From: Laetmonice hystrix
Taxonomy: Eukaryota
Length of the DNA stretch: 64,000 nucleotides
NCBI GenBank assembly: GCA_965235115.1
Contig: OZ249451.1
Span: forward strand, 16,616,001-16,680,000
Direction: 5' to 3'
Shown here: one piece after another, positions 1 through 64,000 of the stretch
Numbering within the stretch: the first letter of the stretch is position 1
Layout: the number at the start of each line of letters is the position of its first letter
Made by a program: the position numbers and the translations under genes
Notes under the pieces: generated by a model
The model's database searches: none
What the model saw: only the letters and a program-made list of their open reading frames with translations
What the model was told of the DNA's origin: nothing

Positions 1-155
1 GTAATTGTCCGATGTAGCATCTGTTGTCTTCCGGGCACTTTGTCCCGGGGGAGGGGTCCCAAATATAATCTGGTTGAGAACATCATTAAATCAGAGGGGA
101 AAATCTCACGGGACAATGCTTGACCATAATCTAAATAGGTCCTTACACTGAACGG

Positions 156-239
156 GGTAAGGCCAAAAAAAAAGAACATTCCTGGTTTCTAGTGACGCGC
201 GCGCATACCAGAAACCGGGATTTTTTTTCTTGGCCTACC
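156..239. repeat. Short imperfect fold-back palindrome (MITE-like remnant)
   Basis: ggtaaggccaaaaaaaaagaacattcctggtttct ... agaaaccgggattttttttcttggcctacc are imperfect inverted arms. Confidence 0.5.
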
Positions 240-441
240 CGCAGCGTTTTTCGGGGTATTAAATATGTATATATTTAATATAGTTTAAATGACACCAGCA
301 GCGCCACCTATCGCTTACACCATCCTTAATGGATGGACCAATCGCATCCAAGCTCCCCTGGCGGGAAGCTGAGCAGCTTTAAACCCAACGGAGTTCGCTC
401 TCACTCCTGGCCTAACCCTAGCGCAGGGCACACGCTCAAGC

Positions 442-1572
442 ATGGCAGAAGCTGACGCCGCATTTGATTTTGAACAGTGGACCACAAAATACGGTATCAA
501 TAGGAAGACAGCAGGCATCCTTCGTAACGCAGAATGTGCCGAAATGTTGCCGTTGTGTGGGATCACCGAGGACGATCTCACTAAGTTAGAAATGACGCTG
601 GGGCAGAGAAAGTCGGTCATGGCCGGCGTGACGGCGCTCCAGCAGAGAGGAGCACGTGGGACGGGTCAAGACAAGTCCAATCGCGCGGATGGTCCGGGGC
701 AGGCTACAACTCAAGCTGAGTTGCTACAAAAGGCAGGTGAGGAGCTCGACCACTTTTTCCAAGATACTGAAGACGGGGAGATTCAGTTTGGCCCTACTAG
801 GAGTACCACGTGTGCGGAGGTTAGCAGCGGCATTAAACGGATTCCACGTCTGGATACGACCAATGCAGTTACCCCCAGCTGCACGTACGACCCACGCTCC
901 GTACTCACAGTCAGAGCTCAAACGGTGAAAGTGCTCCACGTTACTTCCTTCATATCAGAAGCGGTCAAGATGCGACTACAAAGGCGGAAACTCCAAAGAG
1001 GGAAAATGGTGTTTTCTCCTAATAGTGAGGGAGTGCTCTCGCTCAACTCGCAGGAGGAACCCGTCACCTATGCTGGGCTGACAGTGGATGAATGGGGTGC
1101 CGCCAATCTCCGGGTCATGAATGCTCTCATGAAGGAGGGTCAACTGCAGCGAGAGGACATGGAGTATTATATGGCTTACTCTGTGATGATCTTCGAGTTT
1201 GCGAGCAAATACGACTGGCAGAGCATCATGGATTTCGATGCTCAATACAGGGAACACCAGGCCGAGCACGGTTTTCGTTGGGGAACTGTGGCTGCCCAGC
1301 TGGAGATGAATTTACTACAGCCTAAACGGAGTCTGAGTGCATCCACGCAGAACGGGGTCAGACATGGGCATGCCCGCCGTGACCCACCTAATCCCCGGCT
1401 GACCAGGCCGGATACCCCCGTGTGCAAACAGTACCAGACTAGGGGCGCATGTGTATTCGGCACGGGGTGTCGTTACCGCCACGTGCAGGCGGAGAACCCC
1501 GGTATCCAGCCACGAGACAGCAACGGGAACCGTCACCAGGACATATTCACCAGCAGGGCAAAAAACGATTAG
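442..1572 (+). CDS. Ngaro ORF1 (gag-like), N-terminal SAM-like domain and C-terminal CCCH zinc finger
   Basis: 376-aa intact ORF starting immediately after repeat A1; CKQYQTRGACVFGTGCRYRH = C-x7-C-x5-C-x3-H; SAM-like W..KYGI...L..ITEDDLTKLEMTLGQRKSV. Confidence 0.85.
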   Translation: MAEADAAFDFEQWTTKYGINRKTAGILRNAECAEMLPLCGITEDDLTKLEMTLGQRKSVMAGVTALQQRGARGTGQDKSNRADGPGQATTQAELLQKAGEELDHFFQDTEDGEIQFGPTRSTTCAEVSSGIKRIPRLDTTNAVTPSCTYDPRSVLTVRAQTVKVLHVTSFISEAVKMRLQRRKLQRGKMVFSPNSEGVLSLNSQEEPVTYAGLTVDEWGAANLRVMNALMKEGQLQREDMEYYMAYSVMIFEFASKYDWQSIMDFDAQYREHQAEHGFRWGTVAAQLEMNLLQPKRSLSASTQNGVRHGHARRDPPNPRLTRPDTPVCKQYQTRGACVFGTGCRYRHVQAENPGIQPRDSNGNRHQDIFTSRAKND

Positions 1573-3149
1573 TGAACCACCCAGGGAGCACCACACCTGT
1601 CAACACGGAAGGGTGCCTGCTCCCTGAAGCGTGGGAAGAGGAGTTACCTCTAGACTACCCTGACCGTGAGTTTATTCTTGACGGTGTGAGAAATGGGTTT
1701 AAAATCACAAACTTAAAATCATCAAATGTGTTTGATGATGTATGTATGAAGAACTACAAGTCTGCCACTGGTCCTGAGTTCAGAGACAGAGTCGAGCGGC
1801 AGATACGGGAGGAGTTAAGCAATGGCAGATATGTCATTTGTGACAGTAAGCCTGGCTTGGTGTCAGCTATAGGTGCCGTTCCGAAACGAGACTCTGATAA
1901 GCTCAGGTTAATACATGATTGTAGCCGTCCAGCAGGGAGAGCAGTAAATGATCTCGCTGAAAATGAAAAATTCAGTTACCAAAGCTTACAAGCAGCAGTG
2001 GACCTGATGACACCTTCGTGCTGGGCTGCCAAGTTAGATTTACAGTCCGCTTATAGAAGCGTCAAGGTACACGCCTCCGATCTCAACCTCACCGGTCTGA
2101 GTTGGGTGTTCCATGGGGACCAGCATTGCAAGCCCACATATATGGTAGACACCCGTCTGCCCTTTGGCGCCAGGCTTGCACCCGGTATCTTCAATAGGCT
2201 CACCCAGGCTGTCCGGTGCATCATGAAGTTGAAAGGCATGAAGGTTGTGGTTTTTTTAGACGATTTTCTCTGCATTGGAAAGACGAAGGAGGAATGCATG
2301 CGTACCCTGAACACATTGTGGGCTCTCCTGCGAAAGCTTGGCTTCTCTATTAACTATAATAAAATCGAGGGCCCAGCACAGATCATAACGTTTCTGGGTA
2401 TTGGCATTAACACCATCAAGCAAACATTGCATTTGCCATCTGATAAACTGGAATCGCTCAAATCAGAATTGACCCATCTATTGACAATGAAAAAGGTCTC
2501 AAAGCGTCGCCTGCAGTCCATTGCAGGAAAACTAAACTGGGCCTGTCAGGTCCTCTATGGTGGCCGCTTCTACCTGAGGAGACTGCTGGACGTAATCAAT
2601 TCATTGGGCAAACCTTGGCACAGGACGCGTGTGGTTAGGGCGATAAAAGATGACGTGCACTGGTGGTTAGCTTGTATGGATACGTTTAATGGTACCATGG
2701 ATATGGTCGAGTGTAGACCTGCCACCCCAGTATGCATTGACGCGTGTACTGTCGCAGCAGGAGGGGTCTACAACGGTGCCTTTTTCCACTTACCTTGGAA
2801 TAAATGGCAGAACACTGACCTGTACCATATAAACTACAAGGAGGTTTTGGCCTTGGAACCCTCTGTTTTTCTCTGGGCACCCCTCTGGGCCAATAAGCGT
2901 GTATTTGTTCATTCAGACAACCAAGCTGCAGTTGCAATAATTAACAAAGGCTCGTGTCATGATGAAGGGATTATGAAATCCCTAAGGCGTATATTCTGGC
3001 TCTCAATAAGGTTCAATTTTAGGCTAAAAGCAGTGTACTACCCTGGAAAGAGAAATAACTTAGCAGACCTTGCGTCTCGTCTACACGAACCAGGTAACCA
3101 TGAACGGTTGCTCCATGCCTTGTCTCATAGCTTTGTATCTTCATTTTAG
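1449..3149 (+). CDS. Ngaro reverse transcriptase / RNase H
   Basis: 566 aa, overlaps ORF1; RLIHDCS, KLDLQSAYR, LPFGARLAPGIF, VFLDDF RT motifs; DAC..G, YKEVLAL, HSDNQ, NLADLASR RNase H motifs. Confidence 0.95.
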   Translation: MCIRHGVSLPPRAGGEPRYPATRQQREPSPGHIHQQGKKRLVNHPGSTTPVNTEGCLLPEAWEEELPLDYPDREFILDGVRNGFKITNLKSSNVFDDVCMKNYKSATGPEFRDRVERQIREELSNGRYVICDSKPGLVSAIGAVPKRDSDKLRLIHDCSRPAGRAVNDLAENEKFSYQSLQAAVDLMTPSCWAAKLDLQSAYRSVKVHASDLNLTGLSWVFHGDQHCKPTYMVDTRLPFGARLAPGIFNRLTQAVRCIMKLKGMKVVVFLDDFLCIGKTKEECMRTLNTLWALLRKLGFSINYNKIEGPAQIITFLGIGINTIKQTLHLPSDKLESLKSELTHLLTMKKVSKRRLQSIAGKLNWACQVLYGGRFYLRRLLDVINSLGKPWHRTRVVRAIKDDVHWWLACMDTFNGTMDMVECRPATPVCIDACTVAAGGVYNGAFFHLPWNKWQNTDLYHINYKEVLALEPSVFLWAPLWANKRVFVHSDNQAAVAIINKGSCHDEGIMKSLRRIFWLSIRFNFRLKAVYYPGKRNNLADLASRLHEPGNHERLLHALSHSFVSSF

Positions 3150-3157
3150 ACCAGCGC

Positions 3158-4126
3158 TTGGTCGGCTTGCAGGATGAAGTTCTCCGCTACCAACAGGCCT
3201 GCTATGCTGCTACGACAAGCCGATCATACCAGACGCATCGTAGGACCTACCTACGGTTTTGTGACCTGTTAGGCTGCGCGCCTGTCCCCGCATCATCGCA
3301 GCTGTTATGCCAGTATGCCGCTTATCTGGCTCGTACTCTTAAGTACAACTCAGTCAAACAATATCTCAAAATAGTACGCATTCTCCACCTGGAATGGAAT
3401 TTAACTAATCCGCTAGAGTCATTCCAGCTACGCTCCACACTCCGGGGAATAAGGCGGATAAAAGGCGATGCGGTAGTTAGGAAACTACCAATCACACCGA
3501 CGCTCTTAGTACAGATGCTGGGGAGGCTAGACCTCAGTGTGCCTGAAGATGCTACCTTTTGGGCCTCCTGCCTGACTATGTTTTACGGTATGCTGCGTAG
3601 GTCAAATGTGCTGAATTTGCGCTGCCACGCCGTGGAAAAGAACAAGCAACTTCTCCGGGGAGATATTTACATCAACGCCACGGGGATGGTTGTCACTATA
3701 CGCTGGTCTAAAACCAATCAGTTCCAGTCACGGGTGGCTAGCATCCCCCTCCCCCGGTTACGCCAACATGTATTGTGTCCCACCCAGGCCTACTACCATC
3801 ACCTCCGACTTTCGCCATCGTCAGACAACACCACCCCCGCCTTCTGCTATGCATCAGATAGTGGCCTCACCCCGCTCTCACCAGAGCGGTTTGTAGTGCG
3901 TATCAGAGAGGCCCTGTCTGGACTTGTTCCAGATGTCAACCAGTATGCAGGACATAGTTTCCGGAGAGGAGGAGCCTCCTGGGCTTATCAACAAGGGGTC
4001 AGTGTAGAGGCCATCAGACAGATTGGTGACTGGAAGTCGAACTCATATACAGCGTATGTGCATGATACACATGAGTCGCTAAAAGGAGCATTCTCTCTTA
4101 TGTCCAGCAACCTTCCAACTTCCTAA
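3158..4126 (+). CDS. Ngaro tyrosine recombinase (no in-frame ATG near the 5' end)
   Basis: MLRRSNV (R), WSKTNQ (K), GHSFRRGGA (H-x-x-R), GDWKSNSY (W/Y); frame open only from 3131. Confidence 0.95.
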   Translation: MVGLQDEVLRYQQACYAATTSRSYQTHRRTYLRFCDLLGCAPVPASSQLLCQYAAYLARTLKYNSVKQYLKIVRILHLEWNLTNPLESFQLRSTLRGIRRIKGDAVVRKLPITPTLLVQMLGRLDLSVPEDATFWASCLTMFYGMLRRSNVLNLRCHAVEKNKQLLRGDIYINATGMVVTIRWSKTNQFQSRVASIPLPRLRQHVLCPTQAYYHHLRLSPSSDNTTPAFCYASDSGLTPLSPERFVVRIREALSGLVPDVNQYAGHSFRRGGASWAYQQGVSVEAIRQIGDWKSNSYTAYVHDTHESLKGAFSLMSSNLPTS

Positions 4127-4825
4127 CTACTCTACTTGGTGGTTTGGGACAAGTTGTCAGCGAGCAGTGTGCTCAGTTCTGTGTATCTGTGTTACAGAGA
4201 GAGGCTAGCTTGGTCAGCCTCCTTATACATGTCATTTATTGCCTAATATAGATGTGCAGAGTAATGGAGTTGTAGCTTGTAGTATTGTATTATTAAACTC
4301 CATACCCCAACATTTTATTATAATTGCTTGCTTGTTGGTCTTGTCATTTAAGGGGTATTAAATATGTATATATTTAATATAGTTTAAATGACACCAGCAG
4401 CGCCACCTATCGCTTACACCATCCTTAATGGATGGACCAATCGCATCCAAGCTCCCCTGGCGGGAAGCTGAGCAGCTTTAAACCCAACGGAGTTCGCTCT
4501 CACTCCTGGCCTAACCCTAGCGCAGGGCACACGCTCAAGCCCCGCCCCCTTCCCCTCATACCACCTTAAAAGCGTGGAAATTGTTGTCTTGGGACAAGTT
4601 GTCAGCGAGCAGTGTGCTCAGTTCTGTGTATCTGTGTTACAGAGAGAGGCTAGCTTGGTCAGCCTCCTTATACATGTCATTTATTGCCTAATATAGATGT
4701 GCAGAGTAATGGAGTTGTAGCTTGTAGTATTGTATTATTAAACTCCATACCCCAACATTTTATTATAATTGCTTGCTTGTTGGTCTTGTCATTTAATTTT
4801 TATCCTGCCTGAATGCGATTTACAG

Positions 4826-5023
4826 ATACTGACCATCCTGGTGCTGACCCTACCGGACACCGCGGCGCCGTCCTCATTATCAACGAGAGTCCTTGACGAC
4901 GACTACCTGTACCCGGAGTCGGCGATAATCGTGGGATGGCTGGTGGCGGCCGGCCCGCTGTGTGTGGGAATCCTGGCTGGGATCCTGCACGAGATGGTTC
5001 GGATACGAGGCACCGCCAACCAG
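4826..5023 (+). CDS. Host exon, probable SLC6 (sodium:neurotransmitter symporter family) TM11-TM12 region
   Basis: tttacag acceptor, cag|gtcagg donor, 66 codons phase 0; DYLYPESAIIVGWLVAAG resembles the SLC6 Y-x-YP-x-W-A-x3-GW motif. Confidence 0.6.
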
Positions 5024-5337
5024 GTCAGGGTAGATTCTATACAGGGACCAGCTACTTTAAACATTATTCTTTTACGTCTTCAAAAATCTTGTTATTTGTC
5101 GATGGTAACATTTTCACGAAGTTAGGGTAGGTATGAGGGGCAGAGCTAGGGATAGGTGTAAGTTTCTTTGGGTAGGTCTCTTGGTGGGGAAGATCATAGG
5201 GACTCTTGATGGCCTTTTTGTTCTTCCCGCCAAATTTCCTGCACATGTCACTAAGAGGGATTTGTCCTAATTCCGGTTCTATATCAAGGATGAAGTTGGC
5301 CAACGAAATGATAAGATCATGTTGGTTTTCTTTTCAG

Positions 5338-5514
5338 AAAATGCTTCGTTTATTTACGGGATCCTCACTTGCCGACTCAAGGTGGTCGGTGATGGACGCC
5401 TTCGCCAGCAGTGCGGACGGTATGTCGGCCGTCACTGAGCCCCGCCTGGAACCGCTGGTGTCTCCAGGTCTGGCGCTCCGACTGTCAGACAACCCTGAAC
5501 GGACCTGGCTCTGA
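5338..5514 (+). CDS. Probable terminal coding exon of the same SLC6-like gene
   Basis: ttttcttttcag acceptor, phase 0 matches previous exon; KMLRLFTG...ERTWL then TGA 5512-5514. Confidence 0.5.
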   Translation, partial: KMLRLFTGSSLADSRWSVMDAFASSADGMSAVTEPRLEPLVSPGLALRLSDNPERTWL

Positions 5515-5695
5515 CTGACTCACTGAGCCCCGCCTGGAACCGCTGGTGTCTCCAGGTCTGGCGCTCCGACTGTCAGACAACCCGGAACGGACCTGGCTCT
5601 GACTGACTCACTGAGCCCCGCCTGGAACCGCTGGTGTCTCCAGGTCTGGCGCTCCGACTGTCAGACAACCCGGAACGGACCTGGCTCTGACTGGC
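5432..5695 (+). repeat. Tandem repeat, 3 x 88 bp
   Basis: Unit tcactgagccccgcc...ggctctgactgac starts at 5432, 5520, 5608. Confidence 0.95.
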
Positions 5696-5703
5696 TGACT
5701 GTC

Positions 5704-6253
5704 TGAGGGACCTGTTCCGGCTTGATACGTCCGAACGGCTAGTTATGTCCGATAGGAGATATATCCGCAAACATCAGCTAGACCTATAAAAAAATAATAT
5801 AGATTTGTCTGGATTATTCTCTATATTGCGCCTATATAAAACTGACCACCAGATGGCAGCATCCATCACAGATACCACCAATACCTGCAATGTCGATATT
5901 GACGCTTGGTGTCGCCTTCGTCTATAGGACGTTGGCATGAGTCGTTGTTGCCTGGATGTATAAAAGTTTCTTTGATTTTCACGAAACCAAATGTTAAGAA
6001 TAAAGACAAAATGCATTTTAAAAATATGCTTAAATGTTTACCTACAACGTGCATACCTTAAGATTTGTGATTTCGCTGAGATATAGTTTAATATCGTGGA
6101 TATTCCAAGGCCGAGCGAGACCGGCAGTATACATCTAGCTGATATTTGCGGACATATCAATTTCTCCGGACACATCTAGCTCATGTTTGCGGACATATCT
6201 CCTGTCGGACATAACTAGCCGTTCGGACATATCTAGCCGGAACAGGGACCTCA
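5704..6253. mobile_element. MITE-like element with ~75-bp imperfect terminal inverted repeats
   Basis: 5704-5780 is the reverse complement of about 6175-6253 (cctgttccggct.gata.gtccgaacggctagttatgtccga.aggagatat.tccgcaaacat.agctaga). Confidence 0.65.
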
Positions 6254-6480
6254 CCAGACCCTTCTAAATCATTTACAATGAACATGTCAGATCCGAGCAA
6301 ATAAAAGTCGCTCATTTATTCCACCTCCGTGAGGTTGCCTGGGCTATAAAGTACTGGGAATATATAAAATGCTTAAAAAAGCCGTGCCGATTATTTTTAA
6401 GGCAGAAAACATCGCAGGTGTGGCCACTCTTTCCATAAGCATGTATAGTTTATGTGCAGTTTATGTCTGTTCTTCCTTAA

Positions 6481-7003
6481 AGGGGCATATTTTGAGGAAA
6501 CGTGAAAAATCGGTATTTCAAAGAACTTTTGCTATTTTCATAAAGAGATCCTTCATTAAAATTGCTTGGTAAACAAAGACAGCCTTATCAGTTTCATTTT
6601 GCATGAGAAATCGAAGTTTATGAAGCTCCCTTGCCCACTTCTCTGCCGATTTCGTAAAATATTTTTTGGGTGGCATTCTCATGCCGGACGATCGAGTGCA
6701 ACTGCTGAATTGTTTACAACTAAGCGAAGCACGTGAGTAAGCACATGCAGAGAGTGCACACGCAGGATGTGACGCAGTACGCGATTACCCGGGTTGATGG
6801 GAGGTTGTCTACCAAATTATGGCGGGAGATGTGCTATCGGGAGAAATCTATAGGTTTTGTCGTATAGGACCTACTTGTGCTGTATACGCAGCGAAAACAC
6901 GTCGGAAGACATAATGCTGTGTTAGGATTATTTACTTGGATCCCTAGTACACGGTCATATTGGATAATTGCCGGAAATCCTCCAATATGTGTTCCATGCC
7001 CCT
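6481..7003. mobile_element. Non-autonomous Kolobok-like DNA element
   Basis: TTAA at 6477-6480 and 7004-7007 flanking AGGGGCAT...ATGCCCCT termini; no ORF. Confidence 0.65.
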
Positions 7004-9730
7004 TTAAGGATGACTATTTCGTGTACATGTGATTTTTAGATCGTTGTAGAGGAAAGTTCAAGGAGAAAGTTCAACACCTGGCAGTCCAAGTTATACCGAT
7101 CTCAACATACCTGTCACATAATGCCACCGATATATTTTAAACTGGCAGGAAGACCATTCGGAATTCTTCTTGGAACTGGGATTTCACCGTGTATCTATAG
7201 TCAGGTGGGGAGTTATCACTACAGTCAGTTGGTCCCGTGTCAGTCGTGTTGCCGAATCGAATTGGGCGGAGACTGGGTGTGGCTTATGTTTTGATAGGCA
7301 CTGCCTGTAGTGATTAAGCTGCCTAGAGGTAGATGTTACAGAACCACTACCCCAGCAGCCTGTGGCAGTGAGAGTCGAGGCCACGAAGAGGCTCATGGGA
7401 AGGAGTGTTGGTGACCCACCTCGGTATTATGTGACGGTAGACGGCGTGGCGTGTAAGAGCCGCAGTGTCTTGAGCGCCCTCACGCGGCGTGGGTCGGAAC
7501 GAGTGATACCCAGTCGGCGATTGCGCCTCAAGAAATGAGGTCGACAATTGGTCTTGCATGTTCTATATAACAACTGAACCAAATATGAAATCTTTGCAAT
7601 GTATGATTCTAAAAAGCCTGGTTACTAGTCGATACACTGAGTCTAAAAACCGTGATGAACTGATTCAGTGTGTGGGCTGAGCACTTATAAATAATAGTCC
7701 GCCAAAATAGTGTAGTTCGTCAAATTATTAGATAGATCTAGGCCTAGACGAGTCTGGTCCTTCTGTCCATCCGCCCGGGGCGTTAAATGTCAACTTTTTT
7801 TTGCCACGACGGCTATTGACATAATTTTACGCGCCATATTAGTAGCTTATCCAGTAGTGCTGGATTCCTGTTAACACACGGTGGGGTAAATTTGTATACT
7901 TTACTGTGGCGTTCCGTTACCTGTGTTGATATACATGTACCTACATTATATGGTTCAAATATACATGCGAAATATATACCGTGTGTGTGAACTCCGATTA
8001 ATGGGAATCGCTGAAAGCAATTCAATCCCGAGCGCGGCAGGATGGGTCACATATAATGGTCGTTCTATCTCTCCTTACAAAATCGCTCTGAAGTGGCGCG
8101 CGGTCGAACCAGAAACCGGGATTTTTTTCGCCTTTGTTTATCAGGGACCCTTTTTAGCTTATATAACCGTATCATATCATAGGGCCTACCCCAGCTCTAG
8201 TGCAGGAAGTAACTGTAACGGAGTTTCCAAACGGGCTTGGCCCTGACGGGGAAGCTGCGACAAGGTAATAGTGTCATCCCAGTTGCCAGAAAACAGGAAC
8301 TAACATCGCGGGTCGTTAAAACTATACCTCGGCTCCAATGCGAACTCACCGATGTGTACAATTCGGCGTGAATCATGCCGTTTGATCAAATTGCTGTATT
8401 CCTTCTCATCAAACCGCTCCACTGCATGCTCACTTTTTGGGGTTTTTTTTATCCCCTAATGCGCATGCGCACTGAGGACCAGTCGAGGAGCATACCGTCA
8501 CACATTAGGACCCAAGCACTCCTCCATTATGGTCCGAGATCCAGGCCCCCTTCTAAGATAATGCTGCTCCCTTTGTTTATAATGGCCGCAGGCCGTGACG
8601 ATGTTGAAGTGACCGCTTCGTTTGAAAAATCACCTGAATCTGAATCTGAATCACCTGCTTTGTAGAAGGACTTTGCACTTCATTGCACTCAATGGCTGAA
8701 GGTAAAGGCAAAACTTTATTTGAAATGACTGGCTATGGACGCTGTAGTCTCTCATTTTGGGGGCATTACAAAATCTCTCATGGGCATAGCCTTACCGATA
8801 GGCCGAGTATACGAGGCCTATCACAGAGCCAATAGTTATTAGTGTTATATAGAGGTCTGTACATGTAGCAATATAAGCAAACATGAAACAACGATTTTAA
8901 CACAGATCCAATCCTCACATTTTACGCCTTTTGGAAGTTTTGCAGTCATTTTTGTTTACAACGCAGGATAGAAAAATAACCTGTTTGACCGGCAGATGGC
9001 GCGACGACTACAACTCTAGGATGGCCCTAGTTGTCACAGAGTCTTCATCGCGTGGCCGTGGACCAATCAGAAAGCGGCATTGTTACCGGAACTGTGATAA
9101 ATGATAAAAGTTGCTTCCTGCTCGGCCAGTTTATTTGCACTGTCACCGTACAAACAGGAACGGCCAGCACGTCTGCCATAATGATGACGAGCAAACTGAA
9201 TAGAGAAACGCCCCCACCCCCACCCCCCCATCCCCACCCCCAAAAATAATTGTTTGACAGAAAAGCACAGTCATGATTGATACCGTTCAAATATAGAAGC
9301 TTTAGAACGAATCGTGACTTAGGATTAATTGTGCAAATGGCCATGCAGGTTCCAGCCTGAATTGAACATTTACAATGATCACTGACTTGATGTTAAAGGA
9401 CAACGATGCTGATGGCAATACTTTTTCAGTCTTAGACAATGCGTGGCGTCTGTTTTAGTCGTGCCAATTAACAACTTTACGCCGGTGCAAATCAATGGGG
9501 AAAAGTTGTGAACCCTACACTAACGGGGGCAGTATAGCTGTCTGTACCACTCGTCTGGGAGTATGGCACATTGAAGTTCGGTCCCACCTATGGCTCATTC
9601 TTATATCTATCGGGCGAATGCAGACTTTCTGAGGTAAATAGTGCTGAATGTCAAGGATGGTCTATGCATTAAAGGGATTATCGCACAAATTTCGAATGTT
9701 TGCATTGCGGTTCTCCAATATGATCCAAAA

Positions 9731-9876
9731 CTCCCATGCCTTTCTATGCCATGATGGCCAGAGTCCCGGAGCTCCCATGCCTTTCTATGCCATGATGGCC
9801 AGAGTCCCGGAGCTCCCATGCCTTTCTGTGCCATGATGGCCAGAGTCTCGGAGCTCCCATGCCTTTCTATGCCATG
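9731..9876 (+). repeat. Minisatellite, ~3.5 x 41 bp
   Basis: ctcccatgcctttctatgccatgatggccagagtcccggag at 9731, 9772, 9813, 9854 (partial). Confidence 0.9.
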
Positions 9877-10191
9877 ACCCGTGATGCAATGCTCAAATGG
9901 CGCTGAATTCACCCGAGGCTACTTTCGAAGAAATGACCGAGGATTCCCGATTAGGCAATAATGAGTCTGGCCTCAGTTGTTAATTTCATGTATTGGGCTA
10001 ATTACTCTGTGCTAGAGTAATTACAATTCGTGCCGGAGCCCCTTATTACTATACGCCACTGCTCGCCACTCCCACCCCTACCCCATTAGTAGAAATCACG
10101 AGTTTTGGCATCCGCATTGAAAATCAGCGAACCGTCGAATTTGATAACTTCCCTATGGGTGGCGACATCTAGATAGGGACCTGCCTGACGG

Positions 10192-10330
10192 TATAAAACC
10201 ACGCTCCTGCTCCTCCCGACACACCCAGCCACTCCACCAGCAGTAACTGTTCACCTCGCCGCCATCACCGGTATCAGAGAACAGCAGAGAACAGCAGAGA
10301 CACTGAGCAGAGAACAGCAGAGAACAGCGG
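10192..10330 (+). promoter_or_regulatory. Possible TATA box and non-coding first exon (contains cagagaacag repeats)
   Basis: TATAAAA 10192-10198; strong donor cgg|gtaagt at 10331; next strong acceptor precedes the peptide exon at 11490. Linkage is inferred. Confidence 0.3.
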
Positions 10331-11305
10331 GTAAGTAAAGCCTTGGATCACTCTAACAATTTGGCCTTTATGTGATGGCGCTTGGACATGAATAGTTTGA
10401 ATCGTAGTCCAGTCGCCGACTTTATTACATGCGCATTCTATCTGGCCATTCAGGGTGTCATATGGTGGTCCGTATGGAACGCGTAAACACGTAACGGGAT
10501 TTGGCTCGTTTTCCGCGAGAAAGTATGGAACTCGGTGCCTGCTATAGCTCTTGCCCTGCGAGAGTCTGGGCAAGTTTGTGCATTGCATTTGTTTATCGCA
10601 AGGTGGCGTGGTAGTAGCACCCCCTCCCCCACCCGTGCTCCCATGTCGTAAGCGGATTCCGTAATTCCGAATACGTCGCAGTCAGCCTGTTACCGAATAG
10701 TCCAGGCGTAGGTATACTTCCCTTCCATAACCCCAGGGACTAGTATATAATATAGATATTTATTTTATGGCTGCCGCACTTTCCCTGTCCTGATTGGTCA
10801 GTTCCCTGTCACGTGATCACAGATAAAAACTAATATTGCACCAGTCAATATTCCTTTTGCACTGCCGTCAAGTGTTTTCACCCCCGTGTGCAAATAGGCT
10901 CTTAGACATTCTTAACATAAGTTTAATATAACAGCCTGGAGGGGTGACAGCGTATGATAGCAAAGCGGAAACTACGCGAGGCTGAGTTCAGAATATTGTA
11001 TAGCCTCTAGTCTAGGCTAGCTCTAGGCCTAGCTAGATAAAGCAGTCGTGAACACGATGGATCCCTGCAGCCTATCTAATTTCCCGACATGAGAAGTTTA
11101 TGTGGTGACTGATTGTTAAGATTGGTCATGGTTTTGATCATGGTTTACTGGTAGAATTGTGAGTGAGACTCACTGAGGCTCAGCGTACCGGTAGGCCTAG
11201 GTCTAGATGATGAGTCTTATGGAGTAAAGTTAAACTGACTGTGCAGTCGTCGATGGATCCTGGCGTAGACAGGAAAAGTGCGGCAGTCATAAAATAAAAC
11301 AAATA

Positions 11306-11436
11306 TGGCACTTGGTATCGTGCAATATGAAAATTTATGGCACTCTGGAAACTGATATTGCACTCCGCTTCGAGTGGTGCAATATCAAAACTGCCATCGT
11401 GCCATAAATTTTAATATTGCACTCAACCAAGTGCCA
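11306..11436. repeat. Fold-back palindrome (hairpin MITE)
   Basis: tggcacttggt..gtgcaatat.aaaatttatggcac arms plus inner gatattgcac/gtgcaatatc arms. Confidence 0.8.
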
Positions 11437-24896: not shown

Positions 24897-25663
24897 AGTG
24901 AGTCTGGCGGCTGTGTCAGCCGGGAGTACGGCATGCAGGGAAGAAGCGTGACGACCAGATTCCAGCCTCTGTGGCCTGAGAAGAGTACCTTGTATACTAT
25001 CTCATATTATACGGTGTTGTCGGTGACGGCCGACAAAGGTCGAGTAGAGGTCACTGTCGGATTTTTCGTAGAGGACAGTGGGAAAAACTGTTTGTGTCTA
25101 ATATAACGACCCAGCGCGGAGTATAAATGGGTTTTTAAGCTACGTCGGAAGATGTGGAAAGTTGACTGATGTGCTGAACTTTGACTTTGAGTACGATGAT
25201 AGGAACACTGGTAACGAGAGGCCTATACACCTATACACGGACATTATCGACCTACGTATTATATTTCAGGGTCATTACTTAGATCTAGGCGTATCGAGTC
25301 AGGAAGCTGTGTTATCCTTAGTAGAAATAGCAACATGTATTCGTGCAACGTATGTACCTCCTCTATGGGACGATAGGCTTACCAGATAATTAGGTCAGTA
25401 TTTTAGGAAGTGTTAGGTGCATGGTCGAAGATTAAATACAATTTGCGGTTCATTGACGCTAATAAGTATGTATTCGAGATATATACTCAGGGAGTCAGTA
25501 GATAGGACTGTAAGGAAAGTCAGGAGATGAACATTAATATCAGTGTTATAGGGTGAAGATGCGTGGAAATATAGGCTTATATAATATTTGTAGGTTTACG
25601 GGTTTCGCCCCCGGGTAATATAATCATTTCCGTTGGAAATGATTCAAAGGGAGACCCGTCGGG

Positions 25664-26662
25664 TGTGTTGGCACACAGATATAGCAAAACGGGGAGATAG
25701 GGGTAGAATAGCGTATGAGAGGGGTCAACAGGTGCAGGCCGGGCGAGAAGGAAAAACAACGATGGAGGAAGGCAGAGGTGACGTGAGGACAACGGTGGGT
25801 ACCAACTAATTTGCATATAGGGAAACTTGACCGGATGGGGCCGATATAAAACCCAAGGCGGCAGGACGAGAGGTGCGCGTTGGATTTGGGAGGTCGGAGT
25901 AGCCACTAGGGTTATTCTCTTTACTATGGATTTATCATCATAAGGATTACCATCTACATGACTTGGAGTACAAAATTATTATCGCTTAAGCTAAGGAAGT
26001 ATACAGGGAAGTTGTTTTCGGGACTACATTCAAGGATTTACCCTCTACAGGACTCGGAAGTATAATTCACATGGATTAAGCTACTGAAATCGGGACTTAT
26101 CACTCGGACACATCTTAAGGATTTACCAGCTACATGAATCGGAATATGCCTCGCCAGGATTGATTTACTCAAGCATGGAAGTTGTTAACCGGCCGAGCAC
26201 GCTATTAAGGAATTGTTAACTACATGGATTAATCATTTGGACTTCGGGACTTTATCATTCGGGAATACGGCAATCGTACGGACTCATGGTTATCCATATT
26301 CATTTCTGGACTTAAGTAAACGTTATTTTAATTCACTTCGGAATGGACTGATGTTACTGGTTTACTCTGTAACAGCCGCCATGCATGACCCTTCTACATA
26401 CAGGTTCTATTCGCTGTGACGCATCTCACCCATCCACATTGTCTATATGCACTGGAGATTTGATATAATAAAGCTTCGTCAACTGTCAAGCGGACTTATG
26501 ATTGTGTCGGGGAAGGGTATTCGTGGTACCTTCAAGTTAGGACTAAGTGAGTTCGCTCTACCGATCTAAGCTCCCCAAATCTCAGACGGTAGTCTATATT
26601 CAACACACAAACGTTTGAACCCCAAGTAAAGACTCGTAAGAAACCCCCCCCCCCCCAAAACA
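25664..26662 (+). repeat. 3' LTR
   Basis: Copy of 17228-18221 with few substitutions; preceded by purine-rich aaagggagacccgtcggg. Confidence 0.93.
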
Positions 26663-27835
26663 GCTTCCTCACCACGGATATAGGACTGCGCCAAACCGAT
26701 TCCGATGGTTCTAGAATCCCGGCATCTAATAACTGATCCACATGTTTGGTGAGCTCCGTCAGATGTCGCGGATTATACCGATATGGCGTTGATGTAACCA
26801 GCCGCGCATCCTGCTGTAACTCAATCCTCATCTGCGCTAAAGAGCAGGCGCCCAGCTCCTCCAGTGTTACCGCGAACGCCTCCCAGTGTTTCTGCAGCAT
26901 TGACTGAAACTTGACCTTCTCACTGTCCGAAAGAACCGAGCCTGAGAGATCAAACTTAATAGGGAAAAGTTTAGCGCCTTTCTGCATAGACGAGATGTCC
27001 TTCTCCTTGATATTCCTATGCAAAGCTGTCCTTGCCATATCCGGTATTTGTTATCCAAAACGGCAACCACGTCTTTCGTGTTGATCATCTGAATTTGATC
27101 CGTTAGATTCATGACACGTACCAAAACCCTGTTGGCAACAATGGTATTCAGCGTTTTTCCTGTTAAAAATGATTTCCTATTAAAGTCTGGAGAATGAGCT
27201 AATGCCGTCGTACTGTCTGGCAAATCCAGTGACGTCACACACGAAAGGACTACCTCCGAAAATGGTGGCAACTGTGTATCACGCGGAACATGGGCTGCAA
27301 CATGATCCCAAAGTCTTATCTGGCCTTTCTGAAAGTCGAGCGTCGCCTGTAACCGAAGTCAATCCCAACGCCGTACCCTTATTGCATTGTCGTCCTTCTG
27401 ACAAAGGTTTACCACCTTGGTTGCTGAGGGACGAATCTCCCGTTTCCCGAACGAGCGTAGCTGGAGTCGGGATTGAACAGTGTCTCATCATTCCTTTCTT
27501 GTTGCCGTGGAGGAAGGGGATTCCCGCGTCCCGAACGAGCATAGCGGGCGTCGGGATTGAACGGTGTCTGGTGTGTGCTTCCATAATTCCAGCTAGCCGG
27601 CTTTTTGTCCAAATGGCCGTAATCCCCATTCAGCCACTTACAGGTACTGGTAGCGTGCCCATAGACCACATGGTAAACGCAGTACGGTCGGCCCCCTTCA
27701 TTCCTAGGAGATGGTGGCCTGGGCTGTGTACCTCCCGGCGAACGTTGTCCGATACCTCTGTATAATCCACGGCCACCTCCTCGGCCGTTTCTGTGCTGAT
27801 CAACCCATCAATTGGCCCGTTCTGCTGGCATCGCT

Positions 27836-29418
27836 CGTCCAACTCCCGCCTTTGACAGCGCTCCTATTATTTCCTCCAGCGCCTGTGGAGTTTTGTCAAC
27901 CGCTGAACAAGCCCTATGTTTACTATCCACCGTTTCCAGCCGAGATGCCATCTCTACCGCCTCTCCGAAATTAGTGGGATTCTGTACCGCCAATAAATTA
28001 CTCAATGAATCCAGACCCCCTATAAAAACTGACATCAAAATTTGGTCGGACACATCATATCCACACTGTTTTTGTCTTAAAACTCCAGCAAATTCCAAAG
28101 CCGTCTGTCCTTTTTGCTGCCTCAATCCAAAGATATCTCGATGTTTCTGCCAGACGGGTCGTTTGTCGCTAAAAATGTCAATCATTTTCCCTTTTAGGAT
28201 TTGATATGACTCCCTGTCGGTGAAATCAGGGCTTTCATCCAGTCAGCTGTTCTGCCTTTAAGATCGTGTAAAGCCATAGCTAACGTGTGGTCATCTGGCC
28301 ATCCATATATTTTCGCCACGCTTTCCGTCTCATCAAAGTAGGTTTTTATATTTTCATTTGTGGCCCCTGTAAACGTCGGCAATGGCAGATTCGGGAATTT
28401 AAATCCCGTGGCACGTGGCTGTGCACTCAACCCGTTCCGGCCTTTCCCGTGGCTGTCATCGGTGTTCGGTGGCTCCGGCCTGCCCTGTGGTGCTATAATT
28501 ATGGTGCCTGGCGTGAGCGCGGCGATCAGTGGAGCATTATCTATGAAGACCATAAGGTGCCATACCCGCCACTCGCTCCGCTACTCGCCCCGCCGCTCGC
28601 CACTTGGCCCACTACTCGCCACTTGGCCCGCTACTCGCCCCGCTACTCGCTACTCGCCCCGCTAACGCTAACCCTAACACTAGCCCTAACACTAACCCTA
28701 ACACTAACCCTAACCCTAACCGGCGGGTAGCGGGGCGAGTGGCGAGTAGCGGGGCGAGTAGCGGGCCAAGTGGCGAGTAGCGGGGCGAGTGGCGAGCGGC
28801 GGGGCGAGTAGCGGAGCGAGTGGCGGGGCGAGTGGCAGGTATGTCACCTTATGGTCTTCATAGATAACGCTCCACCAATCGCTGCGCTCACGCCAGGCAC
28901 CATATAGCACCACAGGGCAGGCCGGAGCCACCGAACACCGATGACAGCCAGATGACCACACGTTAGCTATGGCTTTACACGATCTTAAAGGCAGAGCAGC
29001 TGACTGGATGAAAGCCCTTGATTTCACCCACAGGGAGTCATATCAAATCCTAAAAGGGAAAATGATTGACATTTTCAGCGACAAACGACCCGTCTGACAG
29101 AAACACCGAGATATCTTTGGATTGAGGCAGCAAAAAGGACAGACAGCTTTGGAATTTGCTGGAGTTTTAAGACAAAAACTGTGTGGATATGATGTGTCCA
29201 ACCAAATTTTGATGTCAGTTTTTATAGGGGGTCTGGATTCATTGAGTAATTTATTGGCGGTACAGAATCCGGGTTCCCACTAATTTCGGAGAGGCGGTAG
29301 AGATGGCATCTCGGCTGGAAACGGTGGATAATAAACATAGGGCTTGTTCAGCGGTTGAGAAAACTCCACAGGCGCTGGAGGAAATAATAGGAGCGCTGTC
29401 AAGGCGGGAGTTGGGCGA
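27836..29418. repeat. Fold-back inverted duplication of gag
   Basis: 28722-29418 is the reverse complement of 27836-28660 except for a ~170-bp deletion. Confidence 0.9.
28662..28721 (+). repeat. Degenerate telomere-type (CTAACC)n tract
   Basis: ctaacgctaaccctaacactagccctaacactaaccctaacactaaccctaaccctaacc, about 10 hexamers. Confidence 0.85.
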
Positions 29419-29469
29419 GTGGCGAGTAGCGGGGCGAGTGACGGGGCGAGTGGCGAGTAGCGGGCCGAG

Positions 29470-29975
29470 TGGCGGGTGATGTCACCTTCATAGTTATCTC
29501 CCTGTTGACCGACGGCTGCTGGCCCCAGCGCTGACGCTGGCTGCCGGACGGGAGCCCGTTGCTCCGGAGGGTGTGGCGGCGGTGTCCCCCCTCGGCCGCC
29601 CCCCCCCCTTGCGGGGGCCCCGGCGTCGGTGGGAGGACTACCGCTTGTCTCGGCGGTGAACCGCCTCGTCCAGCCATAACGGCCTCGCCCCGGGTGCGGT
29701 CGGTCGGGCGCGCGTGCGGAGTATGGAGGTGGCGGTGCCGTGCGGCGTAATCGTGCATTTGAACTGGGTCCTGTGTCTCGGCAATATCCCCGGCAGTGAA
29801 CAAACGTCCTTGTATTAATACTTTGTTGCCGTGTAATGCCACTGGCTCAAGCTCCGGATCTGATCTCAATTGTCTTTTCTTCCAGAAACTGAAGGACCGA
29901 GGGCCCGTGGCCATGCATACACAGGGACGGCAACCTTCATGAATGAAGATTAAAAAATTAAATTTCAAACTCTAA
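29470..29975 (-). pseudogene. Gypsy gag N-terminal fragment (also at about 33120-33600 and 45080-45560)
   Basis: RQLRSDPELEPVALHGNKVL matches RQLRSKPEFTQVELHDNQL at 18501. Confidence 0.7.
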
Positions 29976-30463
29976 CTGAGTGAGTAGTGGTGGCTTTATG
30001 CCGTGTTGGCATCCAGGGCCATCTTCACGGCGAACCAGAGTAAAAAGACCATAAAATGAAATGAAATGAAAGGGACTTATTTTATCCCGGGCCCCAACGG
30101 GAATAACATGGAGGATGGGAAGCATTGTGCCGTGAAAGAAGCTTTACATGGAAACAGTGGGCACGGGATGACGCGGACAGTGACAGTGCAGCCAATCATG
30201 GTATCTATTCAAAGACCTGGCATACCGTTGTAAAGTATTGGAATACTTTGGACTAGTTATACCCATTATTACTTATGATCCAATTAATTTATTAAACTTT
30301 ATTTACTTAGTTACTCATTTTAATCAACTCATATACTCATGGATATTTACCGTGTGGAGTTGTAATATACTATTTAGGATTGTGTGTGTATAGAAATCTG
30401 TGTGCTGCTTGCCATCTCTGCAAAGGAATGTCCAAGTAAATAAGTCAAGTGGATCTGGGTATC

Positions 30464-31328
30464 TGTGACGCCAACCCCAGCCTCCTGGAGGACGCTGGTG
30501 ACAGACCTGATTAATGGCACCCCTAACTCCTGTGGGTAACCCAGATCCAACCGACTCCAGGCACGCGCACCCCACAGACTGGGAGGGCTACACTCCCACT
30601 GCGCATGCCTAGTGTAAACAATTGAAGATAAGAGGAACCAGCCCCTCCTCCTGCTCATGCGCAGGACTGTGAAACTTTGAGGATGAGTCACGACTCAGGC
30701 ATGCTCCCATAATAGGACTGGGTGGTATATTTCACTCTTCCACTGCACATGCCTAGTATAAACATTTAAGGGTTGGGGTCTGCCCCCTCCCTCTGCACAT
30801 GCGCGGAACTTTATAACTTTAACGGTGGGATTTTTCCACACTCCTACTGCGCATGCTTAGTATAAACATTTAAGGGTTGGGGTCTGCCCCCTACCTCTGC
30901 ACATGCGCAGAACTTTATAACTTTAATGGTGGGATTTTTCCACACTCCTACTGCGCATGCTTAGTATAAACATTTAAGGGTTGGGGTCTGCCCCCTCCCT
31001 CTGCACATGCGCAGAACTTTATAACTTTAATGGTGGGATTTTTCCACACTCCTACTGCGCATGCTTAATGTAAACATTTCGAAGAAAGGAGTCAACCCCC
31101 TCCCTTTGCACATGCTCAGTAGGGGTCTCCTGATGCACCTCTCCACTATATAAACTCATACTTGTGTTAATAAAGTGACTTCTTATTTTTGGCTTTTCAA
31201 TCCTTGAGTTTGAATCTTTGATTCTCTCAGTGATCATGTTGATCATTTAAGCCAGTTTCTTATTTTATACTCTCAGTGAAATCCACAAACAGTAACCGGG
31301 CTACCAACCTTCATCTGGTTGAGTAACA
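30464..31328 (+). mobile_element. LTR-like segment with ~116-bp tandem enhancer-like repeats (second copy from about 42554)
   Basis: TGTGAC...GTAACA ends; 3-4 ctgcgcatgc/catgcgcag-rich repeats; TATATAAA near 31146 then AATAAA; no TSD seen. Confidence 0.45.
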
Positions 31329-32607
31329 CTCAGCATCAGAGATGTGTGGATTTTACACCGTGTCGGTGTGTTGGAGTACACCATTAGTAACTTTTAACAA
31401 ATACGGGTTTATACATCAGTTTTAGCTAGTCACACAATTCTCTATGTTAGAGTATCCAAACCAACAGCAAGCCTTAGCCAGAAGTGCAGCAGGTCCAACT
31501 ACAAAGTCATAAATCATTCGCCTACAGGAGGAAGGTTCAGCAGGTACAGCAGAAAAGCAATAACTCATCCACCTTACCAGCCCAAACCCCTCCATAGGTT
31601 CAGGTAGTGCAGGTTTAGTCACAAACCAAGAAAATCCCTGAAAAGCTGGTAGATATATATAGACGCGCAACCTTGCAGTAGTCGTATGTGGTTTTAACTT
31701 GGATACGAGCGGACGTGGAGTTCTCTCGCTCAGCACTTAGCTTTCTCATCAGCCCGCACTTGGGAGGTTTTCGGCATTCACCCTTTGCAATAGGAGATCA
31801 GTACGGGAACAAGACTTTGCAGATTCTTCGGAATTACTGAGAAACGCTTCGGATTCAGACTTTCAGACATTACACATCACAGCTACTAGGGAAGTTCAGA
31901 AAGGGAGGTGAGAGTCAAAACTTGTAGCGTATGTGAATATCCACTTGTACTTTACTTCAACTTCAGAGGAGACACTTGTACTTTACTTTAACTTTAGAGG
32001 AGACACTTGTACTTTACATCTACCACGAGGAGATATCTGTACTCTACACACGGACGGACTCTACATCCGGATTGTCTTAATAAATGTTTGAACCTTCGAC
32101 CGCTAGTCATCCCTCAGTCTGAGTTGGACCCCATCTCACGAAGCCATACGATAGAGCCTAGCTTACCCCTATGCTTAGAAGATATTGTCGGGCAAAACCC
32201 TCTCGCAATAGCCAAAGCTCTACCCCAACATCGAATACCCATTTAAACGACAAAACCCCAAACAACGGCCCGAAACATCGGCATGTAAGGCCATCTTCAC
32301 GGCAAAAACAGAGTCAGACTACTGAAAACTGAAAGGAACCTATTTTATCCCGGGTCCCAGAAGGAACACCACTCCCATATGTATATATGGACTGATGCCA
32401 TGTTCTGTCAGTTGCAAAACTCGAGCACAATGAGCCACAACGGATTTTTCGGTTCCAATGTGTTAATCCTGCCAACCAACGGAGCCCGGCCAGGTTGGCT
32501 ATACATAACAATCTGGCGGATGAGTGAGTGAGTGAGTGAGTGAGTGAGTAGTGGTGATTTTCCGCCGTGTCGGCATCCGGGGCCATATTCACGGCGAAAA
32601 CAGGGTT

Positions 32608-33025
32608 AAAGGCAGAGCAGCTGACTGGATGAAAGCCCTTGATTTCACCCACAGGGAGTCATATCAAATCCTAAAAGGGAAAATGATTGACATTTTCAGC
32701 GACAAACGACCCGTCTGGCAGAAACACCGAGGTATCTTTGGATTGATGCAGCAAAAAGGACAGCTTTGGAATTTGCTGGAGTTTTAAGACAAAAACAGTG
32801 TGGATATGATGTGTCGGACCAAATTTTGATGTCAGTTTTTATAGGGGGTCTGGATTCATTGAGTAATTTATTGGCGGTACAGAATCCCACTAATTTCGGA
32901 GAGGCGGTAGAGATGGCATCTCGGCTGGAAACGGTGGATAATAAACATAGGGCTTGTTCAGCGGTTGAGAAAACTCCACAGGCGCTGGTGGAAATAATAG
33001 GAGCACTGACAAAGGCGGGAGTTGG
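32608..33025 (+). pseudogene. Gypsy gag fragment fused to a truncated module (copy at about 44597-45015)
   Basis: KGRAADWMKALDFTHRESY...; junction cagggtt|aaaggcagagc has ttaaa microhomology. Confidence 0.85.
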
Positions 33026-35399
33026 GCGAGTGGCGAGTAGCGGGGCGAGTGGCGGGGCGAGTGGCGAGTAGCGGGGCGAGTGGCGGGGCGAGTGGCGAGT
33101 AGCGGGGCGAGTGGCGTGTGATGTCACCTTCATAGTTATCTCCCTGTTGACCGACGGCTGCTGGCCCCAGCGCTGACGCTGGCTGCCGGACGGGAGCCCG
33201 TTGCTCCGGAGGGTGTGGCGGCAGTGTCCCTCCTCGGCCGCCCCCCCTCCTTCGGTGGGAGGACTACCGCTTGTCTCGGCGGTGAACCGCCTCGTCCAGC
33301 CTGGCCTCGCCCCGGGTGCGGTCGGTCGGGCGCGCGTGCGGAGTATGGAGGTGGCGGTGCCGTGCGGCGTAATTGTGCGTTGGAACTGGGTCCTGTGTCT
33401 CGGCAATATCCCCGGCAGTGAATAAACGTCCTTGTATTAATACTTTGTTGCCGTGTAATGCCACTGGCTCAAACTCCGGATCTGATCTCAAAATTTTGTC
33501 TTTTCTTCCAGAAACTGAAGGACCGAGGGCCCGTGGCCATGCATACACAGGGACGGTAACCTTCATGAATGAAGATTAAAAAATTAAATTTCAAACTCTA
33601 ACTGAGTGAGTAGTGGTGGTTTTATGCCGTGTTGGCATCCAGGGCCATCTTCACGGCGAAAAATAAGGTAAAATAAAAGGAACCGATTTTATCCCGGGCC
33701 CCAACGTAACTGCCCCAATACCATGAGTAGCATCAGATAAAACTCATTTTGGTCAGCCCGACGTACGTTGATTGCGCACGCAACAACGTTACGTTTACGT
33801 TAGCGTTCCGCGGATGCGTGCTGTCTGCTAAAATTCTCTAGTGACGCGATGACGTAAACGTTAGGCCGGGGTTAGGCCCGGGATCCATCCCAGAGAGAAA
33901 CCCCTTATTTGGGTATGGTACAGAAGATTTTTTGTTGGATTCCCTTAGAAGGGCAAGATATTTAGGTACGGGAGATTCGGCATATATAAACCCCTAGAGA
34001 CTGGTAGAGGGGGTTGCCTACTCCATCCAGAGGTACAGATCGAGAGACACCCACCCATCTGTGAGAGATATAAACCGTCGGCGTACAGTTTCCTTATTTT
34101 CCACGGAAACGACACACTGTTGTAAACCAGACATGAGCCACACTGGCTTCATCGGAACTAATGTAATAATTTTGCCAACCACCGGCGCACAGCCAGGATG
34201 GTTGTAGATTACTATATGGCAGATGCCCGTGGCGCCCTCCACCGACGTGCAGACTTGCACGATCGAGGCAGCCTTATCTCCCCAAGTCGCTACCGGCAGC
34301 GGCGGCGCCCCTCATCAGGCGTCTGCCACCTCGACCGATTATGGGAGTGAGTGAGTAAGGGTGGTTTTCCTCCGTGTCGGCATCTGGGACCATCTTCACG
34401 GCGAAAACAGGGTTACAAGACCATAAAATAAAAGGAACCTATTTTTTCCCAGGCTCCAAGGGGAATATCATTTTCACTCCAGAATAGAACACCTAGAACG
34501 ACGTGCGCCTAGAGGCCGGACTCCTAATGATCAGGAAAATATTCAAAGATCTTATCCGGATAGCTTGGGCCAAGTTTATCGTCCTACCGGACAACAATGG
34601 GAGAGAACCACGGATTCCTCGAGCAACCCTTCATGCATCATTTGGGGTAGAAAATGATGCCACCAAGAGATACCAAACTCGTTTCAAACAGTTGCACGAC
34701 AAACAGAGGTGACAACTTTGATAGGCGGATGAGAAAGGCAAAGACAATTTTTTTTATGAGGGACCAACGCATGGGAGCTACACGGGTGGTTAATCGGGAG
34801 AAAGTTCAACAGAATCGATGGACACAGACACTCCCCATCCCAACCAGCCAGACCTGTTACACGATCAATGCAGAGAGACGCTAAGCGACAATGTACTCAT
34901 AACACTCACTATCACTGCTAGCACAGAAGGACGAAACGTGACCGAGTACTGGCTCATAGTGTCGCATGGACATGGATGTTAACTCATGACGTTATGACAT
35001 TATGAGTGTGACGTTAAACCGGCAAACCACCACAGACACCCCTACTTCACAAATGAACTGCAAGAGGACTGGCCATCCTTGAACGTCTGATTGAATCACA
35101 TCAACTTCCTTTACAACACATCCCATCATTATGCAGTTGTGGTAATTGTTGTGGTAATTAGCCTTGTGTATTGCGTGAACAAAATATTGTTTCATCAGAA
35201 AGCCAAAACATCCAGCTAAAGAGGACCTGATACCAGAGGAAAATACTCTAGAAATTACTGTGGCTAAAGATGCAGTGCCGTGGCCGAAACCAAATGCTTA
35301 AAACGATGTTTAATCAAAGGAAAATATGTTTCGCGCAAAGAAAGGTGTATGCAATGTAAGGTCATTAACCATTTATCAGACGCATTTAAAATGTTAACA

Positions 35400-35850
35400 G
35401 AAAGTACTGTGTTGGGGCTTTGCTCGTGAAATGGGTATCCGACAAAGCTTGAACAACATTGTGTATGCGTCTGTTTGTAATGTTAAACAGGATCGTTAAC
35501 CCTAACTTCATATCGTGACACAAGTCCCTTCAAATAGTCCTAAATTGATCTGCATTGGCCAAAATATCTTAATTCCGACCTGTCCTAAACAAATGATACG
35601 CGATGGAATTCAGGAACTCAAATGGAGCCTTAATAATCCGTTGTTTTGACCATCTTTCATCAGGCAACAATTGAAAAGCAGCATTGTAGTTCTCTTTCAC
35701 AGCTGTTAGCGTAGACTGCAGGCCCTGCTGAACATCTGCCAAGCAAGTGGAGATAGGGCGACAGAGCTCCCCAAGTCGCCCTGACAGCTGGATGGGGCAT
35801 GGAGAAAGGGGTTGAGAAGGTATTAGAAGGTTGACGTGTCCCAAACTGTG
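35400..35850 (-). pseudogene. env-like fragment of an LTR retroelement (copy at about 47400-47820)
   Basis: QRIIKAPFEFLNSIAYHLFRTG resembles the cleavage-site/fusion-peptide region of invertebrate env proteins; contains stops. Confidence 0.4.
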
Positions 35851-36766
35851 TGTTACAGACGCACCGCAGAGGACCCATTATATCCTGCGGAATCCGTGGG
35901 AGAGATACCTCACCATATACACAGGGTCACTGAGATATAGAGCCCCAAATCCGTCCACTGTGAACAAGCAGAGAAATAAGATCCAAACGTTGGTCTTAGC
36001 CATTATCCCAACTACCATTAAGATGGCAACAGCTTCTCGATACGTAGTTCTTAAAGAAAGTGTTATTATTCCAGTGAACGAAGTACCGTACGGCCAGGTG
36101 TGCCAAGTAATCTTGATGAGACCGTATCCAGGTGAGCCTGGACTTCTGTCAGAAGTAATCCAGCTGGGATCTGTGAGTTCAGTCCAAGTAGCCGGGGAGA
36201 AAATTCTGCCTATTGCCAACCGTCCCTCAGTAACATCCAGCCATCCAGCACCCTCCTACCTCCCGGCAAGGGGAGCGCGGCCGACCGGGAAGGATACCCC
36301 ACCCAAGCTATCTCCACAGCCCGGGCCGAGTGGGTGGCGACCAAGGCCAGCCTCCTCCAGTCCGTGTGAAGGTCCAGGCCGACGTCAGCCCGCTGAGAAG
36401 CTGGCTACCCGAAGGCACTCCTCAGGCCCCACCAGCGTTACTCAAAGTTTGGCCGTAACAGTGACCTCCTCAACAGGCTCTACTACCAGCACAGTGCATT
36501 CCAACTGCAACGAAACATCTAAAGCACTGTACAAAGTACTGGATAAACACCTAGGGCTTCCAACTCAAAACAGTTTAGCAGCACAACAACCCCCCGTATC
36601 CGAAGCTGAGACCACTGGACAATCCTTGGACACAGCCCTGTACGATCCACACTATTCACCTGTGTCTGGATCTCCTCACGAAAGTCTCCTAGTGGCTAGG
36701 CTGGACTTATATGAACAACTGCTGGGGCAAACTCACGATTGCCCCAGCAACTCCCTGCAGGAGTAA
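35831..36766 (+). CDS. Unknown ORF (first ATG 36023), globular N-terminus and S/P/T-rich tail; frameshifted copy at 47806
   Basis: 311-aa open frame, no family recognised. Confidence 0.35.
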   Translation: MTCPKLCVTDAPQRTHYILRNPWERYLTIYTGSLRYRAPNPSTVNKQRNKIQTLVLAIIPTTIKMATASRYVVLKESVIIPVNEVPYGQVCQVILMRPYPGEPGLLSEVIQLGSVSSVQVAGEKILPIANRPSVTSSHPAPSYLPARGARPTGKDTPPKLSPQPGPSGWRPRPASSSPCEGPGRRQPAEKLATRRHSSGPTSVTQSLAVTVTSSTGSTTSTVHSNCNETSKALYKVLDKHLGLPTQNSLAAQQPPVSEAETTGQSLDTALYDPHYSPVSGSPHESLLVARLDLYEQLLGQTHDCPSNSLQE

Positions 36767-37142
36767 AACGGTAACTGTTACCATTTGTCGAAGACATATC
36801 CTTCACGACGTCGACCCAACCAGCGACAACAGCTACCAGTGGGGTCGCCAACGCAACAGTATAGACCGACTATGCCGCCCTTTGACCCATATGCGACAAG
36901 GTTAGTGAGTGAGTAATGGTGGCTTTACGCCGTGTCGGCATCTAGGGCCATCTTTACAGTGAAAACAGAGTAAAAAGACCATAAAATGAAATAAAACGGA
37001 AGGGACCTATTTTATCCCGGGCCCCAACGGGAATATTATTGAAACATGGAGGACGGCAAGCATTGTGCCGTGAAAGAAGCTTGACATGGGAACGGAGGGC
37101 ACGGGATGATGCGGACGGTGACAGTGCCGCCAATCATGGTAT

Positions 37143-37983
37143 TGTGTTGGCTCACACTTACATGTAGTACCAATTAAATCAGAAACAGGGATAGACATAT
37201 AGGGGTATAATTCCTCACAAGGGAAGTAAGTTCATATACATCATAGGATTTAGTTCCTGGAGTACAGACGTACCAAATTGACTGACATATTTACTGGAGT
37301 GCACACGGACCAAGTTGACTCACATACATAATTCTGGGTACAAACGGACGAAGATGACCGACTCTGTCTAGACGTCTGGTGACCGACATCATTAAATATC
37401 CGACAGGAGCACGGGATTTCCAGGAATGGGCATAGAGGTAAGCCAATGAGAAAGAGGCAGGTAGGAGGTAAGGTAAGCCAATGAGAAAGAGGCACGTAAG
37501 AAGAGGGGATTTTACCCTGGAGAGAGAGAGGTATAAGTAGTCAGGAAAACGGGGAGATAGTGCGGGCTTACCAGAGAGAGAAATGCGTGAAGGGAGTTAG
37601 CAGAAGAGTTCCCGCTAGGGAGCTTGTGCGTGAGTTAAAATGCTATTCCTGGAGTATGGAGACGTTTTGGAGTATTGTACATGTTCAGAAGTTATTGTGG
37701 AAATAGACAACTTGGATTATGTTCGTCAATATAAGGATTTAACTACTCGGTGTGGAGGATGTGGAGTATAATAAAGGACCGAACCGGATTCCTGGAGTGT
37801 TGTCCATCTCACCCAACCCAGCGAAGTTATACCAGAGCTAGCTCACCCCTATTACGACTCTGGAACTTTATTGGGGTAGACCTCTCGCACTACTAACGGA
37901 GTAACAAACGGACTTCACACACAGCCCGATATACGGATATACGAAGCTTAAGTATACGAAATTAAAACAAACACCCCAACGCA
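37143..37983 (+). mobile_element. Solo Gypsy LTR (841 bp)
   Basis: TGTGTTGG...CCAACGCA, 4-bp TSD GTAT on both sides; shares aaaacggggagatag with LTR 17228. Confidence 0.88.
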
Positions 37984-40900
37984 GTATCATCTATTTCACC
38001 TCGAATTTTACTCTGCAAAAACTTGCCTGATAGCAACATTCACGACAATCACAGCTGAACCACTGCATCATCGCCAGCAATATGACCATTACTCATTACG
38101 AACTGGACATATTCCCTTTTGTGAAAATGATCAGGACATTCTCACGGCTCTATCATTGTGAAGATGGTCGATCTACCTTACTTAAACCTTATTTACCTGA
38201 TTTCACCTGGTCTCCAACTCCAGTAAGGTATCAGACAAAAAACAGTCCGACTACTTACTTCCTAAACCTGCCAATGATAGGACTGATACAGAAGATATAT
38301 TTGAACTGGGAGAGGGTGAGACAGACGGTAACGGGGATCCAGAGCGAACGCTACACAAAGCAGATCTGGACTTGCGTTGTCATTTGGGGGTCCACCCAAC
38401 TACAGTGAGTGAGTGAGTAGTGGTGGTTTTACGCCGTGTCGGCATCCAGGGCCATCTTCACAGCGAAAACAGTGTCAAAAGACCATAAAATTAAAGGAAC
38501 CTATTTTATCCCGGGCCCCAACGGGAATATGATTAAAACACACTCCATCCTGTCAGCCCAACAGGGCTCTCGAGCCAAAATTTATCTGTGTGCCTTTCAC
38601 AGAGAACAAGCCTGGGGCAAGTGGATGTGAGATGGTGATTACTCTCTTACGCTTCTTTTCCTATTTAGCTGAAAATAATTTTTATCATTAGGATATTACT
38701 GTTTTTAATAGTTTCATCATGTAACCCCAGAATTACATCATGTCAAAACGATTTTCTCTCCTTCTAGGAAAGAATGGCGTTAGCGAAGATGATAGGCAAC
38801 AGTTGAAGATGTTTCTGAGGGCTGTTGCAAATGCCATATCAAAGGATGAGCATGACAGATCTGTTGATGTCTATGTTCTAGTAGGAACATATATAGTTGT
38901 ATTAGGGTTGGATTAGTGTATTTGTTGTAAAACTTACAGTAGTACTGTCTAAATTCTACCTAGTAGGGGCTCCAAGCAGTCCCTCTATATCATCCATTCT
39001 TATTTACCACAAGTCATAACTCGGGGTAGAAGGAATCATTTGTTTGGCCCTGTCATCTTATCCTAGTTTTAATTGCCCATGTTTGAATATTTAATCGTCT
39101 CAAGTTTGGTTTAGAGCATTTGAGGTAAAACGTGTAGAAGTAGAACTGTTTTTGACAACTTTGTGTTGTACTAAGCTTTAACAGTTAAGGGTTTTGTACC
39201 TGGTGTGCTGTAAGTCGGGTGCTATACTTAATCATAGCTGTTAGGGGTTGCAAGCAATCCCTTATTGTCTTCTTATTTATCTTCCTATTTGCCTTCTTAT
39301 TTATCTTTGTACTAGTCGTAAGTCAAGAGTAGTTGGAAGCTGGGTCAGCGACTCAGCATGTTCTATGTAGTAGCCATCTGGAATTCCATACTACGGTGTT
39401 ATTTTATGTAAACAAACGTACTCTCATATCCCGAGAGGGGTCTTCAGAGTAATAAATCATTGTCATTGACTGCATTGTGACTGCACTGTGCTCAAGTCTC
39501 CCATAGAATTAAGCGCAGTTGGCACTGGTTCTACAAGAGATCCGCCTGTTTCCAGCGGCAAGAAAAGCATTCTGGCATCTGGATCCGGGGAAACCTGACG
39601 ACGGATAGATCCCTGCCGGGCCTGCTAACCCAGTGCTGTCTCTGCGCTGGATTGGCCCTGCTGCCCCAAGGTGTGTGTTAGCATATCCACACCAACAGCA
39701 GGTTTAGCCCGAAGTCCAGACCGTCCGTGCGTGGGCGTGGCCATATGGAGGGCTGAGACGTCAGTCTTCAACCACTCCTGGAGATCTGATCTCCTGTTGG
39801 CCACCCTTTGAAGTGCCGGGGTTGGGGACAATTCCCATTGGTCACCATTCCCATTGGCTGCAGCCCTCCCTTAAGACGGGCTGCACGGCTTGGAATCGGG
39901 GAGAGTGATCCACCCTCTCCAATGGGACGGCAGCCAACCCCCCCCCCCCGCCCGAGCAGCAGTCGAGCAGCAGGCGTGGGAGCAGCATTCAGCGCAGTTG
40001 GCAGCACTGGTTCTTCTAGAGATTCGTCCAGCGGCAAAGAAGAGCATTCTGGCATATCTGGCCCGGCTACGGCTGGCGACTGATAGATCCCTGCCGGGCC
40101 TTCTTACCCAGTGCTGTCTACTGAGCCAGATTTACCCTGCTGCTCTGCGGTGTGTGTTTGGTGTGACTGGCTTGCCTCTCAAAGGAGTGGCGCTCTCCAC
40201 AACCCATGCACCCCTCCCCATCCGTCTTTTGAAAAACATCTTTTCGGTGCTTCAGAATTTGGCGTTTACATCACAATATATATCCTTGTGCATATTGTAA
40301 GACACCTTGGAAAAAACAATCCCCACAGCTCACAGATATCAGCTCACTGAGAAAACATCCAGAAACAGATCATTGGCAAAATAATAATACCGGCATGTTA
40401 AATTATACCATCATCTAATGCCAATATCTCTTTAGAGAAGAATTCTGGAAACAGATTAAGACCACTGTAGAGGTGAGTGAGTCAGTGAGTAATGGTGGGT
40501 TTACGCTGTGATGGCATCTATGGCCATCTTCACCGCGGAGTAAGACTACTGAATAGTAAAAGGGACATATTTCATCCCGGGTCTCTACGGGAACTACTGA
40601 GAGGAGTATAAAAGACCTCGGTGACTAAAGGTCCAGATACACAGACCGATTTACGGCCGATTTTGATCTGCGGCCGGTTTTTCTCCATAGGTTTCCATAG
40701 GGTTGTTGTCGTGGGGGAAAGGCCCTTGTGTCCCTTTATTGGAGGTTCCAGACATGCATGGGTATGTGTTATACACACAAGCCGCTGGAGGGAGAAGTGA
40801 CTCCAGCTGGTATAGAAATTAGGATTTGGGGCTCTAACCGACACGCCGGGGTTCGATTCCCCGTCTAGATAAGTGCTGCTAGAGAAACGCTGGCGGCTAG

Positions 40901-43900
40901 CACAGCTGGGATATTTCGAGTTAGCGAACAAGGAGGTTGGATCCTCCTCTGTTTACTGTATTGACGCGATGACGCACACGGGGGTGTAAAGTATTGACGC
41001 GATGACGTAAAAGCTCTACCCCAACTCAAAGTCAATCACGCAATCATCTAATACCCCTTAAACACACAAAACACAACCCAAAACAACCCGACGCAGTGCT
41101 AAACACGTCGATTCATTCAGGGCTACATTGTGAGATCTACTGGCGAGCTTTTGCTGGTGCATCTAGATTCAAGAGTCGTAGCTATAAAGATATTCAGCAC
41201 ACTTGAGAACATCTTTGAGTAATAACGTTTGTCGAAACATTCACGATTTCTTTCAAAGTTATGCAGGAGGAAAGCATTTTTCCTGGTCAATATGCATTGC
41301 AATGTATTCCAACTCATAAGGTATGATAATTCCAATTCGTTGCATTTATTTAATGAGGGTGGGGATTTCGCGATGAATTATGTGCATTAGAAAAGTCTGA
41401 TTCGCCCTTAGAAATGTTAAAGGGAGGGACGTTTCTTACTATGTTAGCGAACATTTTGGGTATCAGTTTCCAGATAAAGCACTCCGAATTTTCAGAGGGC
41501 ATCCCCAAGAAATGTAAACAAGGGGAAAACATCGCGTTTAGTTTCGTGAGTGAGTGAGTAATCGTGGTTTTACGCCGTGTCGGCATCCAGGGCCATCTTC
41601 ACGGCGAAAACAGAGTAAAAAGACCATAAAATGAAAGGGACCTATTTTATCCCGAGCCCCAACGGGAATATCATTGAAGCACACCCCAATAGGGCTACCG
41701 ACAAGCCAGAACTATAAAAGAGTCAGAAGTTTGTTCCTTGTATATTTCGCTATATATTTTCAGAGTGCATTCTTATTCAACTGTCTCTATGAGAAAATAA
41801 TTAGAATTCCAACCGACATCCCCAAATTTATAATCAGTGAAATATCTGAGAAGCACAACACGTCATTTCATCCATAAGGCCAGACTCAGAAATGGGGTGT
41901 GTATATATTGCCATGGACACTGTGTAGTAAAAATCGGTGTGCTCCCCAGAGAGGTTTTTACACTCCCATGTTGTGGAATGTTAATGCATTTTCGGTGCTT
42001 CAGAATTTGCCGTTTACATCACAATATATATCCATGTGCATATTGTAAGACACCTTGGGTAAATCAATCCCCACAAGCCACAGGTCTCAGTTCAGAAAAC
42101 GTCCAAAAACAGATAATCGGGAAAATAATAGCAAGTGAACAGTTTTGGTGGATTCCAAATACATAATCGACTGAATTCGGAATTCCCTATAGTCTAGCTG
42201 GTGACGAGACAATGCACATTTAAGGGGGATAAACGGTCAAAAGCTATAACACGGGTAAAAAGCGTTATAAATACTATCTCTCTGACGGCATTGCTCACAT
42301 CATGCTGTAAAGTATTGAAATACTTTGGACTAATTATACCCATCATTAATTATGTTCCAATTAATTAATTAAATTTTATTTACTTAGTTACTTATTTTAA
42401 TCAACTCATATACTCATGGATATTTACCCTTACATATATATGTGTGGAGTTTCAATATACTATTTAGAATTGTGTGTGTATAGAAATCTGTGTGCTGCTT
42501 GCCATCTCTGCAAAGGAATGTCCAAGTAAATAAATCAAGTGGATCTGGGTATCTGTGACGCCAACCCCAGCCTCCTGGAGGACGCTGGTGACAGACCTGA
42601 TTAATGGCACCCCTAACTCCTGTGGGTAACCCGGATCCAACCGACTCCAGGCATGCGCACACCACAGACTGGGAGGGCTACACTCCCACTGCGCATGCCT
42701 AGTGTAAACAATTGAAGATAAGAGGGACCAGCCCCTCCTCCTGCTCAAGCGCAGGACTGTGAAACTTTGAGGATGAGTCATGACTCAGGCATGCTCTCAT
42801 AATAGGACTGGGTGGTATATTTCCACTCTTCCACTGCGCATGCCTAGTATAAACATTTAAGGGTTGGGGTCTGCCCCCTCCCTCTGCACATGCGCAGAAC
42901 TTTATAACCTTAATGGTGGTATATTTCCACTCTTCCACTGCGCATGCCTAGTATAAACATTTAAGGGTTGGGGTCTGCCCCCTCCCTCTGCACATGCGCA
43001 GAACTTTATAACTTTAATGGTGGGATTTTTCCACACTCCTACTGCGCATGCTTAATGTAAACATTTCGAAGAAAGGAGTCAACCCCCTCCCTTTGCACAT
43101 GCTCAGTAGGGGTCTCCTGATGCACCTCTCCACTATATAAACTCATACTTGTGTTAATAAAGTGACTTCTTATTTTTGGCTTTTCAATCCTTGAGTTTGA
43201 ATCTTTGATTCTCTCAGTGATCATGTTGATCATTTAAGCCAGTTTCTTATTTTATACTCTCTCAGTGAAATCCACAAACAGTAACCGGGCTACCAACCTT
43301 CATCTGGTTGAGTAACACTCAGCATCAGAGATGTGTGGATTTTACACCGTGTCGGTGTGTTGGAGTACACCATTAGTAACTTTTAACAAATACGGGTTTA
43401 TACATCAGTTTTAGCTAGTCACACAATTCTCTATGTTAGAGTATCCAAACCAACAGCAAGCCTTAGCCAGAAGTGCAGCAGGTCCAACTACAAAGTCATA
43501 AATCATTCGCCTACAGGAGGAAGGTTCAGCAGGTACAGCAGAAAAGCAATAACTCATCCACCTTACCAGCCCAAACCCCTCCATAGGTTCAGGTAGTGCA
43601 GGTTTAGTCACAAACCAAGAAAATCCCTGAAAAGCTGGTAGATATATATAGACGCGCAACCTTGCAGTAGTCGTATGTGGTTTTAACTTGGATACGAGCG
43701 GACGTGGAGTTCTCTCGCTCAGCACTTAGCTTTCTCATCAGCCCGCACTTGGGAGGTTTTCGGCATTCACCCTTTGCAATAGGAGATCAGTACGGGAACA
43801 AGACTTTGCAGATTCTTCGGAATTACTGAGAAACGCTTCGGATTCAGACTTTCAGACATTACACATCACAGCTACTAGGGAAGTTCAGAAAGGGAGGTGA

Positions 43901-46900
43901 GAGTCAAAACTTGTAGCGTATGTGAATATCCACTTGTACTTTACTTCAACTTCAGAGGAGACACTTGTACTTTACTTTAACTTTAGAGGAGACACTTGTA
44001 CTTTACATCTACCACGAGGAGATATCTGTACTCTACACACGGACGGACTCTACATCCGGATTGTCTTAATAAATGTTTGAACCTTCGACCGCTAGTCATC
44101 CCTCAGTCTGAGTTGGACCCCATCTCACGAAGCCATACGATAGAGCCTAGCTTACCCCTATGCTTAGAAGATATTGTCGGGCAAAACCCTCTCGCAATAG
44201 CCAAAGCTCTACCCCAACATCGAATACCCATTTAAACGACAAAACCCCAAACAACGGCCCGAAACATCGGCATGTAAGGCCATCTTCACGGCAAAAACAG
44301 AGTCAGACTACTGAAAACTGAAAGGAACCTATTTTATCCCGGGTCCCAGAAGGAACACCACTCCCATATGTATATATGGACTGATGCCATGTTCTGTCAG
44401 TTGCAAAACTCGAGCACAATGAGCCACAACGGATTTTTCGATTCCAATGTGTTAATCCTGCCAACCAACGGAGCCCGGCCAGGTTGGCTATACATAACAA
44501 TCTGGCGGATGAGTGAGTGAGTGAGTGAGTGAGTGAGTAGTGGTGATTTTCCGCCGTGTCGGCATCCGGGGCCATATTCACGGCGAAAACAGGGTTAAAG
44601 GCAGAGCAGCTGACTGGATGAAAGCCCTTGATTTCACCCACAGGGAGTCATATCAAATCCTAAAAGGGAAAATGATTGACATTTTCAGCGACAAACGACC
44701 CGTCTGGCAGAAACACCGAGGTATCTTTGGATTGATGCAGCAAAAAGGACAGCTTTGGAATTTGCTGGAGTTTTAAGACAAAAACAGTGTGGATATGATG
44801 TGTCGGACCAAATTTTGATGTCAGTTTTTATAGGGGGTCTGGATTCATTGAGTAATTTATTGGCGGTACAGAATCCCACTAATTTCGGAGAGGCGGTAGA
44901 GATGGCATCTCGGCTGGAAACGGTGGATAATAAACATAGGGCTTGTTCAGCGGTTGAGAAAACTCCACAGGCGCTGGTGGAAATAATAGGAGCACTGACA
45001 AAGGCGGGAGTTGGGCGAGTGGCGAGTAGCGGGGCGAGTGGCGGGGCGAGTGGCGAGTAGCGGGGCGAGTGGCGTGTGATGTCACCTTCATAGTTATCTC
45101 CCTGTTGACTGACGGCTGCTGGCCCCAGCGCTGACGCTGGCTGCCGGACGGGAGCCCGTTGCTCCGGAGGGTGTGGCGGCAGTGTCCCTCCTCGGCCGCC
45201 CCCCCTCCTTCGGTGGGAGGACTACCGCTTGTCTCGGCGGTGAACCGCCTCGTCCAGCCTGGCCTCGCCCCGGGTGCGGTCGGTCGGTCGCGCGTGCGGA
45301 GTATGGAGGTGGCGGTGCCGTGCGGCGTAATCGTGCGTTGGAACTGGGTCCTGTGTCTCGGCAATATCCCCGGCAGTGAATAAACGTCCTTGTATTGATA
45401 CTTTGTTGCCGTGTAATGCCACTGGCTCAAACTCCGGATCTGATCTCAAAATTTTGTCTTTTCTTCCAGAAACTGAAGGACCGAGGGCCCGTGGCCATGC
45501 ATACACAGGGACGGCAACCTTCATGAATGAAGATTAAAAAATTAAATTTCAAACTCTAACTGAGTGAGTAGTGGTGGTTTTATGCCGTGGCATCCAGGGC
45601 CATCTTCACGGCGAAAAATAAGGTAAAATAAAAGGAACCGATTTTATCCCGGGCCCCAACGTAACTGCCCCAATACCATGAGTAGCATCAGATAAAACTC
45701 ATTTTGGTCAGCCCGACGTACGTTGATTGCGCACGCAACAACGTTACGTTTACGCGGATGCGTGCTGTCTGCTAAAATTCTCTAGTGACGCGATGACGTA
45801 AACGTTAGGCCGGGGTTAGGCCCGGGATCCATCCCAGAGAGAAACCCCTTATTTGGGTATGGTACAGAAGATTTTTTGTTGGATTCCCTTAGAAGGGCAA
45901 GATATTTAGGTACGGGAGATTCGGCATATATAAACCCCTAGAGACTGGTAGAGGGGGTTGCCTACTCCATCCAGAGGTACAGATCGAGAGACACCCACCC
46001 ATCTGTGAGAGATATAAACCGTCGGCGTACAGTTTCCTTATTTTCCACGGAAACGACACACTGTTGTAAACCAGACATGAGCCACACTGGCTTCATCGGA
46101 ACTAATGTAATAATTTTGCCAACCACCGGCGCACAGCCAGGATGGTTGTAGATTACTATATGGCAGATGCCCGTGGCGCCCTCCACCGACGTGCAGACTT
46201 GCACGATCGAGGCAGCCTTATCTCCCCAAGTCGCTACCGGCAGCGGCGGCGCCCCTCATCAGGCGTCTGCCACCTCGACCGATTATGGGAGTGAGTGAGT
46301 AAGGGTGGTTTTCCTCCGTGTCGGCATCTGGGACCATCTTCACGGCGAAAACAGGGTTACAAGACCATAAAATAAAAGGAACCTATTTTTTCCCAGGCTC
46401 CAAGGGGAATATCATTTTCACTCCAGAATAGAACACCTAGAACGACGTGCGCCTAGAGGCCGGACTCCTAATGATCAGGAAAATATTCAAAGATCTTATC
46501 CGGATAGCTTGGGCCAAGTTTATCGTCCTACCGGACAACAATGGGAGAGAACCACGGATTCCTCGAGCAACCCTTCATGCATCATTTGGGGTAGAAAATG
46601 ATGCCATCAAGAGATACCAAACTCGTTTCAAACAGTTGCACGACAAACAGAGGTAACAACTTTGATAGGCGGATGAGAAAGGCAAAGACAACTTTTTGAT
46701 GAGGGACCAACGCATGGGAGCTACACGGGTGGTTAATCGGGAGAAAGTTCAACAGAATCGATGGACACAGACACTCCGCATCTCAACCAGCCAGACCTGT
46801 TACACGATCAATGCAAGGAGACGCTAAGCGACAATGTACTCATAACACTTAGTGGTTATCCTGAGTGGGATACTCCTCACTATCACTGCTAGCACAGAAG

Positions 46901-49112
46901 GACGAAACGTGACCGAGTACTGGCTCATAGTGTCGCATGGACATGGATGTTAACTCATGACCTTATGCCATTATGAGTGTGACGTTATCATCACCGGCAA
47001 ACCACCACAGACACCCCTACTTCACAAATGAACTGCAAGAGGACTGGCCATCCTTGAACGTCTGATTGAATCACATCAACTTCCTTTACAACACATCCCA
47101 TCATTATGCAGTTGTGGTAATTGTTGTGGTAATTAGCCTTGTGTATTGCGTGAACAAAATATTGTTTCATCAGAAAGCCAAAACATCCAGCTAAAGAGGA
47201 CCTGATACCAGAGGAAAATACTCTAGAAATGACTGTGGCTAAAGATGCAGTGCCGTGGCCGAAACCAAATGCTTAAAACGATATTTAATCAAAGGAAAAT
47301 ATGTTTCGCGCAAAGAAAGGTGTATGCAATGTAAGGTCATCAACCATTTATCAGACGCATTTAAAATGTTAACAGAAAGTACTGTGTTGGGGCTTTGCTC
47401 GTGAAATGGGTATCCGACAAAGCTTGAACAACATTGTGTATGCGTCTGTTAGTAATGTTAAACAGGATCGTTAACCCTAACTTCATATCGTGACACAAGT
47501 CCCTTCAAATAGTCCTGAATTGATCTGCATTGGCCAAAATATCTTAATTCCGACCTGTCCTAAACAAATGATACGCGATGGAATTCAGGAACTCAAATGG
47601 AGCCTTAATAATCCGTTGTTTTTACCATCTTTCATCAGGCAACAATTGAAAAGCAGCATTGTAGTTCTCTTTCACAGCTGTTAGCGTAGACTGCAGGCCC
47701 TGCTGAACATCTGCCAAGCAAGTGGATATAGGGCGACAGAGCTCCCCAAGTCGCCCTGACAGCTGGATGGGGCATGGAGAAAGGGGTTGAGAAGGTATTA
47801 GAAGGTTGACGTGTCCCAAACTGTGTGTTACAGACGCACCGCAGAGGACCCATTATATCCTGAGGAATCCGTGGGAGAGATACCTCACCATATACACAGG
47901 GTCACTGAGATATAGAGCCCCAATTCCGTCCACTGTGAACAAGCAGAGAAATAAGATCCAAACGTTGGTCTTAGCCATTATCCCAACTACCATTAAGATG
48001 GCAACAGCTTCTCGCTACGTAGTTCTTAAAGAAAGTGTTATTATTCCAGTGAACGAAGTACCGTACGGCCAGGTGTGCCAAGTAATCTTGATGAGACCAT
48101 ATCCAGGTGAGCCTGGACTTCTGTCCGAAGTAATCCAGCTGGGATCTGTGAGTTCAGTCCAAGTAGCCGGGGAGAAAATTCTGCCTATTGCCAACCGTCC
48201 CTCAGTAACATCCAGCCATCCAGCACCCTCCTACCTCCCGGCAAGGGGAGCGCGGCCGACCGGGAAGGATACCCCACCCAAGCTATCTCCACAGCCCGGG
48301 CCGAGTGGGTGGCGACCAAGGCCAGCCTCCTCCAGTCCGTGTGAAGGTCCAGGCCGACGTCAGCCCGCTGAGAAGCTGGCTACCCGAAGGCACTCCTCAG
48401 GCCCCACCAGCGTTACTCAAAGTTTGGCCGTAACAGTGACCTCCTCAACAGGCTCTACTACCAGCACAGTGCATTCCAACTGCAACGAAACATCCAAAGC
48501 ACTGTACAAAGTACTGGATAAACACCTAGGGCTTCCAACTCAAAACAGTTTAGCAGCAACCCCCCGTATCCGAAGCTGAGACCACTGGACAATCCTTGGA
48601 CACAGCCCTGTACGATCCACACTATTCACCTGTGTCTGGATCTCCTCACGAAAGTCCCCTAGTGGCTAGGCTGGACTTATATGAACAACTGCTGGGGCAA
48701 ACTCACGATTGCCCCAGCAACTCCCTGCAGGAGTAAAACGGTAACTGTTACCATTTGTCGAAGACATATCCTTCACGACGTCGTCCCAACCAGCGACAAC
48801 GGCTACCAGTGGGGTCGCCAACGCAACAGTATAGACCGACTATGCCGCCCTTTGACCCATATGCGACAAGGTTAGTGAGTGAGTAATGGTGGCTTTACGC
48901 CGTGTCGGCATCTAGGGCCATCTTTACAGTGAAAACAGAGTAAAAAGACCATAAAATAAAATAAAACGAAAGGGACCTATTTTATCCCGGGCCCCAACGG
49001 GAATATTATTGAAACATGGAGGACGGCAAGCATTGTGCCGTGAAAGAAGCTTGACATGGGAACGGAGGGCACGGGATGATGCGGACGGTGACAGTGCCGC
49101 CAATCATGGTAT

Positions 49113-49953
49113 TGTGTTGGCTCACACTTACATGTAGTACCAATTAAATCAGAAACAGGGATAGACATATAGGGGTATAATTCCTCACAAGGGAAGTAAG
49201 TTCATATACATCATAGGATTTAGTTCCTGGAGTACAGACGTACCAAATTGACTGACATATTTACTGGAGTGCACACGGACCAAGTTGACTCACATACATA
49301 ATTCTGGGTACAAACGGACGAAGATGACCGACTCTGTCTAGACGTCTGGTGACCGACATCATTAAATATCCAACAGGAGCACGGGATTTCCAGGAATGGG
49401 CATAGAGGTAAGCCAATGAGAAAGAGGCAGGTAGGAGGTAAAGTAAGCCAATGAGAAAGAGGCACGTAAGAAGAGGGGATTTTACCCTTGAGAGAGAGAG
49501 GTATAAGTAGTCAGGAAAACGGGGAGATAGTGCGGGCTTACCAGAGAGAGAAATGCGTGAAGGGAGTTAGCAGAAGAGTTCCCGCTAGGGAGCTTGTGCG
49601 CGAGTTAAAATGCTATTCCTGGAGTATGGAGACGTTTTGGAGTATTGTACATGTTCAGAAGTTATTGTGGAAATAGACAACTTGGATTATGTTCGTCAAT
49701 ATAAGGATTTAACTACTCAGTGTGGAGGATGTGGAGTATAATAAAGGACCGAACCGGATTCCTGGAGTGTTGTCCATCTCACCCAACCCAGCGAAGTTAT
49801 ACCAGAGCTAGCTCACCCCTATCACGACTCTGGAACTTTATTGGGGTAGACCTCTCGCACTACTAATGGAGTAACAAACGGACTTCACACACAGCCCGAT
49901 ATACGGATATACGAAGCTTAAGTATACGAAATTAAAACAAACACCCCAACGCA
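49113..49953 (+). mobile_element. Solo Gypsy LTR, duplicated copy
   Basis: Same ends and GTAT TSD as 37143-37983. Confidence 0.88.
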
Positions 49954-52900
49954 GTATCATCTATTTCACCTCGAATTTTACTCTGCAAAAACTTGCCTGA
50001 TAGCAACATTCACGACAATCACAGCTGAACCACTGCATCATCGCCAGCAATATGACCATTACTCATTACGAACTGGACATATTCCCTTTTGTGAAAATGA
50101 TCAGGACATCCTCACGGCTCTATCATTGTGAAGATGGTCGATCTACCTTACTTAAACCTTATTTACCTGATTTCACCTGGTCTCCAACTCCAGTAAGGTA
50201 TCAGACAAAAAACAGTCCGACTACTTACTTCCTAAACCTGCCAATGATAGGACTGATACAGAAGATATATTTGAACTGGGAGAGGGTGAGACAGACGGTA
50301 ACGGGGATCCAGAGCGAACGCTACACAAAGCAGATCTGGACTTGCGTTGTCATTTGGGGGTCCACCCAACTACAGTGAGTGAGTGAGTAGTGGTGGTTTT
50401 ACGCCGTGTCGGCATCCAGGGCCATCTTCACAGCGAAAACAGAGTCAAAAGACCATAAAATTAAAGGAACCTATTTTATCCCGGGCCCCAACGGGAACAT
50501 GATTAAAACACACTCCATCCTGTCAGCCCAACAGGGCTATCGAGCCAAAATTTATCTGTGTGCCTTTCACAGAGAACAAGCCTGGGACAAGTGGATGTGA
50601 GATGGTGATTACTCTCTTACGCTTCTTTCCCTATTTAGCTGAAAATAATTTTTATCATTAGGATGTTACTGTTTTTAATAGTTTCATCATGTAACCCCAG
50701 AATTACATCATGGTAAAACGATTTTTTCTCCTTCTAGGAAAGAATGGCGTTAGCGAAGATGATAGGCAACAGTTGAAGATGTTTCTGAGGGCTGTTGCAA
50801 ATGCCATATCAAAGGATGAGCATGACAGATCTGTTGATGTCTATGTTCTAGTAGGAACATATATAGTTGTATTAGGGTTGGATTAGTGTATTTGTTGTAA
50901 AACTTACAGTAGTACTGTCTAAATTCTACCTAGTAGGGGCTCCAAGCAGTCCCTCTATATCATCCATTCTTATTTACCACAAGTCATAACTCGGGGTAGA
51001 AGGAATCATTTGTTTGGCCCTGTCATCTTATCCTAGTTTTAATTGCCTATGTTTGAATATTTAATCGTCTCAAGTTTGGTTTAGAGCATTTGAGGTAAAA
51101 CGTGTAGAAGTAGAACTGTTTTTGACAACTTTGTGTTGTACTAAGCTTTAACAGTTAAGGGTTTTGTACCTGGTGTGCTGTAAGTCGGGTGCTATACTTA
51201 ATCATAGCTGTTAGGGGTTGCAAGCAATCCCTTATTGTCTTCTTATTTATCTTCCTATTTGCCTTCTTATTTATCTTTGTACTAATTGTAAGTCAAGAGT
51301 AGTTGGAAGCAGGGTCAGCGACTCAGCATGTTCTATGTAGTAGCCATCTGGAATTCCATACTACGATGTTATTTTATGTAAACAAACGTACTCTCATATC
51401 CCGAGAGGGGTCTTCAGAGTAATAAATCATTGTCATTGACTGCATTGTGACTGCACTGTGCTCAAGTCTCCCATAGAATTAAGCGCAGTTGGCACTGGTT
51501 CTACAAGAGATCCGTCTGTTTCCAGCAGCAAGAAAAGCATTCTGGCATCTGGATCCGGGGAAACCTGACGACGGATAGATCCCTGCCGGGCCTGCTAACC
51601 CAGTGCTGTCTCTGCGCTGGATTGGCCCTGCTGCCCCAAGGTGTGTGTTAGCGTATCCACACCAACAGCAGGTTTAGCCCGAAGTCCAGACCGTCCGTGC
51701 GTGGGTGTGGCCATATGGAGGGCTGAGACGTCAGTCTTCAACCACTCCTGGAGATCTGATCTCCTGTTGGCCACCCTTTGAAGTGCCGGGGTTGGGGACA
51801 ATTCCCATTGGTCACCATTCCCACTGGCTGCAGCCCTCCCTTAAGACGGGCTGCACGGCTTGGAATCGGGGAGAGTGATCCACCCTCTCCAATGGGACGG
51901 CAGCCAACACCCCCCCCCCCCCCCCCCGCCCGAGCAGCAGTCGAGCAGCAGGCGTGGGAGCAGCATTAAGCGCAGTTGGCAGCACTGGTTCTTCTAGAGA
52001 TTCGTCCAAGTCCAGCGGCAAAGAAGAGCATTCTGGCATATCTGGCCCGGCTACGGCTGGCGACTGATAGATCCCTGCCGGGCCTTCTTACCCAGTGCTG
52101 TCTGCTGAGCCAGATTTACCCTGCTGCTCAGCGGTGTGTGTTTGGTGTGACTGGCTTGCCTCCCAAAGGAGTGGCGCTCTCCTCAACCCATGCACCCCTC
52201 CCCATCCGTCTTTTGGTAAACATCTATTAGTAAGTTATCTTTTGTAGTAGTCTACACACACATGGTCAGGTAAGTCGCCAACCACAACGGGTTAGGAACC
52301 ATGAAGTGCTGAATATAATATTATCTATATCATCCATAATACTGTTTTGTGTATCGCTTGCCTTCTGCCTATTTAAGACCTTAAGTCCATTATCCCCCAC
52401 TCCAGCCACACCGGCTCAATCCCCAATTTAGGTAAGATTTCCAGGAACACAACGAGAAGTAAGTTATATGTACACGGAGCCTGTGCCCGCAGACCCTGGC
52501 ATCCATAGTCAGGGTCGCCACACAAGTAATAAATCATTCGCCTACAGGAGAAAGGTTCAGCAGGTACAACAGCAAAGCAATAACTCATCCGCCCTACCAG
52601 CGCAAACGATCCATAGGTTCAGCAAGTGCAGAATTAGTCACGTGTACAGAAAATCCCCCGAAAACTACCAGAGAGAAATATATACAGTCTGTTCGCTCTA
52701 AGAAGAGCTTGACCTCGGCCTCATTATAAGTTGTGACCTTCCCCCTCCTCCCGTCTACCCACAGCTGGCGTATCACAAGTGGGGACTGCCTGTCGCTCAA
52801 GAATGGCGCCAAATTCCACGTGGTTCTGTTATTACCCCAAGTGAAGTACACTCACCCCAGGTTACTTACCGCACACATCCAAATCATCCATTTAGAATTA

Positions 52901-53365
52901 CAAGCTTTTCAAAGTATTCTACAATTTAGTTCTTCTTCTGTTAATGACTACATCTGGGGAAAGGAAGTGGGGAGAAGATTAACTTAGTTCCTCTGCCTGC
53001 GGGTATATAGCAGACCGTATGGTTCAGATCGGCTGTCATGAAAAGTCACACTATCCAAGGACTGCCTGCCCTCTATGTCCACAGTCTTAATCTTCTCACG
53101 GTTTTATGGCCATCTCACCAACTCATTGCATTCCTGTGTCTATAGAGAATCCCTTGTTCCCGTAAATTTTGTGAAAGATTTATTTTCCCAATCTAGGTCC
53201 CAGATGATGCACCAAGCATTTTCTTAGTCCATTCTTTCACAGAGCAGAAGCAACTAACTCGCACTTCCATTCTTTCGTCTCTGAATATCCAGTTCAAAGC
53301 TACAGTCTATTTTTATTATTTCCATTGACGAAGTGGAAACTGATATAATTGGTAACATCGAAACA

Positions 53366-54771
53366 ATGGCGTCATCCCTGAGGAGAGGAAAGCCACTGAG
53401 AAGACAGGCCCGACAACTTATCTGCGATGTGGCCAAATACTTTGAGGGCCAGGCTGCCGGTAAATTCCCAAAGGAAAAGTGGTTAGACAAGGCTGCAACC
53501 TGCTTGGAAGTGAGTGCAACAACCATAATGAGGGTGAGAAAAGAGAAGAGGGAAAAACAGTTTTTTCCTCATCTGTCTTGGATGACTTTGATCTTGGTGT
53601 CATAAGAAGAAGAGTCCATTCCTTCTATGAGCGTGGAAAGATACCAACTTTAGACAAACTGACACAAGACATACGTGAAAATACCAATTTCACGGGAGGA
53701 CGAACATCATTGCACCAAATTCTTAAGGAAATATGCTTCAGATTTAAGAAGTCTGATGGCAGAAAATACCTCTTGGAAAGATCTGATATTGTCGCCCTCC
53801 GTCGCTCCTACGTACGCGCTATGAGAGAAAACAGGAATTCAAATAATCCCCGCCCAGTCATCTATCAGGATGAAACGTGGCTGAATGCTCATCATACAGT
53901 GTCCAAGTGCTGGCAGCTTGACGTTGAGGGAAGGTCACAGGATTCAATAGGCCTCAAAGTACCCACAGGACAGGGAAGAAGACTCATTATTAATCATGCT
54001 GGATCAGCTGCTGGATTTGTTCCCAATGCTTTGCTTCTTTTCAAGGCGAAGAGCAGCACGGGTGACTATCATGATTCGATGAACGGGGACAATTTCAAGA
54101 AATGGCTGAATGAAAAACTTATCCCAAACATACCACCTAATTCCATACTGGTCATGGACAATGCACCATATCACAGCATGTTAAGTGAGAAGGCACCAAC
54201 TTCATCAAGCAGAAAGGAAGACATCAGGAAATGGCTCAGTGATAAGAATATTCCCTTTACTGATGACATGATCAAAGCGGAACTGTATGAACTCGTTAAA
54301 CTGAACAAGCCAAGAGAGCAGCGTTACATTGTTGACGAAATTATGGCAAAAAATGGACATAAAGTTGTTAGACTACCACCGTATCATTGTAAACTCAATC
54401 CTATTGAACTCATCTGGGCCAATATAAAGAAATATGTAGCATCTAAAAATACCTCATGGAAAATGGCTGATGTTGAAAAACTTTGCCAGGAAGCAGTGAA
54501 CAGAATCAGTGCTGATGACTGGAAAAATGCTGAGAACCATGTGATAAAGATTGAGGAAGAGTACTGGAAAAATGACGGCATGATCGATGTAAGGATTGAA
54601 CAGTTGATAATTGATACTGCTGAAAGTTCCTCTTCCGAGGAGACAGATTTGTCAGTGGACAGTGATGACGACACTGATATGGAAGATTCAGAAGACTTAG
54701 AACTTTATTTTGGATGTGGTCCATTAATAATGAGTCAGGAGAGGTTGTTGGGGCATCCACATAGCTCATAA
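53366..54771 (+). mobile_element. IS630-Tc1-mariner transposase, DD82E (Sailor-type), one frameshift near 53550
   Basis: IYQDETW, VMDNAPYHS, LPPYHCKLNPIE; 82 residues counted between the second D and E; N-terminus (ATG 53366) in a different frame; TIRs not identified. Confidence 0.88.
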
Positions 54772-56048
54772 GGAGTTTCTCTGGTGAGTGACTTTATGAT
54801 TAATCAACAGTCAAACAGACAGTGGAGGAGTGGGGTGGTGTTGACGTGTCTGCACCACGTGCAGCTGTTTACATCCTCCCGCGGGCCGTTACGGCCCGTG
54901 GCCTGTGATTGGTCTCGCTGAAGGAGTGGGGCGGGAGGGTCATGAATATATGCTCGTGCTTTTCTTACAGCGAACAGACTGTAGACGCCCAACCTTACAG
55001 TTGGGTTGTATGTGGTTTAGCTTGGGATATGAGAAGGTATAGAGCTCTCCCGTTCGGCGGGATGTAGCTTTCCTTATCGTCAGGAAGCCCACACCTGGGC
55101 GCGTTTCGGAACTTATACTTCACATAGGACATGAAACCGTGACTTCATTTGGTAACCCTGTTAGAGGTACCAAGTTTGATAAAAGTTCGCCCCTGGTTAG
55201 GTCTCGAATCCCGTCAAGGAATTTAACCTATTCTGTAAGCATAGAGACAGCAGACATCGTCATTGCCTGAACTCTGCCTGATCGTGTGTAAAATCCGAGC
55301 TCTGCGCCAAAGAGCCGGGATCATTTATGGAGGAGAAACGAGGGGTTTGCGTAGGTATGATATTAGTATAGGTACTCGCACATAATATGTATCTAGGACC
55401 CATGTCGTGTGCTCAGTATGTATTGTCGAGGAAATGTAAACAATAGCTGTACTCCCGTTAACCACCATCTTGGTTCTCGCATCTCGCGCCGTATTAAAAT
55501 CTGTAGGCAGTGTGCCATGATCCAGATATTGGAATAACCGATTACATTCCTTGTCTTCTCGTTGTTGCTCGATAAGGGTTTCATGCTATGTTGGCATCTA
55601 AGGCCATCTCCATGGCGAAAACAGAGTAAGAATAGTGAATAGTGAAAGGGACCTATTTTATGCCGGGTCCCAACGGTAACTGCTGAAAAGAGCATAAATA
55701 ACATCGTTTACTAGGCTAGTGCTAGTGTAACGGAGATGTATTTCAGCTATGTATGGGTACCGTGTGTCTGAGCCCGAGCCTTGCACTTGGGCTGATTCAG
55801 CAACTGCATGTACATGGTCAGCATGTGATCACAATTAGCCTGGGTTGGTCCCCATCATTGCAAGATGGAACCGAGAGTCAGTCTAGTAAGCAGCGAGGCG
55901 AGTTATTTGGTGGACTGCTGGGGCATCGAACCCAGCGAGACCTGTACAATGATCTTTAGTGTACCCCAGCCATAGGACAGAACTCTAACGGCGCCCTCAG
56001 AGATAGAGAGGCCCCACCTACTGGGCGCCGTCCCAGTAATCAACGGTA

Positions 56049-56630
56049 GACAGGTTCTGCTATCCCGGTTCCGTCCCCGGCTCCGGCTTAGCACAGCGTC
56101 GCGTCATCAGAAAATACCGTGACGTCATCGATACGCGCGTATTTGAAGCTAAGCCGTTCCCGGGTCCCGAGATAGATCGGCTCTGTCCCGTAAGTGTCTA
56201 ACGGCATAGGGTTTTCCTCGATTTCTTCTTTCCATGAGTTGACACAATGGATTTGAAGTGTCAAGTAGTTGGATTAATATTTGAAGACTTTAGTGAATCG
56301 GCTGTCAGCACAATTATCTCGTGGTATTTTCAACTATTTTGGTCATAAAGTGATGTGCTGTTTTGCATTCACTGCAGCTAGGCCGTGTCATCGCATGGCG
56401 CTTGCAGGGCGACACAATCTGTCAGAGCAGCCAACTCGACCAAAGTCAAATCACCCGCCATATTCACTCTTGTGTTTGTTGTTGTTATGTTGTTCTTATG
56501 GTAACCTGGCCACTTACTATTACGCGGCGGCGCCGGCGTAGCAGAACCAAAATACGACGTTCCTCTCCGGCTCCGAGATCGGCATAGCCGATCCCGGAGC
56601 CGGAGACGGAACGGGATAGCAGAACCTGTC
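56049..56630. mobile_element. TA-flanked MITE, 582 bp
   Basis: TA|gacaggttctgctatccc.gttccgtc.ccggctccgg ... ccggagccggagacggaacgggatagcagaacctgtc|TA. Confidence 0.75.
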
Positions 56631-59387
56631 TATTATTGGCTTCTCCCGGGCAAGAGGTGGCCCTGGCGGCCCTGCAGCCCACTGTGTCCCAGGCGGGCCC
56701 GGAGCAGCCGATACAGTCCCAGAACTATAAAAGAGTCAGAAGTCCAGCCTCTGACAAAAACTCATCGTGGTTTGGATCGATTGCCTATTTGTTCCTTAGT
56801 ATTTCATAACGAAATAGGTGGACTGGATAAAAACATTCCAAGGGAATGGTGGCTCCACCCTCGGCAAGCTCCGCCTCTTCCCACAAAAAACGCTTCCAAA
56901 TAAGGTATAATTCCAATTCGTTGCATTTATTTAATGAGGGTGGGGATTTCGCGATGAATTATGTGCATTAGAAAAGTCTGATTCGCTCTTAGAAATGTTA
57001 AAGGGAGGGACGTTTCTTACTATGTTGGCGAACATTTTGGGTATCCAGTTAAGTTTCCAGATAAAGCACTCCGAATTTTCAGAGGGCATCCCCAAGAAAT
57101 GTAAACGAGGGAAAAACATCGCGTTTAGTTTCGCAGCCAATAAACTCTAGTTTTACATTGTAAATCATGAGGAGTACCTTAGTCAGACGAGGAAAAGGCA
57201 GTTAAGCGAGTCATCAAGTGAGTCAAGTATCGATTTCTCTGATATAGAGCCAGTTTCATCAAAACAAATGAAATTAGAAGCGAAGACCGAAGAGCCAAAG
57301 GCGACACTCCCGGGCGAGAGGTGGCCCTGGCGGCCCTGCAGCCCACCGTATCGCTGGCGTGCCCCGAGAGGTCGGACTCGCCGCTACCAACAATCAGGAC
57401 GGCTCGGCGAGCGAAACCCTACACCCGTTCGGATGGAAGCCAACCCACGGGCCGATACAGTCCCGTGAGCCCGGGGTTACCAGCTAACCCCGTGGAGACA
57501 GAGGCAGCGTCCCTGGCAAGCCTCTTGCCCTTGGATTGCAGCAGCTGGCCCTCAGATTGGGACAGGCTCTCCCCAATCGTGGGGATCAGCCTAGACAGTA
57601 AATTTTCAGAGTGTATTCTTATTCAACTGTCTCTATGAGAGAATAATTGGAATCCCAACTGACATCCCCAAATTTATAAACAGTGAAATATTGGAGCTTG
57701 GTGAGTGAGTGAGTGAGTAATGGTGGTTTTATGCCGTGTCAGCATCCGGGGCCATCTTCACGGCGAAAACAGTGTAAAAAGACCATAAAATGAAAGGGAC
57801 CTATTTTGTCCCGAGCCCCAATGGGAATATCATTGAAATAGGGCTACCGACAAGCCAGAACTATAAAAGAGTCAGAAGTCCAGCCTCTGACAAAAACTCA
57901 TCGTGGTTTGGATCGATTGCCTATTTGTTCCTCAGTATTTCATAACGAAATAGGTGGACTGGATAAAAACATTCCAAGGGAATGGTGGCTCACCCTCGGC
58001 AAGCTCCGCCTCTCCCCCAAAAAACGCTTCCAAATAGGTATGATAATTCCAATTCGTTGCATTTATTTAAAGAGGGTGGGGATTTCGCGATGAATTATGT
58101 GCATTAGAAAAGTCTGATTCGCTCTTAGAAATGTTAAAGGGAGGGACGTTTCTTACTATGTTAGCGAACATTTTGGGTATCCAGTTAAGTTTCCAGATAA
58201 AGCACTCCGAATTTTCAGAGGGCATCCTCAAGAAATGTAAACGAGGGGAAAACATCGCGTTTAGTTTCGTGAGTGAGTGAGTAATGGTGGTTTTACGCCG
58301 TGTCGGCATCTGGGGCCATCTTCACGGCGAAAACAGAGTAAAAAGACCATAAAATGAAAGGGACCTATTTTATCCCGAGCCCCAACGGGAATATCATTGA
58401 AGCACACCCCAATAGGGCTACCGACAAGCCAGAACTATAAAAGAGTCAGAAGTTTGTTCCTTGTATATTTCGCGATATATTTTCAGAGTGCATTCTTATT
58501 CAACTATCTCTATGAGAAATAATTCGAATTCCAACCGACAACTCCAAATTTATAATCAGTGAAATAGTTGAGCTTGGAGACTTAGCCAAAGAATTGGATC
58601 TTATTTTCAAGCTCAACTCTCAATGGGAAATATCTGAGAAGCACAACACGTCATTTCATCCATAAGGCCAGACTCAGAAATGGGGTGTGTATATATTGCC
58701 ATGGACGCTGTGTAGTAAAAATCGGTGTGCTCCCCAGAGAGGTTTTTACACTCCCATGTTGTGGAATGTTAATGCATTTTCGGTGCTTCAGAATTTGCCG
58801 TTTACATCACAGTATATATCCATGTGCATATTGTAAGACACCTTGGGTAAATCAATCCCCACAAGCCACAGGTCTCAGTTCAGAAAACGTCCAAAAACAG
58901 ATAATCGGGAAAATAATAGCAAGTGAACATTTTTGGTGGATTCCAAATACATAATCGACTGAATTCGGAATTCCCTATAGTCTAGCTGGTGACGAGACAA
59001 TGCACATTTAAGGGGGATAACGGTCAAAAGCTATAACACGGGGGGAAAGCGTTATAAATACTATCTCTCTGACGGGCAATAAACCCCCTGTGACAAACCA
59101 ACTACAGTATATATAGTTATAGAGAAATCTACCCATTTCCAGCGTATAACTTTTCCCAAACTCTGTATTTATGTAGATTCGACCTTTCTTGTTGCAAAAA
59201 AGCCCTGTGATTGAAAGAGTTGTGACTCGTATAGTTGTAGAGAAATCTACCCATTTCCAGCGTATAACTTTTTCCTAAACTCTGTATTTGAACGTTTTCC
59301 TATATAACCTGGATATATCCTAAATTCTCGCCATCCAATACACTGATAATACTAATACATAAAATTTGAGTTCACATTAACAAACGT

Positions 59388-60224
59388 TTGAAACTAAAAG
59401 CACACGTTTTCCAAGAACATTCACGAAAAATGCGTGAATTCGTTATTAAGAACGCACATTTGTTAATCAAAAGATGTAACTTTTTACAGTGCCTGGAAAA
59501 TTTCCATAAATATGGGGTGGAAACGCTTTTCGAAACTTACACCATCGGCTTTCCAGAAACACGCCGTTTAAATCTACGCCAGTGCCAGCAAATATTCTAC
59601 CTCCTTTCTAAGGCTAATCCTGCCCGTGGTTTGGATCGACTGCCTATTTCTTCCTTAGTATTTTTCGCAATATATTTTCAGAGTACATTCTTATTCAGCT
59701 ATCTCCATGAAAGAATAACTGAAAACACAACTGACATTCCCAAATTTATCATCGGCATAATATTGGAGCTTGGAGATTCCACTAAGGAATTGGAGCGCAT
59801 TTTCAAGCTCTTACAACGTGAATTTGGTCTTTCTAAACGATCATGTTTAAGCTTACTTACATCGCCTGATTCGAAGCTAACACCAACTCGCCTGGGAAAA
59901 TATCTAAGAAGCAGTATGCGTCGTTTCATGCATATGGCCAAACTAAGAGATGGTGTGTGTATATATTGCCGCGGACAATGTGTAATAAAAATAGATGTGC
60001 TCCCAAGGGAAGTTTTTACACTCCCATGTTGTGGAATGTTGATGCATTTTCGGTGCTTCAGAATCTGGCGTTTGCATCACAATATATATCCATGTGGATA
60101 TTGTAAGACACCTTGGGTAAATCAATCCCCACAACCCACAGGTCTCAGTTCAGAAAACGTTCAAAAACAGATAATCGGGAAAATAATAGCAAGTGAACGG
60201 TTTTGGTGGATTCCAAATACATAA
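59388..60224 (+). CDS. Intronless RING-finger protein, possibly of viral origin
   Basis: CIYC...LPCCGMLMHFRC...CGYC; first ATG 59430; deleted or partial copies at 40240-40310, 41750-42166, 57600-57700, 58480-58954. Confidence 0.65.
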   Translation: MKLKAHVFQEHSRKMREFVIKNAHLLIKRCNFLQCLENFHKYGVETLFETYTIGFPETRRLNLRQCQQIFYLLSKANPARGLDRLPISSLVFFAIYFQSTFLFSYLHERITENTTDIPKFIIGIILELGDSTKELERIFKLLQREFGLSKRSCLSLLTSPDSKLTPTRLGKYLRSSMRRFMHMAKLRDGVCIYCRGQCVIKIDVLPREVFTLPCCGMLMHFRCFRIWRLHHNIYPCGYCKTPWVNQSPQPTGLSSENVQKQIIGKIIASERFWWIPNT

Positions 60225-60999
60225 TCTACTGAATTCTAACTATAATACGGGGGAAAAGCGTTATAAATACTATCTCTCTGACGGCATTGCTCACATCATG
60301 CGTCACTGGCAGGCCTATAAACGGCTCTAAACGTGTGAACATCTCTTGCGTTTGAGTCTTAGACAGTGCAAACGTTTCATTATCATCACTCGTCCCTGCT
60401 GATAACCAGCTGCAAACGAAGTATTCTGAGCAGAAGTATTTATACCGCTTGATTTCTTTAAGATTTTGTGATTTAAAATATTTCCTGCATAGTGAGAAAA
60501 TATTACTTGGTTTTAGGCTTTTAAATTTTAGTTAGATGTGAGTCGAACGACGTGGCCTCCTAGTTAGTGACTCACGGGAACTCCATGAATTCATTCATGG
60601 TGCTAAACACGTCGATTCATTCAGGGGCTACATTGTGAGATCGACTGGCGAGCTTTCGCTGGTGCATCTAGATTCAAGCGTCGTAGCTATAAAGATATTC
60701 AGCACACTTGAGAACACTTTGAGTAATAACGTTTGTCGAAACATTCACGATTTCTTTCAAAGTTGATGCAGGAGGAAAACATTTTTCCTGGTCAATATGT
60801 ATTGCAATGTATTCCAACTCGCATTCAAAATGACTCTATGGTTTTATACATGACTGTTCCCCCAAGCAATGACACAGCCTGAGGAGAGCGGTTCAAGGCA
60901 GCAGCTGCTAGTTCTCTCCCAATCAGGGACTTTTCCGTCTCTACCCTGTCAATTAGGCTATTTTTCTGATAATCCTGCCTGAAATCATATTACCACAAT

Positions 61000-61720
61000 C
61001 TCAGAACTGCCGCTTCCAAGCTCGATCTAAGTCGTGTATGGTTTCTCCATGACACAATACCCGTCAATTTCTGGGTGTTTGCAACGCAGTAGCCCCGATT
61101 ACATCGTTTAGTCTGACAAATTATGGTGCATGGGTAATCTGAGGTAGGTAATTCGAAGGGTAACCTCCACAAATTCATTAGCAGTACCAACTAATGTGTA
61201 CAGAGATAAGTAATAACTAATGGGTAAAAGTTCAGAGAAAACAAGTGGATATCCAGCAATGAGCAGCCAGTAATCACACAATGAAACACTATTATTCCAA
61301 TACAAATTCGCGAGCCAGAGGGAAGCATTTTAAACCACGTGGAATAAGCATGGATAGAACAATGAGCTTAATCATCTTATTTTCATTCTTCATATCATGT
61401 CAAGCCTGCACATCTTTTTTACCTGGAACGTTACTCTGTAAGAACTTGCCTGCTATAGCAACATTCACGACGATGACAACCGAACATCTGATCATCCCTA
61501 CTAACATAAGTGAGTGAGTGAGTAGTGGTGGTTTTCCGCCTTGCCAGCATCCGGGGCCATCTTCACGGCGAAAACCTACTTACATAAGCAATACTCATTA
61601 CGAACTGGAGGTATTCCCTTTTCTGAAGACTATCCGGACATCCTCATGCCTTTATGATTGTGAAGATGGTCTATGCACCTTCAAACGTCATTTGCCTGAC
61701 TTCACCTGGTCTCTAAGGTA
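61000..61720 (-). pseudogene. Possible decayed class A GPCR fragment (paralogous pieces at 37040-37142 plus 37984-38400 and duplicate)
   Basis: VVIVVNVAIAGKFLQS...KNENKMIKLIVLSMLI (TM5-TM6-like); SLWIPVTV...IFCISPIIGRFRK (TM3-like) at 38250-38380; many stops. Confidence 0.35.
61510..61575 (-). mobile_element. 5'-truncated module copy with target-site duplication
   Basis: ctactaacataag (61498-61510) vs ctacttacataag (61576-61588); flanks rejoin into sequence collinear with 38000-38230. Confidence 0.8.
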
Positions 61721-62059
61721 GAGTTTCTCCTTTTCATATTAGTTTCTGATAAAATGTCTATTATATGATTGTTGGCCAAAACCATGTTCTGTGAAAGTTT
61801 GCATTTCACAGTTCACCATCTGATTCTACTGCCTCTGTTTCCAACACAAGGTAGATATGTTTTCATATTCCCTAAAGTCAGGTCTTTCAACATTACACCG
61901 ATTTTCTGATTGCTAAGTGAATTTCACTCGTTTTATCTCATTTACATTTTACAAATAAGAGCACATGTTTCATTGCCGTTTTAGTCCACCCCCCGACACT
62001 CCGAGTACATCCGACACCGAAATCTTGGAAAATGCTGACTCTTCTACGACCAAGAAGAG

Positions 62060-62122
62060 ATCTCGAGATAATGAGAAAAGATCTCGAGATAACGAGAAAA
62101 TATCTCGAGATAACGAGAAAAA
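62060..62122 (+). repeat. 21-bp tandem repeat x3
   Basis: gatctcgagataa.gagaaaa units. Confidence 0.85.
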
Positions 62123-62539
62123 ATTGTTTTTCAGTGTCCTAAATCAGCCACCGTAGTACCGCCATCTTCACAGCAAAAACAGAGTAAGAATACTGAATAG
62201 TAAAAGGGACCTATTTTATCCCGGGTCCCAACGGGAGCTGCTGAGAAAAGTATAATTGACCTCGGTGACTTAGCTCTTGCTAGTGGTCTGACACATTGTT
62301 TGCATCTAAAGCCGTCAATGAAAAGAAGATCAAACCACCGCAAATGAAATAATACACCCGATCAGCCCAATAGGGCTGCCGATAAGCTTAAACTTTAGTG
62401 TACCACGCAGAAGCCCATCTTCTGATAAAAATTCTAAAATCACTTTTGCTCTGACATTACTACAAAGATATTAAAGACTTGTCTTATTATAAAACCGTTA
62501 TCTAACCACAACTTCCCACAATATCGAGTAAGAAGACGA

Positions 62540-63420
62540 AGAGGAATGGCAGGGAATTGATATCATTTCTAATGCCCGACATGGATGGCGTAAAATGCCA
62601 AGGATACCAGCGTGGTTGTCATCGGTGATCAGACCCATAAAGTGTTCCAACATATACATGTCACCAAATCTGACGGCCCTGTGACACAGAGGTACGAGAG
62701 ACTTGGAACATCTAAGTATATGGATAAGGAGGGTGTGTCAGTCAGACCAGTCACCACAGTGTGTCAGTCAGAATACAGGTGCATGATAAGAACCTGGCTC
62801 TCGACAAGTTTGTCAAAGACTTGAAGATTGTGAACAAACAGAATGACATATGTCACAGCATCAAGGCCATGAAGAAACTGATCTTTGAAGCAGGCAGATC
62901 ATGGTGCAAATAAACATGAGATTCACACGTATAGGCAACTGGAGGACAAGGCAGATTCAGTGGGGACACATGGGCCATAAAACATGGTAACGAGGACCCT
63001 GATCAGCTGAGAGATCTCCTGCTCAGTGCTCAAGGTGTCATCAGGATCCTAACTATGAGAGCCAGAGGATAATCATCACCAGTCCTGTGGCTGAAAATAT
63101 GCTGAGGGTTGTCATTATGAAAAGTATATGTCAGTCGGCTGCAGATTAAGTCTCTGTGAAGAAAACATTCTATGTTGAATCTTTGAACAACACCACGAAC
63201 ATGTTCCAGGACAAAAGAATTGTGTTTGGTGATGATGAGTACCAGATTCGCTCACACTTGGCTGTTTTACACTGGAACGAGAATGTGAGCAGGTCCTACA
63301 CTTCTGTGTGGAAGAAAGCAAGTGGAAAGGTCAAAAAGAACTATAAGAAATCCACATATCACTACAGGAAACGTTTGTGGACCCGATTGGTCAATTCCCA
63401 ATATGGACAGGCAAGGCTTC
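62540..63420 (+). pseudogene. Decayed Kolobok-like DDE transposase
   Basis: IISNARHGWRK/AKDTSVV, QND.CHSIKAMKK, YVESLNN...DKRIVF...HLAVLHWNENVSR; multiple frameshifts and stops; family assignment from recalled motif order. Confidence 0.55.
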
Positions 63421-64000
63421 TTTTCAGTAACTGGTACTGCATGTGTGTAGGACATTATAGTGTCTGGCAGTGTGTATGTTGCTACCACAAAACCCGTGGT
63501 GTTGAAGAACGCGACACGTGCAGTGAGCCACTGGCTGAGCCACTGCTGGGGCTGCTGGCTCCTGCTCCTCTTAGCCCCTCCCTGTGGCCTATACCTGGCG
63601 TTACTGCTGTCCGTACGGACATCGAGGGGATTTTGCCACTGGCCTTTAAGGAAAATGTTTAAAATAACCCAGCAGATGATTCTCTGACTTCTTCACTTCA
63701 GCAAACTGTACAATTTACTTTGATGGGTGAGCGAGTGAAATCCATTGGGTGATGAGGAGATGAAACCCGCACACTGGAGCGAACCCCCGACTCTTTTCAG
63801 TAGATGTCAAGGAATCTTTAATGTGACCCTCAACACAATTTACTTTGAATCACAAGCAAAAACCAATCCATTTTACCAGCGGACTGCAAAATCCTCAACA
63901 ACGGAAAACAGCAACTCCTAATAGGAGCGATTTTGGCAGTCCATAAATTATGTAACGTTATTCTGACCAAAATATTGTATGGGAATAACAAAGGTTGTTA

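Follow-up and report, generated by a model that had tools for sequence, protein, structure and literature searches.

The repeated modules in the window, the 64,000-nucleotide stretch of Laetmonice hystrix DNA analysed here, are 5′-truncated LINE 3′ ends lying on one strand of a transposon nest, and the flanks that some of them share probably arose through local segmental duplications whose breakpoints fell at times on the module direct repeats. The polarised domain spans 29977..63714 and holds 23 LINE fragments, all in minus sense. Such one-strand domains, 20–50 kb in size, are characteristic of this LINE genome-wide.

The module is the 3′ end of an I-group LINE

Read on the minus strand, the module consists of a hairpin and an (ACTC)n tail, and extension of its sequence enters an open reading frame with RNase H, identifying it as the 3′ end of a putative Nimb-like LINE of the I group. 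A full-length copy of 5.7 kb encodes an ORF1 of 480 residues and an ORF2 of 1230 residues with the layout APE-RT-RNase H, the three domains required of the I group, for which Pfam returned Exo_endo_phos_2, RVT_1 and RNase_H. For ORF1, which lies upstream and is a candidate gag-like protein with CCHC knuckles, no Pfam family was named; Cys/His knuckles are visible in the translation of a paralogue. There are at least 1352 copies in the genome, counted as exact matches to one 20-mer (706 forward and 646 reverse), with a fixed tail end, a simple-repeat tail, variable 5′ truncation and, often, target site duplications (TSDs) of 10–14 bp, within the 10–15 bp of the I group. TSDs of 12–14 bp were found at 5 of the 16 dispersed loci in which the LINE 5′ end fell inside the locus, four by script and one (L006) by eye. 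The same ORF1/ORF2 layout, TSDs of 10–15 bp with lengths peaking at 12–13 bp, and 5′-truncated inserts joined through microhomology or extra bases are described for Nimb-2_DR (PMC4245944); unlike here, strand-polarised clusters are not mentioned in the available excerpts of that paper. Modules in the window belong to several subfamilies, with 72–96% identity to the young reference (ref) against which positions are numbered.

The minus-strand hairpin forms in five of seven folded copies with modest z-scores (−0.2 to −2.4), so that the hairpin alone is no evidence of a selected structure. A ribozyme reading found no support in an Rfam scan of the window, in which no module was matched and the four matches were all weak microRNA-precursor ones below gathering scores.

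Organisation of the locus

The spacers between modules are scraps of LTR, gag, env and DNA-transposon sequence. To the left of the array a foldback inverted duplication (27834..29419; arms 27834–28299 and 28947–29419, 2.4% apart) flanks a dispersed palindromic element (28541–28863) that carries a CCCTAA run. Segment A (28985..29976), composed of an inverted gag piece, the foldback-element end and a gypsy-type leader, leads into the module at 29977..30109 (minus strand, ref 6–129), whose tail meets the leader at a TGA microhomology. It has no TSD and is followed by segment B (30107..30204), which is locus-specific. Beyond a copy of a dispersed LTR-like repeat, itself internally repetitive with a 104-bp unit (30229..31330), lie a minus-strand LINE 3′ end of a diverged subfamily (31339..32359), interrupted by a solo LTR at 31367–32277 with the TSD TCGG, two minus-strand pol-env intergenic scraps of an env-bearing gypsy-type family (32360..32521) and a minus-strand module of younger type (32521..32610, ref 1–75). 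The truncated end of the latter meets A′ (32606..33602), the local duplicate of A, through a TTAAA microhomology.

Next comes the minus-strand module at 33603..33706 (ref 6–119), followed over 33707..34344 by the end of a high-copy repeat (33706–33843) and an old minus-sense pol-env intergenic scrap (33842–34337). A minus-strand module without a TSD (34345..34472, ref 3–130) then precedes segment F (34473..36900), which has integrase/env scraps in plus sense, a minus-sense env scrap, and an open frame of 316 codons (35816–36766) that is specific to the locus and matches no Pfam family. The minus-strand module referred to as 36905 (36901..37046, ref 1–136) is followed by B′ (37047..37142). Further downstream, 42306..52228 is a young duplicate of 30229–40244, 12 kb away and with 0.9% substitutions over 30824–40244; its left end is the second copy of the LTR-like repeat. 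The minus-strand module at 61510..61588 (ref 1–66) has its own 13–14 bp TSD, with one mismatch, and is an independent co-oriented insertion. It is the one module of the 14 tested in the window with a TSD, a rate below that among dispersed copies, so that most junctions in the window are not demonstrable as separate insertions and stitching by template jumps could account for some.

Shared flanks and a switch within the module

The earlier note had reported that modules 29977 and 33603 share a left junction, immediately before gagtgag, and that 29977 and 36905 share a related right flank; both are present in the sequence. The left flank is a 1.05-kb local duplication (28985–29976 and 32606–33602) in which 21 of 961 aligned bases are substituted (2.2%). 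The right flanks, 30107–30204 and 37047–37142, align over about 96 bp with 9 substitutions in 96 (9.4%), making B/B′ the older duplication, and a genome search with this flank gave three matches, every one inside this locus. The switch of diagnostic sites inside the module that the earlier note had proposed to look for is real in the trio. Over the left half (ref 6–61) 29977 differs from 33603 at 1 of 55 positions and from 36905 at 7 of 55, and over the right half (ref 62–119) the differences are 8 of 48 and 3 of 58, respectively. Its description of modules as exchange points holds insofar as at least one exchange lies within a module and three flank pairings out of four are present, but dedicated exchange points find no support. 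The possibility it had raised that shared flanks simply belong to something longer applies to the left flank, which is a gypsy-type leader, but not to the module–flank junctions, which are local.

The order of events would seem to differ from that first proposed, in which 29977 is the hybrid, formed by a crossover between the ancestors of 33603 and 36905 with loss of the 3.3 kb between them. The topology is compatible with this, 29977 agreeing with 33603 over its left half and with 36905 over its right half. A single duplication and pop-out would, however, leave both halves of 29977 equally young, contradicted by the 2.2% on its left against 9.4% on its right (Fisher p = 8e-4). Of the 85 copies that cover ref 23, only 29977 and 36905 have the derived C there; they also have a 10-bp insertion in common, and among eight candidates 29977 gives the worst alignment to the right half of 33603; 33603 is therefore likely the hybrid, its left half of the 29977 lineage and its right half from a GGAACC-type copy, with 29977 the likely donor. 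The subfamily states A27-A72-G94 are likewise coherent in 29977 and 36905, but 33603 pairs A27 with A94, a combination found in 4 of 17 A27 copies. A hybrid 29977 would now require two steps, with an extra old crossover, and we regard it as unlikely. The right half of 33603 is A-rich and its alignment ambiguous. The target continuation past ...AACTGA is present in a C2 relative and absent at the 29977 locus.

Proposed history of the locus

The array may have begun with repeated insertion of the LINE into the nest by target-primed reverse transcription in a single orientation. A module with B would then have been duplicated (about 9% divergence), with a new left flank gained at the (GAGT)n tail or close to it, and the products would be 29977 and 36905. 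Later (about 2%), A and the left half of 29977 would have been copied into the module at 32536 to give the hybrid 33603, one joint using the TTAAA microhomology and the other homology at ref ~62–68; a tandem duplication followed by a deletion between direct modules would yield the same product. Most recently (about 1%), an LTR-bounded 12-kb duplication would have copied the block. Under this order 33603, which has T at ref 23, must have undergone back-mutation or patchy conversion there.

Direct interspersed repeats recombine ectopically by non-allelic homologous recombination, single-strand annealing or microhomology-mediated template switching. As in such events, there is a hybrid repeat at one junction, microhomology at the other end, and local duplications and deletions, but the substrates here are only 60–220 bp long and 5–13% diverged. 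Further local duplications of this age have their breakpoints outside modules, at the foldback element (2.4%), at the LTRs of the 12-kb block and at 41319/58036. With breakpoints at unlike positions and these other duplications broken at LTRs or the foldback element, the flank mixing in the trio is probably ordinary ectopic recombination, and shuffled flanks by themselves are ordinary transposon-nest turnover. Two duplications change flank exactly at the tail (29977/36905, and 57705 against 58269/41546), which RNA-mediated copying would also give.

Strand polarity of the LINE copies

Six of the 23 same-strand matches in the window lie inside the 12-kb duplicate, and none were found in the remaining ~230 kb of the 264 kb examined; from 2417 first-look genome candidates only ~0.13 matches would be expected in the pile-up by chance. 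Among clusters chosen for density, copies were on the same strand in 23/23 cases in the window, 19/19 at C5:26.08 Mb, 11/11 at C1:67.03 Mb, 9/9 at C1:33.94 Mb, 20/23 at C3:0.44 Mb, 5/5 at C3:0.31 Mb, 7/7 in L083 and 2/3 at C2:36.73 Mb. Neighbouring pairs among the 240 matches listed (the first 100 of 1352, 40 of 40 and the first 100 of 193, local duplicates included) were on the same strand in 25/28 cases below 5 kb and 27/31 at 5–20 kb (52/59 under 20 kb), in 25/36 at 20–50 kb and 20/35 at 50–200 kb, and beyond that in 17/35 and 25/54. Shuffling had been suggested as what preserves co-orientation, but copies with their own TSD and flanks are co-oriented too, at 61510 and in other clusters; of the TSD-bearing insertions in clusters, 11 of 12 are co-oriented with no jump involved. 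Target-sequence strand bias was rejected as the cause, a model from 72 flanks predicting only 50–53% same-strand pairs.

Other transposable elements in the clusters are of mixed orientation, which counts against a simple all-antisense cluster. The locus is TE-dense with a strand bias specific to one family, as in a unistrand piRNA cluster. The favoured explanation of the polarity, at about even odds, is that copies are retained or targeted with respect to a transcript from one strand, with local contributions from duplication and template jumping. A title-level literature search found no paper on strand-polarised I/Nimb LINE clusters.

Alternative explanations

Much of the array could instead have been stitched by the LINE reverse transcriptase, which would copy a short 3′ end, jump to a foreign template and jump back, forcing the modules into one orientation, with the duplications coming later. 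One TSD around several LINE 3′ ends is the signature of such template jumping and occurs at two other loci: C5:26080431–26084765 has three within one 13-bp TSD, separated by foreign spacers of 325 bp and 27 bp, and C3:0.32 Mb has three head-to-tail copies within one 11-bp TSD (read by eye). Tail-to-truncation joints also abut at C3:0.44 Mb and L014, double jumps within one TSD have been described (PMC2104539), and 13 of the 14 window modules tested carry no TSD. Against it, left-flank words searched over 45 kb downstream gave no TSD around any window chain, the only other word match (38405 and 59098, 11 bp) being within chance; the range of subfamilies suggests unlike insertion times, the spacers occur in both senses, 11 of 12 TSD-bearing insertions in clusters are co-oriented without a jump, and the 325-bp spacer at C5 has no source locus except one partial match at 82%. 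For this window the explanation is thus rather doubtful. Also rather doubtful is a broader role for the LINE as a directional genome stitcher. It would target one-strand domains of 20–50 kb, and its reverse transcriptase would, within a single insertion, link several LINE 3′ ends to foreign DNA or RNA; the outcome would be polarised patchworks with tails as preferred rearrangement points.

Short co-oriented hairpin repeats separating unrelated segments also recall an integron-like system, with the module serving as recombination site and the spacers as functional cassettes, the term the earlier note had used. Here, however, the spacers consist of transposon scraps, the module comes from the end of a LINE, and there is no fixed crossover base, the switches lying at ref ≤22, ~62–68 and 75. 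A search of the array for intact cassette genes with a linked recombinase found neither: Pfam applied to 107 array frames of 68 or more codons named a Tc1-type transposase and, below its cut-off, a single weak DUF, and the sole tyrosine recombinase in the window (3131–4123) belongs to a gag-RT-recombinase (DIRS-type) element 26 kb away, making a dedicated system extremely improbable. Collapsed or mis-joined repeats in the assembly are very improbable as the source of the mixed flanks: the region is repeat-rich and the 29977 and 33603 junctions fall outside the bridged set, but the duplicates diverge by 0.9–9.4% with private indels, and read-derived contigs (from one sample, possibly the source of the assembly) bridge the junctions of segment F with modules 34345 and 36901, and also the one at 40477, with at least 31 letters on each side. 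Contig joints inside modules with sides of 19–30 letters could stem from any of more than 1000 copies and were not counted as alternative pairings. In two runs segment F has roughly double the contig depth of 40288–40510, as expected from the 12-kb duplicate, though this is no measure of copy number. A telomeric retrotransposon array of HeT-A/TART type, or telomere healing, was rejected: the locus is interstitial, at 16.6 of 23.6 Mb, and the CCCTAA run lies inside the dispersed palindromic element.

Comparison with known systems

Among the chimeras reported to arise by LINE template jumping, a tripartite retroelement in Magnaporthe sits within a 14-bp TSD (PMC2104539) and R2 jumps to U12 and tRNA (PMC3414825); the C5 chain resembles these in having one TSD around several fused templates, but, unlike those described, re-enters the LINE's own 3′ end twice, with up to four switches. 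Human CLIQUEs, with Alu pair exclusion, are also non-LTR clusters biased to one orientation (inverted:direct 0.385), but are reported as uninterrupted queues of median 638 bp, whereas unrelated TE DNA lies between the copies here; outside CLIQUEs the ratio is given as 0.989 at 7.4–50 kb, against 4:27 here at 5–20 kb among the matches listed (PMC3215922). Flamenco-like unistrand piRNA clusters are described as similarly TE-dense, with one family enriched and strand-biased and others not, but there the family is Gypsy and the loci are 227–1085 kb, whereas here it is a LINE in domains of 20–50 kb (PMC10643416). In the tail-to-internal tandems reported for Drosophila non-LTR elements, including telomeric arrays, an intact 3′ end joins a 5′-truncated co-oriented neighbour, as here, but those are direct and come from double insertion, whereas the present copies are interstitial and mostly 0.3–5 kb apart (PMC5932611).

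The feature most worth attention is the polarity, with about 88% of neighbours within 20 kb on the same strand among the matches listed, unexplained by target sequence and, at this range, far stronger than in the human Alu case as reported (PMC3215922). The TSD-enclosed chain at C5 is a natural case in which an I-group reverse transcriptase has jumped templates repeatedly. If the polarity does reflect one-strand piRNA loci tuned to this LINE, or strand-directed insertion, the tail motif would be a simple marker of such loci and of their direction.

Modules are the 3′ ends of a LINE

One 20-mer of the module, a short minus-strand repeat whose copies are named here by start position, has 1352 exact matches across the 627-Mb animal genome holding the window. 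Across 18 further loci the copies keep a constant left boundary, a (GAGT)n run, whereas their right boundary varies, and longer ones reach a minus-strand frame bearing RNase H. A full-length copy of 5.7 kb at 0.51 Mb on contig C3 contains ORF1 (480 aa) and ORF2 (1230 aa), the latter with APE, RT and RNase H. Target-site duplications (TSDs) of 12–14 bp are seen at 5 of 16 dispersed copies, those with a visible 5′ end (one of the five by eye); for Nimb-2_DR the TSDs peak at 12–13 bp (PMC4245944). The fixed end, the RNase H frame, the full-length copy and the TSDs identify the module as the 3′ end of a LINE of the I group, putatively Nimb-like. On the RNA strand a hairpin lies upstream of the tail in five of seven folded copies, with modest z-scores.

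The cassettes that the earlier note placed between modules give way to LINE tails separated by transposon scraps. An env-bearing gypsy-type element supplies the shared left flank, which consists of its leader and gag. On contig C2 a longer relative runs on after ...AACTGA, and this continuation is missing in the window, which indicates that the LINE tail is joined to the leader at a TGA microhomology with loss of the target continuation. Further spacers comprise LTRs, pol–env intergenic scraps, the end of a high-copy repeat, integrase/env scraps and a Tc1-type transposase; a solo LTR, itself flanked by a 4-bp TSD, interrupts one module. Two locus-specific frames match no Pfam family, one of 316 codons (35816–36766) and one of 284 (59370–60224), diverged pieces of the latter recurring at 40242, 41737–42163 and 58460–58951. 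Within the array, an unbroken 435-codon frame (53464–54771) has a DDE_3 (Tc1-type) transposase domain. The window also holds a DIRS-type element (373–4126; zinc-finger frame, RT and tyrosine recombinase) and a young gypsy-type element (17228–26651; LTRs 99.6% alike) with a 51-bp tandem array in its pol region (22273–22671). Fragments in the window were compared with an env-bearing gypsy-type element whose LTRs are 99.9% identical (C2:36252721–36265504, extracted loci L111–L112). Frames at C1:67042532–67043737 (L052) and 67069143–67070033 (L054–L055) look by eye like parts of a Polinton-type capsid and DNA polymerase; in the second interval, LINE tails have inserted between the polymerase-like pieces.

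Exchange within modules

The junctions quoted in the earlier note are present in the assembly. Self-alignment gives a 1.05-kb left-flank duplicate of modules 29977 and 33603 (A, 28985–29976; A′, 32606–33602), a right-flank duplicate of about 96 bp at 29977 and 36905 (B, 30107–30204; B′, 37047–37142), B occurring three times genome-wide, all at this locus, and a block of about 10 kb (30229–40244) copied 12 kb downstream (42306–52228). Read-derived contigs, from three runs of a single sample, which is possibly the source of the assembly itself, bridge the junctions 34345|F, F|36901 (F being the spacer 34473–36900) and 40477.

The expected switch of diagnostic sites within the module is found: 29977 differs from 33603 at 1/55 positions in the left half and 8/48 in the right, and from 36905 at 7/55 and 3/58. 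Two 3′ and two 5′ junctions occur in three of their four pairings, so at least one exchange is required. That 29977 is the recombinant does not hold as a single step from 33603 and 36905, since A/A′ (21/961 substitutions) and B/B′ (9/96) are unequal in age (Fisher p = 8e-4). The hybrid is likely to be 33603, judging from the following sites. Between 29977 and 36905 the differences are spread fairly evenly over B and both module halves; the two copies share a 10-bp insertion and, alone among 85 copies, C at reference position 23. Both carry the states A27-A72-G94, which are linked across the family (G94 in 13/13 A72 copies); 33603 pairs A27 with A94. For the right half of 33603, alignment scores are 40 with 29977 and 60 with GGAACC-type copies, and the 8/48 changes there, set against a 2.2% background, give p about 1e-5. 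A′ begins within module 32536, at reference position 75, via TTAAA, present in both parents. In the simplest history, an old copy of module plus B would have acquired a new left flank close to the tail; later, a copy of A and the left half of 29977 would have entered module 32536, and the right half of that module would be the present end of 33603. The price would be one event, a back-mutation or conversion patch at position 23.

Modules look over-represented among breakpoints, which are few and were counted post hoc. The proposal that they act as exchange points stands insofar as short direct repeats served as breakpoints in local rearrangement, but other breakpoints occur. The 10-kb block starts within an LTR, and the 41319/58036 duplicate has both ends outside modules, whereas the 56719/57855 duplicate and 57705/58269 pair do end within LINE sequence. 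A foldback inversion of similar age (11/465 substitutions) is centred on a palindromic dispersed element (28541–28863) with an internal CCCTAA run and many relatives genome-wide.

Polarity of LINE clusters

All 23 LINE matches in the 264 kb examined lie on one strand within 29977–63714, six of them inside the downstream duplicate. Majority-strand counts at other dense loci, several picked after their density was seen, are 19/19 (C5:26.08 Mb), 11/11 (C1:67.03 Mb), 9/9 (C1:33.94 Mb), 20/23 (C3:0.44 Mb), 5/5 (C3:0.31 Mb), 7/7 (L083) and 2/3 (C2:36.73 Mb). Shuffling is not what preserves co-orientation, as the flanks at these loci are mostly distinct and 11 of 12 TSD-bearing cluster insertions lie on the local majority strand, a count omitting a single offset 25-nt match and the three copies at C2:36.73 Mb, of which two are identical and the third has the opposite orientation. 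Among the 240 pattern matches listed, local duplicates included, same-strand neighbours number 25/28 below 5 kb, 27/31 at 5–20 kb, 25/36 at 20–50 kb, 20/35 at 50–200 kb, 17/35 at 200–1000 kb and 25/54 beyond. Ten successive matches of one subfamily share a strand over about 340 kb (C3:6.55–6.90 Mb), longer than most polarised domains. Among the papers listed by a literature search, none concerned polarised I/Nimb LINE clusters.

Target-sequence bias was rejected as the source of polarity because the model predicts only 50–53% same strand. Purging of inverted pairs at human Alu strength is likewise too weak, since at 7.4–50 kb the human Alu pairs that lie outside CLIQUEs are almost balanced (inverted:direct 0.989; PMC3215922). 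In the C5 and C1:33.9 Mb clusters the LINE is mostly opposite to host elements; in the window it is opposite to some and parallel to gypsy-type pieces, other transposable elements being mixed. Flamenco-like clusters also have a family-specific strand bias, limited there to Gypsy (PMC10643416), whereas here the biased family is the LINE. Given this precedent and the two failed candidates, we prefer an account, to which we give about an even chance, in which copies would have been retained or targeted according to their orientation to a putative one-strand transcript.

The array could instead have been stitched by LINE reverse transcriptase jumping between templates. A single 13-bp TSD at C5:26080431–26084765 (L114:431–4765) encloses three LINE 3′ ends with foreign spacers of 325 bp and 27 bp; a 2.5-kb element with inverted ends was inserted there afterwards. 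At C3:0.32 Mb (317662–322546 onward, L125–L126) one 11-bp TSD holds three head-to-tail copies, two of 2.4 kb with identical truncation and one full-length. Both chains match template jumps known within one insertion (PMC2104539) and for LINEs (PMC3414825), and their sequence shows the enzyme able to join unrelated pieces in one orientation; tail-to-truncation tandems are also described as arising by double insertion (PMC5932611). In the window, however, no TSD was found enclosing any chain of modules, and 61510 is the only one of 14 tested modules with a TSD, so stitching is there only a rival account. It seems rather unlikely that the LINE is a directional stitcher, targeting one-strand domains of 20–50 kb and chaining its 3′ ends with foreign DNA or RNA. 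Integrons and HeT-A/TART served as known systems for comparison. The LINE is a new member of a known group, and the associated rearrangement is ordinary ectopic recombination, whose named modes between direct repeats are NAHR and single-strand annealing.

What the first reader, a model, noticed from the sequence alone, without database searches (positions are those of the whole stretch)
29977..62235. Repeat-cassette array: 20 co-oriented structured modules punctuate a mosaic of transposon, virus-like and host-gene pieces
Seen: a ~125-bp module occurs 20 times in 32 kb, always in the same orientation, and was not seen in the first 29.9 kb. The 0.2-5 kb intervals are unrelated pieces: gag, LTRs, env-like, integrase-like, RING gene, GPCR-like. 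Most modules sit exactly where one source sequence ends and another begins (58269 cuts tagtttc|g, whose uninterrupted form is at 57130; 57701 cuts the RING gene at gagcttg|g). Six copies come from the 10-kb duplication. Inference: a locus that accumulates and rearranges mobile-DNA fragments using a retroposon end as the joint, possibly a piRNA-cluster-like archive. Formally repeat-spacer-like, but not CRISPR.
Basis: partly seen in the sequence, partly recalled or inferred. Interest (0 to 1): 0.85.

Follow-up and report, generated by a model that had tools for sequence, protein, structure and literature searches.

The report
Co-oriented retroposon tails in duplicated DNA
A 32-kb stretch holds 20 same-direction copies of the tail end of a small retroposon, scattered through transposon debris that has been duplicated several times. 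This is mostly ordinary repeat biology rather than a cassette-capturing system, although the perfect co-orientation is only partly explained.

Summary
There are 20 copies, all on one strand, between 29977 and 62434, and none in the first 29.9 kb.

The module is the 3' end of a non-LTR retroposon whose sense strand is the window's minus strand. It ends in a variable (TCAC)n simple-repeat tail and is 5'-truncated to 62-275 bp. Two copies are plain insertions with target-site duplications: one of 13 nt with an empty paralogous site, and one of 16 nt nested in an older copy.

The module is not detectably structured: folding z-scores are about 0, there is no covariation, and Rfam gives no hit.

The 20 copies shrink to about 7-12 independent events:
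- six come from a 10-kb duplicate at 98-99% identity;
- others come from older direct duplications at about 90-95% and 68-86% identity.

Every internal homology in the array is direct; none is inverted.

Some duplication and rearrangement breakpoints do lie inside or exactly at modules, including one hybrid module and one 7-nt microhomology joint. The modules therefore act as recombination substrates, as dispersed repeats do. The transposase "cassette" is an ordinary Tc1/mariner insertion with TIRs, a TA duplication and an empty paralogous site.

A piRNA-cluster role cannot be tested here. Verdict: a new member of a known kind, of modest interest.

The parts
29977..30204 (-). Module copy 1. 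It has a tail of 2 units and extends to the same distal end as copy 6. It is a hybrid: the left flank plus the first ~57 nt are ~99% identical to copy 4, and the rest is ~87% identical to copy 6.
32278..32371 (-). Module copy 2, a tail-less partial copy (module positions ~35-128). It is probably the same old insertion as copy 16, given the collinear paralogy.
32521..32610 (-). Module copy 3. It has a tail of 7 units and only the first 75 nt of the module. It is joined to the gag-like block at a 7-nt microhomology (ttaaagg). Its left flank is 74% identical to the left flank of copy 5.
33603..33706 (-). Module copy 4. It shares its left flank with copies 1 and 12. Its distal part resembles copy 5, and it has an internal deletion.
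34343..34487 (-). Module copy 5, with a tail of ~3 units and ~143 nt.
36901..37142 (-). Module copy 6, with a tail of 3 units. It is 242 nt long and ends at the same distal position as copy 1.
38405..38573 (-). Module copy 7, with a tail of 3 units and ~145-170 nt.
40473..40640 (-). Module copy 8, which is composite. A 62-nt tail-proximal copy (tail of 4 units) is inserted into an older tail-less copy. It is flanked by a 16-nt direct repeat with 13 of 16 positions matching.
41546..41730 (-). Module copy 9, with a tail of 3 units and 185 nt. It shares its left flank with copy 18, as part of the block 41319-41844 = 58036-58566.
44267..50517 (-). Module copies 10-15, at 44267-44360, 44510-44599, 45561-45661, 46287-46431, 48871-49112 and 50375-50517. 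They are duplicates of copies 2-7.
55577..55727 (-). Module copy 16, a tail-less partial copy.
57701..57899 (-). Module copy 17, with a tail of 4 units and ~195 nt. It abuts the RING-like frame at ...gagcttg, and that frame does not resume after it.
58269..58453 (-). Module copy 18, with a tail of 3 units and 185 nt. It abuts the flank ending ...tagtttc, which runs on uninterrupted at 57124-57145.
61509..61575 (-). Module copy 19, with a tail of 3 units plus the first 66 nt. It is a simple insertion flanked by ctactaacataag / ctacttacataag (12 of 13 matching). The paralogous sequence at 37980-38240 is uninterrupted.
62161..62434 (-). Module copy 20, which is tail-less. It carries an extra ~110-nt internal segment and then resumes homology to copies 7, 9 and 17.
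30229..40241 (+). First copy of the young 10-kb direct duplication.
   Evidence: breakpoints
42306..52225 (+). Second copy of the young 10-kb direct duplication, 98-99% identical to the first. It may be a real duplicate or a haplotype duplicate of the assembly.
28947..30034 (+). A ~1.05-kb block made of a Gypsy-like gag fragment, a GC-rich minisatellite and the start of a module. It is repeated at 32606-33660 and 44595-45615 (94-95% identity). The right end of the repeat lies inside the module core.
52683..54983 (+). Tc1/mariner-type DNA transposon. It has 26-nt TIRs, a TA duplication and a 430-aa DDE_3 ORF. The empty paralogous site is at about 31660.
59388..60224 (+). Longest copy of a multi-copy Cys/His-rich (RING-like) ORF. 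Partial copies lie at 40241-40386, 41737-42166 and 58460-58954.
56719..57133 (+). Non-coding segment 'A', also present at 57855-58268 (97%) and 41326-41546 (95%). Its first ~45 nt are the distal part of the retroposon. The rest is flank and ends in ...tagtttc.

Best explanation
What the module is. It is the 3'-terminal part of a non-LTR retroposon: either a SINE-sized element or the shared tail of a LINE/SINE family. Its RNA sense strand is the window's minus strand. On that strand each copy ends in a simple-repeat tail, (TCAC)n with 2-7 units, which directly abuts the flank. Each copy is cut off at a different distance upstream, as expected when target-primed reverse transcription stops early.

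How the array arose. Copies were inserted into a transposon-rich stretch that has since been copied several times in direct orientation. Those copying events were a 10-kb duplicate at 98-99% identity, 0.5-1.1-kb blocks at 90-97%, and an older paralogy at 68-86%. This multiplied the modules without changing their strand.

Role of the modules. Because they are the densest local homology, some later repair and recombination events have breakpoints in them or exactly at their tails. This gives hybrid modules and modules flanked by unrelated DNA.

Shown versus inferred.
- Shown: the tail, the truncation series, two target-site duplications, one empty site, the duplication layers, one hybrid module, and one microhomology joint.
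- Inferred: that the remaining same-strand bias comes from duplication history, plus orientation-dependent retention or insertion in a region whose recognisable ORFs all read on the plus strand.
For: Tail.
- The variable-length simple repeat occurs only at module starts, and only on one strand.

Truncation series.
- The 3' end is constant and the extents vary: 62, 66, 75, ~104, ~143, 185, ~195 and 228-242 nt.

Insertion signatures.
- In the filled/empty comparison of 61400-61740 against 37980-38240, the flanks are ~79% identical on both sides. The insert is exactly the tail plus 66 nt, with a 13-nt duplication matching at 12 of 13 positions.
- A second short copy is nested in an older copy, with a 16-nt duplication matching at 13 of 16 positions.

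Duplication history.
- Duplication layers are seen.
- All homologies inside 29.9-64 kb are direct.

Breakpoints in modules.
- Copy 1 is a hybrid.
- Copy 3 is joined to its neighbour by a 7-nt microhomology.

Other evidence.
- An unrelated transposon in one interval has its own TIRs, TA duplication and empty site.
- Mollusc SINEs are reported to end in terminal tandem repeats, including (CACT)n in Bathymodiolus. That is the same repeat in another register. Those SINE families also swap heads, bodies and tails (PMC4758252).
- The closest relatives of the window's DIRS/Ngaro-type reverse transcriptase include host contamination in MAGs of marine-invertebrate symbionts.
Against: - Target-site duplications were found for only 2 copies. 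For 3 junction classes with an uninterrupted paralogue (41546/58269, 57701, 32521), the flank does not resume after the module.
- No reverse-transcriptase-encoding partner and no tRNA- or 5S-like head were found in the window. The family therefore cannot be named.
- After allowing for every duplication I could detect, 7-12 events still share one strand. By a coin-toss model this has a probability of about 0.0005-0.016, which duplication history may not fully explain.
- No genome-wide copies could be obtained, so local density could not be compared with the background.
Confidence: 0.6

Rival explanations
1. Uni-strand small-RNA source locus (flamenco-type transposon trap). The region would be one long transcription unit, and selection would keep insertions of this retroposon in only one orientation relative to that transcript. 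This is compatible with the modules being ordinary retroposon tails.
For: - All 20 copies are on one strand, and the same-strand bias remains after discounting duplications.
- The region is dense transposon debris of several classes.
- Recognisable coding pieces in 30-64 kb are all on the opposite strand to the retroposon.
- Flamenco is described as a long single-stranded precursor locus (PMC10495008).
Against: - There are no RNA data.
- The two classes of mobile DNA lie in opposite senses, so any single transcript would be sense to one class.
- Much of the bias is inherited by duplication.
- The array is only ~32 kb in a 64-kb view.
Confidence: 0.15
2. Retroposon cDNA as an active joint. New cDNA primed at a nick or break would be resolved by annealing to a nearby older copy in the same orientation, or by microhomology to another DNA end. 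This gives tails that abut unrelated flanks, no target-site duplication, hybrid modules, and local deletions or direct duplications. It would itself enforce co-orientation.
For: - Three tail junctions abut flanks that never resume.
- Copy 1 is a hybrid.
- There is a 7-nt microhomology at the distal end of copy 3.
- All rearrangements in the array are direct.
- Endonuclease-independent L1 insertions without target-site duplications are documented in human. They are associated with deletions and translocations and show microhomology (PMC1920257).
Against: - The same structures arise from ordinary recombination between pre-existing co-oriented repeats.
- The flanking duplicates at the 57701/58269 junctions are only ~87% identical, while neighbouring blocks are 97% identical. 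That does not fit one recent event.
- In human such events are rare, so a majority here would be unusual.
Confidence: 0.15
3. Plus-strand promoter or LTR-like module. The module would be the upstream part of a multi-copy plus-strand gene or element, namely the RING-like ORF family, and would have spread with it.
For: - A TATA-like motif (ctataaaag) lies ~165 nt into three copies and points rightwards, with RING-like ORFs downstream.
- All long ORFs of the array are on the plus strand.
Against: - Two copies consist only of the tail-proximal 62-66 nt bounded by target-site duplications, which a plus-strand promoter or LTR cannot give.
- No LTR pairs were found.
- There is a variable simple repeat at the boundary.
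- Most copies have no RING-like ORF downstream.
Confidence: 0.04
4. Assembly artefact. Part of the array would be a false duplication of two haplotypes, or a mis-join in repeat-rich DNA.
For: The 10-kb duplicate is 98-99% identical, with small indels. That is within the range of heterozygosity expected in many marine invertebrates (own knowledge).
Against: - The older layers (68-97% identity), the target-site duplications and the 14 non-duplicate copies do not depend on it.
- The two 10-kb copies have different neighbours at both ends.
Confidence: 0.25

Closest known systems
SINEs and 5'-truncated LINE copies with terminal tandem-repeat tails (for example the mollusc SINE families of PMC4758252, and LINE/SINE pairs that share a 3' tail)
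   Same: - A simple-repeat 3' tail of variable length.
- A constant 3' region with variable 5' truncation.
- Target-site duplications of 13-16 nt.
- Different distal 'bodies' attached to one tail.
- The same tetranucleotide repeat as reported for Bathymodiolus SINEs.
   Different: - No Pol III-type head and no partner LINE could be found in the window.
- No sequence comparison with the published families was possible.
- Most copies here lack detectable target-site duplications.
Non-classical (endonuclease-independent) L1 insertions and L1-associated deletions (PMC1920257)
   Same: - Retroposon pieces sit between non-contiguous flanks.
- They have no target-site duplication.
- There is microhomology at a joint.
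   Different: - Those are rare, isolated events.
- They are often truncated at the 3' end as well. Here the tail is intact in 11 of 14 non-duplicate copies, and the events are clustered.
Recombination between dispersed same-orientation repeats (Alu/L1-mediated deletions and duplications; own knowledge)
   Same: - Hybrid repeat copies.
- Breakpoints inside the repeat.
- Only direct rearrangements.
   Different: The simple unequal-crossover products do not fit the order of flanks around copies 1, 3 and 4. A templated repair event fits better.
Uni-strand piRNA cluster such as flamenco (PMC10495008)
   Same: - Dense transposon fragments.
- A strong strand bias for one family.
   Different: - No small-RNA evidence.
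- Other transposon pieces lie in the opposite sense.
- The array is much smaller.
CRISPR arrays and integron cassette arrays (formal resemblance only)
   Same: A repeated unit alternates with unrelated sequence, and all units are co-oriented.
   Different: - The repeats are 62-275 nt and only 70-92% alike.
- Spacing is 0.26-5.2 kb.
- The context is eukaryotic transposons.
- There is no associated nuclease or integrase.
- The intervals are not single captured units.

Membership tests
Non-LTR retroposon inserted by target-primed reverse transcription | The 3' end carries a poly(A) or simple-repeat tail of variable length that directly abuts the flank. | tested here: met
   A tail of 2-7 tetranucleotide units is present at 11 of 14 non-duplicate copies. 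The repeat occurs nowhere else in the window, apart from one degenerate 12-mer at 63727.
Non-LTR retroposon inserted by target-primed reverse transcription | The 3' end is constant and the 5' truncation varies. | tested here: met
   Extents run from 62 to 242 nt in tail-bearing copies.
Non-LTR retroposon inserted by target-primed reverse transcription | Target-site duplication, with an empty site for comparison. | tested here: met
   Copy 19 has a 13-nt duplication (12 of 13 matching) and an uninterrupted paralogue. Copy 8 has a 16-nt duplication (13 of 16 matching).
Non-LTR retroposon inserted by target-primed reverse transcription | Most copies are flanked by target-site duplications. | tested here: not met
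   None was found for the other tail-bearing copies, using exact and 2-mismatch scans out to 1.2-3 kb. Three have flanks that never resume.
Non-LTR retroposon inserted by target-primed reverse transcription | An autonomous partner that encodes reverse transcriptase and has the same 3' end. | not testable with these tools
   There is no non-LTR reverse transcriptase in the window, and the source genome could not be reached.
SINE in the strict sense | A 5' head derived from tRNA, 5S or 7SL RNA with an internal Pol III promoter. | tested here: not met
   ARAGORN finds nothing and Rfam finds nothing. The two copies that share a distal end (1 and 6) show no such head.
MESC-type mollusc SINEs (PMC4758252) | The conserved ~95-nt MESC central domain. 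| not testable with these tools
   The paper's sequences are in figures and in supplements that are not held. Only the tail repeat unit can be compared, and it is the same as reported for Bathymodiolus.
Uni-strand piRNA cluster | Abundant piRNA-sized reads from one strand, derived from a long precursor. | not testable with these tools
   No RNA data.
Uni-strand piRNA cluster | Transposon fragments lie predominantly in one orientation. | tested here: inconclusive
   The retroposon tails are all in minus sense. The gag-like pieces, the Tc1-type element and the RING-like ORFs are all in plus sense.
CRISPR array | Short near-identical repeats, unique spacers of uniform size, and neighbouring cas genes. 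| tested here: not met
Integron-like cassette array | An adjacent site-specific recombinase, and structured recombination sites that bound single-gene cassettes. | tested here: not met
   The only tyrosine recombinase belongs to the DIRS/Ngaro-type element at 253-4796. The module shows no significant fold. The intervals are mosaics, not single ORFs.
Helitron capture array | Fixed terminal signatures, a 3' subterminal hairpin next to the end, and no target-site duplication. | tested here: not met
   The boundary is a variable simple repeat, and target-site duplications are present at two copies.
LTR (solo or paired) | Paired long terminal repeats around an internal region, with short fixed-length target-site duplications. 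| tested here: not met
   No such pairs exist in the array, and fragments of 62-66 nt with 13-16-nt duplications are incompatible with an LTR.

The most novel reading that the evidence does not exclude
The locus could be an orientation-locked retroposon-tail array that grows because new cDNA is resolved on neighbouring same-strand copies. This would stitch unrelated DNA ends together and duplicate flanks. The array would also be transcribed as a single-strand small-RNA precursor. In that case it would be a self-extending transposon archive in a marine invertebrate.
Probability: 0.08. Interest if true: 0.6.

Novelty: new member of a known kind. Interest (0 to 1): 0.28.

Why it matters
If the main reading is right, the finding is a worked example of a familiar process. 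One abundant retroposon tail, together with repeated direct duplications, can imitate a repeat-spacer array. It is useful mainly as a caution for scans that flag co-oriented repeats.

The part that could matter is the residual strand bias and the tail junctions between unrelated flanks. If these proved typical of small-RNA source loci or of cDNA-mediated repair in this genome, the locus would offer a clear view of how transposon graveyards grow in a non-model invertebrate.

Tried and rejected
- Rfam, at gathering thresholds on the whole window and at E<=10 on 57600-58700, gave nothing relevant and no ribozyme.
- Single-sequence folding on both strands gave z-scores from -1.7 to +0.7. Alignment folding on both strands gave 0-1 compensatory pairs.
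- Exact-match search for target-site duplications was negative. It was superseded by the mismatch-tolerant scan and the paralogue alignment.
- The metagenome DNA scan gave 5 loci that match only 26-29 nt of the core, which are chance matches. Two scans of viral contigs gave nothing.
- Exact-protein look-ups for the integrase and transposase ORFs gave nothing. A look-up of the best reverse-transcriptase relative returned no DNA.
- Protein homology searches for the RING-like ORF and for the 311-aa ORF gave no hits. Pfam on 50 ORF pieces recognised only the known transposon domains.
- A full-text search for the module core gave nothing.
- Hypotheses considered and dropped:
  - LTR or U3-type promoter;
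  - Helitron;
  - introner or spliced-leader unit, because the left flanks vary and the exon does not resume;
  - telomere-attached head-to-tail retroelement array, because the strand and the plus-sense ORFs do not fit;
  - simple unequal crossing-over for the block around copies 1, 3 and 4, because the order of flanks does not fit.


Full report
OBSERVATION

A blastn search with one copy as query (41530-41720) returns 20 matches, all on the plus strand. The first is at 29977 and the last at 62161-62236, and there are none in 1-29976. A 25-nt core pattern with up to 3 mismatches hits 14 times, all plus, against 0.00 expected from shuffles. Spacing is 258-5182 bp. The window has no N.

The copies are not uniform. 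Homology spans 62 to about 275 nt, and pairwise identity is about 70-92% outside recent duplicates. The best-conserved stretch is a ~21-nt core, for example 58314-58334.

WHAT THE MODULE IS

On the plus strand, every complete copy begins with a tetranucleotide repeat (gtga) of 2-7 units that abuts a different flank each time. This repeat occurs nowhere else in the window, apart from one degenerate 12-mer at 63727. The opposite end is ragged: homology stops after 62, 66, 75, ~104, ~143, 185, ~195 or 228-242 nt.

The decisive evidence is a filled/empty pair. The sequence 37980-38240 is a ~79% paralogue of 61400-61740 on both sides of copy 19. The only large difference is an insert made of exactly the repeat tail plus the first 66 nt of the module. 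That insert is bracketed by ctactaacataag and ctacttacataag.

A second short copy (62 nt, at 40473) sits inside an older tail-less copy, between 16-nt direct repeats that match at 13 of 16 positions.

A fragment that keeps only the repeat-bearing end and is framed by a 13-16-nt duplication is what target-primed reverse transcription produces when the repeat is the 3' tail. So the element's sense strand is the window's minus strand, its tail reads (tcac)n, and the copies are 5'-truncated.

Different copies carry different distal sequences beyond about 130 nt:
- copies 1 and 6 share one, and end at the same base;
- copies 7, 9, 17, 18 and 20 share another.

This is the pattern seen when several short retroposons share one tail. 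A study of mollusc SINEs reports terminal tandem repeats, including (CACT)n in Bathymodiolus, which is the same repeat in another register. It also reports free exchange of heads, bodies and tails between families (PMC4758252).

I could not test sequence homology to those families. No tRNA-like head, Rfam family or partner reverse transcriptase was found. The family therefore remains unnamed, and 'SINE' in the strict sense is not shown.

NOT STRUCTURED

Folding of three copies on either strand gives z-scores between -1.7 and +0.7 against dinucleotide shuffles. Alignment folding of nine copies gives no compensatory pair on the minus strand and one on the plus strand, with a non-negative covariation term. 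A 7-nt inverted repeat around the core and a 5-nt one further on are all there is.

HOW MANY INDEPENDENT EVENTS

- Six copies belong to the second copy of a direct duplicate, 30229-40241 / 42306-52225, at 98-99% identity.
- Copies 1, 4 and 12 share one left flank, inside a ~1.05-kb block present three times at 94-95% identity.
- Copies 9 and 18 share a flank, inside 41319-41844 = 58036-58566.
- The left flanks of copies 3 and 5 are 74% identical.
- An older collinear paralogy with an offset of 23.3-23.7 kb links 31504-31798 and 32280-32359 with 52524-55132 and 55593-55672. It also links 37988-38217 and 38451-38526 with 61411-61716 and 62161-62236. Copies 2/16, and perhaps 7/20, are therefore old duplicates.
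- Every homology inside 29.9-64 kb is direct. The only inverted one involves the palindrome arm at 27.8-28.7 kb.

This leaves roughly 7-12 independent events on one strand, with a coin-toss probability of about 0.016 to 0.0005. The strand bias is therefore real but far weaker than '20 of 20' suggests. Further undetected old duplications would weaken it more.

ARE THE MODULES JOINTS

Five junction classes can be compared with an uninterrupted paralogue.

Two are plain insertions (copies 19 and 8, above).

In three, the flank does not resume after the module:
- the segment ending ...tagtttc runs on at 57124-57145 but is followed by copies 9 and 18;
- the RING-like frame runs through ...gagcttg|gagact at 58567-58585 and 59762-59776 but is followed by copy 17 at 57701;
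- the flank shared by copies 3 and 5 reaches the tail 104 nt earlier in copy 3.

Copy 1 is a hybrid. Its flank and first ~57 nt are ~99% identical to copy 4, while the rest matches copy 6 at ~87%, including a private 10-nt insertion. So the 1.05-kb repeat ends inside the module core.

The other end of that repeat is joined to position 75 of copy 3 through a 7-nt microhomology. This looks like a templated repair event that used the module as homology on one side.

Many breakpoints are nevertheless not at modules. Both ends of the 10-kb duplicate are elsewhere, and so are several ends of the RING-like and 'A' blocks.

The modules thus behave as dispersed repeats do elsewhere: they are preferred substrates for recombination and repair. 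Retroposon pieces lying between non-contiguous flanks, without target-site duplication, are documented for human L1 (PMC1920257).

WHAT THE INTERVALS ARE

- The gag-like pieces are Gypsy-type gag fragments, 50-67% identical in protein to the gag of the window's own Gypsy-type element.
- The 'integrase-like' piece is a Tc1/mariner-type transposon at 52683-54983. It has 26-nt TIRs, a TA duplication and an uninterrupted 430-aa DDE_3 ORF. The ORF has thousands of relatives. The transposon's empty site is preserved in the paralogue at about 31660. It is an ordinary insertion into an interval, not a captured cassette.
- The Cys/His-rich ORF (full copy at 59388-60224, four partial copies) has no homologue among 5.8 billion proteins. 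It has only a non-significant match to a RING domain (E = 2.1).
- The 311-aa ORF at 35831-36766 and the 168-aa ORF at 63156-63662 match nothing. 'env-like' and 'GPCR-like' are therefore unsupported.

MECHANISM AND RIVALS

Most likely (about 0.6): ordinary retroposon insertions, followed by direct duplications and repeat-mediated rearrangements.

Two more interesting readings remain open, and both are compatible with that identity:
- selection for one orientation inside a single-strand small-RNA precursor locus;
- cDNA-mediated joining resolved on neighbouring same-strand copies.

Neither can be tested without RNA data or the rest of the genome. A plus-strand promoter or LTR reading is contradicted by the two short insertions. 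CRISPR, integron and Helitron membership tests fail.

LIMITS

The source genome could not be reached. The best protein relative of the DIRS/Ngaro-type reverse transcriptase is only 59% identical. It comes from ENA assemblies and from MAGs of marine-invertebrate symbionts that evidently carry host DNA. The organism is therefore only inferred to be a marine invertebrate, possibly a mollusc. Background density of the module is unknown. The 10-kb duplicate could be a haplotype duplicate of the assembly.

These were Pol III boxes, a ribozyme core, a primer-binding site, the start of 5S rRNA, and recombinase-site descriptions. I also went through the ORF-piece boundaries of the Gypsy-type element as listed by the ORF listing.

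None of the remembered letters was sent to a tool, saved or used as evidence. The boundaries are not repeated here. The consensus lines printed by DNA alignment were not used.

Noticed in passing
window 253-4796: A DIRS/Ngaro-type retroelement. It has a gag-like ORF with a CCCH zinc knuckle, a reverse-transcriptase ORF and a tyrosine-recombinase ORF, none visibly interrupted. It has split direct repeats, 253-441 = 4352-4540 and 4144-4351 = 4589-4796, both 100% identical, so it is probably young. The best database relative of its reverse transcriptase is only 59% identical.
   Followed up: partly
window 17228-26651: A Ty3/Gypsy-type LTR retrotransposon with 988-bp LTRs that are 99.6% identical. 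It has gag, protease, RT-RNase H and integrase domains. The pol region is split into four ORF pieces, meaning three interruptions, and the element contains an internal 51-bp tandem-repeat array. Gypsy-like protein fragments also lie at about 15.7-16.2 kb.
   Followed up: partly
window 27780-29469: A palindrome. Two inverted arms (92-96% identical) each carry a Gypsy-like gag fragment. They meet at a GC-rich 12/19/31-bp minisatellite that flanks a degenerate telomere-like hexamer tract of 10 units at 28662-28721. The left arm continues leftwards as an old minus-strand Gypsy-like element as far as the young element's LTR. The origin is unexplained. It could be a head-to-head fusion or a healed break.
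   Followed up: partly
window 59388-60224 (also 40241-40386, 41737-42166, 58460-58954): A multi-copy Cys/His-rich ORF of up to 278 aa. It has no detectable homologue in the protein collections and only a non-significant RING match. Its copies are 80-98% alike and are recombined with the non-coding 'A' segment.
   Followed up: partly
window 41712, 56725, 57861, 58435: A TATA-like motif (ctataaaag) lies inside the distal part of the retroposon and points away from its tail, so it is antisense to the element. In two cases a RING-like ORF lies downstream. It may be an antisense promoter, but this was not tested.
   Followed up: no
window 58269-58488: The module's tail reads gtgagt on the plus strand, and the interval ends in ...ttttcag just before the RING-like frame. 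Segment 'A', this interval and the RING-like frame could therefore form a two-exon plus-strand transcript, with the retroposon tail serving as splice donor. This is speculative.
   Followed up: no
window 30721-31119 and 42811-43106; 5432-5701; 9731-9877; 62053-62121: Tandem repeats of 104, 88, 41 and 21 bp whose origin is unknown.
   Followed up: no
window 4800-17200: This 12-kb stretch has no ORF over 118 aa and no Pfam match in the ten longest ORFs. It also contains no copy of the module.
   Followed up: partly
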